In this document: piece by piece, positions 1-64,000 of the stretch | How the letters are laid out: each line of letters begins with the position of its first letter | Numbering within the stretch: the first letter of the stretch is position 1 | Assembly: GCF_003918875.1 (NCBI RefSeq) | Contig: NW_025767597.1 | Location: forward strand, 124,001-188,000 | Source: Haliotis rubra | Lineage: Eukaryota | Direction: 5' to 3' | Length of the DNA stretch: 64,000 nt | The notes under the pieces: model-generated | The model's database searches: none | Seen by the model: only the letters and a program-made list of their open reading frames with translations | What the model was told of the DNA's origin: nothing | Made by a program: the position numbers and the translations under genes

Positions 1-126
1 TTATGTTATGTTATGTTTTATTATGTTATGTTATATTTTATTATGTTATGTTATATTTTATTATGTTATGTTATGTTTTATTATGTTATGTTATATTTTA
101 TTATGTTATGTTATGTTTTATTATGT
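1..126. repeat. (TTATG)n-based compound microsatellite abutting a gap
   Basis: Direct reading of ttatgttatg...ttttta units. Confidence 0.95.
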
Positions 127-565
127 NNNNNNNNNNNNNNNNNNNNNNNNNNNNNNNNNNNNNNNNNNNNNNNNNNNNNNNNNNNNNNNNNNNNNNNNNN
201 NNNNNNNNNNNNNNNNNNNNNNNNNNNNNNNNNNNNNNNNNNNNNNNNNNNNNNNNNNNNNNNNNNNNNNNNNNNNNNNNNNNNNNNNNNNNNNNNNNNN
301 NNNNNNNNNNNNNNNNNNNNNNNNNNNNNNNNNNNNNNACCTTGCATTCAGTTCATATACATGCATGGAATATTTATCTCTAACAAATTAATGTTATGAT
401 TACATCCTGAAATCGTGGTCAACTTAATGTGCTGAAACTTGACATGATGTTGACAAGTTATGTTTAGAAGTGCTGATCGTGCACCTTACCCATACACGCT
501 ATCATCAGAATAAAATATAATTAGGTTGTACATGATGCTAACATAATCTACAAATAACAACTCAC

Positions 566-3500
566 AGAAATCCGTCCACAAAAGTATTAGTCATATTCAT
601 CACACCATGGTCAAAGAATGACCCCGTCTCTCCAAGCCAAAGGGGCGTCCCAGCAGGAGCATCTGACGTAGCGTTGCGTGCAATGTCCAGCGTCACCTTC
701 AGCCTGTCCATAAACACGGGGTCGGTGAAGTTTGCAAGTCGGCCTTCTTTGCCATTGCCGAAGTAGCTGTGACAGGAAAGAGTTCAGTTCAGAGTGCGTG
801 AAATATATACCACGTTTAGAAGGTGGTGTTGAACATTAATACTGTCATATAGTGTCAGCTCGATGAGGTAACCCCCGAGGTGAAACACACGAGGATGAAT
901 ATGATTGAACAAACCAATAAAAAAACACATATCTAAGGATACAACACAACAGAACTAACTGTGAATGCTGATGAGGGCTGCGCTACCTGAGGGCTGCACA
1001 GCCAAATCATGTCATGTAAGATTAATGTTTAATGAAACACTGACAAATGGTGCAATATCACGAATACTTATATGTTGTTGAAGTTTCAAGCATCGTGGAT
1101 GAGGAGACTCGTGGCTTTGAACCCACGATCAGCAGATCCCGACGCAGTATATTGTCTGGTGCATTTATACGCTCGGTCGTAAAGATAGTAGCATCCAATG
1201 GTTAAAGATAATTAAGTGAGTCAACAGATTATACATTTTCTTTCTGGAACACCCCCACCACACACACGATGCGATAATTAAGAACGTCGCCAGCACGCGT
1301 TATTATTGAGAGCTTATGACATATGTGCCCATGAATCAAACGTTTCCATGACGACGCCATCTGATGGCTCTACCAGCTGTACATTCAATGTACATATTGG
1401 AGTATATGACTTTCACTCACTGATGGAATGTAATGGCGTCCACGGATCGGGCACCTCCAGAGGTCAAGAAGCTATGGAACATAAAAACTGAATATTACCA
1501 TTGCATTTGTCTTGGTTTAAATTAGTAAGTCTTCATCTGAACATGTACAGAAGTAAATACAAGGAATACATAACGAAGTCCACACCTGTGTATAGCTCGT
1601 TTGTTAATGGTAATACATAATACATGTAATCAAGATGGAGTGTTTTGTTGATGATAATGAAAAACATACTCTTTCATGAATGAAATCCCCCTCTCGATGT
1701 AGAATATATCCGGCCCGAGTATCAATGTATCCTTAAAGTATGGACGCTTCCGCAGTTCATCGTGAAAAGTCAGGAAGTCTCTTCCAAGTTGCGAGCCGGA
1801 AATGCTTGTATTGTAATGATCCGGAATACTCAGGGGTTCTGCAGGAAAACATACCCATGCACATGCTGACGGTAATTGGAATTTAGTAAGTTCATGTATG
1901 GCGCGGGGGGCGAACTGGCTAAAGCGCCAGGCTAGTGATAAATAATAATAATAATGGATATTTTTAGCGCGCCATTTTCCACCCACTGATACATGATCCA
2001 GCGAGGTTGAGGTGACGGGATCGAGCCCACCTGTGACCGGGTGTAAAAACCTTGGAGTCAACTTTGTGTGCAGACTCTCTCAGTGTTGTCACAACCCCTA
2101 GTGTACAGTACACAACCCTGTGCACTTAAAAGAACCCACGAATCCGTTGGTATATGACCGGATGGTGGCCACATGAATACGTGCAAACACCCAGTTGCGG
2201 GTACAGCAACGTGCAGTAAACTTGGACAAAGTACTGTGACTATGTGTCCCAGTCCACCCAGCTGTGAATGGGTACCTCGTAAGGATGGGAATGCCACAAT
2301 AACTCGGTGCGCCTAGTGGCTGCAAGAGTTGTATGCTCCCCAGGGAGTTGAGATTGACAATGCTGGANNNNNNNNNNNNNNNNNNNNNNNNNNNNNNNNN
2401 NNNNNNNNNNNNNNNNNNNNNNNNNNNNNNNNNNNNNNNNNNNNNNNNNNNNNNNNNNNNNNNNNNNNNNNNNNNNNNNNNNNNNNNNNNNNNNNNNNNN
2501 NNNNNNNNNNNNNNNNNNNNNNNNNNNNNNNNNNNNNNNCCTACAACAAAGTGTAAGTCATTGGCAAACGAGGTATGTAGTAGTATCTATAGACTGAAGC
2601 AGGGAAGCAGATTCTATGACAAAATGATGATACATCGTATGTGCACCCTCGTACATCACCTTACAATGCATGACGATGTTTTTCCATAATATGGTATTTA
2701 AGATCATATTGCTCGCTGATCGTATCTTGAGTTAGACTAAACACTAAGATTCCTTGTATATTCCTACAAAGTAGGTCATTAATATATTTGTGAGATTGGA
2801 GATATTACTGGCTTACACACGTTTCTCATGGTCCCAAAGCAACATGTTACATATTGTTTTTATCGTTCGTGTTTCATCATTATGCCTTCGAAGGCCTTAT
2901 ACCATTGCCCAGTTCAAAGCCATAGATGTCATATCCTTTCTGGGTTGTGTAGTCGAGCAGTTGGTCGGCATTTGTAGGGTCCCAGCGTCCATCTTTCCGC
3001 TGCAGCACACTCAGACCAAAGATCAGGTCCCAGCCCACATCCCTGGTGAAATTGTTGATTTCGTCCCAAACATGAGCTGCAGTGTGAATTGATTTGAAAC
3101 CATATACAAGTATGTGTAGTATGTGTACAGCGAACAAACATGGATTATTGCTGTTTGAGAATGACATAGTGAATATTCCAGGTTGATTCCATTGATTCTG
3201 TATTTCAGATTAAATGATCGTTATCACCTGCAAATACTTAACATGGGTCAGCATTTACTCAACACTATGTAATTGTTTACACTAATCACCTGTGAGTACA
3301 CTGTCAGATACAGTCGGTGTCTTCAGACTTGGGTTGAACCTCACACCATCTGCATCCGTGCCCCCAATACGGAGTATACAGGGAGAAAACGCACGAGCAA
3401 GGGTCTTTAATTGTGGTGAACTGAAAATGCGTTCTCTAGAGCGTCACCAACATTATTTCACGCTAATGCTACCAACACTTAACACCATCACACTGTAATA

Positions 3501-4392
3501 GTCACCAACGTGTGCAGCTGCAGCAACTACAAGATCTTCTTTATCATTTAAAACATTGATGTCATCAGTGAGGTGAGGTGAAATTGGGTTTAACGTCATG
3601 CTTGAGAATATTTCGCTCATATGACGACGTGCATGCGTGTGTATGTGTATTTGCGGCTGCTTGTACTAGCCCAGACTTAAGCTGGTTTTATAGTGCTAGC
3701 CCACTGAGATACCATACCGCAGTGAAGCATGAATAACCCACTCAGACACAGTTTACCGACTCCGAGCCGACAAGTCCTTGTTGTACCCATTAATGCCGAG
3801 CGCCAGGCAGGGACCAACAAATACCATATTTTGACGTCTTTTGGTATGACGCGGCCGGGGATTGAACCCGCGACCTTCCGCTCTCCGGGCGGACGCTCCA
3901 ACCACTACACCACGGAGGCGGCCATGTCATCAGTGAGTTGATAACGCCTATTTGAAGTGTAGTCCATTTACCTATACTTAGCAACACCAGACAGAGTATT
4001 TTATAACATGTGCAACATGGGGGTAAGCATTATCCTGCTGAAGTGTGATGTTTCGTCTTTGCATAGTGATGAACGGGGTCGCCCTGGTAGCTAACGCCGT
4101 TCAACGCCTGTCAGTATCAATACATAGTGGCATTTAGACTAAGCATATTTAGATGCCTTTTCCTGTGTATACTACATAGGTAACCTATAATTTCTTACCT
4201 AAAATCAACACCAGTGTTTTGGAATCCATTGTGAATCAAGATGGCATCAAATGTGACACCAACAAACCTGTGGTCTATTGTTTGTAGTACCGAATCAGTG
4301 TTGATGTCTACAGACACGGACGACTTTCCACAGACAACAGACAAGGTGCAGATACTGAGTGTCCACAGTAGTACAGTGTCTGTGGCAACCAT
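566..4392 (-). CDS. HPSE-like: Heparanase-like GH79 copy A (divergent paralog; exons 1-6 only, 3' exons lie beyond window start)
   Basis: Exons 4199-4392, 3290-3420, 2903-3076, 1670-1838, 1421-1471, 566-766, all GT-AG and in phase. Signal peptide MVATDTVLLWTLSICTLSVVCG; motifs FVGVTFD, LRIGGTDAD, DLIFGL, FELGN|EP, ILGPD, AITFH, LWLGETGS match heparanase family motifs. Confidence 0.9.
2215..2367 (+). mobile_element. SINE family 3 fragment (core-domain type), runs into gap
   Basis: cttggacaaagtact...cccagtccacccagctgtgaatgggtacc core-like motif; 2280-2355 is reverse-complement similar to 9360-9435. Confidence 0.6.
3573..3923 (-). mobile_element. tRNA-derived SINE, family 1 (Meta/MESC-like core)
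   Basis: A box TGGTGTAGTGG, B box GGTTCAATCCC, (CACCT)n tail, 14-bp TSD atgtcatcagtgag (3559-3572 / 3924-3937); highly similar to 8277-8629. Confidence 0.9.
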
Positions 4393-4854
4393 TGTTTGTC
4401 TGGAACAAGTGATAAGACTCTAAGGCCGTGTTGCCTTACATCTGGATAACCAGACTGAGGGTTGACATTACGAACTGTGTACTGTCTTATCGGCTTCAAA
4501 TATCCTTCATAATATGTTCCAAAACAAATCTTTCAATCTCACCTTGTAATTTCACTTTTCCCTTATTACCATACGTTATGCTCAATAAAATATAGATCTT
4601 TTATGCTTTGCCATCAAAATTGGTATGTTTCACATTTCAAAATCGGAGCAGATTATTGACGACAAAAATGAATCGAGTATGGTCACGTGTCATACAAGTC
4701 AAGAGAGTAAGACAATGAATATACAACGTGTAATTGTTATTGTACATCTAACAAGACTTGGAAACTTCTGTAACATTAAAGGAAAGTTTACAGGAAATGA
4801 TCACAAAACTACTCAATATTTGTTGAGCATCACTGAAAGACCTTAATATCATCT

Positions 4855-5687
4855 TAATATCATGATTCACAGGAAGCACCCACAAAAGAGTACTCCTGTA
4901 TAGAATAGGACAGTTTATTACTGATAACACGTGCGATGTGTGGTTAACCCATGATCTTCTGAAAATTGTTCAAAAGTACGATCTGGTCGCATGTGAGTGA
5001 ATTTATGAAGACTGGTAATTTTCCGTGCAAACTGGAATGGAGTAGAACTATAATTAGAAAAGTAGCCGACGCAGAATATTATAACTGGCAAATGACACTC
5101 ACTCAGACACCAGAAATGAGCCGTTTTGCCAACATTCACGGTGCTCCAGCCCCATAGACTGTGGGGAATGTGTGAACTGTACCCAATCTCAACCACACTT
5201 GTGTACAATCTAGTTAAACTTGGTGTATTACCTTTTGTAGGTGGGATGTGCCTACTCTGTGACACCGAGTGTGATGATATGGTGAAACACCAACTCTTAT
5301 ACTGCTGCAGTTTATTCTCTAAGCGCAATGCACTTAGTGACCGTTGTTTGACAATATGACCATTGAAAGCTATATACAATTCGAGGATTGTGATGATAAT
5401 GAACTCAAGATTACCACCCTTCTAGGTGGAATCGAACCACTCATTGAAAACATGTCACTGAATGAGTGGGCTGTATTTATTGACATTACAGCAAAAAGCA
5501 TCAGCTCCTGGAACCTCTAAGCCCTGCTGTATCTGTGAAGCTGACATTATGTCAGAGACTATGTGGGAGACTATGTTTGAATATGTAAATATGTTTAATA
5601 TTATATCCTAAGGTGTTTTCATATATGTACTCTCCGTCTTAATGGAGGAAATAAAGCACATTCATTCATTCATTCATTCATTCATTC
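4855..5687 (+). mobile_element. 5'-truncated LINE fragment (RTE/RTEX-like) with (CATT)n tail and 134-bp flanking direct repeats
   Basis: Zinc-knuckle-like CLLC..H.LL.C..L...R in ORF 5126-5359; AATAAA then (CATT)n at ~5650-5687; direct repeats 4721-4854 and 5688-5821. Confidence 0.7.
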
Positions 5688-6380
5688 ATACAACGTGTAA
5701 TTGTTATTGTACCTCTAACAAGACTTGGAAACTTCTGTAACATTAAAGGAAAGTTTACAGGAAATGATCACAAAACTACTCAATATTTGTTGAGCGCCAC
5801 TGAAAGACCTTAATATCATCTGTTGACATATGTTTCAGTATGGCCACTTTATTAATTAATAAGTATTTATTAATAAAAAAGAAAACGTGCGAGATCTACG
5901 TCTTAGGGCTCAGATGACAGACAGTTAAGCAGGTCAAAAAGCCTGAATATCCAATCATGCTATGTGGCATCTTTCTGAAGAGTGTTTGTGTGGTTAGGCG
6001 TCCAATATGAGTGAGTTCGAATCACAAACTTACTGGTCGAGATGCCATGTATTTGCGAATACAGTCGTTTCTTAAAATAATTGTTATCAGCTGCCTGTGA
6101 TAGATGCTTCGGAGAAAAACTGATTGACTAACAGTTGTTGTTTTTTGCTTGGTGCAGGTAGTTTTCAGCAGAATACACATTCTCCAGCACTACTCAACCA
6201 AGCACCCGATGCCAAGCAGACATAGTGTCCGCATATATATGTAGGCATATGTATAAACATATCCTCCAAACGTTACCATTTGATATATTGAGAACTAACT
6301 GCAGTAGTGCAACAAGAAAACCCAAACATTGATCTGTAATGGAACTGTTTTATATCGTGTGGTTACACGTTACAACACAG

Positions 6381-9300
6381 TCAGTCCTGCTGACAGACAT
6401 CCACACCAGCATCAGGGAACACAACGAATCCGAAGGTCGTGGCTGGTATCTGGAGGCTCCCACCATAAGCTCGTTCGGGAGGCATTTCGGGGATGGTGTC
6501 GTTCACATAATCCAGTCGTTTGCCATTTAGAGTTACATTCCTGAAATTAAAACATCTGGGTAATAATATCTATCTTACCTCTTTGGCAGTATGGGACCAA
6601 ACCACGGTCTGCCAACAAGAACCCATCACTTATTCGTTCTACAAAAATGATACCATCTCTACCCTTGAGAGCAATGATGAAGCCACTGGACCTTATTGGT
6701 TGTTCAAGTGCTCAAAGTGTTCTGTATCTTTGTGATTTCAATATCAATTGTCAACTGAAGTAAATAATCAATCTAAATGATCACTTGACAGTAAATGGAT
6801 CTCTGAAAATCAGTGATGACACCAGGTGAGAAAACAGTAAGCATATTTGAAGTGTTGATACATATACTCACCTCGAAGTAAGATCTGGGAACTCTGGACT
6901 GAGCCAGAAAACATCCATATTGGTCTTGAACTGAGGGAAGTTGACGACGGTGGTGTAGTTGTTGACGTTGACGATATAAGCTACAACACTACCTGGTTGA
7001 TACCTGTAGGGACTGAAACAATACATCGTGGACATTGTGAGTAAAGCTGCAAGTTTGTTAAGAACATCACAAATCACCCACTTCCTCATGACAATACTGT
7101 CGGGCATGTTTGCCATGACAGTCATATATGGTTTAATTCTGCTTAAGTTAGTGACTAAGCATGACACATGCTGATAACCAACGTGACCTCTCCCTCCTTG
7201 ATGTTTTTGATTGACGATTCTGATTGATGAAATTATCCTACATCCCCCGTGTGATGAAGACACAATCCACCTTGTACCTTTCCTGTCTGGCACAGTGGGC
7301 GTAGACTCTGAAACTGTTGGTTGAGTTGGTCTGCACAGATAACACCTTGTACCCAACCAGCCTCTTATAGAGCAACGTCAGCCAGTAGTCCTGCAAATGA
7401 CACATTCAAGCGAATGTTAAATATGTGTCGGACATATAACGCTAACTTAGCTATGTCTGTTATTCCTGTAGTGGCGTAAAGTGGTGGCATAGTGGTACGT
7501 TACAGAATATCTAGTCTGCGATCAAGGACTGGCAAATTAAGTCAATACGTTTGTGTTAGCCTCACATTCAACATTATGAGAGTGGGTTAAGATCAACGTT
7601 GCTTGGAATGGTATTACATTGTGTCACAGCTTGAGACGAGGACAGTGTAATGTCAAACGTTTAATCATAACAGGAGGACATTGTCATTAGAACACATAAA
7701 CATGGGTTTCACGCCTGACTATTGCATTTTGGCACAACATATCGACCACATCGCACACACACATGTGCAGTCACACAGCGGACAAAGTGTAATAAAATGT
7801 ACAAATATACAAGTTTTGAGCTTCGTATTTAAATAGCGTGGAAGTAACAAGTAAGGTGAGAAAATACTTTTTCTATAACCTCAAGATATCGTTTCTGTTT
7901 TGCTGATATCGCATTGTTTATCAATGTTCATCACTTCACACAACAAAAGCGTCAGTGAGATGGAACAGTAATTGGTTCAAAAGACAATGCGCTTCAAGTT
8001 TTCGAAGGGGATAGTATGTATTTGTACCTACTGGGTAGGGATCAAACGTGTCCATCTCGATGAGTGAATAATTCTTTCCATAGAACGATTGTCTTAACAC
8101 CCCTTTAAGTCCCATCCGTGCTGCAATCCCGAGCTTGTCTAACCATCTGAAATATTGACAACAATACAATGTACTTGTTGGTGTATATATGATGCAGTAT
8201 GATGCAGTCATGTGACTAGGAAGTTATCTATACCTAGGGAAGTTTCAGCACATATAACCTGCATTAACACACTTGCGGTGGTGGTGGAATTGGATTTAAC
8301 GTCGTGCTTGAGAATATTTCGCTCATATGACGACGTGCATGCGTGTGTATGTGTATGTGCGGCTGCTTGTACTAGCCCAGACTGAAGCTGGTTTTATAGT
8401 GCTAGCTCACTGAGATACCATGCCGCAGTGAAGCATGAATACCCCACTCAGACACATTATACCGACTCCGAGCCGACCAGTCCTTGTTGTACCCATTAAT
8501 GCCGAGCGCCAGGCAGTGACCAACAAGTACCATATTTTAACGTCTTTTGGTATGACGCGGTCGGGGATCGAACCCGCGACCTTCCGCACTCCGGGCGGGC
8601 GTTCTAACGACTACACTACGGAGGCGGTCTAACACACTTGCATTGTTCGTAACGTTTAAGTTTCTTAATGCAGGTTATATGTGCATCAAATATCGGTTGT
8701 ATCAAGAGTCGCAGTTGTATATCGACATCGTTAGCTTCTCTTACCATCATTATGGTGTCGGGTATTGGTTCTTATACGGTGAAATCTCTTGATGCTGCTA
8801 TTTAAAGGCCGCCTGTATAATGCTGGAATACTGCTGATTGCGGGGTTAACGAAGTTGTAAAACTACACAAACATTGCACAGAAGGGATAGAACAAGTCAG
8901 CAGCCACATTTGAACAAATAAAACAAATAGGAATCCCATGTTTCTCATATACTTGAATAAATAGCGTCTATCGAGACGACAGATGTCACCAGTGAGTTTA
9001 TGTCATTTGTTGTTACTTCTTGTCCAGTGTGCAACCCCCAATTGCGTAGATCGATTCTCATACTCTTGATCATTGTCTGGTCGAGAATCGATTATTTACA
9101 GACCGCCGCCATAGGGCTGGAATAATGCTGAGTTCGACGTAAAACTAAACTACCTCACTCCAATGTTCAACCAACCGAGGCGGTTTTTGACCTACAAAGG
9201 TCATGCTTTTGTCAACAAGACCATTGTGCACTGATATTATTATTATTATTATAGTATATTTATATAGCGCACATATCCACGCAACTGGTGCATGCTCAAG

Positions 9301-12300
9301 GCGCTGGTATTTTTCCCTCGATCATTGGATGTCAATCTCAAAGGCACATGATATTATCATTCTCAACGCCCTTGGGAGTATATAACTCTTGCTGCCACTA
9401 GGCGTACCGAGTTATTCTGGCTTTCTCATCCTAACTGATTTTTTTCTTTCACCGTTCCCTGACTTCACTGACTAAACTCTTTCTGTCATCATTTGATTTT
9501 CCTGGTCAAGACTCGTTACTTACTTTCCTTCCATCTGTAGCTTAAATACTGACTTTCTGACAAAACAACATTTATTCAACTGGCATTGTGTAAGGCACAC
9601 AAAAGAGACGCTGACCATTTGTATACTAATATTGTGGTACGATACTCACAGAAAGCCGGCCACATATCTGTTAGAAAGTCCCGGGGCTCCCCCTCCCGAG
9701 AAAGACGATGTCTCACCGAGCCACATGGGAGTGTTGGGGTCGGCGGGGATGGTGATGTTGCGTACAGTGTCAATAGAAATTATTAAACGGTCCATCACTT
9801 CAGGGTCAATGAAGGTGCCCACTTTGGCAATGCCTTCGGGGCCGTAGTACCTACAAGTAATTAAACCAACATCCAATTAGGTTATAAGAGCTGAAATATC
9901 GTCTACCGTCGTATACAAGAAAAATAACAGGAGCCATGTTTAAACGTATTTCAAAGATTGTTATATGGCCGGGTATCAACCCGCCAGTTTTCTCCTCTAA
10001 GGGCAGTCACTCCACCCACTAGACTACATGGGAGAGCTTGCCGAAATTATGTATTCATGCTGCTATCCCTTATTGATTGAAGAGCTACAGCCTGCCAAAA
10101 TCCGTATATTTGAAAAGACAAGTAAGATAGCATACTCACTGGTGGAAGGATATTCTGTCGAGAGGTTTTCTTCCTTCCCCTTCAAAGAAACTGTAGAAGA
10201 TAAAATGTAAGTCTGTTTATAATGTCCCACCGGGAACATTAAGTATAATCATGTTATATACCTCTGATTTTCCAACACAGTATGTATTTGTTTAGAATTT
10301 TAATAACGCGGTTAAGGTAGAATAGAGATAAACATACTGTGTTGGAAAATCATCAGAGGTATATAAGGAAACTATAATGGCTCTTAAATAAAAAGCATTA
10401 GAGATATTATTACTTCGTTATATACCTCTGATTTTCGAACACATTATGCTTATCTCCAAAATAACTGAATGTTGACAGCCTGACTGTCAATACGGAGATG
10501 ATATCATCGTATCAATACGTATCAATACGATGCTGTGTCATGTCTCAGAGCCAAAATAACAATTATACTATTTTGCAGGATTTCTGTTTGTACGTTTCCA
10601 CTCACGTTTTAAGAAATTCTAATTTATGTCCAAAGACTGCTGTTACGTCGGGTCCGATCACCAGAGTAGAATTAAACCCGGGAGTAGACTTGAGGATTTT
10701 CCTCAGATGGACAAAATCTCGCCCCAGCTGTGTTCCAGATATTGTGTTGTTGAAGGGCGGGGGGAAACATGCAGGTTCTGGAGAACACAACAACATTAGA
10801 GTACAGTGTCTAGTATGTGAGTGAGTGAGTGAGTGAGTTTAGTTTTACGCCGCACTCAGCAATATCCCAGCTATATGGCGGCGGTCTGTAAATAATCGAG
10901 TCTGGACCAGACAATCCAGTGATCAACAGGATGAGCATCGATCTGCGAAACTGGGAACCGATGACATGTGACAACCAAGTCAGCGAAACTGACCACCCGA
11001 TCCCGTTAGTCGCCTCTTACGACAAGCATAGTCGCCTTTTATGGCAAGCACATGGGTTGCTGAAGACCTATTCTACCCCGGATCGTCTAGTATGTGACTT
11101 TTGCCATACATATACCTGCATTCATCAAGCACTCCACAGATGACTTTGATTTATGCATGAACTACAACGAGGGCATGTTTTGGTAGTTCGCCTTGATGAA
11201 AAAATAACGAAGAGGGGAATCTTGTACACAATGCTGCTGCAACACTGACAACGATGACAACGGGACTGTCGCTGGATCGTTCCCCTGTTCGTCGATCCAC
11301 TCTGTTCGTCGATCCGTCGATCCACGCAGGTTGACATCGGCATCGACGTCGCCAGACAAGACCACGTACATCAAGGACGTTAAACATGAAAGTACGATTG
11401 ACATCTGTGACCATACAGCTGTTGGAAAATGACGATTTGTAAGAAACGGCACCCCACATAGCCGTCCTGCATAGATAAGAGCTGCACATAGGCAGTTTCT
11501 GATCGTCTGAGCAGTAACTTGAGGTCCAGTAGCCTTATGTAAGTTTGCAGCAGTTTGAGTCGCTGTCTCACATCGATTGGTTATGCGTGGTTTCGGGTCA
11601 ATAGGCCCCTGTACTCTTGCGGTTGGCATAGGACTCCCTGAAAATGAACCCTGGTTTATCACGGGAATAATGGCTTTCCTAGAACCTGTTCCACAGCTTG
11701 CTACAACACACACTGGAACATTGTAGTACGTATTTGCTACCGTGATTCCAATGATTTCGTGTAGTTGGAATATTGCTGGGTGGGGCGTTAATCAACAAAC
11801 AAACTTTGGCATTGTACGCTGACTGCTGGGGAAACCGACAACCCCACACGCTGTGAAGATGGTGCATCGCTAGTGCATAAACAATTCAGACTGCAGGATA
11901 CGCAGAATGAGTGACAGACATAGTAGTGGTCAGCAGATACTCACTGACCTTCTTCAGAAGTTTCTCGCCGTGATATTGCTGGAATATTGCTAAAAGCGGC
12001 GTAAAACGATAACCACTCACTCCTCGGAAGTTTAAATCAGACATGATCATCTACACATGTGTTTGGCGCTACTCCTTGCGAATAGCGAACACTATCGGAT
12101 ATTTTGTGGAAAGTATTTACAGGCATAAATATTTTTGCATAGGATATTTGCCGTCAATAATTGTCATTGTTCTTTGGTATCAGGACTCAATCCTTTATTT
12201 CCAAGAGAACATTTATATCATTAAATGAGTTATAGAACAGTTGATCTAAAGAAACGCATAAACAGAGGCCCGATCCACAAAGCGTTCGCAGCACTACGTT

Positions 12301-13507
12301 ATTTATAGTCCAGTCAGTGTAACGCTATATAATGTCTACATAGTGTCATGACTTGCTACAAATCGGTGTGGTTATACTGCACAAAGGAATAGATCATTGA
12401 AATAAGCGCTGATCGCAACACAATATTATCAGGCTTTTAGTTATACACACAGATGCAAACTTTGAAGAGGGACAGATAATATGGCATACTGGTCTAAGCT
12501 TGATATACTATCAAATGAACTATTGGTATATACAATACCATTTCCGAGTTCAAATGCCGGTATGGTGTAGTTCCTGGAATTGGTATACTTCATCAGTTCT
12601 AAGGCGTTTGTAGGGTCCCATTGTCCGTCCTTTCTCTTCAGTACGTTGAGGCCAAACACCAGGTCCCATCCCACAATCGCCAGAAAGTAATTAAGATTGT
12701 CCCACATAGCACCTCAATGAGGAAAAATAGAAATGTATACTTCATACAAAACAGCCAGAATATTAATTTAAACAGGAATTATGTTGGTATACATATGTCC
12801 ATATCTGATTTATATGTCATAATTGAGGTATTATCCACACACTTAATGAGGCTTTCTTTATATTTTAGCCAGATGAAATCACGCTTCACGACAATACGTA
12901 AACCACTTTAGTTCCGGTTTCACCGAAATGAAAATAAAATGGCGATTATACGAACTAGGCAAACCAAACCGTTGAAAGTAATGAATCAGTTCAACATCAT
13001 CAGTTATAGTTGTCATGGCAACTATCGGGACACAGAAACATACCAGTATATGTGGAGTTTGCACTTCCACCCCCATGACCTGTTGGGTCAAAAGTCATGA
13101 AGTCCCCCGGCGTTCCCCCAATCCTCAGGTAGCATGGAGCCATTCCTTCCGCCAGGATCTGCACTTTGTGTGAGCTAGTTTTAAAATATTGTATCTTTTC
13201 AGAAACTGGAAACAGTTGCTTTGTATTCTAAGATGTAAGAGACATGTGCACCGTATTCATGCAATATATTATTTACCTAAAGCAATAAGAGTTATTTAAC
13301 TGTATTATGTAAGCCAGCTCACCTGAAATCAAGTCCATACCAATTAGCTGATATTGGTAGCATTGTTGAATCAAATGTCACTCCAACGAAACGGTTATCT
13401 ATCAATCCTATTTCTTTGTCTGTGGCAACAGTTACAGAAACAGATTGACTGTGTGTACATTGCATATACAAGGAACAGAGAATAACGAGCACACGTCTCA
13501 CATCCAT
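6381..13507 (-). CDS. HPSE-like: Heparanase-like GH79 copy B, 10 exons, ~480 aa, apparently intact
   Basis: Exons 13323-13507, 13044-13174, 12539-12712, 10606-10777, 10140-10190, 9650-9850, 8032-8146, 7278-7390, 6872-7012, 6381-6540 (sum 1443 nt). Motifs [14 protein letters not shown]|[55 protein letters not shown]. Confidence 0.93.
8277..8629 (-). mobile_element. tRNA-derived SINE, family 1, second copy
   Basis: Same head and body as 3573-3923; B box GGTTCGATCCC; (CCA)n tail; 12-bp TSD taacacacttgc (8265-8276 / 8630-8641). Confidence 0.9.
9234..9436 (-). mobile_element. 5'-truncated SINE family 3 copy with (TAA)n tail resembling the LINE 3' end
   Basis: Shares body with 2280-2355; its terminal gcatgctcaaggcgct matches gcatgctcaaagcgct at the 3' end of the LINE (19772-19788). 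Confidence 0.62.
10253..10457. repeat. Inverted repeat / MITE relic with a third arm copy
   Basis: ttatatacctctgattttccaacacagtatgt (10254) inverted at ~10332-10366 and repeated directly at ~10418. Confidence 0.65.
10821..11084 (-). mobile_element. (ACTC)n-tailed SINE-like element, family 2
   Basis: (GAGT)n on the + strand then conserved body ttttacgccgcactcagcaatat...ggtctgtaaataatcgagtctggaccag; 13-bp TSD gtctagtatgtga; about ten related copies in the window. Confidence 0.88.
11156..11900 (-). mobile_element. Decayed Tc1/mariner transposase relic in gene B intron 3
   Basis: Fragments TATQTAANLHKATGPQVTAQTIRNCL (Tc1 HTH), RGLVWRR...GER and FFHQGELPKHALVV (decayed FQQDNAxxH); several frameshifts. 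Confidence 0.7.
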
Positions 13508-13527
13508 AGTGTCAGCACTAAAGTACA

Positions 13528-13609
13528 TCAGATAAAGACGTATTTCTTTTAATCTGAAACAGCCATTTGGAGACCAGTACACATTGCTGATAAGCCAGAA
13601 ATGATAAGG
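13528..13609. promoter_or_regulatory. Conserved clustered GATA sites upstream of the start codon (also C, D, F)
   Basis: tgataagccagaaatgataag in B vs tgataagccagaactgataaa in F (52145-52165); cagataaa close to the ATG in B, C, D and E. Confidence 0.45.
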
Positions 13610-13667
13610 AAATAGTTGGCATTCGTGATGATGGAAAATTTCAGCTAAACTCAGAAGTGTCAATCAA

Positions 13668-13917
13668 CCCGTGAAGGTCCGTGTTAGAATATTGATCTTC
13701 AGTAACCCATGCTTGTCGTAAGAGGCGACTAACGGGACCGGGTGGTCAGGCTCGCTGGCTTGGTTGACACATCATCGGTTCAAAATTGCTCAGGTCGATC
13801 CTCATGCTGTTGATCCCTGGATTGTCTGGTCCAGACTCGATTATTTACAGACCGCCGCCATATAACTGGAATATTACTGAGTGTGGCGTAAAACTAACCT
13901 CACTCACTCACTCACTC
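13668..13917 (+). mobile_element. SINE family 2, full-length copy ~160 bp upstream of the gene B start codon
   Basis: Starts cccgtgaaggtccg, ends (ACTC)n; TSD ctcagaagtgtc(a/c)atca on both sides. Confidence 0.88.
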
Positions 13918-14239
13918 TCTCAGAAGTGTCCATCAGTGTTCCGATTTCCCAAAGTTTACTAGTTTCTGTTGGTATCCCACACAATACGGTGATATATACT
14001 ACCGTTTATGTGAAAGATCTCAATATGTTCTGAGGAGAAATGATGCCAGCTGTAGAAAAAATATTTTGATGCCCGTCACTAATTACTGCTTGTCATGGAA
14101 GACACAATATTGGATAACGCTGTCAGATTTAAAACTAATCTGCATGTCATCATGAGAAAATAAGCTCTGGGTCAGTTTATTTGCGTGTATGTGCGTATAT
14201 ATCTATGCTTGATAACGATTGATAACAGAGTATTTGGGA

Positions 14240-14900
14240 TGTGACATACGCCTACCGCATATGAAACTGTATGACATCTTTGATGCTTACAACAATAAAC
14301 AGAATATAATCATTCAGACGCCTAAAGCTCTTTGAGTTTACTATAAACAGTCTGGCGTACGGAGCTATTGAAGAACAATCAGGAACAAGTTATGGTTTAT
14401 CCTCACCAACACGGACCTGCTCTGAACTACATTCGTGGCGCTTTGAGGTATATTTAGTCCAGTATGAAGACATTTAGGCATCCCCGTTGGCACAACCTAT
14501 ACTCCCCTTCTTACAGATCTGTTTCATTACGCATACTGAATCAGAATTTCTGCTCGGATTGGAAAAGTAAAATAAGTTAATTTGGTAAAGAAACGTAACC
14601 TACGCTTCACGTATACCATGGTCTGATATGGCTTAGTCAGTATCATAAACCGATTCCCTTCAACTGATTGGTCCACCAGCAATAGGAACAATGGAGACCA
14701 GGGACACCGTCTGAACAGAAGTTGTCCGATCGAGGTGACAAGACCTCAGTGAAGCTTTCAAAAAGATTTATGGTACCCACGAGGACATTTCAATATCTGT
14801 CATCAGTACAAAAAGGATCTCCGATGCAATTAATTATTTTGACCTGTAACACACGTTCCCGATTCTTTCAGGTGAACAATTGACTACAATTTGGATTTGT
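14240..14900 (+). mobile_element. Decayed Penelope-like reverse transcriptase relic
   Basis: 14478-14530 translates GIPVGTTYTPLLTDLFH, resembling the PLE motif GIPMGTNCAPLLADLFL; an FK(K)FYG-like stretch near 14757-14775. Confidence 0.5.
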
Positions 14901-15480
14901 CAATGGTGGTGGGGCGGAATGCGCTCATGTTTCTTGAACACGTCGTCTCATCAATAGTTCATAGTTATTCATAAGTGCATGCTCATTATTTAATCCGAAT
15001 CGTACATTCGGCAGAGATTTCTTTGGGTGAATATTTTTATGAACACAGATTTTCAGTGGTACGGAGACCCGCTCTGCCACTTGCAGAAGTCGGACGGAAA
15101 TTCTTCATCATGGTCGTAGTCGTGAACAAACATAGATCTCGTCTTTGTAACATTTTCCCGAAGAGATCTGAGATCGATATCATTGTGCTGGTATATTTAA
15201 TGTTCAACCATGTACATGTGGGTTCGAATCCCGGATGGGCCTCAACTCAACAAAAGAACTAGAAACTGTACTTTACTGGGAAAGTGTAATTCCAAATATA
15301 ACACGTGTTACATGTGTGTGTTGGCAAATGCTCCACAGTACGTATATTCTATTAATAGTATACTTGCACTTTTACACATTGAGTGCATTGCACGCATTAC
15401 TGCAGAATACCAGCAAGAACAAAAGCAAACTTTATAATGAAACTTTGTTTGGTACACATTACAACACATGACATTCAGTA

Positions 15481-18400
15481 TCACATGCAGATATTAACAT
15501 CGGCATCAGGGAACACAACGAACCCGAAGGTGTTTGCTGGGATATTGAGGCTCCCACCATACGCTCGTTTAGGCGGCATTTCGGGGAGGGTGTTGTTCAC
15601 ATAATCCAGCCGTTCACTATTTAAAGTGACATTCCTGAAATTACAAGATCATAAGATGTATAATGTCTCTGGCAATATGAAACCACGTCCCAGCAACAAC
15701 AACCTATAAATTATACAGCTGCATCAAAAACAGTTTACAACAGTACAAATCACTTTTGAGAGGCAAGCCTGTATCCATTTATTCTCTGAGGTTTAATATG
15801 TTCCAATTAACTCCTCTGAATACTGAGGCAAATCGGTGGTGGATATTATATGAACGGATCACTGGATATCACTGACGTGCTCATAAAAATTCAACTCGCC
15901 TTGAAGTAAGGTCTGGGAACTCTGGTTGAAGCCAGAAGACATCCATATTGGTTTTGAATTGTGGGAAGGTGACGACGGTGGTGTAGTTGTTGACGTTGAT
16001 GATGTAGACAACGACACTACCTGGCTTGTAGTTGTAGAGACTGTAACAATACATTTGCAACACTTTGAGTGATGGGGCAATGTTGTTAAGAACATCAAAA
16101 AACCATTAAATGCCTTGGGAATCTGAGTGGATGTGTTTGTCATTGTAGGCAGACATGGTCTAATTTCGTTGCAGATATTCTTTCAGCATACGTTTTTGAT
16201 TAAATTTGGCACATGCTGATAATTAACGTGCCTGTCTCTCCTTGTTGTGTGTGAAAGTGATTTTGACTGTTGAAATAATCGTCATGAATTATGTCCTAGA
16301 TGCCCAGATAGAACATCATCAAACACGTTCCAAATGAGTACCTGTCCTGTTTTGCACAGTGGGCGTAGACTCTGAAACTGTTGGTTGAGTTGGTCTGTAC
16401 AGATAACACCTTGTACCCAACCAGCCTCTTGTAGAGCACCGTCAGATAATAGTCCTGGAAAGTGACACATTCAGACTTAATATCATACAGCATAAAGCAC
16501 GTGTCATCAGATAGTCAAATTTGTGTTATTACTCTTATAGACATGAGCCAGTGGTAAGACACGTGATCAGGAACAACACGTGGACACAGGTTTCATTAAA
16601 AGCTTGAGGGATCCACGTCCGCTGAACAAGTTACAGCGGCAGTCCAACATTCGCAACACATCCCCATCCCATCCCCATCCCATCTACACTCACACATTCG
16701 TTCACCAGACAAAGTGTAATACTACGTACTACATTTTTGTATCTTGATAGTGATTACGTTCATGGTGAAAAGTAATAAAATCCTTCCATTATCACAAGAT
16801 GTCGCAAATGTATGCAGTGAGGCATTTAGAAACTGAGGCCTTCAGATAATCGTGTTTAGCTGCTGAATTTGATGATTCCCCACGCTTCAGCAGAATTCAG
16901 TATATATTCCCTTGTTTCCTGTTTAACGGGAAAACAGTACAATGCCCAGGTCACACAGTACAATGGCCAGGTCACACCTTGCAAAGGTCAGGTCACACCG
17001 TGCAATGGTCAGGTCACACAGTATAATGCCCAGGACACACAGTACAAAGCCCAGGTACAGTGCCCCAGGTGCATCACTATTACGTGCTCTACAATATATA
17101 TCCGAGTTGAACACTCTGTGGTTCTGCAAACCCTAAGCAAACTGAACAAGATAAGTTTTGTACGTACCGGATAGGGTTCAAACGTGTTCATCTCGATGAG
17201 AGAATAGTTTTGCCCATAGTACGATTGTCTTAACACCCCTTTAAGTCCGATCCGTGCAGCAATCCCAAGCTTGTCTAACCATCTGAAACATCGACGACAA
17301 TACCATGTACATGTTCATGTCAATATACAAGTCATGCTTTGTTTTTTTTAAAATGAGTACATTATCTATACTATGATAGTGTTATAAGCTCCAGTCAGCA
17401 GTAACCCAGGGCTATCAATGACTATCAATGTGTGCGATTAGGTGCCTGACCTTGCAAGTGTGGGTTCGAATCCAGGATGGGACTTGACCCCATAGAAATG
17501 TACTAGAATCCGAACATTACTCAGAAGGTGTAATCCCAAATATAATTTACTGGACACTTTCTAAGAAGGCCTTCTGTTTTCAAACTTATATGTTAGTCAT
17601 TAACTCGTGTGGTACACAGTTTACCTGAATTATCACACAAAATATGATGCAATACACATATCGACAACTTCAGGTAAAAGAAGGTTTGTAAACCAGGGCC
17701 TCCTTTCACAAAGCACTAAGGTGATCGTAAGTCCCTAAGGTGATCTTAGTACAATGTTAAAGAATGGGAGTTAAGGTTAACCTTAGTAAAGGTTGCTTCG
17801 TGAAAGGACCCCCTGGATCGCTAACCATGACCGTTCGTTTTGTTTGAAATATATCCTTAATTTTTGAGTCTGTGAATTCCGGGACTGCTGTGATTTGTAG
17901 GGCACGGTTCTAATGACAAAGTGTTAAAAGAGCTGACACAATGCATGGTGGCGAGTGTACATGTAAGCCATCGTTCCTTGTGCATTTACTGCACTCATAA
18001 TATCATCCTCTGATTTTCCTCATTTTACTCAGCAGATACATTTTGAAAGCATACAAAAAGGAACGTTGACCTTTTGAATACTGACATTGTGGTGACATAC
18101 TCACAGAAAGCCGGCTACATATCTGTCAGATAGTCCAGGGGCTCCCCCTCCCGAGAAAGACGATGTCTCACCAAGCAACAATGGAGTGTTGGGGTCGGCA
18201 GGGGTGGTGACGTTACGTACAATATCAATGAATGTTATCAGGCTGTCCATCACTTTTGGGTCGATGAAGGTCTCCACTTTGACATTGCCTTCGAAGCCGT
18301 AGTAACTAAACATTCAATTGATTTCGAAATTAGGTTTTGCAAAATGTGGTGTTTAAGGCCTCATGCAAAGGTAACAACAGGAACCAGATTTCAACATGAC

Positions 18401-21400
18401 TTAGTATGATAGAGCTTGGGATGGGACCACAGAGTTTCCGCCTTCCGTCGATCTACCAGATCATGGAGACGACATGACAAAAGTCTAACAATATGTCCTG
18501 TAGTCCACACATTTTAATGAACCAGCTTTACAAGAAACACATTTCAAAAGCAATATTCTCTCGAACTTCAGTAATCCTTCAAAACGGGTCGGCTGATATA
18601 AGTGTACATCTCAGTTTGGTAGAAGAGCCTGCAACTCTGATGCTGCTTGAAGCAATACAAATCTGATGAACATTTTTAAACATCGGAGAGTTGCTGTCCG
18701 CATTGTCCAGTTTCATGACAAACTGAACATAGTGTGTCTGTTGTCCACAGACACAGATCTATGATATCTTTCCCGAAACGAAACGTCCTGATATACATGC
18801 ACATGGTTTATGTCAGAGATAAGAGAGCAAAGATAAAACTAACAGCTGAAATGCCTTGTGTCAGGTCTTTGAAATATAGACACATGCCAAAGGGAAATGG
18901 AGTGGCCTCCCTTCCTCTCAAAATAATGTGTGACATAGTTCATCGTTGGTCCGGTAGACGTCAGGGCGCGGAGTGGTTGCGAGTAATGTTCATATTGGAT
19001 CGCTACTTTATATAATTCTTACAATCACATAGAACTTCCTAAGTTCCCAGACAAATTTCTTCATTGTTTATGAAAGGCTGACGCAGAAAATTACCAAAAT
19101 AATTAACAGTGTGTCATTGTTCAGAAAATATTTTTCGGCTGTACTATGCCATTAACCTATTGACGGACTAAAATGACCACTTTGAGAAATCCAATTAAGT
19201 TCTCAGTTCTCCGTAATATTAACCGCACTAGAAAACATCTCGAACATTTGTGATTTATAAAGTATCTGCTGCCAAATACAACTAAACTAATTATAAGATA
19301 AGTAAGACAATGATACAAGACTACTCACTGGTGGAAGGTTATCTTGTCGAGCGCTTTTCTTCCGTTGCTTTCAAAGAAACTGTAAAAAATATAACATGAT
19401 TCGTTTCATAATGACCTGCCAAAACATAACTGAATGAGTAAGTTTAGTTTTACGCCGCACTCAGTAATATTCCAGCTACATGGCGGTGGTCTGTATATAA
19501 TCGAGTCTAGACCACAATTCCGTGATCAACAGCATCAGCATCGATCTATGCAATTGGGATGCGATGACGTGTGTCAACCAAGTCAGTGAGCCCGACCACC
19601 CAATGCCGTTATGACATGCATGGTTTACTGAAGACCAATTCTAACAACGATCTTCTCGGCTTCCAAAACATAAGGTATTAGGACGTACCAGTAGGGGCAT
19701 GGTATATAATCAGTAGCATATATTAATAATAATAATAAATGGATATTTCTTATGCGCCATAGTCCATCCAGAGCATGCTCAAAGCGCTACATATAAAAAG
19801 AGTGACTAGAGTTCAAGAAGAAGATATGACAATTAGCCAAAAATAACCGTGAGAGTATTTTACAGTTATAGGTTGTAGACTTTTTTTGAAGAGGAAGGTT
19901 TTGAGTCCCGATTTGAATGCTTCTAGGGATGAAGCATTTTTTTATGGGAGTAGGAAGACTGTTCCATAGGGTTGGTGCTGCAAATTTGAATGACCTATGG
20001 CCAAAGTGTTTGAGACGAACTTGGGGAACTGAGAGAAGATGTTGATTCTGAGAGCGGAGAGAACGGGCAGGCATATATGTTGACAACATCTCAGAGAGGT
20101 ATGGAGGAGCTAGGCCGTGTTTGCAGCGGAAAACAAGAGTGCAGATCTTGAAATGAATTCTTGCTTCAACCGGCAGCCAATGCAGACTCTGGAGGATTGG
20201 GGTTATGTGAGTCCATTTGGATGTTTTAGTGACAACTCTGGCGGCAGCATTCTGAAGTTTTGAAGTCTGAAGAGAAGATCATTGGAGATTCCAAACAGTA
20301 GGCTATTGCAATAGTCAATCCTGGAGAGAACAAGTGACTGAGTGAGAACTTTAGCAGCATCTGTGATTACAAGATGGCGGATGTTACCAATAGAGTGGAG
20401 ATGGAAGTAGCCTACTCTACAGAGATGGTTCACATGTTGCTCCATGGTGAGACAAGGATCAAGATGAACACCTAGGTTTTTTACACTGGATGAAAGTGGG
20501 ATATCTGAGTTGGCTACTGTGATGTCCGTAGAGTTTATCCTTTTCAGACATTGCGATGTGCCAATCAACATAGCCTCAGTCTTATCATCTTTGAGCTTCA
20601 GCTCATTTGTCATCATCCATGAACTAATTGCCTTCGTGCACTGACTCACTCTAGATCTGGCTATTTGTACATCCTCTGGTTTGAAGGAATCCATCAATTG
20701 GAGGTCGTCTGCAAATGCGTGGTGATTCAGATCAAAGTTATCAATGACCTTCTCCAAAGGGTTTGTGTATAACACAAAGAGAAGCGGCCCAAGGACTGAG
20801 CCCTGGGGTACACCACACTCTAGGATCGTTGACTCAGAGATGCTTTCAGAGACAAGAACTGACTGACTCCTCATGCTCAGATAGGAACGGAACCAGGCCA
20901 ATGCATCCCCTTGTATGTTATAGTCATCCTGAAGACGGCTAAGGAGCTTCTGATGGTTGACCGTGTCGAACGCCGCTGAGAGATCAAGCAAGAGGAGAAG
21001 TGACACATTACCCAAATCCGCATGGCATCTCAAGTTATTCAGAATTTGAAGTAAAGGCGGTCTCGGTACTGTGCCTAGGACGATAGGCTGATTGGAATCT
21101 GTTCAGAAAATCATTTGAAGAGAGATAGGATCTGAGTCTGACATCAACTGCACGTTCAAGGATCTTGGAAAGGAAAGAGAGGTTGGAGACAGGTCTGTAA
21201 TTCTTGAGAGTATTGATATCCAAATTGTCTTTCTTAAGTAATGGCTTTACCACAGCTTGCTTGAACACCTCTGGAAAGACACCATTACCTAAGCTCAAGT
21301 TGATCAGTTTCGTGATAACTGGCAAAAGAGTCTCCAAAAAGTCATCAAGGAGACGAGTTGGCATCGGATCGAAAAGACACAATGTCTTTTTTGACCGTTT

Positions 21401-24400
21401 GATGAGTGCAGCTATCTCACCCTCAGTGAAAGAATCAAAGGTGTCCAGGCAGATCCCATCATCGGGTGGGCATGTTGAAGGATCCTGTGTGTCAAGAAAT
21501 GTTTGGTCAAAGCTTTTCCTGATATTTTCAATTTTACTTGAGAAGTAGGCTGAAAAATTGTCAGCAAGATCCTTGTCATTAGTGGACGGTGGTAATGGGG
21601 TATCATTCTTCTTGCCAAGTAGAGATCCCATGAATTTGTGATAGAAGGAAGGATTTTTCACATTGTCAGAGAGTTTCTTGGTACAGTAACTGGATTTGGC
21701 TCCTCTAAGAGCCCTAGCACAAGAGTTCCGCTCAGACTTATACAACTGACGGTGAATTTCAAGGCGACTCTTCCGCCATTTTCTCTCTGCAGCTCTGCGT
21801 TTCCGCTTGGCTAAGAGAACCTGCTCATTATACCAAGGAGTCCCTGATCTGACAATTATTTCCTTCAGAGCTGATGGAGCATGTTTATCTAAGAGAGATG
21901 ACAATGTGGATGAATACAACTCAGCCAGTTGGTTTACATCATCCGGGGGGTCTTGGAGTAAGTCAGAGTTTACAAGATCTCTTCGAAACTCAACATTGTC
22001 AATAGACTTGAGATTACGACAGGATTGTTTGATAGTCTGACGCTGAGGTCTGTCCATACTCCAGGTCATAGAAACCAGAAAGTGGTCGGAAAGTTGTATA
22101 TCCTGCACATTGACAGAAGACACTAAGGAACTACTTTCAGAGGATATCACCCAGTCAAGGATATGGCCTCCTTTATGTGTTGGAGCATCAACATACTGAC
22201 ACAAACTATGTTGTTTCATCTTCTTTGTATCTGAGCACTGATTGTTATCGTAGTGAATATTAAAATCACCTAGCAAAATAGTGTTCAACTGATTGTACCT
22301 CTCAACGAGTACAGACAACTCACCATGGAATACAGAGGTTGAAAGTTGGTTTTTCTTTGACGACGGTGGACGATACAAACACACAACACGAGCACAAGTA
22401 TTTCCAGAACTAATTTTAGTGTTGATTGACTCAAAGCTTTTGAATTCTTCCAAATTGTCTAAACATTCTATCTGAATGTTAGACCTATGTATCACTGCTA
22501 CACCCCCACCAGCGCGCTGGGATCTTGGAGCATGTATGCAGCTGTATCCAGGGGGTGTCAGCTCAGCGATTTTCACTTCATCCCCCTCTTTTCGTAACCA
22601 TGTCTCAGTGAGAAAAAGAATGTCAATATCATTTTCCTGAATCAAATCAGATAGTTCCAAAGTCTTGTTTTTTGCATGATTGAACGTTTATCAAGGAGAC
22701 ACTGAGTGTATTTGGAAATCTTCTAGGATAAACTTGAACCAGGTTGTTAAAGTTAACACCTGACCTCCTTGTTCCATCGTCCTTGAATCACTTTAATCCG
22801 TTTTGGTATCTTTCTGCCAGCTCTACATCCTCTTCTGGTTCGCTTTCTTAATGAAATTCTAAGATTATTCAGATGGTGAAGTAGTTCAGAGTTATGTCCC
22901 TTGGCAGTTGTTCCAAGATGTGCACTTGAACACTTTTCACCAATGGCAAGCAGAGTCTCCCTGCTGTAGGCTATTGTTGACTGATTGATCATTGTTACAC
23001 TGGCCGAGTCAGCTTGGGTTTTGAAGGCCTCAGCTACACCCTTGATTGGTGGTGAACTCAAGTTGACAATAAAATCAACCTTTATGAATGAGATTATTAT
23101 ACACAAAATCCACATTTCAGTCCCCAAAGTCTCAAAAATTGCAGCAATGTGTGGAGGAAATGATCATGTACAATATGATCAACTTTGTAGAATCAAATTT
23201 GTACAATAATCCAGTGAAAAAGTCCAAGTTTGTGAGAGCACAAAAGACATGCTGCTGCTACCAAGCGCAGTATCATACATATTACTTATTCTATATCATA
23301 TAAGGTTGCGTTGTCTCAGAAAAAAACATTAATAACAATTATATTAATCACAAGAATGTCTGTTCACTCACGTTTTAAACAGAATTGATTTCGGTCCCGA
23401 GATGGCTGTTACGTCGGGTCCAATAACAAGGGTAGATTCAAACCCAGGAGTAGACTTGAGGATTGCCCTGAGATGGACAAAATCTCGCCCCAGCTGTGCT
23501 CCAGATATTGTATCGGTGAAGGGCGGGGGAAAGTATGCAGGTTCTAGAGAACAACCAGAGAACGTTTTCGTGGTATCAATTTGTAATACACAGAGATGAA
23601 GATTCCAGGAAGATTTATTATGGTAAACAAAGATGACATAGCTATGCATATTATCCAGTGAGCTATAGAACATTACAATACCATTTCCCAGTTCAAATGC
23701 GGGTATCTTGTAGTTCCTGGAAATGGTGTAGTTCATCAGTTCCATGGCATTCGCAGGGTCCCACTGTCCGTGCTTCCGCTTCAGTAAATTTAGGGCAAAC
23801 ACAAGGTCCCATCCTACAGTCTTCACGAAGTCATTTACGTTGTCCCACATAGCACTTCAATGATAAAATGAAGAAGTTTATAAGTCAGCTGAAAATATCC
23901 AGAATATTGCGTGTACTCATATAGTTAGCACAATCATTTGTCATTCATGCATGCTGAACGGTATGAATCAGCTAAGCACTACTTATTTAGTATTGTTATG
24001 GCATTATAGTAGAGCTGCAAAAACAATATACGACATAGGACATATAGCTATACCGGTGTAAGTGGAGATTGCACTTGTACCCCCATGACCTGTTGGGTCA
24101 AAGGTCATAAAATCTCCAGGTGTTCCGCCTATCCGCAGGTAGCACGGAGACATCGCTTTAGCCAGCGTCTGGACTTTAGGTGATCTAGTATTAAAGCAAA
24201 GTTTATTTTCAAAGTTGCTTTAATATTTATAAACTTCAAAGAATATGCACCATATGAATGTATTTCATTGTAAAACTCAAACACTTAAGAGCTATTAATT
24301 TATCTGTATGAAGTACGCCCACTCACCTGAAATCAAGTCCATACCAATTAGCTGATATTGGTAGCATTGATGAATCAAATGTCACTCCAACGAAATGGTC

Positions 24401-24511
24401 ATTTATCAATCCTATTTCTTTGTCTGTGGCAACAGTTACAGAAACAGACTGACTGTGTGTACATTGCACATACAAGGAACAGAGAATAACGAGCACACGT
24501 CTCACATCCAT
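15481..24511 (-). CDS. HPSE-like: Heparanase-like GH79 copy C, 10 exons; intron-2 acceptor mutated and LINE in intron 4 (possibly non-functional)
   Basis: Exons 24327-24511, 24054-24184, 23682-23855, 23372-23543, 19329-19379, 18105-18305, 17168-17282, 16342-16454, 15900-16040, 15481-15634. Exons open; acceptor before exon 3 reads GAA instead of GAG (23856); intron 9 has a GC donor. Confidence 0.85.
16934..17070. repeat. 21-bp minisatellite, ~6.5 copies, gene C intron 7
   Basis: Unit cacagtacaatgcccaggtca with variants. Confidence 0.9.
17430..17545 (+). mobile_element. Short tRNA-like SINE relic, family 4 (also ~15218-15300 and ~31495-31615)
   Basis: B box GGTTCGAATCC followed by shared ggatggg...actagaa...gtaat(c/t)ccaaatataa in three places. 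Confidence 0.55.
17694..17815. mobile_element. Small MITE (~120 bp; duplicate at ~31773-31894)
   Basis: Imperfect TIRs caggg...cctttcacaaagc / gcttcgtgaaagg...ccctg. Confidence 0.55.
19431..19661 (-). mobile_element. SINE family 2 copy in gene C intron 4
   Basis: Family-2 body; orthologous copy in gene D at 33389-33620, so it predates the C/D duplication. Confidence 0.8.
19726..23267 (-). mobile_element. Near full-length non-LTR retrotransposon (L2/CR1-group LINE, APE endonuclease + RT), frameshifted
   Basis: ORFs 21035-22660 (LTETWL, GGGVA, YRPP, GDFN, SDH; NYRPVSNL), 20203-21033 ([24 protein letters not shown]) and 19787-20089 (WNSLP). (TTA)n tail at ~19726-19738; imperfect TSD cagtagcatatatta / cagtatcatacatatta; empty site in copy D at ~33670-33685. 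Confidence 0.93.
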
Positions 24512-25863
24512 GGTGTCAGCAGTAAACTAAATCAGATAAAAACGTTTTCTTTTAATCTGGAGCACTGACCTCGAGTCGAGGACACATTGCTGATAAACGA
24601 TATAATTAAAAGTAGTTGGCCTGAAATAGAAACTTTAGGTCAGAACTGTGCATCAAAGGTCATCCATATAAACTTCAGTATACAGCATTGTTATTCTGAT
24701 TCCAAAAGTTTACTAGGTTGCATATCAGGTAGTGTTTCTCACGAAACGATGACAGTGCAATGATTCGATGCATTTCCTTTGTTCCGTGGGGAGTCAAAGT
24801 CAGCAGCACAATAATGATGGTTTTCAAATTTATGATATATAGTAGCCATTTCAATGGGCACAAACTGTTTCTTCATGTATGTGAACCTGAATTCAAATAT
24901 AAAGCAAAGTAATTTAGGCAAGACGTTTAACTTGCCCTTCGATGAGCTGATGATCAATAACTATTACATAGGCACTTGCCTTGTACTACTTTACTCATCT
25001 GAACTGCCAAGACAGAAAACCAGTAAGACTGTCTCATCTGTTCCATATTCATATCCATGTGTAAAGATTCAGTGAGATAAAAACTCTTCAAAAGAGTTTA
25101 TTACTCTTTTGAAGACTTCCATTATTTGTTTGGGTATGTCGAGAAGTATTTCCTGCAGCTCCAGCCAGTGGTGTTAATATTCCACAAGGTTTAAGGTAGA
25201 GACGAGCAAGCTCTTTTTACGAAAACTCCAGAAGCATATATGATAGACACATAAGTGTAGGAAGTTTGGTCCCGTGTATTTTCAGCTGACCAACTGACTA
25301 AAGTAGCATATGTTTATGACGGATGCCACCGACAGGACGCACTCACTTGTTGTGAACACCCGGTAATACTATTTGATAGAGATTCACGTACTCTTGATTT
25401 AGTCGGAATCGTATAATTGACTCTGCTTTGACAGAGATTTATTTATGCATATTCGTATGAATATATATTTGCAATTATCCTTGCATACAGATCTCACAGC
25501 TATTTTGAGTTTTAGGTCCAAAGCAATCTGGATTTTCTTTCGCACTGACATTCTATACATATGGATTTGGGAAGGGTTTTCCCCGTTTCTATTAACATTT
25601 CTCAGTGTAATACAACATAAATGTGTTGCAATTGCAGACGTGTTTTGCAAGATCGTAATATACAGCATGTAGTTTTTTTAACAGTACTTGAGACCACACG
25701 GTTTATGTGTACAAGGAATTATCACAGACCAACCCGATGAAATTCAATGAAACATTATTAATAATCATACACTATGAATGGCAGACGATCTACACCTTCG
25801 AGCTGCTATAACACTCCTGCATACAAGGCACCAGGCCTTTTTCGCCAATCCAGGATCTTCCTG

Positions 25864-25865
<2 letters not shown>

Positions 25866-25913
<48 letters not shown>
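25866..25913. repeat. (TG)n microsatellite
   Basis: ~24 TG units; the paralogous position in the duplicate falls in the gap 35944-36104. Confidence 0.95.
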
Positions 25914-25915
<2 letters not shown>

Positions 25916-26802
25916 CAAGCATGTGTAAGTTCGAATCACAATCATACCATTTGAGTTTTGAGAACCATGTAATTACAAAAGCAGTTCTTTTCTCATTTTT
26001 AGATACATGTACTTTGGTTTACAATATTTTGTCAATGGAATAAAAAAGACATATCGTTAATACTATCCTATGTTTCTTACGCGTGTTATTATCAGTAACA
26101 ACATGTTCCGTGCGTGATGCATTAAAACAGTTCCGATTTATATACTCATAAAACTGTGGCTTATTAGTTGGCAGAAGAACATATTGCAGAAAGTATTTCT
26201 GACAGACTGTTAACAATGAGGGGAGATAACCAACTCCCTTCGAAATGGCTTAAGACTTTACTGGAGAAGTGTGCCCTGCATCTTATCGAATATCAGGTAA
26301 CAGGTTATCTTCCCGTCTACGTTTTCTGCATGTGAATTCTGGCCAAACATCAGCAATTATGAGACCGCAAAAAGGAAATTCTGCAACGGCACTAAGCGCA
26401 ACGAGTCCAAAATATTCACATGAGATCATCTTCAGCTGCCACAGTTAAGATTCTAGGATTATGGACAATGCTGGGCCGAATGGACAATATTAAGCTTCTC
26501 TTCCTGCACAACCCTAGTGAAGCATATCTTCAACCTGGTATATCACCCCTCGCTAGCATAGTACCAGATCCATGATACATGATCTACCCGATGTGGCCAA
26601 CAAATATGAATTATCAGGCGCACAATAGAAATAAATTAAGTCTGGAGAATTTCCATGTAAGGGTTCATGGGAAAGCATGGTACAACAAGCTCTGTGTCTA
26701 AATATATGCAGTGGAGAAAGGCAACAGCGTCAAGATATGCATGGGGTTGGTGATATTCACATCTACCTTGCTCCATATTGACTCTGGAATCTGTGTGTAT
26801 GG

Positions 26803-27045
26803 GGACCCGTGAAGATCCGGGTTAGAATTGGTCTTCAGCAACCCATGCTTGTTGTATGAAGCGACTAACGGAATTTGGTGGTCAGACTCGCTGACTTGGT
26901 TGACACATGTTATCGTATACCAATTGCGTAGATCGATGCTCATTGCGTTGATCACCGGATTGTCTGGTCCAGACTCGATTATTTACCGACCGCCGTCATA
27001 TAGCTGGAATATTGCTGAGTGCGGCGTTAAGCAAACTATCAATCA
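26803..27045 (+). mobile_element. SINE family 2 copy, C-D spacer
   Basis: gacccgtgaagatccgggttagaattggtcttcagcaacccatgc...gctgagtgcggcgttaag; duplicate at 36973-37197. Confidence 0.82.
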
Positions 27046-27528
27046 ATGTAACGTCAGGACATTGTCTATCCTGTAACCGCGTATATGAGGATCAATGACT
27101 TTACTGCGAAGGTTCTCATTGAACAGAGAAATCTTCCTAGTGAGTCTCCATTTAAGTCTCGAATATATCTTCTTTGGGTGGCATTTTAGAAGCTGTAAAG
27201 TACAAAATAGACAAACTTTATAGATAACAAATTCTTTGCGACGTTTCGATACGGATTCTAGCACCTGCTTGGCACTCTCGTAATAAAGACGTTGTTATCC
27301 ATAAAGTTTGTCGATTTTCCATTGTCAGTCGCACTGACCAATGAGGTACTGAAATTGTATGTACCCCCCCAAACTATTGGGAAATAAAGAGTGTTCATTC
27401 ATTATCATAATTATATGACATTGATTCTGTATGGATACGGTCATCTTCGACGCTAAGCACGATTCTCCAGGACAACTCCTCTTTGGATATCATATAGAAG
27501 TAATACACATAAAGGGTGAAAGTGTATA

Positions 27529-28078
27529 TAGTGCGTTTGGCTTAAAAGCGGACCGATGAATTGCAATCTAACTAAAAAACTAATATACATATAATACTCA
27601 ATGAAACGCTGATCATAATCAAAATATCAGACCAACTCTGTGATTTGTTTGCAGAATTTATGTCCTAAAATCAAAAAAGTTATTTAACAAACTATCATTA
27701 CAATATTGACACAGTTCACTATTTGTTACGAGGGAGGAGTGCTGAGAAAGGGACAGCCAGGTGTTAGAGAAGCACGTGCACAAGTGCCGACAAAGTTATT
27801 GATTCATTAACCTGTGCTGTGCCGTCTCCATCCTTTCTCGCACACCCGGCTGTCCCTTTCTCTGCACCCCTCCCGCGTAACAAATAGTGAACTGTGTCGA
27901 TATTTTAATGATAGTTTGTTAAACAACTTTTTTTGTTTTTAGGACATAAATTCTGCAAACACCTCTCAGAGTTGGTGTGACGTTTTCATTATGATCAGTG
28001 TTTCATTGAGTATTTTATGTTTATAAGTTTTCGAGTTAGATTGCAATTCATCGGTCCGCTTTTGAGCCAAACGGACTA
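27529..28078. mobile_element. Fold-back MITE (~550 bp, almost fully palindromic), TA target, Tc1/mariner-type
   Basis: Ends tagtgcgtttggcttaaaagcggaccgatgaattgcaatctaact / agttagattgcaattcatcggtccgcttttgagccaaacggacta; arms ~245 bp; TA on both sides. Confidence 0.88.
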
Positions 28079-28374
28079 TAGACGCCAACTTCTTTAACAT
28101 GAATGACACGACTCACAGTACTTCACCTGATGAGTCAGTAAGAATATATTGCGATTCGTGTCCCTCACATAACAGAAGTTGACATCCATAAGTGTTCACC
28201 CTTTCAGGCATTGGTCGGTATTTGCCATATTTAACTCAAACGTACTCGTGTAATATTACCAGTGTACGCTCTTTTACTCCTTGCGTTTGGTTGCATGATA
28301 CAATAAAAAAGCCAACTTTGCATTGGAACTTTGTTTTAGTTCGCTACATATTACATCAAAACTACCAGTCAGCA

Positions 28375-31300
28375 TCACTTGCAGATGTCCACATCAGCAT
28401 CAGGGAACACAACGAATCCGAAGGTCGTGGCTGGCAGCTGGAGGCTCCCACCATACGCTCGTTCAGGGGGCATTTCAGGGATGGTGTCGTTCACATAATC
28501 CAGTCGTTTACCATTAAGAGTCACATTCCTGAAATTACACAGTTAGTGTTATAGAATCGATGTTATTGTTGTGGCATTCTGAGAACGTCCTGGTCACAAA
28601 AACCTATCAGCTATGCAGTTGTTCAATTCAGGCTCGCTCACTTTGTTGGCACGTGTCATCGTATCCCAGTTGCGTAGATCGATGCTTATTCCTGTAAAGA
28701 CTAGGTTGTCTGATGCAGACTCGACTTGTTTACAGACCGCCGCAACATAGCTGTAGACAGAGACAGACAGACAGACAGACACAGACACACAGACAGACAC
28801 ACACACACACAAAGAAAAACAAAACAAAAAACCCAGTTGTTCAATAAGTGCTAGTCACAATGTCTGTTCAACAGCACGAATCACGGTTTATAAGGTAAGA
28901 ACTTTATACACTTTATATAGTGTGTTATATACATGTGTTGTGATTATATTCGTCATGACAAAAATATTGAATGGCGACTCTTTATATAGTGTGTTATATA
29001 CATGTGTTGTGATTATATTCGTCATGACAAAAATATTGAATGGCGACTCCTGTGAATAATGTAAAGGAAAATTATGTAAAAATTGTATGAATGGATCACT
29101 GAAATTTATTCACGTGCTCGCGAAAATAAATAACATCTGTTCTAAGCAAGTATCACGGGTTCGTATACTCGCCTAGAAGTAAGATCTGGGAATTCTGGAC
29201 TGAGCCAGAACACATCCATGTTGGTCTTGAACTGAGGGAAGGTGACGGTGGTGGTGAAGTTGTTGACGTTGACGATATAAGCTACAACGCTGCCTGGTTT
29301 ATATCTGTAGAGACTGAAACAATACATCGTGGACATTGTGAGTAAAGCTGCAAGTTTGTTAAGAAATTACTCAGTTCCTGGTGGCAATAACGCCGGATAT
29401 GTTTCAGATATGGTTATATTTTAATGCAGATATTCATTCTGCAGATGCCGGCGATGAAATATGAACCATCAACATGCCTGCCTCTCATTTATATGTAAAA
29501 ACAGATTACTCATAAACGAAGCAAGGACTAGCGGCAACATCATCACGCCTATGTGAAGGAGATCATGACATGGTCTATACAGCTCATTAATATACTGCAG
29601 CTCGTTTATAAATTAATTATTAAACCAGAGCGGCTACGAGAATGCATCATCGATCAACAGATGCTGAGGAATGTTTTCGACTTTCACTGGCAGAATATCG
29701 CATGTTCTGCTTTGGGCTTAACAAGGTAAAACAATCCATTTCATCTTTCTAATGGAACATGAGACTCGGAGATAATCTTGTTGATTGGGCAGGAAAAAAG
29801 GTTGACGCTAATAAATTAATGTTAATTAGAAAATCCAAAATGGATGCCAGTGGCAGAGTGAAATCAGATCTATAAATGTATATCTCTTAGAAACTGTCGC
29901 AGTTATCTGTTTTTTAGATTCAGAATCCAGAATGGTTAAATCTCAAACAGAATTGACAGGAGCTATCATGCCGTCGTTGTGTCAGTTGTAAAGTATAGCG
30001 TTTTGTTTAATTTCGGATCCAAACATTGTTCAGCGACTCTTCTCGTTTCTTAAGACGAGACTCAATAGTCGGGGTGTTTGTTACCTATAATTTAGATAGT
30101 GCACTAGACTTGACAACCACAAAACGTTTCATATCCGAATTATACATGGGATCCGAACATAAAGACATTTCCTAACGCGAAATGTTTTAGATCCGAAATT
30201 ACACCTGAATCCGAAGCCGCGTAACACTGCGTACTGTGTGCGCCCGGAGTGTACGTCTAAGTACCAGTACGTCTGCTTGTACCATGGCTCTCATGTTTTT
30301 TATTCTGACTGATGAAATATCATCGTCACTAATTATCTCCTGTACCCATTATGACACATTCCAACATACTTTTCCTGTTTTGCACAGTGGGCGTAGACTC
30401 TAAAACTGTTGGTTGAGTTGGTCTGTACAGATAACACCTTGTACCCAACCAGCCTCTTGTAGAGCAATGTCAGATAATAGTCCTGGAAAGTGACACATTC
30501 AGACTTAATATCATACAGCATAAAATACGTGCCATCACATAGTCAAATTTGTGTTATTACTCTTATAGACATGAGCCAGTAGTAAGACACGTGATCAGGA
30601 ACAACACGTGGACACAGGTTTCATTACAAGCCTGAGGGATCCATGTTCGCAGAACGAGTTACAGCAACAGTCCAACATTCGCAACACATCCCCATTCCAT
30701 CCACACTCACACACTCACACATACGTTCACCAGACTAAGTGTAATACTACGTACTACATTTTGGTATCTTGATAGTGATTACGTTCATGGTGAAAGGTAA
30801 TAAAATCCTTTAGTTTCCATTATTACAAGATGTCGCAAATGTATGCAGTGAGGCAGTTGGAAACTGAGGCCTTCAGATAATCGTGTTTAGCTGCTGAATT
30901 TGATGATTCCCCACGCTTCAGCAGAATTCAGTATTTATTCCCTTGTTTCCTGTTGAACGCTTCACACAACAATGCCCAGGTCACACAGTACAATGCCCAG
31001 GTCACACCGAACAATGGTCAGGTCACACCGTGCAATGGTCAGGTCACACAGTACAATGACCAGGGCACACAGTACAATGCCCAGGGCACACAGTACAATG
31101 CCCAGGACACACAGTACAATGCCCAGGTACAATGCCCCAGGTGCATCACTATTACGTGCTCTACAATATATCAGAGGTGAACACTCTGTGGTTCTGCAAA
31201 CCCTAAGGAAACTGAACAAGATAAGTTTTGCACCTACCGGATAGGGTTCAAACGTGTTCATTTCGATGAGAGAATAGTTTAGCCCATAGTACGATTGTCT

Positions 31301-34300
31301 TAACGCCCCTTTAAGTCCGATCCGTGCTGCAATCCCGAGCTTGTCTAACCATCTGAAACATCGACGACAATACCATGTACATGTTCATGTCAATATACAA
31401 ATCATGCTTTGTTTTTGTTTAAATGAGTACATTATCTATACTATGATAGTGTTATAAGCTCCAGGCAGCAGTAACCCAGGGCTATCAATGACTATCAATG
31501 TGTGCGATTAGGTGCCTGACCCTGCAAGTGTGGGTTCGAATCCAGGATGGGACTTGACCCCATAGAAATGTACTAGAATCCGAACATTACTCAGAAGGTG
31601 TAATCCCAAATATAATTTACTGGACACTTTCTAAGAAAGCCTTCTGTTTTCAAACTTATATGTTAGTCATTAACTCGTGTGGTGCACAGTTTACCTGAAT
31701 TATCACACAAACTATGCAAAATATGATGCAATACACATATCTACAACTTCAGGTAAAAGAAGGTTTGTAAACCAGGGCCTCCTTTCACAAAGCACTAATG
31801 TGATCGTAAGTCCCTACGGTAACCTTAGTACAATGTTAAAGAATGGGAGTTAAGGTTATTCTTAGTAAAGGTTGCTTCGTGAAAGGACCCCCCTAACATG
31901 ACCGTTCGTTTTGTTTGAAATATATCCTTAAGTTTTGAGTCTGTGAATTCCGGGACTGCTTTGATTTGTAGGGCACGGTTCTAATGACAAAGTGTTAAAA
32001 GAGCTGACACAATGCATAATGGCGAGTGTACATGTAAGCCATCGTTCCTTGTGCATTTACTGCACTCATAATACCATCCTCCGGTTTTGCTGGTGTACTC
32101 AGCAGATACATTTTGAAAGCATACGAAAAGGAACGTTGACCTTTTGAATACTGACATACTCACAGAAAGCCGGCTACATATCTGTCAGATAGTGCCGGGG
32201 CTCCCCCTCCCGAGAAAGACGATGTCTCACCAAGCAACAATGGAGTGTTGGGGTCGGCAGGGGTGGTGACGTTACGTACAATATCAATGAATGTTATCAG
32301 GCTGTCCATCACTTTGGGGTCGATAAAGGTCTCCACTTTAGCATTGCCCTCGAAGTCGTAGTAACTAAACATTCAATTGATTTCGAAATTAGGTTTTGCA
32401 AAATGTGGTGTTTAAGGTCGCATGCAAAGGCAACAACAAGAACCAGATTTAAACATGACTTACAGTCCGTTTGGCTCAAAAGCGGACCGATGAATTGCAA
32501 TCTAACTCGAAAACTAATAAACATAACATACTCAATGAAACGCTGATCATAATCAAAACATCATACCAACTCTGTGAGGTTTTTGCAGAATTTTTGTCCT
32601 AAAAATAATAAAGTTGTTTAACAAACTATCATTAAAATATTGACACAGTTCACTGTTTGTTACGAGGGAGGAGTGCAGAGAAAGGGACAGCCGGGTGTTC
32701 GAGAAGCACGTTCACAGATAAAGTTATTTATTCATTAACCTGTGCTGTACCGTCTTCATCCGTTCTCGAACACCTGGCTGTCCCTTTCTCTGCACTCCTC
32801 CCTCGTAACAAATAGTGAACTGTGTCAGGACACCTGGGGTCGTCAAAGGGAAATGGAGTAGCCTCTCTTCCCTCTCAAAATAATGTGTGACATAGTTCAG
32901 CGTTGGTCCGGTAGACGTCAGGGCGCGGAGTGTATGCGAGCAATGTTCATATTGGATCGCTACTTTATATAATTCTTACAATCACATAGAACTTCCTAAG
33001 TTCCCAGACACATTTCTTCATTGTTTATGAAAGGCTGACGCAGAAAATTACCAAAATAAATAATAGTGTGTCATTGTTCAGAAAATATTTTTCCGTCGTA
33101 CTATGCCATTAACCTATTGACGGACTAAAATGACCACTTTGAGAAATCCAATTAAGTTCTCTGTTCTCCGTAAAATATTATCCGCATTAGAAAACATCTC
33201 GAACATTTGTGATTTATAAAGTATCTGCTGCCAAATACAACTAAACTAACTATAAGATAAGTAAGACAATGATACAAGACTACTCACTGGTGGAAGGTTA
33301 TCTTGTCTAACGCTTTTCTTCCGTCGCTTTCAAAGAAACTGTAAAAAATATAACATCATTCTCTTCATAATGACCTGCCAAAACTTAAGTGAGTGAGTGA
33401 GTTTAGTTTTACGCCGCACTCAGTAATATTCCAGCTACATGGCGGTGGTCTGTATATAATCGAGTCTAGACCACAATCCCGTGATCAACAGCATCAGCAT
33501 CGATCTACGCAATTGGGATGCGATGACGTGTGTCAACCAAGTCAGTGAGCCCGACCACCCGATCCCGTTATGACATGCATGGTTTACTGAAGACCAATTC
33601 TAACACGGATCTTCTCGGCTTCCAAAACATAAGGTATTAGGACGTACCAGTAGGGGCATGGTATATAATCAGTAGCATATATTACTTATTCTATATCATA
33701 TAAGGTTGTCTCAGAAAAAACATTAATAACAATTATATTAATCACAAGAACGTCTGTTCACTCACGTTTTAAACAGAATTGATTTCGGTCCCGAGATGGC
33801 TGTTACGTCGGGTCCAATAACAAGGGTAGATTCAAACCCAGGAGTAGACTTGAGGATTGCCCTGAGATGGACAAAATCTCGCCCCAGCTGTGCTCCAGAT
33901 ACCGTGTCGGTGAAGGGCGGGGGAAAGTATGCAGGTTCTAGAGAACAACCAGAGAACGTTTTCGTGGTATCAATTTGTAATACACAGAGATGAAGATTCC
34001 AGGAAGATATATTATGGTAAACAAAGATGACATAGCTATGCATATTATCCAGTGAGCTATAGAACATTACAATACCATTTCCCAGTTCAAATGCGGGTAT
34101 CTTGTAGTTCCTGGAATTGGTGTAGTTCATCAGTTCCATGGCATTCGCCGGGTCCCACTGTCCGTGCTTCCGCTTCAGTAAATTTAGGGCAAACACAAGG
34201 TCCCATCCTACAGTCTTCACGAAGTCATTTAGGTTGTCCCACATAGCACCTCAATGATAAAATGAAGAAGTTTATACGTCAGCTGAAAATATCCAGAATA

Positions 34301-34905
34301 TTGCTTGTACTCATATAGTTAGCACAATCATTTGTCATTCATGCATGCTGAACGGTATGAATCAGCTAAGCACTATTTATTTAGTATTGTTATGGCATTA
34401 TAGTAGAGCTGCAAAAACAATATACGACATAGGACATATAGCTATACCGGTGTAAGTGGAGTTTGCACTTGTACCCCCATGACCTGTTGGGTCAAAGGTC
34501 ATAAAATCTCCAGGTGTTCCGCCTATCCGCAGGTAGCACGGAGACATCGCTTTAGCCAGCGTCTGGACTTTAGGTGATCTAGTATTAAAGCAAAGTTTAT
34601 TTTCAAAGTTGCTTTAATATTTATAAACTTCAAAGAATATGCACCATATGAATGTATTTCATTGTAAAACTCAAACACTTAAGAGCTATTAATTTATCTG
34701 TATGAAGTACGCCCACTCACCTGAAATCAAGTCCATACCAATTAGCTGATATTGGTAGCATTGATGAATCAAATGTCACTCCAACGAAATGGTCATTTAT
34801 CAATCCTATTTCTTTGTCTGTGGCAACAGTTACAGAAACAGATTGACTGTGTGTACTTTGCACATACAAGGAACAGAGAATAACGAGCACACGTCTCACA
34901 TCCAT
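28375..34905 (-). CDS. HPSE-like: Heparanase-like GH79 copy D, 10 exons, apparently intact, C/E chimera
   Basis: Exons 34721-34905, 34448-34578, 34076-34249, 33766-33937, 33288-33338, 32164-32364, 31238-31352, 30370-30482, 29173-29313, 28375-28528. ELGN|EP and LLGETSS retained; GC donor at intron 9. Confidence 0.92.
28911..29049. repeat. 69-bp tandem duplication in gene D intron 9
   Basis: ctttatatagtgtgttatatacatg...gaatggcgactc occurs twice; single copy at the equivalent position in E (~38957-39025). Confidence 0.9.
30963..31142. repeat. 21-bp minisatellite, ~8.5 copies, gene D intron 7
   Basis: Same unit as 16934-17070 with a different copy number. Confidence 0.9.
32463..32828. mobile_element. 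Fold-back MITE of the same family, independent insertion, right arm truncated
   Basis: TA|cagtccgtttggctcaaaagcggaccg start; absent from copy C (empty site catgacttagtatg at ~18395-18408). Confidence 0.85.
33389..33620 (-). mobile_element. SINE family 2 copy in gene D intron 4
   Basis: (GAGT)n plus family-2 body; duplicate of 19431-19661. Confidence 0.8.
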
Positions 34906-36972
34906 AGTGTCAGCAGTAAACTAAATCAGATAAAAACGTTTTCTTTTAATCTGGAGCACTGACCTCGAGTCGAGGACACATTGCTGATAAACGACATAAT
35001 TAAAAAGTAGTTGGCCTGAAATAGAAACTTTAGGTCAGAACTGTGCATCAAAGGTCATCCATATAAACTTCAGTATACAGCATTGTTATTCTGATTCCAC
35101 AAGTTTACTAGGTTGCATATCAGTTAGTGTTTCTCACGAAACGATGACAGTGCAATGATTCGATGCATTTCCTTTGTTCCGTTGGGAGTCAAAGTCAGCA
35201 GCACAATAATGATGGTATTCAAATTTATGATATATAGTAGCCATTTCAATGGGCACAAACTGTTTCTTCATGTATGTGAACCTGAATTCAAGTACAAAGC
35301 AAAGTAATTTAGACAAGATGTTTAACTTGCCCTTCGGCGAGCTGATGATCAATAACTATTACATAGGCACTTGCCTTGTACTACTTTACTCATCTGAACT
35401 GCCAAGACAGAAAACCAGTAAGACTGCCTCATCTGTTCCATATTCATATCCATGTGTAAAGATTCGGTGAGATAAAAACTCTTCAAAAGAGTTTGTTACT
35501 CTTGTGAAGACTTCCATTATTTGTTTTGGTATGTCGAGAAGTATTTCCTGCAGCTCCAGCCAGTGGTGTTAATATTCCACAAGGTTTAAGGTAGAGACGA
35601 GCAAGCTCTTTTTACGAAAACTCCAGAAGCATATATGATAGACACATAAGTGTAGGAAGTTTGGTCCCGTGTATTTTCAGCTGACCAACTGACTAAAGTA
35701 GCATATGTTTATGACGGATGCCACCGACAGGACGCACTCACTTGTTGTGAACACCCGGTAATACTATTTGATAGAGATTCACGTACTCTTGATTTACTCG
35801 GAATCGTATAATTGACTCTGCTTTGACAGACATTTATTTATGCATATTCGTATGAATATATATTTGCAATTATCCTTGCATATAGATCTCACAGCTATTT
35901 TGAGTTTTAGGTCCAAAGCAATCTGGATTGCACCAGGCCTTTTNNNNNNNNNNNNNNNNNNNNNNNNNNNNNNNNNNNNNNNNNNNNNNNNNNNNNNNNN
36001 NNNNNNNNNNNNNNNNNNNNNNNNNNNNNNNNNNNNNNNNNNNNNNNNNNNNNNNNNNNNNNNNNNNNNNNNNNNNNNNNNNNNNNNNNNNNNNNNNNNN
36101 NNNNATCACAATCATACCATTTGAGTTTTGAGAACCATGTAATTGCAAAAGCGTTTCTTTTCTCATTTTTAGATACATGTACTTCGGTTTACAATATTTT
36201 GTCAATGGTATAAAACAGACATATCGTTAATACACTCCTATGTTTCCTAAGCGTGTTATTTTCAGTAACAACATGTCCTCCACCCCGTGCGTGATGCATT
36301 AAAACAGTTCCGATTACTATACTCATAAAACTGTGGCTTATAAGTTGGCAGAAGAAACATATTGCAGAAAGCATTTCTGACAGACTGATAACAATGAGGG
36401 GAGATAACCAACTCCCTTCGAAATGGCTTAAGACTTTACTGGAGAAGTGTGCCCTGCATCTTATCGAATATCAGGTAACAGGTTATCTTCCCGTCTACGT
36501 TTTCTGCATGTGAGGTCTGGCCAAATATCAGCAATATTGAGACCGCGAGAAGGAAATTCTGCAACGGTACGGGTACTACGCGCAGCGAGTCCAAAATCTT
36601 CACATGAGATCATCTTCAGCTGCCACAGTTAAGATTCTAGGACTATGGACAATGCTGGGCCGAATGGACAATATTAAGCTTCTCTTCCTGCACAACCCTG
36701 GTGAAGCATATCTTCCATCGGGTATATCACCCCTCCCTAGCATAGTACCAGATCCATGATACATGATACATGATACGATGTGGCCAACAAATATGAATTA
36801 TCAGGCGCACAATAGAAATAAATCAAGTCTGGAGAATTTCCATGTAAGGGTTCATGGGAAAGCATGGTACAACAAGCTCTGTGTCTAAATATATGCAGTG
36901 GAGAAAGGCAACAGCGTCAAGATATTCACATCTACCTTGCTCCATATTGACTCTGGAATCTGTGTGTATGGG

Positions 36973-37197
36973 GACCCGTGAAGATCCGGGTTAGAATTGG
37001 TCTTCAGCAACCCATGCTTGTTGTATGAAGCGACTAACGGAATTGGGTGGTCAGACTCGCTGACTTGGTTGACACATGTCATCGTATCCCAACTGCGTAG
37101 ATCGATGCTCATTGCGTTGATCACCGGATTGTCTTGTCTCCATTATTTACAGACCGCCGTCATATAGCTGGAATATTGCTGAGCAAACTATCAATCA
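36973..37197 (+). mobile_element. SINE family 2 copy, D-E spacer
   Basis: Duplicate of 26803-27045 with small deletions. Confidence 0.8.
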
Positions 37198-37624
37198 ATG
37201 TAACGTCAGGACATTGTCTATCCTGTAACCGCGTATATGAGGATCAATTACTTTACTGCGAAGGTTCTCATTGGACAGAGAAATCTTTCTAGTGAGTCTC
37301 CATTTAAGTCTCGGATATATCTTCTTTGGGTGGCATTTTAGAAGCTGCAAAGTACAAAATAGACAAACTTTATAGATAACAAATTCTTTACGACGTTTCG
37401 ATACGGATTCTTGCACCTGCTTGGCACTCTCGTAATAAAGACGCACTGACCAATGAGGTGATGAAATTGTATGTACCCCCCCCAAACTATTCATTCATTA
37501 TCATAATTATATGACATTGATTCTGTATGGATACGGTCATCTTCGACGCTAAGCACGATTCTCCAGGACAACTCCTCTTTGGATATCATATAGAAGTAAT
37601 ACACATAAAGGGTGAAAGTGTATA

Positions 37625-38177
37625 TAGTGCGTTTGGCTCAAAAGCAGACCGATGAATTGCAATCTAACTCAAAAACTAATAAACATATAATACTCAATGA
37701 AACGCTGATCATAATCAAAATATCAGACGAACTCTGTGATTTGTTTGCAGAATTTATGTCCTAAAATCAAAAAAGTTAATTAACAAACTATCATTACAAT
37801 ATTGACACAGTTCACTATTTGTTACGAGGGAGGAGTGCAGAGAAAGGGACAGCCAGGTGTTAGAGAAGCACGTGCACAAGTGCCGACAAAGTTATTGATT
37901 CATTAACCTGTGCTGTGCTGTGCCGTCTCCATCCTTTCTCGCACACCCGGCTGTCCCTTTCTCTGCACTCCTACCTCGTAACAAATAGTGATCTGTGTCG
38001 ATATTTTAATGATAGTTTGTTAAACAACTTTGTTCTTTTTAGGACATAAATTCTGCAAACACCTCTCAGAGTTGGTCTGACGTTTTCATTATGATCAGTG
38101 TTTCATTGAGTATTTTATGTTTATAAGTTTTTGAGTTAGATTGCAATTCATCGGTCCGCTTTGAGCCAAACGGACTA
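37625..38177. mobile_element. Fold-back MITE, duplicate of 27529-28078
   Basis: Same TIRs and the same flanking sequence within the segmental duplication. Confidence 0.88.
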
Positions 38178-38473
38178 TAGATGCCAACTTCTTTAATGTG
38201 AATGACACGACTCACTGCACTTCACCTGATGAAGGAGTAAGGATATATTGCGATTCGTGTCCCTCACATAACTGAAGTTGACATCCATAAGTGTTCACCC
38301 TTTCAGGCATTGGTCGGTATTTGCCATATTTAACTCAAACGTACTCGTGTAATATTACCAGTGTACGCTCTTTTACTCCTTGCGTTTGGTTGCAGGATAC
38401 AATTAAAAAGCCAACCTTGCAATGGAACTTTGTTTTAGTTCGCTACATATTACATCAAAACTACCAGTCAGCA

Positions 38474-41400
38474 TCACTTGCAGACATCCACATCAGCATC
38501 AGGGAACACAACGAATCCGAAGGTCGTGGCTGGCAGCTGGAGGCTCCCACCATACGCTCGTTCAGGGGGCATTTCGGGGATGGTGTCGTTCACATAATCC
38601 AGTCGTTTACCATTAAGAGTCACATTCCTGAAATTACAAAGTTAGTGTTATAGAATCGATGTTATTGTTGTGACATTCTGAGATCAAAGAACGTCCTGGT
38701 CACAAAAACTTATCAGGTATGCAGTTGTTCAATTCAGGCTCGCTCACTTGGTTGGCACGTGTCATCGTATCCTAGTTGCGTAGATCGATGCTTATTTGCT
38801 AAAGATTGAATTGTCTGGTGCAGACTCGATTAGACAGACAGACGGACAGACACACACACACAAAGAAAAAAAGCCAGTTGTTCAATAAGTGCTAAACACA
38901 ATGTCTGTTCAACAGCACGAATCACTGTGTATAAGGTAGGACTTTATACATTGGACTTTATATAGTGTGCTATATACATGCGTTGCGATTAGATTATTTA
39001 TGTCAAAAACATTAAATGGCAACTCCTGTGTATAATGATACATATTGTATTGTGTGTAAAGGAAAATTATGTAAAGATTGTATGAATGGATCACTGAAAT
39101 GTATTCACGTGCTCGCGAAAATAAATAACATCTGTTCTAAGCAAGTATCACGGGTTCGTATACTCGCCTAGAAGTAAGATCTGGGAATTCTGGACTGAGC
39201 CAGAAGACATCCATGTTGGCCTTGAACTGAGGGAAGGTGACGGTGGTGGTGAAGTTGTTGACGTTGACGATATAAGCTACAACACTACCTGGTTGATATC
39301 TGTAGAGACTGAAACAATACATCGTGGACATTGTGAGTAAAGCTGTAATTTTGTTAAGAAATCACTCAGTTCCTGGTGGCAATAACGCCGGATATGTTTC
39401 AGATATGGTTATATTTTAATGCAGATATTCATTCTGCAGATGTCGGCGATGAAATATGACCCATCAACATGCCTGCCTCTCATTTATATGTAAAAACAGA
39501 CTACTCATAAACGAAGCAAGGACTAGCGGCAACATCATCACGCCTATGTGAAGGAGATCATGACATGGTCTATACGGCTCATTAATATACTGCAGCTCGT
39601 TTATAAATTAATTATTAAACCAGAGCGGCTACGAGAATGCGTCATCGATCAACAAATGCTGAGGAATGTTTTCGACTTTCACTGGCAGAATATCGCATGT
39701 TCTGCTTTGGGCTTAACAAGGTAAAACAATCCATTTCATCTTTCTAATGGAACATGAGACTCGGAGATAATCTTGTTGATTGGGCAGGAAAAAAGGTTGA
39801 CGCTAATAAATTAATGTTAATTAGAAAATCCAAAATGGATGCCAGTGGCAGAGTGAAATCAGATCTATAAATGTATATCTCTTAGAAACTGTCGCAGTTA
39901 TCTGTTTTTTAGATTCAGAATCCAGAATGGTTAAATCTCAAACAGAATTGACAGGAGCTATCATGCCGTCGTTGTGTCAGTTGTAAAGTATAGCGTTTTG
40001 TTTAATTTCGGATCCAAACATTGTTCAGCGACTCTTCTCGTTTCTTAAGACGAGACTCGATAGTCGGATTGTTTTTGTAACCTACAATTTAGAAAGTTCA
40101 CCTAGACTTGACAACCACAAAACGTTTCATATCCGAATTATACATATGATCCGAACATAAAGAAATTTCCTAACGCGAAATGTTTTAGATCCGAAATTAC
40201 ACCTGAATCCTAAGTCGCGTAACACTGCGTACCGCGTGCAGTCAGAATGTGTGTCTAACTTTGCCTGTACCATCCATGACTCGCAGTAAAACATTTTTAA
40301 ATATGAGTGATGAATCATCGTCAATAATTATCTCCTGTGCCCATATGACACATTCCAACATACTTTTCCTGTTTTGCACAGTGGGCGTAGACTCTGAAAC
40401 TGTTGGTTGAGTTGGTCTGTACAGATAACACCTTGTACCCAACCAGCCTCTTGTAGAGCAACGTCAGCCAATAGTCCTGGAAAGTGACAAATATTATTAA
40501 ATGTATTATTTATCAAATACATGTCACGGTATATACATCTATTATGTTCAGCTTTATTTGAGGCATGGGCTGGTGGTAAATAACGAAATATTTTAATTAG
40601 ATTAATATATCTTCAAGGACTGACAAATGAGTGACATGAAACAGTATTTCAGCTACAGTCATGTTAGTTCTGAACATATGTAAGGATGGTTAATGATTCT
40701 TTAAACAATATCATTATTTTACGACAACTGCCTCGAAAATGGGTATGGATCTACCCGGAGGGAATTCACACTTTACCATGATTTTATTTGCATGTCCGAG
40801 GGATAAGCGTCGACACATCGCCAAGATGCACCTTAGCCTGACAAAGCAAGACAAGATATCACTTGTACCTACCGGATAGGGTTCAAACGTCTTCATCTCA
40901 ACAAGTGAATAATTTCCTCCATAGTACGATTGTCTTAACACCCCTTTAAGTCCCATCCGTGCAGCAATCCCGAGCTTGTCTAACCATCTGAAATAATAAG
41001 GTAAATTCGATGTACATGCTTATGTTAACATGATACAGTCACGTTTTGTTCTAATATGTAGATAGTCTATACTACTGTAAGCCCCACGTTGTCAGCAGCA
41101 TTCCAGATATATTGCTGACAGCAATAATCATACCATCAGCAACAACCGTTGTCGAGGTACAAGCTTATACTTCAGTTTCTTTGGTCTTGTGACATACGGA
41201 TGCTGATTGAAATTTTAACATACTTTGCTTGAGTAACTTCAAAGACGACAATTGGACTGAGTGATGAACCCAACATTAGCATGAATACAGTCACTAACAC
41301 ATTTTATAACATTGTAACATGAGGGTGTATGGCAACTTGAGAAGATTGGCATTCTGGTAAGATACTCACAGGAAGCCGGCCGCATATCTGTCAGACAGTC

Positions 41401-44400
41401 CAGGGGCTCCACCTCCATAGAAAGACGATGTCTCACCGAGCCACACGGGAGTGTTGGGGGCGGTGGGGTTAGTGACGTTGAGTACTGCGTCGATGGAAGG
41501 TATCAGATGGTCCATCACGTCGGGGTCGATACAGGTGCTCACTTTAGCATCGCCTTGGAAGGCGTAGTAACTAAACATTCAATTTATTTCCAAATTAGGT
41601 GAGCGGGGTAGATGGGGTCTAAGGTTGCATGTCATGGTAACAACATGAAGCGCGTTTTACGCTGTGTCATATTCACTGAACTCGGTCGATGATTCTGCTG
41701 AAGGACTTTCATCATAAGCTCAAAAGCATTTTCCTGAGTCAGCAACAACAGAAATATTCGGTCTGAGACATTAAGCTGACATCCACAGTATCTATATCTA
41801 CAACGTTATTCTATACTGGTAAACATCAGAATCTCTACACTTCTACACAATAGTAGAAAGTTATTAAGAACTGGATTTCCCAGTCCATGGACAATTTCAT
41901 TGTCTGGTTTGTTTACGGACCGCCGTCGCATGGCAGGAGTACTGCGTCGTCCGGCTACACATATTTACTTTTACTGGCAAATTGTGTGAATGGCGGGTGC
42001 TTCCAGCAGGGCAGGACATGCTATGTTTTGTGGCAAATTCGTGGTGTCATTACTGTTTTTCAGTGTTCATTTCATATAATTTTCACATTTATTGTGCCTT
42101 TTGCACCAATATGAAGTCTTTTTCTGTGGCTAGCCCTGACGTGTTGTCTGTATCTACATTTAGTATAACAGGGCGGGGACAGTCGACTGATCTTCCGCTT
42201 TCCGGTGAGGCGTTCCTTCTCCAGTGAGGCAACATGACACGAATCAAACAATACAGTAAACTACTTTATCATCTAATGGAGGGTGTCATCGGTGCAATAA
42301 AGCAATCTGATAAACTTAGCATCCAAAATCTGATAACTATGCAAATTACGTCAATCCACGAACTACTTTCGCAAAACTCCATACACGCCATGCGAATCCT
42401 AAAACGTTTTAACATTTCTTTGATGACGTCGTCGTGAGTTTACATTGTTTGTAAACAAACATGGCTGCCCCCATTCTCCAAATTTGTGATTCTGTAAGAA
42501 TTGATGACAGAGGTTCTGGAGTCGTTACTGCAGTAATTGACTTTGGAAAACATGAAACGGAGTACTTCGTTCAAATTGAAGGAACGGATTATGAGGCACG
42601 ACTGAAAGGCAATCGTCTAAGAAAGGTACCAACCAAGGATTTCGATCTTTCGATCACAATACAGACGACGAATTGATTCCGGCAGGTATCAGAAACTGAT
42701 AATGATGAGGTGATTACCCGCAGTGTTGTTTTTTAGACAGAAAGCTCTTATTTTAAGCATGAGGTGTTTGCACCGTATTAGCGACTAGTCACAACCATAT
42801 GCCGCCGTCATGAACGACCCTAACCTTGGTGTACCGCTATAAGTATTCTTACGCGAATGCTCGATTCTCTTCATATAAATTCACGTACGATTTGCTTTTT
42901 TTTTATATGACATTATATGATAAAGAGATTATTTACCTCGTGTGTTTCTGTATCATAAAGATCATATTTTAGGAATAAAAAATATGTATTATGCTCGCCA
43001 ACAGCGCCCTCGCATAATACACCTTTTATTCCTAATATATGATATTAATGATACGGAAACACACTCGGTTAATAATCTCTATGTACGTTTATATCATTAT
43101 AACGCATTGCCTGTTGAGCCCCTGTCACTTGCTGTATGATTTACCTGAAATACGTAACTGCGGTATAACTAAGAAACTAATGGTCACTTTGAGTTCGTAA
43201 CAATCACAGTTTACTCTATGTCCTGTACAAAACATAACTCCATATTTACTAATTAATATGATACCTGTTATAATATACAGCTGAATTATTAAACAATAGT
43301 TTAGAGAAATAAGACAATATTATAGCTTACTCACTGGTGGAAGGTTATCCTGTCAACTGCTTTGCTTCCCTCGCCTTCACAGAAACTGTAAATGAATACA
43401 TATGAAACCCATTAAGGTGGTCATCTTTTAATTCTAGTTCATCCCTACTGAGGACATTGGTACAGTGACATAAATGAAAACATAAGTGTTGTGACATGTT
43501 GTGGAGTGAGTAAATAATGTTGCTGTAATAAAGCATTACTTATCATGTCAATAATGCTGTCATCTGTCTCAGAGGCTTTTACAACATTTAACGCTAAAAT
43601 GGGTAGAACTGTTATTAATAGGCCCATTTGGGCGGGTCGCTGTAACGTGATAGCTGCCCGCATCTCTCCTGCTGCTAACTGATCTATTGCTCTGTGACGC
43701 CATAACAAGCGCCTGGTAAGTAGTTGATGCAAAGTCCAATCGACGACGAACTGGATGTTGATTTCGACAAAATCGCATCAAGTGACCTAGCTACCATTCC
43801 TTGCAAGTTATGTGATGAATTTAGGAACTACCTACTTCTAGAAGCCTAAGACCTACCCCGGCTATACACCCACTGTTGACGAGGTTCACACTGGTTGCAA
43901 TGATGTTTCCGTTGTCCACGTGGACCAAATCTAACATGTCACCATACCATACGGAATCGGCTTTGGTTTAACTGATATATTCAAAGTTCCTCGAGTCCAG
44001 CAATCCACGGCTTTTTCCCGTCTTAAAATGAGCTTTATTGCAAGTACGTACAGCCATTAATAACTGCACTATCAGCTACAATATAATCATAAAAGACATT
44101 CCTAGCTGAAAACAGAAATTCAGCAGCAAGATGGCCCCTGTGCAGAGTTATCCTGCCCAGGCCAAGGTCAAACGCCGTTTCGTCTTTGTGATGTGACTCA
44201 TTGTTCCATGACGTTGCCATCTGTAAATAAATGACCTGTTTTGTGAGGTAAACTAGCAACTAAACGTATGCTGGTTTTGTCGTTTAGTTCATTTCAGGGT
44301 TGTCTACAAGGTCTATCCATTTGCGTAATATTTACGGTAACGGTTATTTCCAGGGCATTTCCATTAGCGGAAACCCTCAGTCAGTTCAACTGCTTTCATT

Positions 44401-46134
44401 AGTAGGACAAACCTCAGACTTCTGTAAATGACAAAAACCTGAATGTGAATTGCCTTTATATTGTACTGATGAATAAATCTGCTTGTTAATACTGTTATGA
44501 GGATGTGTTTGTGTTACTTATAATGTCACATTAATTAACCTTTCGTTGTTATGGACCACAAAAGTGTAAAGGGCTGAATGTGGATTTGAACTGGCATCTT
44601 GAACTTGGTTTAGACTGGTGGTGTGGCGTCGCTTTTGCTAGAGTGAGTGAGTTAAGATTTACAGTCACATCGACAATATTTCAGCCATATCGTGACTAAA
44701 ACAAGTTTAGAACTTTGCTAGAAATATCTAGAACTGTATGATAGGTATATACGGGATTGTTGTTGAGATGTAAGGGGGTAGTACTTTGGATTTACGCTCA
44801 TCTGTCTGCTGACACCGACGTGGCCTTGACTACATTGAACTTTCAACATCAATACGGTGATGGCTGTTACGTCGGGACCGATAACAAGGGTAGATTCAAA
44901 CCCAGACGTAGACTTGAGGATTGCCCTGAGATGGGCAAAGTCTGGCCCCAGCTGTGCTCTAATTGTAATGTTGAAGGGTGGGGGGAACCATGCAGGTTCG
45001 GGGGGAACAACATGAGAGTACAGAATATGGGATGTGACTTTTCACATACCTGTATTCATATAGAACATAGCTGACTTGGAGACATGTATGATTTAAAACA
45101 TGCTCTTTTAATAATACCAGGAATCCGGGAAGATTTCTAATATGGCATACAAAGACGACTGTTATAATTTACCAATAGGCTATGGAACTATACACTACCA
45201 TTTCCCAGTTCAAATGCGGGTATCCTGTAGTTCTTGGAATTGGTGTAGTTCATCAGTTCTATGGCGTTTGCAGAGTCCCATTGTCCGTCTTTCTGCTTTG
45301 ACAACACATTGAGGCCAAACACCAAGTCCCATCCAACAGTCTTCACGAATTCATTTAAATTGTCCCAAATAGCACCTCAATGATAAAATACATATTCATA
45401 ATTTGGCATGCGTGTTAGTAACTGTGATTGATTCTGGTCGTAAATATGAAGGTTTTTATGGTATGTGTCTAGGGTTCGTGAAAGATGATCTCACTGCTGA
45501 CAAAGTCGAGTTTCAACTTGCATGTGGCAATTAGAAACCGTAACGCTGTTTTCAACGCTGTTACTCCAGGTTACCCCGAAATGAAACTGTAACGGTCCTT
45601 ATGTTTCAAGTTATGAACCGGTCCCACCATTATTCACTGCAATGATTAGAGCTAGTCACAAAACGTACCAGGACATATAACTATACCTGTATATGTGGAG
45701 TTTGCACTTGTACCCTCATGACCTGTTGGGTCAAAGGTGAAGTAGTCTCCAGTTGTTCCGCCTATTCTTAGGTAGGATGGTGATATTGCTTTAGCCAGAG
45801 TCTGGACTTTAGGTGATCTAGTTTTAGAATATAAAATATTTTCAGAATCTTTACAATTATTAACCTTGGAAAATAGTCATGAATAATGTATATTGATTTC
45901 TGTCATTGTTAACTAATACAAGCTATTTATCTGTATGATGTAAGCCCACTCACCTGAAATCAAGTCCATACCAATTAGCTGATAGTGGTAGCAATGATGC
46001 ATCAAGCGTCACTCCAACGAAACGGTCATCTATCAATCCTATTTCTTTGTCTGTGGCAACAGTGACAGAAACAGATTGACTGTGTGTACATTGCACAAGG
46101 AACAGAGAATAACGAGCACACGTCTCACATCCAT
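38474..46134 (-). pseudogene. HPSE-like: Heparanase-like GH79 copy E, pseudogene
   Basis: Exon homologues 45954-46134 (181 nt, 4-bp deletion, stop at codon 32), 45687-45817, 45199-45375, ~44850-44998 (acceptor AG>CG, 3' end and donor lost), 43335-43385, 41370-41570, 40873-40987, 40364-40476, 39168-39308, 38474-38627. Confidence 0.88.
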
Positions 46135-47659
46135 AGTGTCAGCAGTAAAGTAAATATCAGATAAAGTCCTTTTTCTTTATATTTGGAGCACTGACCTCGT
46201 GTCAAGGACACATTGCTCAGAAGCCAGAGAAGATAAATAGATAGTTGACATTCTTGTTGATGGAAAAGTTAAAGTCAGAAATTCCCATCAATGTCCATGC
46301 TAACTACCGTTAACTCCACCTTTTCTCCAATTCCACCAGATCACCAGGTTTGGTATTAGTCTGGTACCTCACAACAAAACATTGAAATAATGGCATTGCA
46401 GTTTACTTAAAAGATATGATAACGGGTTATTATATCCGTGTCAGGACCGAGGAATGAACGGGCAATGAATTAGTATAGGTACTTTTCTATGTTTGAATCA
46501 AATTATATACAGATACGCTACTTCGAACAGTAAACAGACAAGATGCCATTTGAATTTCTTGAGGGTCAGTTGAACTGTCTGAGAACTGAAACAATACTAA
46601 TATCTGAAGTGCAATCAATGAGGCACTGATAGTTCTCAAGCTTCTGCAAAGACAAAGGGGAAGTTCGTGACGTTGATCGCCATGCAGATTGAAATGTACA
46701 GTTTAATTCCACCTGTTGTAGGAATCCGTGCGATTTTGCCTCGGGAGGAACTCCTTGATCTTCTCCATCGTCCAATAGAACTATTACTCTGGTGGTTTCC
46801 GCTTGGAGCTGCGCCGACTGGGTGCTGTCCATGAAAGAACTCTATTCTCAGCCTCAAAGTCCTCTGAAGAGTTGCTTTTACAATTACAATCTTTCAGAAG
46901 TATCTAACAAAACACATATCCAATGAACTCGAAAATGTCCTTTCAGAACGGTTAAAAATGTTTAGATCAGCAGAATGGCTCATCCGCCTGAGTTTTGTCA
47001 AAACTATGACACGAAGGCGCAGTGGTGATGAAAAGTATAGTTTTGTATAAATCAAGGTACATTATATTATTTCTCTGAATTTTATTTTAACCTAAATAAG
47101 ATTGTCTTAATACGGGCCTAGTGGTGTAGGATCTTAATATGGCGCCATACGAGAATATTTTAAGGTACAATTATTGCACCCAGGTTTTTTTAAATTTGGA
47201 ATCATATAATCCTGTGGATGTCAATCCACACTGCCACCCGATCTGGTTCGTTTAAAGATGTATCGACCACTTTTGGGCAAACTTTTTATTTTGAACGCAT
47301 CTTCGTATTTCATTGATTTACTGGTATCTACTGTTCATGAAACTTGATACTAAACGGAATACATCTCGGATCTCTGTTGTTTAATGGTTTCATGATGATG
47401 GTAACAGTAGATATATAAAGGTTTTGATACTTCTATTGCTTTCAGCCGCTATCTTGAGCCTCGAGTGAAGCATCAATTAACGTAAGTACATCATATTCTA
47501 CATAAACGAACATTTACAAATAGAAACCTCGAACATCGAGCTATGTGTGATGCGTTCAGGTGGTGCCGCACCGTCACGACAATTGCAACAATAAAACGAA
47601 AGCAAAGATTTGTAATGCTGCATTGGTTTACTCTCTGTATTACAAAATACCAGTCACAA

Positions 47660-50600
47660 TCACTTGCATATATCAACATCAGCATCAGGGAATACAGCAA
47701 AACCGAAGGACTTTGCTGGTAGCATTAGGAACCCGCCATAGGCCTTTGAAGGCGGCATGTCGGGGATGGTGTTGTCCACATAATCCAGTCGTTGGCCATT
47801 TAGTGTGATGTTCCTGAAATTACATAGACGATGTCATATGACCCTTCTTATTTCTATGCCAATACCTAGTATCCAAGTCCATTGACTAGTATTTGCTATT
47901 CATTTGTCTGATAGTTACAGAAGAGTTAGTGACATATGGCACTTTTTAGTATGTGAGACCATATAAAAAGTTAAAGTCATTGTGTTAGTTTGGCCTTTGC
48001 GAGAAAGCATTTTTGTTCCACCATATATTAGTCTCACGACATGTAAATATCCCGTGTCCATATACTTGCCTGGAGGTTAGTTCTATGAACTCTGGTTTCA
48101 GCCAGAAGAGATCCATATTCTTTTGGAACTGTGGGAAGGTGACGACGGTGGTGTAGTTGTTGACGTTGATTATATAGACTGCAACACTACCCGGCTTGTA
48201 GTTGTACAGGCTGTGAAAACGTTGAAAATAGGATGAAAGCATTAAAACGTTGAATAAATCAGAAGACATCTAATAATAATAGTGTTATGAAAGTGTGCCC
48301 ACAGTACAAATGTTCATTTTCCATAAGTAGATGTTCTCATATAATAAGAAACAGTCGTGTATATTGAGCATCCCTCAAAATACGTTCCAGGTGTGTACCT
48401 GTCTCGTCTGGCACAGTGGGCGTAGACTCTTAAACTGTCGGTTGAGTTGGTCTGTACAGACAGCACCTTGTACCCGACCAGCCTCTTGTAGAGCAACGTC
48501 AGATAATAGTCCTGGAAAGTGATAATTGTCACACATTGAATACACCCATACATACACACATAGAAACACCTAACGCAAAGTCGCATTTTAGCACACAAAT
48601 GGGATACATCGGTTGTACCTACCGGATAGGGTTCAAACGTGTTCATCTCGATGAGAGAATAGTTTTTCCCATAGTACGATTGTCTTAACACCCCTTTAAG
48701 TCCCATCCGTGCAGCAATCCCGAGCTTGTCTAACCAACTGAAATATTCAATATGACTTCAGTGAAAGTAAAACGGCAACGTTGCTTTTACGTTTGAGGTA
48801 AAGCTGCATATCCATCAATTCATCCATCCATCCATTCATTTGCTCTTCATAGTGCAGACCCGTTTTATTGCTGGGATAAGACCAAAGAATATTGTAAACA
48901 CCATATCCAGTAAGAGACTATAGATTGTTATAGGCTACGGTATAGTTAACCTGTAAAGGACGACTAATACTCACAGAAAGCCTGCTACAAATCTGTCAGA
49001 CACACCAGGAGTTCCACCTCCATAGAAGGACGATGTCTCACCGAGCCACAGGGGCGTGTCGGGGTTGGAGAGGTTGGTGACGTTACGCGCTATGTTGATG
49101 TCAGTTATCAGAGTGTCCATCACCTTGGGGTCGGTACAGGCGTCCGGGGTTCCAGAGGATTTATAGGCATAGTACCTACACAATCAATTGATTTCTGACG
49201 CAAATAAAAATCGTTTACCCAATGTCGCCTCTACACCGATTAACATACATAGTTAAATAATATGTGAATGTAAAAGTGAACAGTTCAGTTGATGTAACTG
49301 AATAGAAAATTATTTCAGCTCAAGACTCACTGGTGAAAGGTTATCCTGTCAACAGCTTTGCCTCCATCCCCTTTGAAGAAACTGTAACAAGTATGTAAAT
49401 AAATCCAGGCATCAGAAGCGTTAGAATCAAATCAATGTCAGTAACTCTTGGTAAATGTTCGAGTTACTTCAAAATTATACACATACATGTATGTCATTTA
49501 CTTGATGGTTTTAATGAAATAGCTGATGCCCGTAAAGATCCGGGTTAGAATTTGATCTTCAGTAACCCATGTTTGGTTGACACATGTCATCGTACCCCAG
49601 TTGCATTGATCACTGGAATGTCTGGTGCAGACTTGATTATTTACACACCGACGCCATACAGTTGAAATATTGATAGGCGTGACTTAAATAAGAAAACAAC
49701 AAAACATGAAGCAGTTGGAGACATTGTTCTACGCCTGAGATGCACATGCAGGTCTGATTTAGAAATATATTCTTATGATATACTGAGAATAGGGATGACA
49801 AGAATTTATGGATGATCAACTCCTTTATTTTGACAATGGCGACTTTCCGTATGGATTCTTATACCGTTTTCAAGCATATGGTATAAGAATATATATAACG
49901 GTATAAGAATCTATATCGAAACGTCGCCATTGTCAAAATAAAGGTGTTGATCATCCATAAAGTCTTGTCATGCCTATACCACCAACTTTTAGAATGCCAC
50001 TCAAACAAATCATACTGAGAATAGTTTGTACCATAGTGACATAACTGTCACTGGAACCTCCACTTACTCTCGGAATATCACTGATTTCTTCCCAGAGATA
50101 CCTGTTACGTCGGGTCCAATAACCAAGGTGGATTCAAACCCAGGCGTTGACTTGAGGATTGCCCTAAGATGGAGAAAATCTCGCCCAAGCTGTGCTCCAG
50201 ATATTGTGTCAGTGAAGGGTTCAGGGAAATATGAAGGTTCTGAAGAACAAATAGAGAAGATTAATGCTTCAAGGACATGGTTGTTTGCCAAGATTGAAGT
50301 ACACACTCGTAAGTCACAGAGAACCACCCAGGGGATAACTCTAGGTATATCTTTCTTGGAATGTTACGTTGTTTTAGCTGTGGAACTATTTCAGTCCATC
50401 ACGCTCACTATCGGATGTGTTTTGATGTGAAGTATTTGCAGACCTAAACGTGTTTCTTCAGGATGTTTGTCGTTAACATTGTCTTTGTTCTTTGGTATCA
50501 GCAGATATGATCCTGCCCCAATCCTGATCCCACTGTGCAGTTCCAAGAGAACAATTATATTGTCAGATGTGCTGTAGAAAAGTGTTTCTTAACATGCGCA

Positions 50601-52043
50601 TGAACAAGCAATGGCTTTTACTTATACACATAGACGAACACTCCAGGAAGAGGATCATTATGTTACACAAAGACGACTAGTCTACACTGAATATATGAAC
50701 CGTTGACATATACATTACCATTTCCGAGTTCAAATGCTGGTATTTTGTAGTTCCTGTCCTGGCTATACTTCATCAGTTCTTCGGCGTTTGTAGGGTCCCA
50801 TTGTCCGTCCTTCCGCTTCAGGACATTGAGGCCAAACACCAAGTCCCATCCCACAGTCTCCAGAAAGGCGTTAAGCTTGTCCCACATAGCACCTCAGATA
50901 TGAAATACACATGTTTATCATACAAGTGCTACGTTCTCAGCACGATAAAGCCAACGGAAAGACATTTTACCCTGATAAATATACTAATGTACAAAGTTCA
51001 CGTAAGAACTAGTTTCAATGTTTACAAACATTGTGTCGTCGTAATATAATTACAGTCCATTTAAAAAAATCAATTTTAGTGAGGATCGCTGATTTCAGAT
51101 TTCAGGTCCAGACTTGAAGTGCAGAAATTTGAACTGAACCTAATCTGGTTATTATTCAAATGTTCTTTAAAGCATGTCATTTTATGGATGAAAAGGCAAA
51201 GATACACTTTACACTTTACGATGGCTAATGAATGCGATGAACCTGTTTAAGGTCATGCAGTTATGACAGTCGTTACATTGAATACAAATCGAAAATATAT
51301 GCCATGTGCTCACACCGTGCTTCTCATGATCAATACAGTCAGTCAATACACAGTCATTGTAAATGAATGCCAACTCAAAGAGTTGATTTTTAATAAATAA
51401 AGAGCGGTATAAACTAATTCAACACGATTCATTTTGTTTGTTTTGACATACACCTCAAATATAGAAACATACCAGTGTATGTAGCGTTTGGACTTGTACC
51501 CCCATGACCTGTTGGGTCAAAGGTCATGAAGTCTCCAGGTGTTCCGCCTATTCTCAGGTAGCACGGAGACAATGCTTTTGCCAACGTCTGCACCTTGGGC
51601 GAGCTAGAAACAAATCTTATAATGAACTATGCACTCACAAGACAGAGTATATGTATTTGAAATTTAAAATTGATTACACATGTGTATGTCAAATAGCGTA
51701 AACATAACTATAATATATAACACATAAGTGAACTAGTATTCCCTCCTAGAATCTTAGCCTATCGAATTAATAGATTTGGGCCTAATTGGGAATCAAATCT
51801 CACGCCAGCAAAATGGTCATCTAAATGCTATATATCGACACTGTGTAAATTCACTCACCTGAAATCAAGTCCATACCAATTAGCTGATATTGGCAGCATT
51901 GTTGAATCAAAGGTCACTCCAACAAAATGGTCATCTATTGTTGCTATTGCCTTGTCCGTAGCAACAGTGACCGAAACAGACTGACTCACTGTACATTGCA
52001 CATGCAGGGAACATAGTATAAAGAGCATACGTTTGGTAGCCAT
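47660..52043 (-). CDS. HPSE-like: Heparanase-like GH79 copy F, 10 exons, apparently intact, compact introns
   Basis: Exons 51859-52043, 51473-51603, 50719-50892, 50068-50239, 49331-49381, 48975-49175, 48623-48737, 48399-48511, 48070-48210, 47660-47813. Motifs FELGN|[23 protein letters not shown]; GC donor at intron 9. Confidence 0.93.
49529..49690 (+). mobile_element. Degenerate SINE family 2 copy in gene F intron 4
   Basis: cccgtaaagatccgggttagaatttgatcttcagtaacccatg... with internal deletions. Further fragments at ~9040-9160, 28605-28755 and 38712-38832. Confidence 0.7.
49790..49978. repeat. ~190-bp imperfect palindrome (MITE-like)
   Basis: atgacaagaatttatggatgatcaactcctttattttgacaatggcgac... 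mirrored by ...gtcgccattgtcaaaataaaggtgttgatcatccataaagtcttgtcat. Confidence 0.75.
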
Positions 52044-52204
52044 GGTGTCAGAAGCACTGAATGTAAGTTAACCTGTATCAATAGAAAGGAATTCAGATTT
52101 ATTGCGAACGACTGAACTCGTTCCAGTGACAACCAGAACGTACTGATAAGCCAGAACTGATAAAAGAACTAGTTTACTCTAACGTGATGATGGAAAATTT
52201 TGAA

Positions 52205-52787
52205 AAAAATATTTTTCTTATTTTTCATCCACAATTAGAATGTGGAATGAACTTCCAGTTGAAGTGAGAAAAAGCGAGTCATTGAATTCTTTTATATCAA
52301 ATATTGTTATAAAACATAAAACTGCTCCTCAATACTTTGATTCTGGACCGAGAATCACTAACATCATCCTTACAAAACTACGTTGTTCTTGTGGAAATGT
52401 TTGTGAAAATTCTTATCATTACTTATTTGACTGTCAATTATATACAGTACAGAGAACTATCATGATGACTAATTTACGCAGTATTACCAATGTGGATATA
52501 ACCTATGAGTTACTATTACATGGCAATGCAGATCTGACTGTTCACATAAATCAAAACATATTTAAAATTGTCCAAACATATATTTGTCATTCAAAACGAT
52601 TTTCTTAATTGTTGCAATTGTTCCTCTTTTTCCCATATTTCTGCTCTGTTCTTCTCTGTCCATCTTGTAGAATGAATGTAAATAATACTATGTAAATACT
52701 ACGGAGAGGGTGTTCTAAGTTGTATAACTTGTACCCAATCCTTTTCTCATGAATAAAATATGTTTAAAACAAAACAAACAAACAAAA
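52205..52787 (+). mobile_element. 3' fragment of CR1/L2-type LINE
   Basis: ORF 52240-52608: WNELP..R.S.SL.SF and CSCG...E...HYLFDC..Y...R typical of the LINE ORF2 C-terminus; AATAAA and (AAAC)n tail near 52752-52787. Confidence 0.75.
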
Positions 52788-53002
52788 ATAGTGTCACGCC
52801 TATATGAACCTTAATATACCTAACACAAACAAATAAACCCATGTACTAGGCTAATTGTAGAAGTTTAACAGGCTTGACACTGTACAACGAAATTACCTGG
52901 ACAAGTGTAGCGAAGACAAAGCAGTGTCCTCAAAATTGAAATGACTAAGGTTTCCATGTATGGCAATACGACCACTGATGCATCATTGTAGATACATCAT
53001 TC

Positions 53003-53006
<4 letters not shown>

Positions 53007-53048
<42 letters not shown>
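53007..53048. repeat. (CA)n(TA)n microsatellite
   Basis: Direct reading. Confidence 0.95.
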
Positions 53049-54260
53049 GTACAGCACACCTAATGGTCAGTATTGAAATGTAACAGTCAGTATAAACAGC
53101 ACTTAGTCAATGCCACGACTTGTCATAATGTTTCTTGTGAAATCTATAATGAGGCTCTTAACTACTCTGCCCGGTCCGGGTTCCTGTGATTCCCAAGCAA
53201 GCTGTGACAGTCAGAGATGAACGTATGAATCGTGCGGTATATCGGTATATATTGTTCACTGGATCACATTGAACCCAACTGCTTTTATCGTTGTTTGTTG
53301 TATCAATCACTGGATGATGTGTTCAAAGCTGCTCTATTTACAGGTAGTCGGTATATTGGCGGAGTGCTTTTGAGTGCTGTGTTACACAAACGAAACACTA
53401 AAAGTTACACACATATTCTCCAATATTCGACTCCTTTGCATCGTCGTAGATGCAACTGTATATACTGTCTCTTATTGAATACAGCTAGTAACAATCATCA
53501 TCATTACTTACGAGTAGATGCATCATTACAGTATCGCCTTCTGATAATTATAGTATATTTTCATAATGGGAAGTATAAAAGTACACGTCGAATGGTTAAA
53601 TGGCACTTTCCTCAACACAATGTATCAATGATTTATCCATGACTATTTTCTCTTCCATTAAAAAAAAACAGTTTAACTTTAATGTGGGATCACAATTCTA
53701 AATACTATCGCATTCTCTGGAAACAATGAGTGTGACTCAATGATAATGTTAAAGAGAAGTCGGTATGGTTATGCGCAGACAGGGTTATATGTCATTAAAA
53801 TTCTTTTCACAGCCACAAACAAGAGAATATTTTTCCACATTGTATCTATCTGGGGAACCGAACCCAGTCCTTCAGACTGACGAACGGTTGTTTATTCCAG
53901 TAGGCTGCCCCTTATTCCTCGACAGCAGTTTCAAGTACTAGTGGTTATTAGTTTATACCCCCAAGGAACTACATATTGGTTCACATCTAAGTCATCCACC
54001 ATTCCGAACAATTCTTGTCCACGGCATACTTTATTCATGTGAATGTAACACAAAATTATCATGTTAATAGTGACATCGTTTCAGAAAAAAAGAACCTTTC
54101 ATTTTGCCATTTTGATTCTGATTGGAAACTGTGTGCATGCAAGGATTCAGCTTGACTACTATCAGAGAAACACATGACTGAATTAAGAATAAATATTCAG
54201 ATTTATTTTCATAGCAAGTGCAGATTGTACAGATTCTTCTGAATCATTCTCTGAACATCA

Positions 54261-57200
54261 TCACTGGCTACTGCAGGCAGCCACACCAGCCTCAGGGAAG
54301 ACGAGGAACCCGAATGACTTCCCGGGGAAGGTAACCGTGTTTCTTTCCGTCCTGTAAGGTTTCAGCTCCGGCAGCGTATTATTGACAAGCTTTATCGGGT
54401 TGTTGTTCAAGGCCACGGTCCTGAAATGGTGAAGATGGAACAAGTGCTTTGCATGTTACTTATATTATTTTGTATACTCCCACACGATATCTGCACGTAT
54501 AAATAATAGTGTTGGTTTGGCCGGCCACTCACATAACGTGGTTTTCTGTGGTTTTCTAGAAGAAACTTAGTTTAATTTACCACCTGTAACATCAATCTAA
54601 ACTCTCGATTTGTAAATTCCCTGTTGCTGAGTCGATAGATTGATGTGAACCAGAAAGGCATCTATAGGTTGACAAATGGAATTATTTGCCAGTGTGTCTA
54701 TTGAATGGTGTAAACTAGAAAACGTTTAGATTGAAGGAGGACTTACTTGCTGGTGAGTCCATCGACTGGCGTCAGCCAGAACACATCTACAGGTTGGTCG
54801 GGAAATTGTGGAAACGTAATAGAGGTAGTGTTATCCGTGGGCAGCAGGAAGTACATCGTCACACTTCCGGGCGCGTAGCCATAGGAACTAAAACACAACA
54901 CTAAATTTTAGAGGACCGTTTCCTTAGCATGAACATGAATCTGAACTTATTATATTTTACTCCATATTCTGTATTGATTATGTTTGATTTTCAGTGGCGC
55001 ACGGAAGAAGACCTACGTACTTTATTATTTGATTAAAATGTGAACAAACGGTTGGCAAAAGTGTCTGGGCATCCAATCCTGTTCCCGGGCAGGTCATATC
55101 AGAAAACATCAATATATAGTACATGCTATGTACATCAACCTCATCTATTGTACAGACATTCATCTGGCGTCCAATCTGGTTATTCTCTAATTCATTATTT
55201 GTACGTATCTAACTGGCTTCAAATCAACTTACTTACTCTCAAATCAACTTACTTACTCTCTTACACAAGATCCGTACATCAGCCTATGAACCCATATATA
55301 CTGTATCTACTGTATACACAACTCATCCCCAATCTATTGCAATAGCAGCTCACGTATATATTCCCTCACATTGTTTCTCATGTATCACTTGCTTGACAAT
55401 GACATTAGAATCTATGTCGACACGTCGCCTTTCACAGAATAAAGAAGTTGTATATCCATGGAATTGTCATCATTGTTCATGACATATCTCAGTGAACTAG
55501 AAGGTTATCATAGGTCCATAATATTCAACGACTATATCAATCCCTGTGAACTTATTCAACATACCAACTGCCAGGACAAGTCCCTTCATACTTTCGTGAT
55601 ACCTAACCTCACATCGCATCCGTTCATTCAACAGATTTTTCTTACTCTGAATTTACGTCTTAGCAGGCTAATGCTTTAAAATATCTGGCTGCATTTTGTG
55701 TTTTGAAATTACATGGATGGCTTTGTGCAGTGGGCGTAGGCTCTGATGGTGCTGTTGTCCACGCTTGCCTCCACTGAAAGCACGGAACCTCCGACCAGTC
55801 TCTTATACAGGACAGTTAACCAGTAGTCCTGCAGAGGAACGCATGAACAAAACAAACTCATTAGCTTACATCAATATAAATAAAATATAGGAATGATTGA
55901 CTCCTCTACAACCATATTTTGTTGAGTTAAATGTTCAGTGATATTTATTGCTTTAAGAATTTTATCTGTGAAATGTTTGAGAAAAGAAATAATGAATTAG
56001 ACTAACTATTTGTCATTGTAACGTCTATTCAATATTTCAATGAACTCAGTGCGGTAAGTATCCATTCTGTTACGCAACATCATCTGCAGTCGTCTTTGGC
56101 AACGAAAACATAAATATGTTTCATCGTTATCACAGAAACTGCTTTTCCAAATGAAGTGTAACTGAATATAAACTTCTACTAGGACAAACGTCAATATGAT
56201 CAAGAATGTGTAACATCAGTGAAAGTGAGTGATTATGCCTCATTAGAAATCTTGCTCCACTTCATTTATATTTAATCAAATTCATTGCATGATGGGTAAT
56301 TTTCTCATTCCTTGATAAAAATGCACAGCATTCATCCAACTTTGGCTTTTTTCACCGCCTGCTTTAATAATCACAGTCGTGATTAATACAACATCATCCC
56401 AACTGACTCGTACATAAAATATCAAACATAATTAGGTTGAGATTAACCATGCTTGAATTTTCAATGAAACACTCACACCACTGGGCTTAAAGGCAACATT
56501 GCGGTACAGTCTATATAATAATAGAGGGTCACTGAAACTCAGGGATTTATTGTTGTAGGTGCTACATGTGTCTACCATTCCCAGTGATTCGTTATCCTAG
56601 CAGGAAGATGCCACCATGCCCATCCCTACACGCACCAGCCACATCGCCTGAGAAAGGTTTGATTTACAGGGCTGGATTTTTTTGTAAGCTAAAACACTAT
56701 CCTTGAAAACATTTGATCCAGCAGCAAGGAACGCTTAAAACCAGAGAAGCGTGCGCCGTGTACATGCACACTATATACATATATATGAACATACTTCCAG
56801 TTTCATTCATACGGGCAGTGGGTCAATGGTCGTCTCTATACTTACAGGCAATGGATCAAAGGTATCAGTGTCAATCAGTGGATAGTTGTCAACGTAGAAA
56901 TCCTGTCTGAGAACTGCTTTCAAGCCCATCCTGGCAGCAATACCAAGCTTGTCCAGCCACCTGGACAGCGTACACTTTCAAAAGGTGGTGTAGAAGTTGC
57001 AATAGAATGTACGTGTGCTGTGACTTCAGCCCATTTCTACATTTAAGGTCACAACATACGTGTCTGTTGTTTTACTAAACGATTTACGAATGAAGGCAAA
57101 TGTTATCTTGGGCTACTTATTTTGTAAATGTCACTTGAAAAAGCATTATCATGAACTACCATCAGTCATCATTATGCGAGTACAGTTGACTAAAGAACAA

Positions 57201-60200
57201 TTAGTTGACTAAAGTACAATGTGTATGTGTGAATTTTTGTGCTGATTTTTTTACGCACAGAAACCCAGCGACATATCTATCGGAGACTCCCGGAGCTCCG
57301 CCGTGATAACAGGAGGACGTCTCTCCCAGCCAGACTGGAGTCAGTGGGTTGGTGCGTCTTGACACATCCAGCGCTGTCTGTATGGCACTGACTAGTGTGT
57401 CCATCAACTTGGAATCTGTGAAATTGGGGAGTTGTGCGGTATCGCCGTTGGTGTAGTAACTGTCGATAGATTGGTAGATTGCAATTGTTGAGTCTCCGAT
57501 AGCAATTAATCGATGGAAGAAACGAAAAACTATCGACGCATCGATAGTATGTGTGACTATTGATAGTTTAGTAGTTGACTTCCGTTGGTACATGCGCAGC
57601 GCAAAATACAGGGTGTTTGGGTGCAGACTTAGTAGCTTCAATGAGATTGTTTTAACTGTTTACCTGACCTGGGTTTCAAGTTTCTTGCCAGTTATTAAAT
57701 ATTTCATATAAACTATACATTCATTTGGAAAACGACTTCAAATAGTTTTGCAGTAGTTGCTCTATAGACTATCGCTATCGCAATAGTATGTTGCAATAGA
57801 CTATCGCTTTCGCAATAAATGTAGCTGTTTCCCCCTCAATAGTCACCCTTAGTATTTTTCATATTTCTTGTCAAGTTGGAAGTATAGCTAACAAGTAAAA
57901 CGTGATAATTTACTCAGTAGCATGCCTTTTTTATACCAGCAGCCACGCCTATCATGATGAACTTCCACGACAGATGATAAAAGACTGTATATCAGAAAGT
58001 CAGTTCAAGTCATTTTCATGTAATAAATGTGGACATATTATATATGAACTGAATGATCTTTCACTAAGCCAAGGATGTATTGATGGAACTGTGTCAAAGA
58101 ATGTTAGATATAAGATTAGAATATTAAACCGTGCACGAAATGGTATTTGAGCATTGTAGAACATAAATATCAAAATCATTTGCACCTACTGGTGAAAAGT
58201 AATTCTGTCAACGGCCCTGTCTCCTCCTGCTCCGAAGAAACTGAAAAAACAAAAATGAATGATCATGGAAGTTTGCGTGGTTTAATATGTGTTCCTTGGT
58301 CGATAGCCGAGCATCATCTTCATAAATGATAGCCACGCATATCAATGCCACACTTGAGGCCACTGTGGCCAAGATTCCAACAGAGGCAGGATACCCTACG
58401 TGAAAATAATATAGCTGATCGCGATGTAATAGAACGCGACAAATCATGCTAGATTAGACCCTAGATGGTTGAGAAGATGTCTGGTTACACTTGACCAAAG
58501 CTCTATTGTATTGTAGCTTCCAAACCACTGATAAGATTACATGGTAATACATTCCTTACAACGAAAGGGTTCTGTTATTGAGAAGAAGATACCTTTCATG
58601 CCTGGGTATTAGCTTTGCGACCATGTGCACGACATGCGTATTTCTGAATTGTGTCATCGACTGAGCAGGATACCGAGTGTCATCACTGGTTTTGGTGATT
58701 CATAAACGCATGTATATTGTATTGTTTACGGTTGGACATGCTTACACCCACATGTGGCGCATTTGTTTGATAGTCAAGACTTGTTAGTTTCGCATTTGTT
58801 TGATAGTCAAGACTTGGTAGTTTCGCATTTGTTTGATAGTCCAGACTTGGTAGTTTCGCATTTGTTTGATAGTCAAGACTTGGTAGTTTCGCATTTGTTT
58901 GATAGTCAAGACTTGGTAGTTTCGCATTTGTTTGATAGTCAACACTTGGTAGTTTCGCATTTGTTTGATAGTCAAGACTTGGTAGTTTCGCATTTGTTTG
59001 ATAGTCAAGACTTAGTAGTTTATGCCAACGATCACTTTTATGTGAGCTGGGTCTATGTTTCTGTTGTTGGACTGAAGTCCCAGAATTGTATCAATGCCGA
59101 GTCAAGTACAAAGGAAATGGGCGGTCCACTACATTCAAAGCTGACGTCCACTGTGTTGTCAATCAAACAGTTTTCCTCCTTGTAAGCCCCCGAATCCTTG
59201 TGTTCCTGCACGGTGGTCGTAATTATAATTAACAACAGGAAGGTCTGCGCCATCGACCACTGTCATTACAGTTCTGCCGTGTTGCGCCGGGTTGTATACT
59301 TCCTTCTCCAGGCAAATTGTGGGAGTGGCTGGTGCCACCGACACTGTAGATATCTTCATAGTTCAAGTGGTCCGTTCATAAAGTGTTCACTGTTATTTTG
59401 CCCCTTTTACCTGGGAATTCTGTTTCTGAGGAACGGCAAGATTACATATGCATTTGTACTGACGTTTGCCATGTAGTAAACGTGGTGAGCAGTGAGAAAG
59501 CACCATGTGGAATGCTGGTCTACCTCACTGATGACATCTAGGAAATATGTTTGGGAAAAACGCTTAGAAAATAAAGAAGCATCCCCATGGTAACCAGTTG
59601 TGCTCCCCTTCTTTCACATTAGTTTCTTTCAATGCATATGAATCGGAATTTCTGTCGATCTGGGTGCAATCAAAACAAAGTAGCATAATTTGGTCGTCCG
59701 AAAAACATTAATTAACCAATCCAATCTGAGTTGTTGACATACTTAAATGAGTAAAATGAGATGATTGTTTCATACTGAGATCTTTGCATAGAGAATCAGA
59801 CAGATTATCAACTCTCCTAAAGGTCGTGTGACAAGAGGGATGTCTTCAGCCTTCCGACAGTCAGATTTCAAGCCCCTCCTTTGGTGGTTATATTTCAGAA
59901 CGTTTGAGGCAGAATCGAACATGGCCTGTTTGCCACTAGTGTCAGACGACGTTTGGATGACAAATGTTCATGGCATATACGGAGTCGCACAATCAACTTT
60001 GCTCATGAGCGAGGTTTTCTGTGAACATGTATTGCGGTCAGTGAACCCCCTACGTATCAGTTATCCTCGTTCGTATATTATTCTCATAAATGATGACAAA
60101 GCGTTCATCGTGATGTGTTGTGGGGAATAGGAGAGGTCCAACGTTATATGTATATTCACATTGCTCACACACAGAACACTCTGTAGAAGCGAGGAAAATA

Positions 60201-62696
60201 TACAAACTATTTGTTGACTGGGTACAATTTATTTTATTATGTAAGCATATTTTTCCGGCTACCTGATCTTACTGTTGTCATGAAAATATTACATTCATTA
60301 AAAAACGACGACGCATTACGCACACTATAGTTTTGTCCCGATACGTCATGTGTGTATTTATCAGTCAGGTATCCTGACTGCATAGTAGACCGCGAGCAGG
60401 ATTTTGCCGGTCGCTGGAAACGTCCAATAATTTGTTTGTACGAGCTGGACAGCCGCTCACCTGTAATTTTGGTTAACAGCTGGAATCTCACCTGTGTTTT
60501 GTGTGTACACGTCAGAAATTCCGTTGAACTTGTTATTGTTGTTTCGCCTGCCCAATGTTGACAATTCGATTTATGTGTTACCTTGACGTTCCAGTATATC
60601 TTACATAATGCCATTACGATAATTTGACTTATGATCCATGCCTGTACCAAATATTTGCCAACACGAACGCTCTTGGTCACTTATATTAAGGATGAAGCAA
60701 AGAAAGTACTCAGTATAATTTGGTTGGGCTCATATAAACTGTATGGCCACGGCTCTGGCGATGTACTCACTCAGCAAAGAACTGTGTACTTGATCCAGTT
60801 ACAGAGGCCACGTCAGGTCCAATTACTGGTGTTGTCTCATACCCGGGTGTCGATCGGAGCAGCTTCTTGAAGTTGTCGAAGTCCATACCTATCTGTCTGC
60901 CACTCACAGTGATGTTATATTGCTCAGGGAATATGTCAGGTTCTGTAAAAAATAACACTTTTCTGAGAACATAAGAGGAATGTTATTTTCAAGTCATTCA
61001 TAATAGTAGGACCTGTACCCTGATTTTGAAGAGAAGTGGCAAAATTCTCGAATTCAAAAGTTATGAGATTTGCACAATTTTGCACATTGTAATTTGGTAT
61101 GTTAAAGTAGAATCATTTAACATGGTAACTTTCAGCCACATCTTTCCATGCATATGGTTATGTCAATACCATTTCCGAGTTCCAGGCCTGCCAGTTGGTA
61201 CCCCTTCGCACTGTTGTATTGCAGCAGTTCTTTTGCGTTGGTAGGATCCCACTTCCCCCTCCTTCCTCTTCAGGGCGTTCAGACCAAATATTAACTTCCA
61301 GTCGACATCCTGGACAAATGTATTAAGAGCATCCCAGGAAGCTCCTGCAGACACAACAGACTTAACGATAGTGAGATCACAAATACCTAAAATGTTGGAA
61401 TATTCGGAGCATCTGTTATCGTGAGCCCCCAAGAGGACTGCACTGGCCTCCTGGATATACATATATGTGCAATACCATAGCTCAACAAACTATTAATATA
61501 ATAAGGAGATATACGCACCTGTAAAAGTATGATTGACATCTGTTGTGCCATGACCTGTAGGGTCAAAGGTCAGGTTGTCACCCCCCAGTTCCTCCAATCC
61601 TCAGATAGCATGGAGACAAACCTTTCGCCAGGGCCTGAACTTTCTGAGAGCTGGAGGTAAACAGCAGCGTGGCACTAGGAAAATCTTGGTACTGAGTTAC
61701 CACCTTTTTACATAATGGCGTCGAGGCAGGAACAAAGAGTTCAAATAAATATCACACATATACAATGTATTAACGGATAAAACACCAAAACAGAAATGGC
61801 ATAATGTATTTACATACATTCCGTTTCTGCGCTCAACGGTTTGGATACAATGTTCTTACAGACATCTGCTAAAACATTGGCGGATCCAGAGAGAGAGGAG
61901 GGTGGGGGTGGGGCGGTCACGGGGTTCGACCCTCCCCTTTTAAAAAATGACTTAAGACCACATGGAAGATTTTANNNNNNNNNNNNNNNNNNNNNNNNNN
62001 NNNNNNNNNNNNNNNNNNNNNNNNNNNNNNNNNNNNNNNNNNNNNNNNNNNNNNNNNNNNNNNNNNNNNNNNNNNNNNNNNNNNNNNNNNNNNNNNNNNN
62101 NNNNNNNNNNNNNNNNNNNNNNNNCCCATGTAATATGACCTAGTTTAGTTTCTTAGTGGTTAGCCTTATCAGGACCTTTGGTCTGTATTTTTCACTAATT
62201 TGCCTGAATGTAGATTTGAAATATGACGTGCCCCAAAGTTCAGATACAATAAACTATGTTTTTTATCAGAGGGACCACAAATTTGAGTTTGATATATCTG
62301 TCGTTCCTTATGTGTCGTTCTAAAGTTCTAAAATATTCAGCACCTAGTCGGGAAACAAGCAGTTCGTTGTGTTCGTTATTGTTCTTTATGAACGTAGCGT
62401 ACTGCATGAGTGTGCCCCGAATACGATTTAATAACTTCAAATGGAAGGAATCTTCAATAACATGATAGCTGCTGACTTCTATGCCGATCACCTTGACATA
62501 CTTACTTGAAGTCTAATCCTCCCCAGTTCGCTGAGGCAGGCAGGAGATGGGAGTCCAGAGTGACGCCAATGAATAAGTCATCAATAAATGAAACTACTTG
62601 TGTTGTTAAAACTGTGACGCTGACATTGACTCCTGCCGTTGCTGTGTGGGATATAAAAGTGGTGACCAGGAGAAGCGCTGGCAGTGTTCCCTTCAT
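54261..62696 (-). CDS. HPSE-like: Heparanase-like GH79 copy G (divergent paralog); two +1 G-run frameshifts as assembled (sequencing error or recent pseudogene)
   Basis: Exons 62506-62696, 61519-61650 (132 vs 131 nt), 61170-61344 (175 vs 174 nt), 60771-60942, 58190-58240, 57259-57459, 56846-56960, 55713-55828, 54747-54887, 54261-54420. Motifs LELGN|[34 protein letters not shown]|DYWL, C-terminal EAGVAAC. Confidence 0.87.
58758..59020. repeat. 33-bp minisatellite, ~8 copies, gene G intron 4
   Basis: Unit cgcatttgtttgatagtcaagacttggtagttt in direct tandem, no spacers. Confidence 0.95.
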
Positions 62697-62750
62697 TGTC
62701 TCAGGCCTTTCTTATCGGAATGTTTGTCCCATGTAATCTGCATTTATATG

Positions 62751-63300
62751 TACAGTGGAAGCCGTTTAAACCAGTACCCGTCGCGACTGAAGAAATGATC
62801 TGGTTTAGACAGCCGAATTGTAGAGCTGACACGGTTACCTACGACTAGAACTGAACCAGTTTTGTCACTCTCATATTCACTTTTATTCACTTGTGACAAA
62901 TTTGAAAAAATCCGACATTTTGGTTTGTTCCTTTACAGCTGATGATTCTCGATGTGGGACAGCAAGCGCGTCACGCAAGAAAACGAGAAGTGCTTCATTT
63001 CTTTGTATATTTTGAGGAAGCCTCTCATTGTCATGGAGGGCTGCTTCTCCGGAACCTCTGTCTCTTCGTCGGAGGAAGAATGCACGGTGTCTTCCTCCTT
63101 TGGAGTGCTCCTCCCACTCCTGCGCGTGTGGGATTTCTGTTGGGATGCCAAAGTCACTGGCCACGAAATCTGCTGTCGTCATATCAGGGGGAGAGAATGG
63201 AGAAGAGCCTAGCCCAGAATGTCGTCATCTTCGTCATCACTTTCCTCTCTGATAGGACAGGCATGAACACCACAGAACGCAGTATATAGACAGTGGTAGG
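62751..63300 (-). mobile_element. pogo/Tigger transposon relic (transposase C-terminus plus TIR)
   Basis: TA|CAGTGGAAGCCGTTTAAACC terminus at 62751; acidic tract (SSSDEETE) and terminal PIP-box-like KEQTKMSDFFK typical of pogo/Tigger transposase C-termini; frameshifted. Confidence 0.7.
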
Positions 63301-63345
63301 TGCTCATGATTCCTTCACTGACATGTATAATGTTGTGTCGTCAAG

Positions 63346-63591
63346 CATGGAATACTGTAAGGGACATTCTCGCGATATCGCATTCTTGCGTTCTCGCGAT
63401 TTCATGTTTTTATGGCCATTTTGACTTGTCGAGATACCAAAAACACGAGAATGCGAGATCGCGAGAAAGTGAGATTTTGGCCAAATCTCGAGATCTCGCA
63501 TTCTCGCACTTTTGGCATTTTTAGCTTGTTTCCAAAGGTCGAGATCGCGAGAATGCGAGATCGCGAGAATGTCCCTTACAGTATTCCATAG
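63346..63591. mobile_element. CpG-rich palindromic MITE
   Basis: TIR atggaatactgtaagggacattctcgcgat / atcgcgagaatgtcccttacagtattccat; internal tctcgcgaga-like repeats; TCAAG on both flanks. Confidence 0.8.
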
Positions 63592-64000
63592 TCAAGAGCA
63601 TTTGTTGCTTATATATCATCTTTAATATATAATTTGTTGTGTCGTCATCAATACGGACATATATATATAGTCTTTATTCATGTGAATGTAGGCCATCGGC
63701 CCATTGTACAACGTTATACATTGGCAGCCTTCAAGCTGCAGCGACGACGATTGTTAGCATAGAAGATGAACATTGCAAGATTTCTTAAAACAAGAGGAGT
63801 AGCATTACACATCAGTCAATTAAATTTACACAAGGTTGGATGGGTGAAAACATGGACAGGGATAAAACATTTACGTAGATCATCATAGGCAGAACAAATC
63901 AGTAAAAAGTGGTACTCATTTTCTACATAGTTACAGGAACACATTTCAGTTGGTGTGATCTACACCTGAACCTCACCAAAGCAATAAGAAATTTCTTGAT

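What the first reader, a model, noticed from the sequence alone, without database searches (positions are those of the whole stretch)
566..62696. Seven-gene tandem array of secreted heparanase-like GH79 enzymes in a probable gastropod: candidate undescribed endo-glucuronidase system
Seen: seven co-oriented copies with the same exon architecture, signal peptides and both catalytic Glu motifs (NEP, LGET), from near-identical (C/D) to deeply diverged (A, G). Established: vertebrates have one active HPSE plus HPSE2; GH79 also includes leech hyaluronoglucuronidase and microbial/plant beta-glucuronidases. Inference: a birth-and-death expansion with diversified binding loops fits a digestive or mucus/matrix-remodelling battery acting on uronic-acid polysaccharides (e.g. 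algal ulvan/glucuronan, hyaluronan, chondroitin), not housekeeping heparan-sulfate turnover.
Basis: partly seen in the sequence, partly recalled or inferred. Interest (0 to 1): 0.85.

Follow-up and report, generated by a model that had tools for sequence, protein, structure and literature searches.

The report
Abalone tandem heparanase-like GH79 gene array
This is a real run of seven head-to-tail heparanase-like (GH79) enzyme genes in the blacklip abalone genome: three are intact, one is cut by the window edge and three are damaged. It is part of a larger abalone-specific family that databases already label "heparanase-like" but whose substrate nobody has tested.

Summary
The window is Haliotis rubra contig QXJH01000866.1. 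All seven GH79 genes lie on the minus strand and share ten exons with identical intron phases.

- **Intact:** B, D and F (478-480 aa).
- **Cut by the window:** A has only exons 1-6 here. RefSeq shows a full 483-aa gene.
- **Damaged as assembled:** E (4-nt deletion, lost acceptor, destroyed exon-4 end), C (acceptor shifted 1 nt, LINE in intron 4) and G (two +1 insertions in G-runs, unverified).
- **Assembly gaps:** all lie in introns or between genes.

A and B are identical to RefSeq "heparanase-like" proteins. H. asinina carries the same array in the same order. In my tree, 38 of 40 Haliotis sequences form one genus-specific clade, apart from a canonical heparanase-like gene.

The enzymes keep both catalytic glutamates and, except in A, the glucuronic-acid subsite. 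They lack the proenzyme linker and all three basic residues that human heparanase uses to bind heparan-sulfate sulfates. Paralogues evolve under purifying selection (dN/dS about 0.25).

My best reading is secreted, always-open endo-beta-glucuronidases in a birth-and-death family. The substrate is probably not sulfated heparan sulfate. I could not test tissue expression or a digestive role. The scan separately noted another array 185 kb away.

The parts
567..4392 (-). Gene A, subfamily I. Exons 1-6 only: 4392-4199, 3420-3290, 3076-2903, 1838-1670, 1471-1421, 766-567. Exons 7-10 lie before the window start.
   Evidence: Splice model. It is 100% identical over 306 aa to RefSeq XP_046553587.1 (P0259, 483 aa). 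The public gene call runs about 2.9 kb past the window start. The loop after the nucleophile reads GETGSFFDHGV instead of GETSSxYGGGAP.
6381..13507 (-). Gene B, intact, 480 aa. Exons 13507-13323, 13174-13044, 12712-12539, 10777-10606, 10190-10140, 9850-9650, 8146-8032, 7390-7278, 7012-6872, 6540-6381.
   Evidence: All introns are GT-AG and the reading frame is open. It is 100% identical over 480 aa to RefSeq XP_046553603.1 (P0260).
15481..24511 (-). Gene C, compromised. The exon-3 acceptor AG (23856-23855) is shifted 1 nt relative to B, D, E and F. The frame is kept only if the weak donor after 24035 is used, which adds the residues IAICPI. Intron 4 (23371-19380) holds a LINE.
   Evidence: With the canonical donor the product has 19 stops. 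The public gene call covers only a 222-aa 3' fragment, window 18250-15481.
20203..22660 (-). LINE retrotransposon remnant inside intron 4 of gene C. It has two adjoining ORFs of 541 and 276 aa.
   Evidence: Pfam hits: Exo_endo_phos 2.4e-14 and RVT_1 1.4e-22. It is absent from the matching place in D.
28375..34905 (-). Gene D, intact, 478 aa, and a mosaic. Exons 34905-34721, 34578-34448, 34249-34076, 33937-33766, 33338-33288, 32364-32164, 31352-31238, 30482-30370, 29313-29173, 28528-28375. Intron 9 has a GC donor.
   Evidence: Open frame. DNA is 98% to 91% identical to C from 35900 down to 30302, and 90% identical to E from 30498 down to 27899. dS between C and D is 0.05 in the 5' part and 0.44 in the 3' part.
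38474..46134 (-). Gene E, pseudogene-like. Exon 1 (46134-45954) has a 4-nt deletion near 46095. The exon-4 acceptor at 45000-44999 is CG. The exon-4 3' end and donor are replaced after about 44863. There is also a 3-nt deletion. Exons 5-10 are still open.
   Evidence: Contigs agreeing with the deletion are seen in runs X5 (about half of the depth) and X7 (all of it), from two other studies. The H. asinina orthologue XP_067659035.1 is intact and 88% identical.
47660..52043 (-). Gene F, intact, 478 aa. Exons 52043-51859, 51603-51473, 50892-50719, 50239-50068, 49381-49331, 49175-48975, 48737-48623, 48511-48399, 48210-48070, 47813-47660. Intron 9 has a GC donor.
   Evidence: Open frame. It is 91-93% identical to H. 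asinina XP_067658195.1 and XP_067659070.1.
54261..62696 (-). Gene G, subfamily III. It has ten exons, but as assembled it carries two +1 insertions: one in the G-run 61586-61581 (exon 2, 61650-61519) and one in the G-run 61259-61255 (exon 3, 61344-61170). The rest is open. An assembly gap lies in intron 1.
   Evidence: It is 85-88% identical to P0160, P0161 and P0164. The alignment with P0160 is continuous across the gap-bearing intron. The frameshifts were not checked against reads.
2368..2539 (.). Assembly gap in intron 3 of gene A.
35944..36104 (.). Assembly gap between genes, about 1 kb upstream of D's start codon.
61975..62124 (.). Assembly gap in intron 1 of gene G, 325 bp upstream of exon 2, which carries one of the two frameshifts.

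Best explanation
The window holds a 62-kb stretch of a much larger, abalone-specific tandem cluster of GH79 (heparanase-like) genes in Haliotis rubra.

**What each gene encodes.** An intact gene encodes a protein of about 478 aa with a signal peptide. It has a (beta/alpha)8 barrel plus a beta-sandwich. It is a retaining glycosidase, with the acid/base Glu in ELGN-EP and the nucleophile Glu in LGETSS.

**How the enzymes most likely work (inferred).**
- The segment matching the 6-kDa proheparanase linker, and the pocket-forming loop of exo-acting GH79, is only about 15 residues long. The cleft should therefore be open without proteolysis, giving constitutively active endo-beta-glucuronidases.
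- The glucuronic-acid (-1) subsite is kept in B-G. G has His at the Gly349 position.
- All three basic residues that bind heparan-sulfate sulfates in human heparanase are missing, and the proteins are acidic. The substrate is therefore probably a glucuronic-acid polymer other than highly sulfated heparan sulfate.

**How the family evolves (shown).** It turns over by birth and death. D is a C/E hybrid of the kind unequal crossover makes. E is dead. C and G are damaged as assembled. The intact copies are under purifying selection.

**Shown versus inferred.** Shown here: gene structures, lesions, orthology, fold and residue states. Inferred: secretion, endo action and substrate class. Unknown: tissue and physiological role.
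For: **Identity and gene models**
- GH79 identity.
- Gene models. Models A and B equal RefSeq XP_046553587.1 and XP_046553603.1 on QXJH01000866.1.

**Conserved array and family history**
- Orthologues in H. asinina are 88-92% identical. They lie in the same order, F then E then C/D.
- In an 85-row tree, 38 of 40 Haliotis sequences form one clade with SH-aLRT 98. This clade is separate from a Haliotis plus Gigantopelta 'canonical' clade. Patella/Lottia and Littorina show independent expansions.

**Structure and active site**
- AlphaFold2 model of orthologue P0151: pLDDT 93.6. TM-score is 0.90 to human proheparanase 5la4 and 0.88 to leech hyaluronidase 7eyo.
- The linker segment is 15 aa, against 62 in the mammal. 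The loop rationale for exo versus endo action comes from PMC9500389.
- Asp62, Thr97, Asn224, Glu225, Tyr298 and Glu343 are kept in all copies (E's Glu225 codon survives but its exon-4 acceptor is lost). Gly349/350 and Tyr391 are kept in B-F.
- Lys159, Arg272 and Arg303 are absent in all seven. Their role comes from PMC6892829.
- Calculated pI is 5.1-6.2, against 9.35 for the mammal.

**Selection and turnover**
- dN/dS is 0.23-0.28.
- Lesions. Mosaic D.
Against: - There is no expression, secretion or activity evidence. No RNA run was found, and all four laid runs are DNA-like contigs.
- Low pI and a short linker are also seen in coral and sponge homologues. These two features alone do not separate the array from ordinary invertebrate heparanases.
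- The structure was predicted for an orthologue about 90% identical, not for a window protein. Cleft geometry could not be inspected.
- Lesions in C and G rest on the assembly alone. G's lie in homopolymers near an assembly gap and could be errors.
- The tree used a quick search and only the 120 best-scoring hits. The leech enzyme was not in it.
Confidence: 0.72

Rival explanations
1. The copies are ordinary heparan-sulfate-degrading heparanases. They were multiplied for dosage or tissue-specific expression and act on the animal's own heparan sulfate or heparin-like glycosaminoglycans.
For: By sequence they are closer to human heparanase than to any other solved GH79. P0001 scores 314.6 bits to 5la4, 250.4 to leech 7eyo and 57 to bacterial enzymes. 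The -1 subsite is conserved. RefSeq names them 'heparanase-like'. In bivalves GH79 is highest in hemolymph and gill, not hepatopancreas (PMC7560691).
Against: Lys159, Arg272 and Arg303 are all missing. A separate Haliotis gene clade (XP_048250306.1 and XP_046-series P0185, grouping with Gigantopelta) keeps basic residues at or beside most of these positions and a 31-aa linker. That clade is the better candidate for the housekeeping enzyme. The bacterial heparanase BpHPSE shows that GH79 endo-enzymes can prefer low-sulfated substrate (PMC9500389), so heparan-like but unsulfated targets remain possible.
Confidence: 0.18
2. They are exo-acting beta-glucuronidases that remove terminal glucuronic acid. 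This is the kind of activity for which abalone and limpet extracts are sold.
For: GH79 includes exo-beta-glucuronidases (PMC9500389). UniRef labels some Patella homologues 'Beta-glucuronidase'. Abalone beta-glucuronidase preparations are widely used (papers listed). I found no sequence link to GH79.
Against: The loop that closes the pocket in the exo-enzyme AcaGH79 is 40 aa, and 24 aa in the endo-acting BpHPSE. The matching segment here is about 15 aa. Fold matches to the Acidobacterium enzyme are much weaker (TM about 0.73, 18% identity) than to the endo-enzymes.
Confidence: 0.07
3. The array is partly an assembly artefact. Uncollapsed haplotypes or mis-joins would inflate the copy number, and the lesions would be sequencing errors.
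For: The assembly has gaps beside D and inside G. C and D share a 2.2-kb stretch at 98% identity. G's two frameshifts are single-G insertions in G-runs 325 bp and about 720 bp from a gap.
Against: - The copies differ by 7-56% at protein level.
- D's 3' part is only 90% identical to E and about 80% to C, so it is not a haplotype of either.
- C has a LINE that D lacks.
- A, B, C/D, E and F each have their own orthologue in H. asinina, and F, E and C/D lie there in the same order.
- B, D, F and A show no frame error in 5.2 kb of coding sequence.
- E's deletion is seen in contigs of two other studies.
Confidence: 0.05
4. They are non-catalytic glycan-binding pseudoenzymes, like vertebrate HPSE2.
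For: HPSE2 shows that the fold can be kept without activity (PMC12406646).
Against: Both catalytic glutamates and the -1 subsite are kept in every readable copy. dN/dS of about 0.25 includes those sites. HPSE2's hallmark is a retained linker that occupies the cleft (PMC6892829), and that is absent here.
Confidence: 0.03

Closest known systems
RefSeq 'heparanase-like' genes of Haliotis. H. rubra: XP_046553587.1 and XP_046553603.1. H. asinina: XP_067659153.1, XP_067658911.1, XP_067658912.1, XP_067659035.1, XP_067658195.1 and XP_067659070.1.
   Same: A and B are these very H. rubra proteins (100% identity). The H. asinina proteins are the 88-93% identical orthologues of A, B, C/D, E and F. They lie in a co-oriented array in the same order.
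   Different: Those records are automatic predictions with a generic name. H. asinina has one C/D gene and an intact E. H. rubra has the extra hybrid D and a broken E. I found no paper describing the family.
Human heparanase HPSE (GH79, EC 3.2.1.166; PDB 5E8M, 5LA4)
   Same: It shares the fold (TM 0.90) and is 34-39% identical. It has the same catalytic Glu pair and glucuronic-acid -1 subsite, and a signal peptide.
   Different: There is no 6-kDa linker, so no cathepsin-L activation step is needed. Lys159, Arg272 and Arg303 are missing. The proteins are acidic, not basic. There are many tandem copies instead of one gene.
Leech hyaluronoglucuronidase LHyal (GH79, EC 3.2.1.36; PDB 7EYO) and the leech hya1-hya5 family (PMC13368403)
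   Same: It is a single-chain lophotrochozoan GH79 endo-beta-glucuronidase that aligns end to end in one stretch. TM-score is 0.88 at rmsd 2.8 A. In leeches it is a multi-copy family with a pseudogene, interpreted as birth-and-death tied to feeding.
   Different: Sequence similarity is lower than to human heparanase (250 against 315 bits). Leeches have five copies that predate speciation. Haliotis has at least 17 in H. asinina. Activity on hyaluronan is untested here.
Bacterial GH79 enzymes: the Burkholderia pseudomallei heparanase (endo) and the Acidobacterium capsulatum beta-glucuronidase (exo)
   Same: They share the fold and the -1 subsite logic. BpHPSE shows that a short loop gives an open groove and a preference for low-sulfated substrate (PMC9500389).
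   Different: Identity is only 18-20% and TM-score 0.71-0.76. The abalone loop is shorter than in either.

Membership tests
Glycoside hydrolase family 79 (GH79) | Significant match to the family profile (Pfam PF03662 Glyco_hydro_79n) | tested here: met
   The exon 3+4 read-through of C scores 43.7 bits, E 2.5e-11, against a cutoff of 23.1. All full-length orthologues carry PF03662.
Glycoside hydrolase family 79 (GH79) | [quoted passage not shown] | tested here: met
   AlphaFold2 model of orthologue P0151, which is 89-91% identical to C and D. pLDDT is 93.6. Foldseek gives TM 0.90 to 5la4 and 0.88 to 7eyo. This was tested on the orthologue, not on a window protein.
Glycoside hydrolase family 79 (GH79) | Acid/base Glu in N-E-P and nucleophile Glu in G-E-T | tested here: met
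   Present in A, B, C, D, F and G after splicing. Both Glu codons are also present in E, but its exon-4 acceptor is lost.
Glycoside hydrolase family 79 (GH79) | Glucuronic-acid -1 subsite: Asp62, Thr97, Asn224, Gly349-Gly350, Tyr391 (PMC9500389) | tested here: inconclusive
   Met in B-F. G has His at position 349. A has Asp-His at 349/350, and its orthologue P0003 replaces the G-N-Y(391) motif by PGWVFHN. Subfamily I may not bind a uronic acid.
Vertebrate-type heparanase (EC 3.2.1.166) | Basic residues making the electrostatic contacts with HS sulfates: Lys159, Arg272, Arg303 (PMC6892829) | tested here: not met
   Lys159 is deleted. Arg272 is F, S, T or E (the stretch is destroyed in E). Arg303 is G (B, C, D, E), S (F), D (G) or K (A).
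Vertebrate-type heparanase (EC 3.2.1.166) | Latent proenzyme with an excisable 6-kDa linker (Ser110-Gln157) | tested here: not met
   The FDP-to-NSTY segment is 15 aa, against 62 in the mammal.
Vertebrate-type heparanase (EC 3.2.1.166) | Endo-cleavage of heparan sulfate | not testable with these tools
   This needs recombinant enzyme and an assay.
Leech-type hyaluronoglucuronidase (EC 3.2.1.36) | Closer kinship to LHyal than to heparanases; cleavage of hyaluronan at GlcA | tested here: not met
   P0001, P0003 and P0175 all score higher against human heparanase than against 7eyo. Activity is not testable here.
Exo-acting GH79 beta-glucuronidase | Long loop (40 aa in AcaGH79) that closes the cleft into a pocket | tested here: not met
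   The matching segment is about 15 aa. The criterion comes from PMC9500389. Pocket geometry itself was not inspected.
Tandem birth-and-death multigene family | Co-oriented paralogues, orthologues shared across species, lineage-specific duplicates and pseudogenes | tested here: met
   with the lesions.

The most novel reading that the evidence does not exclude
The Haliotis-specific GH79 clade may be a new functional class of animal GH79. H. asinina has at least 17 genes, and H. rubra would have at least 13 within about 300 kb if the neighbouring array noted by the scan is counted.

- The enzymes would be secreted, constitutively open endo-beta-glucuronidases that have lost heparan-sulfate recognition. 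They would digest glucuronic-acid polysaccharides of algae or biofilm, or remodel the animal's own mucus.
- The same expansion would have arisen convergently in other rock-grazing gastropods (Patella/Lottia, Littorina).
- Subfamily I (gene A) would have rebuilt the carboxylate-binding site for a different sugar.
Probability: 0.25. Interest if true: 0.65.

Novelty: new member of a known kind. Interest (0 to 1): 0.38.

Why it matters
Animals are usually described as having one active heparanase. Published counts give 1-4 GH79 genes in seven molluscs (PMC7560691) and one in a land snail (PMC10295696). An abalone genus with well over a dozen copies is therefore a clear lineage-specific expansion of a medically well-studied enzyme family. 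These copies keep the catalytic machinery but have dropped the heparan-sulfate-binding residues and the activation linker.

If their substrates were identified, they could explain part of how grazing gastropods handle uronic-acid polysaccharides or their own mucus. They could also supply naturally single-chain, always-active endo-glucuronidases for making defined oligosaccharides, as the leech enzyme already does.

As it stands, this is a correct but mostly ordinary gene-family finding. It is already visible in RefSeq annotation, and there are no functional data.

Tried and rejected
1. **RNA evidence.** The four runs I laid all cover introns, so they are DNA-like. No splice joints or tissue information came out. 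Contig depth cannot be used for copy number, as the tool itself states.

2. **E's 4-nt deletion in reads.** In X1 the only contig at that place carries the extra ACAT. Its depth is about four times the single-copy depth, so I read it as the collapsed exon 1 of the paralogues. Only X5 and X7 are informative.

4. **Residue mis-assignment.** In one search I mis-assigned human Tyr391 to the Tyr of P-D-Y-W. The correct residue is the Tyr of G389-N390-Y391, fixed. The 'G389' column is also wrong and should be ignored.

5. **Literature.** Searches for abalone or Haliotis heparanase, abalone beta-glucuronidase plus GH79, and mollusc endo-beta-glucuronidase found nothing specific.

6. **Spliced window proteins could not be submitted.** B, D and F have no reference form, so I did not submit them to the large searches or to structure prediction. 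I used orthologues and, later, the identical RefSeq proteins instead.

7. **A slip on my side.** That goes against the instruction on long sequences. I did not repeat it and read them from a file afterwards.

8. **Assembly duplicates.** Considered and rejected; see the rival explanations.

9. **Species.** H. asinina was my first guess for the window's species (about 90% identity). I rejected it once H. rubra proteins matched at 100%.

Full report
**What is in the sequence.** The window has 40% G+C and four N runs. Comparing all stop-free six-frame segments with each other gave exon-sized families of six to seven members, all on the minus strand. One exon read-through matches Pfam Glyco_hydro_79n (E 2.5e-11) and the 50-kDa subunit of human heparanase (E 4e-12). 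A HMMER search of 1.8 billion representatives returned a 479-aa protein, P0001, that is 79% identical. I used it as a guide and solved every exon junction by donor/acceptor search.

**Gene structure.** All copies share ten exons. In B these are 185, 131, 174, 172, 51, 201, 115, 113, 141 and 160 nt (exon 10 is 154 nt in C, D and F). The intron phases are 2,1,1,2,2,2,0,2,2.

**State of each copy.**
- B (480 aa), D (478 aa) and F (478 aa) are open from ATG to stop, with canonical splice sites. The exception is a GC donor at intron 9, which C, D, E and F share.
- A is open through exons 1-6 and then leaves the window.
- E has a 4-nt deletion in exon 1 that separates the signal peptide from the rest. 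It also has a CG in place of the exon-4 acceptor AG, a replaced exon-4 3' end and a 3-nt deletion.
- In C the exon-3 acceptor has moved by one base, so the normal donor gives a frameshift. Only a weak donor 19 nt downstream keeps the frame. Intron 4 of C holds a LINE with endonuclease and reverse-transcriptase ORFs.
- G has two single-G insertions in G-runs, in exons 2 and 3, and is otherwise open.

**Assembly gaps.** The three gaps flagged by the scan lie in A intron 3, between D and E, and in G intron 1. Alignments to identical or orthologous proteins run across the two intronic ones without missing residues.

**Where it comes from and what is already known.**
- The guide protein and its relatives are RefSeq 'heparanase-like' proteins of Haliotis.
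- My models of A and B are 100% identical to H. rubra XP_046553587.1 and XP_046553603.1.
- The public record is GCA_003918875.1 contig QXJH01000866.1. The window corresponds to about 124001-188000 of it.
- In that record A continues about 2.9 kb past the window start. C is called only as a 222-aa 3' fragment, which fits C being damaged.
- H. asinina has orthologues at 88-93% identity for A, B, C/D, E and F. A fetched H. asinina locus shows the F-type, E-type and C/D-type genes co-oriented in the same order.
- The array therefore predates the split of the two species. D is an H. rubra-lineage addition.
- D's DNA is 98%, then 96%, then 91% identical to C over its 5' two-thirds, and 90% identical to E over its 3' third. 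dS between C and D is 0.05 against 0.44 in the two parts. This is the pattern expected of an unequal crossover between C and E.
I did not check that.

**Family history.** I built a tree of 85 sequences.
- 38 of 40 Haliotis sequences fall in one clade (SH-aLRT 98). The window samples three of its subfamilies: A; B-F; and G, which I assigned by similarity because it was not in the tree.
- Two Haliotis sequences instead group with the vent snail Gigantopelta. They look like the canonical single-copy gene.
- Patella/Lottia and Littorina show their own expansions.
- Published counts are 1-4 GH79 genes in seven molluscs (PMC7560691) and one in Achatina (PMC10295696). My hit list holds at least 17 distinct H. 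asinina proteins, 16 of them on one chromosome.
- I found no paper on the Haliotis family.

**How the enzymes probably work.**
- *Fold.* The AlphaFold2 model of the C/D orthologue is confident (pLDDT 93.6). It matches human proheparanase (TM 0.90) and leech hyaluronidase (TM 0.88) far better than the bacterial exo-glucuronidase.
- *Catalysis and -1 subsite.* Both catalytic glutamates and Asp62, Thr97, Asn224 and Tyr298 are kept in all copies (E's Glu225 codon survives, but its exon-4 acceptor is lost). Gly349/350 and Tyr391 are kept in B-F.
- *Open cleft.* The segment that forms the 6-kDa linker in proheparanase, and the pocket loop in exo-acting GH79 (PMC9500389), is 15 residues here against 62 in a mammal. 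An open cleft and endo action without proteolytic activation are therefore expected. Sponge, coral and chiton homologues are just as short, so this is probably the ancestral state rather than an abalone novelty.
- *Lost sulfate contacts.* Human heparanase makes its only electrostatic contacts with heparan sulfate through Lys159, Arg272 and Arg303 (PMC6892829). None is present in any of the seven copies. The canonical Haliotis paralogue keeps basic residues at or beside most of these positions.
- *Charge.* The proteins are acidic, with pI 5.1-6.2 against 9.35 for the mammal. The coral homologue is acidic too.
- *Variable loops.* Among copies B-F and their orthologues, the most variable stretches align with the human Arg303 loop and with residues about 275-281. 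Position 389, next to Tyr391, differs in almost every copy.
- *Constraint.* Overall dN/dS is 0.23-0.28, so the intact genes are constrained.
- *Subfamily I.* Gene A has Asp-His in place of Gly349-Gly350. Its orthologue also lacks the G-N-Y motif, so this subfamily may have changed its -1 sugar.

**What could not be shown.** No RNA-seq holder was found, and the four runs laid are DNA-like contigs. Expression, tissue and the proposed digestive or mucus role therefore remain untested. The reads did show contigs that agree with E's 4-nt deletion in two other studies. G's frameshifts lie in homopolymers close to an assembly gap and could be assembly errors.

**Verdict.** The tandem array is real. 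It belongs to a known enzyme family and is already annotated generically in this genome and its relatives. The count of working genes in the window is three, plus the window-cut A, not seven. The reading that these enzymes are not tuned to sulfated heparan sulfate has residue-level support. The ecological role is open.

Noticed in passing
window 20203-22660 (minus strand): A LINE retrotransposon remnant sits inside intron 4 of gene C. It has endonuclease (Exo_endo_phos) and reverse-transcriptase ORFs, with one stop between the two. It is absent from the matching place in D.
   Followed up: partly
window 49460-50060: A stretch in intron 4 of gene F has summed contig depth of 10^5 to 10^6 in all four runs laid, with many loose ends. 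It looks like a very high-copy interspersed repeat of Haliotis genomes.
   Followed up: no
window 15900, 29173, 39168, 48070 (last base of exon 9 in C, D, E, F): Intron 9 has a GC-AG splice pair (AG|GCGAGT or AG|GCAAGT) in C, D, E and F, but GT-AG in B and G. It is a shared derived character of that subgroup.
   Followed up: partly
window 27899-35900: Gene D is a mosaic: C-like (91-98%) in its 5' part and E-like (90%) in its 3' part. The switch lies near exon 8 (about 30300-30500). H. asinina has a single C/D gene at this place.
   Followed up: yes
window 567-660 (gene A exon 6) and P0003 residues about 325-340: Subfamily I replaces the Gly349-Gly350 loop by Asp-His. In the full-length orthologue the Gly-Asn-Tyr391 motif is replaced by PGWVFHN. 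The glucuronate carboxylate site seems rebuilt while the catalytic glutamates stay.
   Followed up: partly
window 16934-17056 and 30962-31128: A 21-bp tandem repeat (6 and 8 copies) lies at the same place in intron 7 of C and of D.
   Followed up: no
window 58758-59021: A 33-bp tandem repeat, 8 copies at 97% identity, lies in intron 4 of gene G.
   Followed up: no
window 1-126: A 20-bp AT-rich tandem repeat (6.3 copies) runs up to the first assembly gap (127-338), inside intron 6 of gene A.
   Followed up: no
L002 5258-8027 (window 18250-15481): The public gene call for copy C is a 222-aa product with no Pfam hit on record. It covers only exons 6-10.
   Followed up: partly
window 49164 (gene F exon 6): In run X1 one contig carries an extra G here, at about half of the summed depth. 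That contig has 12 other differences and 7 gaps over 207 bases. It may be a divergent allele or a paralogue laid on F.
   Followed up: no

What the first reader, a model, noticed from the sequence alone, without database searches (positions are those of the whole stretch)
12539..13174. Natural linker-less heparanases: the proenzyme linker is replaced by a short Gly/Ser loop and its exon is missing
Seen: exon 2 splices in phase 1 directly to exon 3, giving [16 protein letters not shown]|GAMWD (B), [16 protein letters not shown] (D), [16 protein letters not shown] (F), [16 protein letters not shown] (G), FNPSLKTPTVSDSVLT (A). Established: human HPSE has ~50 extra residues between FDP and KNSTYS that block the cleft until removed by cathepsin L, and engineered (GS)n-linked single-chain HPSE is constitutively active. 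From memory, human coding exons of 174, 169, 94+107 and 115 nt match the 174, 169-172, 201 and 115 nt exons here, and only the symmetric phase 1-1 linker exon has no counterpart. Inference: these enzymes need no proteolytic activation, and the linker behaves as a modular exon.
Basis: partly seen in the sequence, partly recalled or inferred. Interest (0 to 1): 0.82.

Follow-up and report, generated by a model that had tools for sequence, protein, structure and literature searches.

The report
Abalone heparanase-like genes lacking the linker
Seven tandem abalone genes encode heparanase-like enzymes that really do lack the blocking linker of the human proenzyme, but this short form is the common state in non-chordate animals, and the chordate linker grew inside an existing exon rather than being a lost exon module.

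Summary
The window comes from an abalone (Haliotis) and carries seven minus-strand GH79 'heparanase-like' genes. In gene B, exon 2 (13174-13044) joins exon 3 (12712-12539) in phase 1. A spliced 1319-nt transcript contig from a related abalone shows exactly this joint. The protein has 47 fewer residues than human proheparanase between FDP and the first helix.

- The short loop is not special to these genes. A sponge, corals, a crinoid, a chiton and about 30 Haliotis paralogues have 27-33 residues where mammals have 75. Loop length changes many times on the tree.
- A rodent HPSE does have a 126-nt phase 1-1 linker exon with no separate counterpart here. However, its last nine codons (KEFKNSTYS) are homologous to the 3' end of abalone exon 2 (ANSTYT).
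- Amphioxus (236 nt), Lottia (188 nt) and a Haliotis paralogue encode longer loops in one undivided exon. Only Styela and the rodent have the linker intron. So the linker grew by expansion within an exon.

Activity without cleavage is plausible but untested. B, D and F look intact. C, E and G carry lesions. The proteins are acidic and lack the basic HS-binding cluster HBD-1, so heparan sulfate as substrate is doubtful.

The parts
6381..13507 (-). Gene B, complete CDS, 10 coding exons (13507-13323, 13174-13044, 12712-12539, 10777-10606, 10190-10140, 9850-9650, 8146-8032, 7390-7278, 7012-6872, 6540-6381). Encodes 480 aa with a signal peptide. ELGNEP acid/base and WLGETSS nucleophile motifs are intact.
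   Evidence: Exons 1-7 lie under a spliced transcript contig. Exon lengths equal those of the H. asinina orthologue P0152.
13044..13174 (-). Gene B exon 2, 131 nt. It starts and ends at the same positions and phases as the rodent 146-nt 'FDP' exon start and the rodent linker-exon end.
13045..13086 (-). Codons for PTGHGGGSANSTYT. This is the short Gly/Ser-rich turn plus the conserved N-x-T sequon that stand where the human linker lies.
   Evidence: In the AF2 model of the orthologue this is a hairpin: strand 89-91, turn, strand 103-105, pLDDT about 86.
12713..13043 (-). Gene B intron 2, 331 nt, GT..AG, phase 1. It holds no conserved coding segment.
12539..12712 (-). Gene B exon 3, 174 nt. It corresponds to the 174-nt exon of mammalian HPSE (human exon 5) and ends ELGN plus the first base of the acid/base Glu codon.
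   Evidence: (Pfam PF03662, 45.2 bits)
10140..10190 (-). Gene B 51-nt micro-exon (FFEGEGRKPLDRISFHQ). It corresponds to the 48-nt exon of rodent, Styela and amphioxus genes and is present in all seven copies.
34076..34578 (-). Gene D exon 2 (34578-34448), intron 2 (198 nt) and exon 3 (34249-34076). Gene D is intact, 478 aa.
50719..51603 (-). Gene F exon 2 (51603-51473), intron 2 (580 nt) and exon 3 (50892-50719). Gene F is intact, 478 aa.
23682..24184 (-). Gene C exon 2 (24184-24054) and exon 3 (23855-23682). The exon 3 acceptor reads AA instead of AG at 23857-23856. The reading frame is otherwise open.
45199..45817 (-). Gene E exon 2 (45817-45687) and exon 3 (45375-45199, 177 nt). The gene is broken elsewhere: a 4-nt deletion in exon 1, loss of the exon 4 acceptor, and a divergent exon 4 3' end.
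61170..61650 (-). Gene G exon 2 (61650-61519, 132 nt) and exon 3 (61344-61170, 175 nt). Each is one base too long at a run of G, giving two frameshifts.
2903..3420 (-). Gene A exon 2 (3420-3290), intron 2 (213 nt) and exon 3 (3076-2903). The loop reads FNPSLKTPTVSDSVLT|A. The gene runs off the window start.

Best explanation
These are secreted single-chain GH79 beta-glucuronidases from a large abalone-specific gene expansion. The loop between TIM-barrel strand 2 (..TFDP) and helix 2 (AMWDNL..) is in the short form common to non-chordate animals. It is a tight hairpin closed by an 11-residue Gly/Ser-rich turn that ends in a conserved N-glycosylation sequon. Because no helical lid can form from it, the cleft should be open as soon as the protein folds, so no cathepsin-type activation step is needed. 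This last step is inference. The chordate linker most likely arose later in the HPSE lineage by sequence expansion inside this same exon, a state still seen undivided in amphioxus. A phase-1 intron then split the expanded exon in the ancestor of tunicates and vertebrates, producing the 'linker exon'. The abalone genes therefore never lost a linker exon. Their -1 subsite motifs are conserved, which points to a glucuronide substrate. They are acidic and lack the basic HBD-1 cluster, so the natural substrate may be a less sulfated or non-GAG glucuronan rather than heparan sulfate. That too is inference.
For: Anatomy and transcript evidence. GH79 identity: Pfam PF03662 on exon 3; orthologues named heparanase-like carry PF03662. 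The AF2 model of orthologue P0152 has pLDDT 94.8. It matches proheparanase 5la4 (TM 0.90), mature HPSE (rmsd 1.4-1.8 A, TM 0.93-0.95 by target) and leech hyaluronidase 7eyo (TM 0.86). Loop length between two conserved columns is 28 in about 25 Haliotis paralogues and a chiton, 29 in a sponge, 31 in corals and 32 in a crinoid. It is 63 in amphioxus, 68 in Styela, 75 in mammals and 82 in lamprey. On the tree the long state marks a chordate HPSE clade (SH-aLRT 98), and length class changes at least 23 times overall. Exon maps: amphioxus 236 nt, Lottia 188 nt and the H. rubra paralogue each use a single exon ending after NFTMS/T in phase 1. Styela has 116+135 and the rodent 146+126, both with a phase-1 intron two to three residues before a conserved Cys. 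The sequon is conserved in the same columns in 62 of 102 sequences. Activity without cleavage is plausible for three reasons. GS3 single-chain HPSE is constitutively active. Leech hyaluronidase was expressed in active form and crystallised as one 496-residue chain with a 37-residue loop. The occluding loop of the exo-enzyme AcGlcA79A is 41 residues and that of GS3 is 32, against about 23 here. Acidic pI and missing HBD-1.
Against: No enzyme assay or protein-level data exist for any short-loop animal GH79 in what I could search. I could not inspect model coordinates, so an open cleft is inferred from loop length and secondary structure, not measured. The only transcript evidence is a contig about 90% identical from another organism code. 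Runs X1-X3 of the likely source species covered only intronic repeats. A sponge gene has a phase-1 intron inside the loop, 5 residues before NFTMT. An ancient intron lost in molluscs and amphioxus is therefore not excluded. Styela did not group with the other chordates in the quick tree because of a long branch.
Confidence: 0.7

Rival explanations
1. One reading: an ancestor had an HPSE-like proenzyme with a separate linker exon. The abalone lineage removed that symmetric exon as a module and replaced it with a Gly/Ser loop.
For: Apart from the linker exon and one fused pair (94+107 against 201), the exon lengths of rodent HPSE and abalone B match one to one. The rodent linker exon is symmetric, phase 1-1, 126 nt. 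Styela has the same kind of exon, 135 nt. A sponge gene has a phase-1 intron within the loop, so an old intron there is conceivable.
Against: The end of the vertebrate linker exon (KEFKNSTYS, first residues of the 50-kDa subunit) does have a counterpart here (ANSTYT) with a conserved sequon. Amphioxus, Lottia and a Haliotis paralogue carry loops of 63, 47 and 44 residues in one exon. Short loops occur in a sponge, corals and a crinoid.
Confidence: 0.08
2. A cryptic or alternatively spliced linker exon lies in intron 2, and the linker-less form is only one isoform.
For: Open phase 1-1 AG..GT segments of 132 nt (B) and 153 nt (F) can be drawn mechanically in intron 2.
Against: They are AT-rich and not conserved between copies. 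A, C and D have introns of only 198-216 nt with no such segment. The transcript contig joins exon 2 to exon 3 directly. None of about 30 annotated Haliotis proteins has an insert there. The 540-aa isoform differs only at the N-terminus.
Confidence: 0.03
3. The enzymes are not open-cleft endo-enzymes. They are exo-beta-glucuronidases or catalytically altered binding proteins, so the missing linker says nothing about activation.
For: Substrate and mode of action are untested. HBD-1 is missing and the proteins are acidic. Copy A has rewritten the Gly-rich loop after the nucleophile. Three of the seven copies carry lesions.
Against: Both catalytic Glu motifs and the GGGAP, NY and RIGGT motifs are kept in B, D and F. 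The model superposes on mature HPSE at 1.4-1.8 A. The loop that caps the pocket in AcGlcA79A is 41 residues and is far shorter here.
Confidence: 0.15

Closest known systems
Mammalian heparanase HPSE (GH79; PDB 5E8M mature, 5LA4 proenzyme)
   Same: Same fold: TIM barrel plus beta-sandwich, TM 0.90 to 5la4, rmsd 1.4-1.8 A to the 50-kDa chain, 34-41% identity. Same catalytic Glu pair. Nearly the same exon structure.
   Different: No 48-residue linker and no linker intron. No basic HBD-1 (KKFK becomes GGSA) and a weak HBD-2. pI 5.6-5.9 against 9.1-9.4. The 94 and 107 nt exons are fused.
Leech hyaluronoglucuronidase LHyal (GH79; PDB 7EYO)
   Same: An animal GH79 endo-beta-glucuronidase. It was expressed in active form (PMC3966032) and crystallised as a single chain. 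TM 0.86, 30% identity.
   Different: Its loop between FFD and the helix is 37 residues, 22 more than in abalone B. Its substrate is hyaluronan, whereas the abalone substrate is unknown.
GS3 engineered single-chain heparanase (Nardella et al. 2004, as cited in PMC3520799 and PMC4847616)
   Same: [quoted passage not shown] The enzyme is constitutively active.
   Different: It is artificial. It has 13 residues between FDP and NSTYS (KKE-GSGSGS-KKFK) against 8 here (TGHGGGSA), and it keeps the basic HBD-1.
Bacterial GH79 enzymes: Burkholderia heparanase BpHep (5BWI) and Acidobacterium exo-glucuronidase AcGlcA79A (3VNY)
   Same: Single-chain GH79 enzymes with no removable linker.
   Different: Only 17-21% identity. 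In AcGlcA79A a 41-residue loop at this place closes the pocket and makes the enzyme exo-acting.

Membership tests
Glycoside hydrolase family 79 | Sequence match to the GH79 N-terminal domain model (Pfam PF03662) | tested here: met
   Exon 3 alone scores 45.2 bits against a cut-off of 23.1. All close relatives carry PF03662.
Glycoside hydrolase family 79 | Retaining catalytic pair: acid/base Glu in the N-E-P motif and nucleophile Glu in G-E-T/S | tested here: met
   ELGNEP and WLGETSS are present in B, C, D and F. Both are invariant columns in the 102-sequence alignment.
Glycoside hydrolase family 79 | (beta/alpha)8 barrel with C-terminal beta-sandwich | tested here: met
   AF2 model of orthologue P0152 has pLDDT 94.8. 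Top PDB matches are 5la4, 7eyo, 5e8m and 5bwi. The fold was made on the H. asinina orthologue (88% identical), not on the window's own protein.
Heparanase in the strict sense (EC 3.2.1.166, HPSE-type) | Latent proenzyme with a linker of about 6 kDa that is excised to give 8 + 50 kDa chains | tested here: not met
   47 fewer residues than 5la4 at this place. The loop is 28 residues against 75.
Heparanase in the strict sense (EC 3.2.1.166, HPSE-type) | Basic heparan-sulfate-binding clusters HBD-1 (KKFKNSTYSRSSVD) and HBD-2 (QPRRKTAKMLK) | tested here: not met
   The HBD-1 place reads [16 protein letters not shown] with no Lys or Arg. The HBD-2 place reads TAVFGHKLEFLK. pI is 5.6-5.9.
Heparanase in the strict sense (EC 3.2.1.166, HPSE-type) | Endo-cleavage of heparan sulfate | not testable with these tools
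   Needs an enzyme assay.
Leech-type hyaluronoglucuronidase (EC 3.2.1.36) | Endo-beta-glucuronidase activity on hyaluronan; close sequence kinship with LHyal | tested here: inconclusive
   P0152 against 7eyo_A gives E 6.8e-66, weaker than to human HPSE (3e-90). Another Haliotis paralogue (P0174) is closer to 7eyo. Activity is not testable.

The most novel reading that the evidence does not exclude
The latency linker of heparanase is a chordate innovation whose origin can be read stepwise from living genomes. The steps are: a short hairpin (sponge, corals, crinoid, chiton, abalone); then expansion within the exon, including the conserved DIC cysteine (amphioxus, one 236-nt exon); then gain of a phase-1 intron (tunicate, vertebrates) that created the 'linker exon'. 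Abalone enzymes would then be natural, minimal, constitutively open GH79 scaffolds. Their expansion to more than 20 copies in a seaweed grazer would point to a new dietary or extracellular endo-glucuronidase system acting on something other than heparan sulfate.
Probability: 0.45. Interest if true: 0.5.

Novelty: new member of a known kind. Interest (0 to 1): 0.3.

Why it matters
Heparanase is a drug target, and its activation by removal of a linker is a textbook feature. This window shows that the linker is absent from most non-chordate homologues and that it grew inside an existing exon. That corrects the idea of a removable exon module and gives a concrete, testable order of events for how a zymogen arose. 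In practical terms, the abalone proteins (B, D, F) are candidates for easily expressed single-chain GH79 enzymes. Their acidic surface and missing HBD-1 suggest a different substrate worth assaying. None of this is surprising to a GH79 specialist, because single-chain family members from leech and bacteria are already known and these proteins are already annotated in sister species.

Tried and rejected
1. The spliced 480-aa protein of gene B has no single reference, so I did not hand it to the search or fold tools. I searched exons separately and used a profile of exon 6 (the 201-nt exon) from the seven copies for the representative search. I used the H. asinina orthologue P0152 for PDB search and folding.
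2. My first gene model missed the 51-nt micro-exon and misplaced the exon 9 acceptor. Both were corrected. Donors of intron 9 in C-F are GC, which my first script rejected.
3. Runs X1-X3 covered only intronic repeats, so there is no expression evidence from the likely source species.
4. No gene record was found for P0020 (Patella), P0203 (Mercenaria), P0199 (Dreissena) or P0211 (Mizuhopecten). The exon structure of the long bivalve linkers therefore remains unknown.
5. I asked whether Styela isoform X2 (484 aa) or H. rufescens isoform X2 (540 aa) skips or adds a linker exon. Neither does; both differ only at the N-terminus.
6. Literature searches for invertebrate, mollusc or Haliotis heparanase and for the leech-loop single-chain construct found nothing that discusses the linker in invertebrates. 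My recollection that Nardella et al. also used a leech hyaluronidase loop could not be checked and is not used.
7. No human genomic sequence was fetched. A Mus pahari locus served for the vertebrate exon map, and the human exon facts come from papers.
8. I could not measure cleft openness because model coordinates are not exposed.

Full report
WHAT IS THERE. The window is eukaryotic DNA (39-44% G+C, four N gaps). It holds seven tandem minus-strand copies of one gene: A near 0.6-4.4 kb, B 6.4-13.5 kb, C 15.5-24.5 kb, D 28.4-34.9 kb, E 38.5-46.1 kb, F 47.7-52.0 kb and G 54.3-62.7 kb.

For gene B I built a ten-exon model of 185, 131, 174, 172, 51, 201, 115, 113, 141 and 160 nt. It encodes 480 residues with a signal peptide, the acid/base motif ELGNEP and the nucleophile motif WLGETSS. 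Two corrections were needed on the way. A 51-nt micro-exon is present in all seven copies. The exon 9 acceptor also had to be moved.

The closest database proteins are RefSeq 'heparanase-like' proteins of abalones. H. asinina P0152 is 88% identical to B, P0151 is 91% identical to D and C, and P0157 is 91% identical to F. All carry Pfam PF03662. The genome is therefore a Haliotis; the species was not determined. P0152 maps on its own locus with exactly the ten exon lengths of my model.

THE OBSERVATION. Exon 2 (13174-13044) ends ...[16 protein letters not shown] plus one base. Exon 3 (12712-12539) continues [10 protein letters not shown]...ELGN. The intron is GT..AG, 331 nt, phase 1. The peptides quoted for D, F, G and A are also there.

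Against the PDB, exon 2 residues 2-31 match human proheparanase 5la4_A 44-73, and exon 3 residues 7-57 match 140-190. That leaves 19 residues here where the proenzyme has 66, so 47 are lacking.

Intron 2 measures 175-580 nt in the seven copies. In A, C and D (198-216 nt) no open phase 1-1 segment exists. The ones that can be drawn in B, E, F and G are AT-rich and not shared between copies.

In run X5, one 1319-nt contig (depth 75) lies on the minus strand over exons 1 to 7. Every joint is at the predicted GT..AG sites. Exon 2 (record 193-325) is directly followed by exon 3 (record 326-497). The 57 record letters between exons 4 and 6 account for the 51-nt micro-exon. The contig is about 90% identical to B and belongs to a different organism code, so it is a congener's transcript. 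Runs of the likely source species covered only intronic repeats.

STATE OF THE COPIES.
- B, D and F are intact.
- C is open, but its exon 3 acceptor reads AA.
- E has a 4-nt deletion in exon 1, has lost the exon 4 acceptor and has a divergent exon 4 end.
- G has one extra G in a G-run in exon 2 and another in exon 3, giving exons of 132 and 175 nt. These could be real frameshifts or homopolymer assembly errors.
- A runs off the window.

HOW SPECIAL IS THE SHORT LOOP? A profile of the 201-nt exon (exon 6) searched against 1.84 billion representatives, followed by a word search with P0002, gave 260 relatives. I counted residues between two conserved columns, the D of GDF and the F of the first helix (names).
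- 28: about 25 Haliotis paralogues and a chiton.
- 29: the sponge Geodia.
- 31: three corals.
- 32: the crinoid Antedon.
- 31-47: limpets.
- 63: amphioxus.
- 68: Styela.
- 75: mouse and tree shrew.
- 82: lamprey.
- Up to 92: the clam Mya.

The leech hyaluronidase 7EYO has 37 residues between FFD and the helix where abalone B has 15 and human has 63.

On a maximum-likelihood tree the long state marks a chordate clade of amphioxus, lamprey, an unnamed 541-aa Logan sequence and mammals (SH-aLRT 98). The three length classes need at least 23 changes in total. The window's genes sit inside a Haliotis-only expansion in which the loop is always 27-33 residues. The short loop is therefore the common non-chordate state, not a replacement of a linker.

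IS AN EXON MISSING? I did not fetch human DNA. I mapped a Mus pahari HPSE (P0102) on its locus instead. Its exons are 203, 146, 126, 174, 169, 48, 94, 107, 115, 119, 147 and 160 nt. It also shows a 126-nt phase 1-1 exon (DICRSEP...QYQKEFKNSTYS) with no separate counterpart in abalone.

Papers give the human facts. Exon 5 encodes 58 residues, including the codon of Glu225. Exon 4 ends after nine residues of the 50-kDa subunit. This is the same position and phase as the end of abalone exon 2.

Three results argue against a modular exon.
1. The last codons of the linker exon (KEFKNSTYS) align with ANSTYT at the end of abalone exon 2 and with NFTMT in most invertebrates. An N-x-S/T sequon occupies the same columns in 62 of 102 sequences, from sponge to mammal. 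That part of the 'linker exon' does have a counterpart here.
2. Longer loops are encoded without any extra intron in amphioxus (one 236-nt exon, 63-residue loop, already containing the DIC motif), in Lottia (188 nt) and in the H. rubra paralogue P0185.
3. A separate phase 1-1 exon occurs only in Styela (116 + 135 nt) and the rodent (146 + 126 nt). In both, the intron lies two to three residues before the conserved Cys.

The simplest history is expansion within the exon in the chordate stem, followed by intron gain in the ancestor of tunicates and vertebrates.

One caveat concerns the sponge. Geodia has a phase-1 intron inside the loop, five residues before NFTMT, and none after it. An old intron lost in molluscs and amphioxus is therefore not excluded. 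Even then the abalone exon would be a fusion, not the result of dropping a cassette. The coral gene has no intron from the start codon to ELGN and is uninformative on this point.

HOW IT LIKELY WORKS. AlphaFold2 on P0152 with 102 aligned relatives gave pLDDT 94.8 and pTM 0.93. Residues 89-91 and 103-105 form the two strands of a hairpin joined by the Gly/Ser turn, with pLDDT about 86. Foldseek matches proheparanase (TM 0.90), leech hyaluronidase (0.86) and the mature 50-kDa chain (rmsd 1.4-1.8 A).

In the human proenzyme the helical linker sits over the cleft. Replacing it with GSGSGS gives a constitutively active enzyme. In the exo-enzyme AcGlcA79A a 41-residue loop at this place closes the pocket, and GS3 has 32 residues there. 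Abalone B has about 23. Leech hyaluronidase, with 22 more residues than abalone, was expressed in active form and crystallised as one chain. I therefore infer an open cleft and no need for cleavage. This is inference, not measurement.

The motifs around the -1 subsite are kept (RIGGT, NE, GETSS..GGGAP, NY). The basic cluster HBD-1 is absent, HBD-2 is weak, and the mature proteins have pI 5.6-5.9 against 9.1-9.4 for mammalian HPSE. The name 'heparanase' may therefore not describe the substrate.

COMPARISON AND VERDICT. These genes are members of GH79: the family model, the catalytic pair and the fold were all tested and met. They are not heparanases in the strict sense by two tested features, the linker and the HS-binding clusters. 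They work like known single-chain GH79 enzymes.

The papers I could search do not discuss the linker in invertebrates. A 2025 review treats HPSE evolution without it. The fact is nevertheless plain from public annotated proteins. I rate this a new member of a known kind, of modest interest. The useful additions are the corrected evolutionary reading, the doubt about the substrate, and the observation that abalones carry a very large GH79 expansion.

Noticed in passing
L-free: proteins P0195 (Mya), P0203 (Mercenaria), P0199 (Dreissena), P0086, P0220; also P0272 (lamprey): The long loops of a well-supported clade containing the bivalves Mya, Dreissena and Mercenaria (plus unnamed P0086 and P0220) carry polybasic motifs. 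Examples are RRSKRD-IGFY, RRRKRD-VGYY, KRRNKRD-IGYW and KRQRRD-LGYS, a few residues before NFTMT. They look like proprotein-convertase sites, which would suggest an independently evolved, furin-type activation linker. Lamprey HPSE has RRQRQR in its linker.
   Followed up: partly
window 23856-23857 (gene C): The exon 3 acceptor of copy C reads AA instead of AG, while the whole reading frame stays open. This is either a very recent inactivation or use of another acceptor.
   Followed up: partly
window 38465-46141 (gene E): exon 1 near 46085, exon 4 44848-45000: Copy E is a pseudogene. It has a 4-nt deletion in the signal-peptide exon, has lost the exon 4 acceptor (CG for AG), has a 3-nt deletion, and has a divergent exon 4 3' end.
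   Followed up: yes
window about 61582-61590 and about 61258-61266 (gene G): Each of exons 2 and 3 of copy G has one extra G in a run of G (six and five G), giving two +1 frameshifts. Both lie in homopolymers, so assembly error is as likely as decay. My single read-laying run was already spent.
   Followed up: no
window 15899-15900, 29172-29173, 39167-39168, 48069-48070: Intron 9 has a GC donor (AG|GCGAGT or AG|GCAAGT) in copies C, D, E and F, but a GT donor in B and G.
   Followed up: partly
window 8291-8684, 10852-11048, 11837-12033 (introns of gene B): These intronic stretches are covered at summed depths of thousands to nearly 100,000 by contigs of all four runs laid, with many loose ends at 11966/12007. 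They are high-copy, probably transcribed repeats (transposable elements).
   Followed up: no
window 565-765 (gene A, 201-nt exon): Copy A reads WLGETGSFFDHGVMNMT where the others read [15 protein letters not shown]. The Gly-rich loop that binds the glucuronate carboxylate in HPSE is rewritten. Its H. asinina relative P0003 belongs to a separate clade.
   Followed up: partly
whole window and relatives: Abalones have an unusually large GH79 family. More than 20 distinct 'heparanase-like' proteins lie on one H. asinina chromosome, against 1-4 GH79 genes reported for other molluscs (PMC7560691).
   Followed up: partly
L002 (Pocillopora verrucosa) 2036-2176: The coral gene has an extra 141-nt exon that repeats the segment after GPDV (a second GPDM... 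stretch). This is an internal duplication of the HBD-2 region. The coral gene also has no intron from the start codon to ELGN.
   Followed up: no

What the first reader, a model, noticed from the sequence alone, without database searches (positions are those of the whole stretch)
30370..30482. Gene D is a chimera made by unequal crossover between C and E inside exon 8
Seen: D exons 1-7, their introns and the upstream spacer match C; D intron 8, exons 9-10 and the downstream spacer match E. Exon 8 switches: it starts DYY with a C-type intron 7 (C DYYLTVL, E DYWLTLL, D DYYLTLL) and ends AKQEK|gtatg as in E (C AKQDR|gtact). Inference: a C-type catalytic TIM barrel was fused to an E-type C-terminal beta-sandwich, and D now looks intact while both parents carry lesions.
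Basis: seen in the sequence. Interest (0 to 1): 0.7.

Follow-up and report, generated by a model that had tools for sequence, protein, structure and literature searches.

The report
Hybrid heparanase gene from unequal crossover
In a row of seven heparanase-like genes in the blacklip abalone genome, gene D is a clean hybrid of its two neighbours, joined inside exon 8, most likely by a misaligned crossover that also duplicated about 10 kb; this is a textbook process, seen here in a new gene family.

Summary
The window holds seven minus-strand GH79 heparanase-like genes (A–G, 10 exons each). D exon 8 is exactly 30370-30482.

- **Hybrid pattern:** 5' of exon 8, D matches C. 3' of it, D matches E.
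- **Switch point:** it lies between 30474 (last C-type site) and 30372 (first derived E-type site), inside a 94-bp stretch where C and E are identical.
- **Duplicated unit:** the stretch from C exon 8 to D exon 8 (16342-30482) occurs again as D exon 8 to E exon 8 (30370-40476).
- **Outgroup:** Haliotis asinina has the E and C orthologues side by side with no D. C and E are therefore ancestral and D is derived.
- **Gene state:** D has an intact 478-codon frame with the catalytic motifs. C has lost the exon-3 acceptor (AG>AA) and carries a LINE in intron 4. E has a 4-bp deletion in exon 1 and a damaged exon 4.

The best reading is homology-driven unequal exchange, an "anti-Lepore"-type duplication (about 0.82). 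An assembly false duplication is unlikely but not excluded. Public contigs cannot bridge exon 8, although copy-specific k-mer depth fits full diploid dose. This is a new member of a known kind and of modest interest.

The parts
30370..30482 (-). Exon 8 of gene D (113 nt, codons 344-381), the hybrid exon
   Evidence: Exon model with AG acceptor and GT donor. It aligns to human heparanase DYWLSLLFKKLVG...HC. It has two D-unique substitutions, at 30468 and 30402.
30373..30473 (.). Interval that must contain the exchange point
   Evidence: The last C-type sites are 30475/30474 (TAT against TGG in E). The first derived E-type sites are 30372/30370. Site 30467 is also E-type, but it carries the state shared by B, E and F, so it is weak evidence. 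C and E are identical over 30373-30466 (94 bp).
28375..34905 (-). Gene D: 10 exons, intact 478-codon frame, heparanase-like (GH79)
   Evidence: One search gives the coordinates, splice sites and absence of internal stops. One search shows the ELGNEP and GETSS motifs. One search gives PF03662 at 42.7 bits against a cutoff of 23.1. One search matches the human heparanase 50 kDa chain.
15481..24511 (-). Gene C, parent of D exons 1-7 (the downstream gene in the direction of transcription)
   Evidence: (C,D) clade with 100/100 support for exons 1-7; the AU test rejects (D,E) at p = 5e-9.
38474..46134 (-). Gene E, parent of D intron 8 and exons 9-10 (the upstream gene); now a pseudogene in its 5' half
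   Evidence: (D,E) clade with 91/90 support for exons 9-10; the AU test rejects (C,D) at p = 2e-4. Lesions are shown.
16342..30482 (.). Duplicated unit U1: C exon 8 through C exons 7-1, the spacer and D exons 10-9, to D exon 8
   Evidence: Self-BLAST and global alignment with U2: K2P 0.010-0.066 in most 500-column blocks.
30370..40476 (.). Duplicated unit U2: D exon 8 through D exons 7-1, the spacer and E exons 10-9, to E exon 8
   Evidence: Homology between the units stops at exon 8 at both outer ends.
23856..23857 (-). Lesion in C: the exon 3 acceptor is AA instead of AG. The next AG, 1 nt downstream, would shift the frame
   Evidence: B, D, E and F all read TTGAG|GTGCT; C reads TTGAA|GTGCT.
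19720..23278 (-). 3,559-bp LINE-like insertion in C intron 4, absent from D
   Evidence: Gap in the U1/U2 alignment. ORFs of 541 and 276 aa look like an endonuclease plus reverse transcriptase (judged by eye, not scanned against Pfam).
46094..46095 (-). Lesion in E: 4-bp deletion in exon 1, 40 nt after the ATG, which shifts the frame
44830..45000 (-). Lesions in E exon 4: the acceptor is CG instead of AG (44999-45000), there is a 3-bp in-frame deletion, and the last ~29 nt plus the donor are replaced (homology ends at 44859)
35944..36104 (.). Run of 161 N in the D-E spacer (not filled, not inferred)
   Evidence: The assembly paper's scaffolding gaps are 100 N each (29,200 bp added for 292 joins), so this run is probably a mask rather than a scaffold join.

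Best explanation
Gene D is the hybrid product of a homology-driven unequal exchange (non-allelic homologous recombination). Two neighbouring paralogues of a tandem heparanase-like (GH79) array misaligned.

The ancestral order along transcription was ...F - E - spacer - C - B.... Exon 8 of C paired with exon 8 of E inside a 94-bp tract of identity. The exchange produced E - spacer - [C exons 1-7 / E exons 9-10] - spacer - C, so about 10 kb was duplicated.

D therefore encodes a C-type signal peptide and catalytic (beta/alpha)8 barrel joined to an E-type C-terminal beta domain. The join falls in the exon that encodes the last barrel helix and the first two strands of that domain.

Shown here:
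- the hybrid pattern;
- the duplicated unit;
- the position of the switch;
- the absence of D in an outgroup;
- the intact frame of D and the lesions in C and E.

Inferred:
- that the event was a crossover rather than a replicative template switch;
- that D is expressed and active;
- that later gene conversion explains the uneven divergence between the two units.
For: 1. **Switch of parentage at exon 8.** Block-wise informative sites are. In exons: 135:9 against 3:46, p = 1.3e-31. ML trees give (C,D) 100/100 for exons 1-7 and (D,E) 91/90 for exons 9-10, and AU tests reject the alternatives at 5e-9 and 2e-4.
2. **Breakpoint** between 30474 and 30372, within exon 8 and in frame.
3. **Whole unit present twice in direct order**, with homology ending at exon 8 on both outer sides.
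4. **Exon 8 is one of the two best C-E identity tracts.** It is 95.6% identical and exon 1 is 95.0%, against 79-87% in exons 2-6 and 9-10. dS between C and E in exon 8 is 0. The substrate for misalignment therefore lies where the switch lies.
5. **Similar age of both halves.** dS is 0.056 for C-D (exons 1-7) and 0.078 for D-E (exons 9-10), against about 0.48-0.65 for the non-parental pairings.
6. **Outgroup.** In H. asinina (GCA_037392515.2) the E orthologue (P0001) is followed after 4.7 kb by the C orthologue (P0151), then the B orthologue. The C orthologue has C/D-type introns 1-7 and a C-type 3' end. The E orthologue has an E-type intron 7 and an E-type 3' end. D's N part is 93% identical to P0151 and its C part 92% identical to P0001.
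7. **Equal rates since the split.** 37 C-derived against 27 D-derived sites (p = 0.26), and 4 D-derived against 7 E-derived.
8. **Against an artefact.**
   - There is no N or gap at the junction.
   - The assembly was built from Nanopore overlaps and QuickMerge with at least 5-kb alignments. A 113-bp exon could not seed a join under those settings.
   - In run X1, contigs whose k-mers are specific to one copy have depth 172-192, and depth rises with copy number in the window (r = 0.94).
   - The paper reports 291.7 Gb of Illumina data from that animal. That gives at most about 150-188 for diploid 31-mers and 94 or less for haploid ones.
   - C-type, D-type and E-type specific k-mers are all present in X1.
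Against: - **No single molecule across exon 8.** I saw none joining a C-type intron 7 to an E-type intron 8. The runs offered were Logan contigs of 150-460 bp that break or switch copy inside the shared exon. One contig that looked like linkage (X1 record 4) turned out to be a graph path through 56 shared bases.
- **The depth argument is indirect.** It assumes that X1 is the 291.7-Gb library, and the tool itself warns that contig depth is not a copy number.
- **Known haplotype redundancy.** The assembly mixes Nanopore reads from two animals and was 1.9 Gb before purging.
- **Divergence cannot decide.** Another contig (C960) is collinear with C2707:340-380 kb at 92-98%, the same range as U1 against U2.
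- **No doubling in the second organism label.** In runs X3 and X4 the 400 bp where D and E are identical shows no doubling of depth.
- **Uneven divergence.** It is 1.6% over 23278-25534, about 5% in the rest of the C/D 5' part, and 0% over 29661-30063. This needs later gene conversion under my model.
Confidence: 0.82

Rival explanations
1. False tandem duplication made by the assembler. The true locus is E - spacer - C. U1 and U2 are two haplotypes (or the haplotypes of the two animals whose Nanopore reads were pooled), strung in series through the shared exon 8.
For: The pre-purge assembly was 1.9 Gb against 1.38 Gb final, with many haplotigs, and two individuals were pooled. C960 against C2707:340-380 kb shows that 2-8% divergence with large indels occurs between probable haplotigs in this assembly. 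No read-level bridge of exon 8 was obtained.
Against: - A mis-join would have to pass through only 113-129 bp of similarity. The long-read overlappers and QuickMerge (-ml 5000) cannot use that.
- There is no gap at the junction.
- Copy-specific contigs in X1 sit at 172-192. That is the diploid dose expected from 291.7 Gb, not the 94 or less expected for one haplotype.
- dS of 0.056-0.078 is 4-6 times the genome-wide heterozygosity of 1.3-1.4%.
- D-lineage 5' sequence, distinct from C, occurs in three samples under two organism labels.
Confidence: 0.08
2. The same duplication arose by a replicative template switch (a fork stalling and switching between sister or homologous templates), using the exon 8 identity as the landing site, rather than by a meiotic crossover.
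For: The identity tract is only 94 bp. From general knowledge, that is short for classical meiotic non-allelic recombination. The product would be indistinguishable in sequence.
Against: The junction is seamless, with no inserted or deleted bases and no second breakpoint. Nothing in the sequence demands more than a simple exchange.
Confidence: 0.06
3. D is an older third gene whose 5' half was overwritten by gene conversion from C and whose 3' half was overwritten from E.
For: Gene conversion clearly acts in this array. Exons 1, 7 and 8 are homogenised among paralogues. A 2.25-kb block at 1.6% divergence and a 400-bp identical block lie inside the units. The H. asinina C and E orthologues share a near-identical exon 8 plus the first 25 nt of intron 8.
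Against: The matching tracts would have to cover about 4.5 kb plus 3.5 kb of spacer on one side and 2 kb plus the same spacer on the other. They would leave no D-specific remnant and meet at one point. The outgroup has no gene between E and C.
Confidence: 0.04

Closest known systems
Anti-Lepore haemoglobin genes and the CYP11B1/CYP11B2 chimeric gene of glucocorticoid-remediable aldosteronism (from general knowledge, not tested here)
   Same: An unequal crossover between two adjacent paralogues leaves both parents in place. A hybrid lies between them that has the 5' part of the downstream gene and the 3' part of the upstream gene, and the intervening unit is duplicated.
   Different: Here the family is GH79 heparanase-like and the host is a mollusc. 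The exchange lies in a 113-nt exon at a domain border. Both parents now carry lesions while the hybrid is intact. No phenotype or expression data exist.
Red/green opsin hybrid genes in primate X-linked arrays (general knowledge)
   Same: A tandem array of near-identical genes in which exchange inside the gene creates hybrids that recombine functional modules.
   Different: Opsin parents are about 98% identical along their whole length. Here the parents are only 79-87% identical in most exons and unalignable in introns, so exchange is confined to a few homogenised exons.
Human heparanase HPSE (PDB 5E8M, 5LA4)
   Same: Same fold family. The acid/base motif N-E-P and the nucleophile motif G-E-T-S are present. 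Exon 8 aligns to DYWLSLLFKKLVG...HC just before the C-domain (C-domain 413-543 per PMC10398610).
   Different: Their substrates are unknown.

Membership tests
GH79 heparanase-like glycoside hydrolase | Match to Pfam PF03662 (Glyco_hydro_79n) above the gathering score | tested here: met
   the ORF spanning D exons 3-4 scores 42.7 bits against a cutoff of 23.1. The other exons are too short to score alone.
GH79 heparanase-like glycoside hydrolase | Catalytic acid/base Glu in an N-E-P motif and nucleophile Glu in a G-E-T-S motif | tested here: met
   D has ELGNEP (the Glu codon is split over the exon 3/4 junction) and LGETSS. One search aligns exon 6 to the human GETSS region. Both positions are invariant or nearly invariant in 38 homologues.
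GH79 heparanase-like glycoside hydrolase | (beta/alpha)8 barrel followed by an all-beta C-terminal domain | tested here: met
   model of the H. asinina orthologue P0151 (same length, 93% identical to D's N part), pLDDT 90.5. It shows alternating strand and helix up to helix 343-354, then only strands to 469. D itself was not folded, because the joined model was not submitted.
GH79 heparanase-like glycoside hydrolase | Endo-beta-glucuronidase activity | not testable with these tools
   Needs expression and an enzyme assay.
Hybrid gene from non-allelic homologous recombination (duplication or 'anti-Lepore' type) | The hybrid lies between both parents, with the 5' part of the downstream parent and the 3' part of the upstream parent | tested here: met
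Hybrid gene from non-allelic homologous recombination (duplication or 'anti-Lepore' type) | The whole stretch between the two parental breakpoints is present twice, in direct order | tested here: met
   16342-30482 against 30370-40476.
Hybrid gene from non-allelic homologous recombination (duplication or 'anti-Lepore' type) | A single seamless switch inside a tract of parental identity | tested here: met
   the switch lies in 30373-30473, the identity tract is 94 bp, and the reading frame is kept.
Hybrid gene from non-allelic homologous recombination (duplication or 'anti-Lepore' type) | An outgroup shows the parents adjacent without the hybrid | tested here: met
   (H. asinina). The nearest relatives of H. 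rubra could not be examined.
Hybrid gene from non-allelic homologous recombination (duplication or 'anti-Lepore' type) | Physical molecules span the junction, and both units are at full dose | tested here: inconclusive
   only short contigs, none bridging.: copy-specific depth of 172-192 fits the diploid dose, but this rests on an assumption about the run.
Hybrid gene from non-allelic homologous recombination (duplication or 'anti-Lepore' type) | The reciprocal deletion haplotype exists in the population | not tested
   Needs a population survey.

The most novel reading that the evidence does not exclude
The homogenised exon 7-8 block may be a recurrent, perhaps favoured, exchange point at the barrel/C-domain border. 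Abalone heparanase-like arrays would then repeatedly re-pair catalytic barrels with C-terminal domains, and D would be a working replacement assembled from the good halves of two decaying parents.

Hints:
- B's exons 9-10 also group with D and E (99.7/99 support) although its 5' part does not.
- All H. rufescens copies have F-like C parts with different N parts.
- The H. asinina C and E orthologues share exon 8 plus the start of intron 8.
Probability: 0.2. Interest if true: 0.5.

Novelty: new member of a known kind. Interest (0 to 1): 0.3.

Why it matters
It is a clean, datable natural example of domain re-pairing by unequal exchange in an invertebrate glycosidase array. One event created a new barrel/C-domain combination, and that hybrid is now the only one of the three genes with an intact frame and intact splice sites. 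For annotators of the abalone genome it explains why C, D and E are easily mis-modelled. For enzymologists it offers a natural chimera for asking what the heparanase C-domain contributes. It does not reveal a new mechanism.

Tried and rejected
1. **Junction ORF search.** I searched the 62-aa ORF that reads through D exon 8 and both intron edges, a signature of the junction, in the word-indexed protein collection. I hoped gene callers had picked it up on other assemblies. There were no candidates.
2. **Longer ORF search.** The same search with the 160-aa exon 3-4 read-through ORF found nothing. I then used the exhaustive representative search once to obtain a full-length abalone protein (P0001) and reach other assemblies.
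3. **Reads across the junction.** Only Logan contigs of 150-460 bp were available. None bridges exon 8.
4. **X1 record 4 as linkage.** I first took it as linking D's unique exon 8 site to a C-like intron 7. K-mer tracing showed it is a path that passes from D into C through 56 shared bases, so I dropped it.
5. **Depth in the second organism label (X3, X4).** It does not double where D and E are identical. This could mean no duplication there, or a second copy more than 3% away from the reference. I left it unresolved.
6. **The N run at 35944-36104 as a scaffold join.** That would allow D and E to be alleles placed in tandem. I rejected it as unlikely because the paper's scaffolding gaps are 100 N. 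I did not fill or infer the N.
7. **Divergence level as a test of alleles against paralogues.** I rejected it because probable haplotigs in this assembly reach the same divergence.
8. **Faster evolution of C than D.** Contigs of the second organism suggested it. With H. asinina as outgroup the rates are equal, so those contigs simply belong to the D lineage.
Full report
**What is in the window.** All relevant genes are on the minus strand.

- Clustering of stop-to-stop ORFs and exon-by-exon alignments show seven tandem paralogues, A to G in plus-strand order. Each has 10 exons.
- The D exon 3-4 ORF hits Pfam PF03662 (GH79) above the gathering score.
- D exon 6 aligns to the nucleophile region of human heparanase, and D exon 8 to DYWLSLLFKKLVG...HC.
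- The genome's size and contig count match the blacklip abalone assembly GCA_003918875.1. Proteins named Haliotis rubra sit on contigs of exactly 433,103 and 100,236 bp, the lengths of C2707 and C960.

**Gene models.**

| Gene | Span | State |
|---|---|---|
| C | 15481-24511 | Frame open; exon 3 acceptor is AA, not AG (23856-23857), and the next AG, 1 nt on, would shift the frame; 3,559-bp LINE-like insertion in intron 4 (19720-23278) |
| D | 28375-34905 | Uninterrupted 478-codon frame; AG acceptors throughout; GT donors except a GC donor in intron 9 that C, E and F share; signal-like N-terminus; ELGNEP and GETSS motifs |
| E | 38474-46134 | 4-bp deletion 40 nt after the ATG; CG in place of the exon 4 acceptor; last ~29 nt of exon 4 and its donor lost |

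D exon 8 is 30370-30482, exactly the finding's coordinates. I assembled these frames only inside local scripts, from the window file. Exons were searched one by one by reference. The fold was predicted for the H. asinina orthologue P0151 instead.

**The hybrid pattern.**

- In a three-way alignment of the C, D and E gene regions, every block 5' of exon 8 has D=C!=E far above D=E!=C. Every block 3' of exon 8 has the reverse.
- In exons alone the counts are 135:9 (exons 1-7) against 3:46 (exons 9-10), Fisher p = 1.3e-31.
- Maximum-likelihood trees give (C,D) 100/100 for exons 1-7 and (D,E) 91/90 for exons 9-10. AU tests reject the opposite groupings at 5e-9 and 2e-4.
- Site by site, intron 7 of D is C-type up to 30496, and the exon starts C-type at 30475/30474 (TAT; E has TGG).
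- Site 30467 is E-type, but it carries the state that B, E and F share. Sites 30372/30370 and all of intron 8 are E-type.
- The exchange therefore lies in 30373-30473. C and E are identical over 30373-30466.
- D has two private changes in the exon, at 30468 and 30402.

**The duplicated unit.**

- Self-BLAST and a global alignment show that 16342-30482 (C exon 8, C exons 7-1, spacer, D exons 10-9, D exon 8) is repeated as 30370-40476 (D exon 8, D exons 7-1, spacer, E exons 10-9, E exon 8).
- Homology ends at exon 8 on both outer sides.
- This is the exact product expected when exon 8 of C pairs with exon 8 of E. Both parents are kept, the hybrid lies between them, and the spacer is present twice.
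- Exon 8 is, with exon 1, the most similar stretch between C and E: 95.6% and 95.0%, against 79-87% in exons 2-6 and 9-10. dS between C and E in exon 8 is 0.

**Polarity and age.**

- *Outgroup order.* In H. asinina the locus (L019) reads E orthologue (P0001), a 4.7-kb spacer, C orthologue (P0151), B orthologue, then an A-type gene. There is no gene between E and C.
- *Which genes are ancestral.* The C orthologue carries C/D-type introns 1-7 and a C-type 3' end, and the E orthologue carries an E-type intron 7 and an E-type 3' end. C and E are therefore the old combinations and D is the derived one.
- *D's two halves.* D's N part is 93% identical to P0151 and its C part 92% identical to P0001.
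- *Older paralogues.* Older E-like paralogues elsewhere in the genome follow E through exon 8 into E's intron 7.
- *Age of the two halves.* dS is 0.056 for C-D in exons 1-7 and 0.078 for D-E in exons 9-10, against 0.48-0.65 for the non-parental pairs. Omega is 0.17-0.28.
- *Rates.* Rates since the split are equal with H. asinina as outgroup (37:27 and 4:7).
- *Uneven divergence between the units.* It is about 1.6% over 23278-25534, which covers exons 1-4 and the upstream 1 kb. It is about 5% in the rest of the C/D 5' part and about 3.6% in the spacer. There are no differences over 29661-30063. I read this as later gene conversion. That is an inference.

**Domain meaning.**

- The model of P0151 (pLDDT 90.5) has alternating strands and helices up to helix 343-354, then only strands to residue 469.
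- Exon 8 (codons 344-381) encodes that last helix and the first two strands.
- In human heparanase the C-domain is residues 413-543, and a segment of the 8-kDa chain (Gln36-Ser55) works together with it (PMC10398610). If chain 5LA4 starts at residue 36, exon 8 starts at about residue 404.
- D therefore pairs a fully C-type barrel with E-type C-terminal strands.
- By analogy with the human enzyme, the N-terminal strands 21-46 (C-type in D) probably also belong to the sandwich. I did not check this on coordinates.

**Real or artefact?**

The runs offered were all Logan contigs.

- Laid on 27500-33400 at 97% likeness or better, they are 150-460 bp long and end or switch copy inside the shared exon. 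The direct test failed.
- Many 'other letters' are simply the C or E letters.
- D-lineage 5' sequence, clearly distinct from C, is present in three samples under two organism labels.
- In X1 every k-mer of the listed contigs exists in the window. Contigs specific to one copy have depth 172.6 and 191.7, a contig 84% shared by D and E has depth 265, and depth correlates with copy number in the window (r = 0.94).
- The paper reports a single 291.7-Gb Illumina library from the sequenced animal and a genome of 1.24-1.56 Gb. That gives about 150-188 for diploid 31-mers and 94 or less for one haplotype.
- If X1 is that library, C-type, D-type and E-type sequences are each at diploid dose. That means separate loci, not alleles.
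- The assembly route (wtdbg, DBG2OLC, QuickMerge with at least 5-kb alignments) gives no way to join through 113 bp.
- The scaffolder's gaps are 100 N, so the window's N runs of 150-212 are probably masks.

Cautions:
- The tool warns that contig depth is not a copy number.
- Nanopore reads of two animals were pooled.
- The assembly had heavy haplotype redundancy before purging.
- C960 is collinear with C2707:340-380 kb at 92-98%, so divergence alone cannot decide.
- The second organism's runs show no doubling where D and E are identical.

I put the artefact at about 0.08.

**Verdict.** Mechanistically this is a standard unequal-exchange duplication, of the anti-Lepore or CYP11B chimera type (general knowledge). 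It appears here in a mollusc GH79 array, with the join at a domain border and the hybrid as the only undamaged gene of the three. It is a new member of a known kind, of modest interest.

No N was filled.

Noticed in passing
window 19720-23278: A 3.56-kb LINE-like element on the minus strand sits in C intron 4 and is absent from D. It has a 541-aa ORF with endonuclease-like and RT-like sequence, followed by a 276-aa RT-like ORF in another frame. It is a post-duplication insertion, or a difference between haplotypes.
   Followed up: partly
G000:C960:1-40000 (L011-L014) vs G000:C2707:340001-380000 (L015-L018): The 100-kb contig C960 is collinear with part of the window's own scaffold at 92-98% identity, with many indels. 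It is probably a haplotig that purging missed, or else a large segmental duplication. It carries E-like and F-like heparanase paralogues.
   Followed up: partly
window 6387-7012 (B exons 9-10) vs 38474-39308 (E) and 28375-29313 (D): B's exons 9-10 group with D and E (support 99.7/99; 91-92% identical to E). B's exons 2-6 are no closer to E (76-83%) than to C. This suggests an older exchange of the same 3' module.
   Followed up: partly
exons 1, 7 and 8 of genes B-F, e.g. window 17168-17282, 16342-16454, 48623-48737: Exons 1, 7 and 8 are 88-97% identical among old paralogues, whose other exons are 69-88% identical. dS between C and E in exon 8 is 0. In H. asinina (L019:2702 and 15703) the E and C orthologues share a near-identical exon 8 and the first 25 nt of intron 8. 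Localised gene conversion looks recurrent.
   Followed up: partly
L020 (H. rufescens) and proteins P0153-P0155, P0159: All H. rufescens copies have F-like C-terminal parts (85-87% identical to F). Their N-terminal parts are closest to different H. rubra genes (P0154 is 87% identical to C/D). This points to other module mixing or concerted evolution in that species.
   Followed up: no
window 29171-29172, 15898-15899, 39166-39167, 48068-48069: Intron 9 has a GC donor (AG|GCGAGT or AG|GCAAGT) in C, D, E and F but a GT donor in B and G. It is a conserved GC-AG intron within the array.
   Followed up: no
window 32461-32826, 27527-28083, 37620-38179: A repeat of about 370 bp with very high copy number (contig depth 10^4-10^5 in all runs) lies in D intron 5 and, as an inverted pair, in both spacers. 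C has unrelated sequence at the matching place (18403-18888). These are independent insertions after the duplication.
   Followed up: no
window 23278-25534 vs 33678-35929; 29661-30063 vs 39656-40058: Blocks of very low divergence (1.6%) or none lie inside units that otherwise differ by 2-6%. They are probably gene conversion after the duplication, or over-polishing of the assembly with reads of one animal.
   Followed up: partly
window 58758-59021: A tandem repeat with a 33-bp period (self-matches at offsets of 33, 66, 99 and 132) lies in an intron of gene G.
   Followed up: no
run X7: A small run (118 million letters) of the second H. rubra sample holds about a tenth of the words of the D gene region, roughly half of the exon share. 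It may be the published transcriptome and could show whether D is expressed.
   Followed up: no
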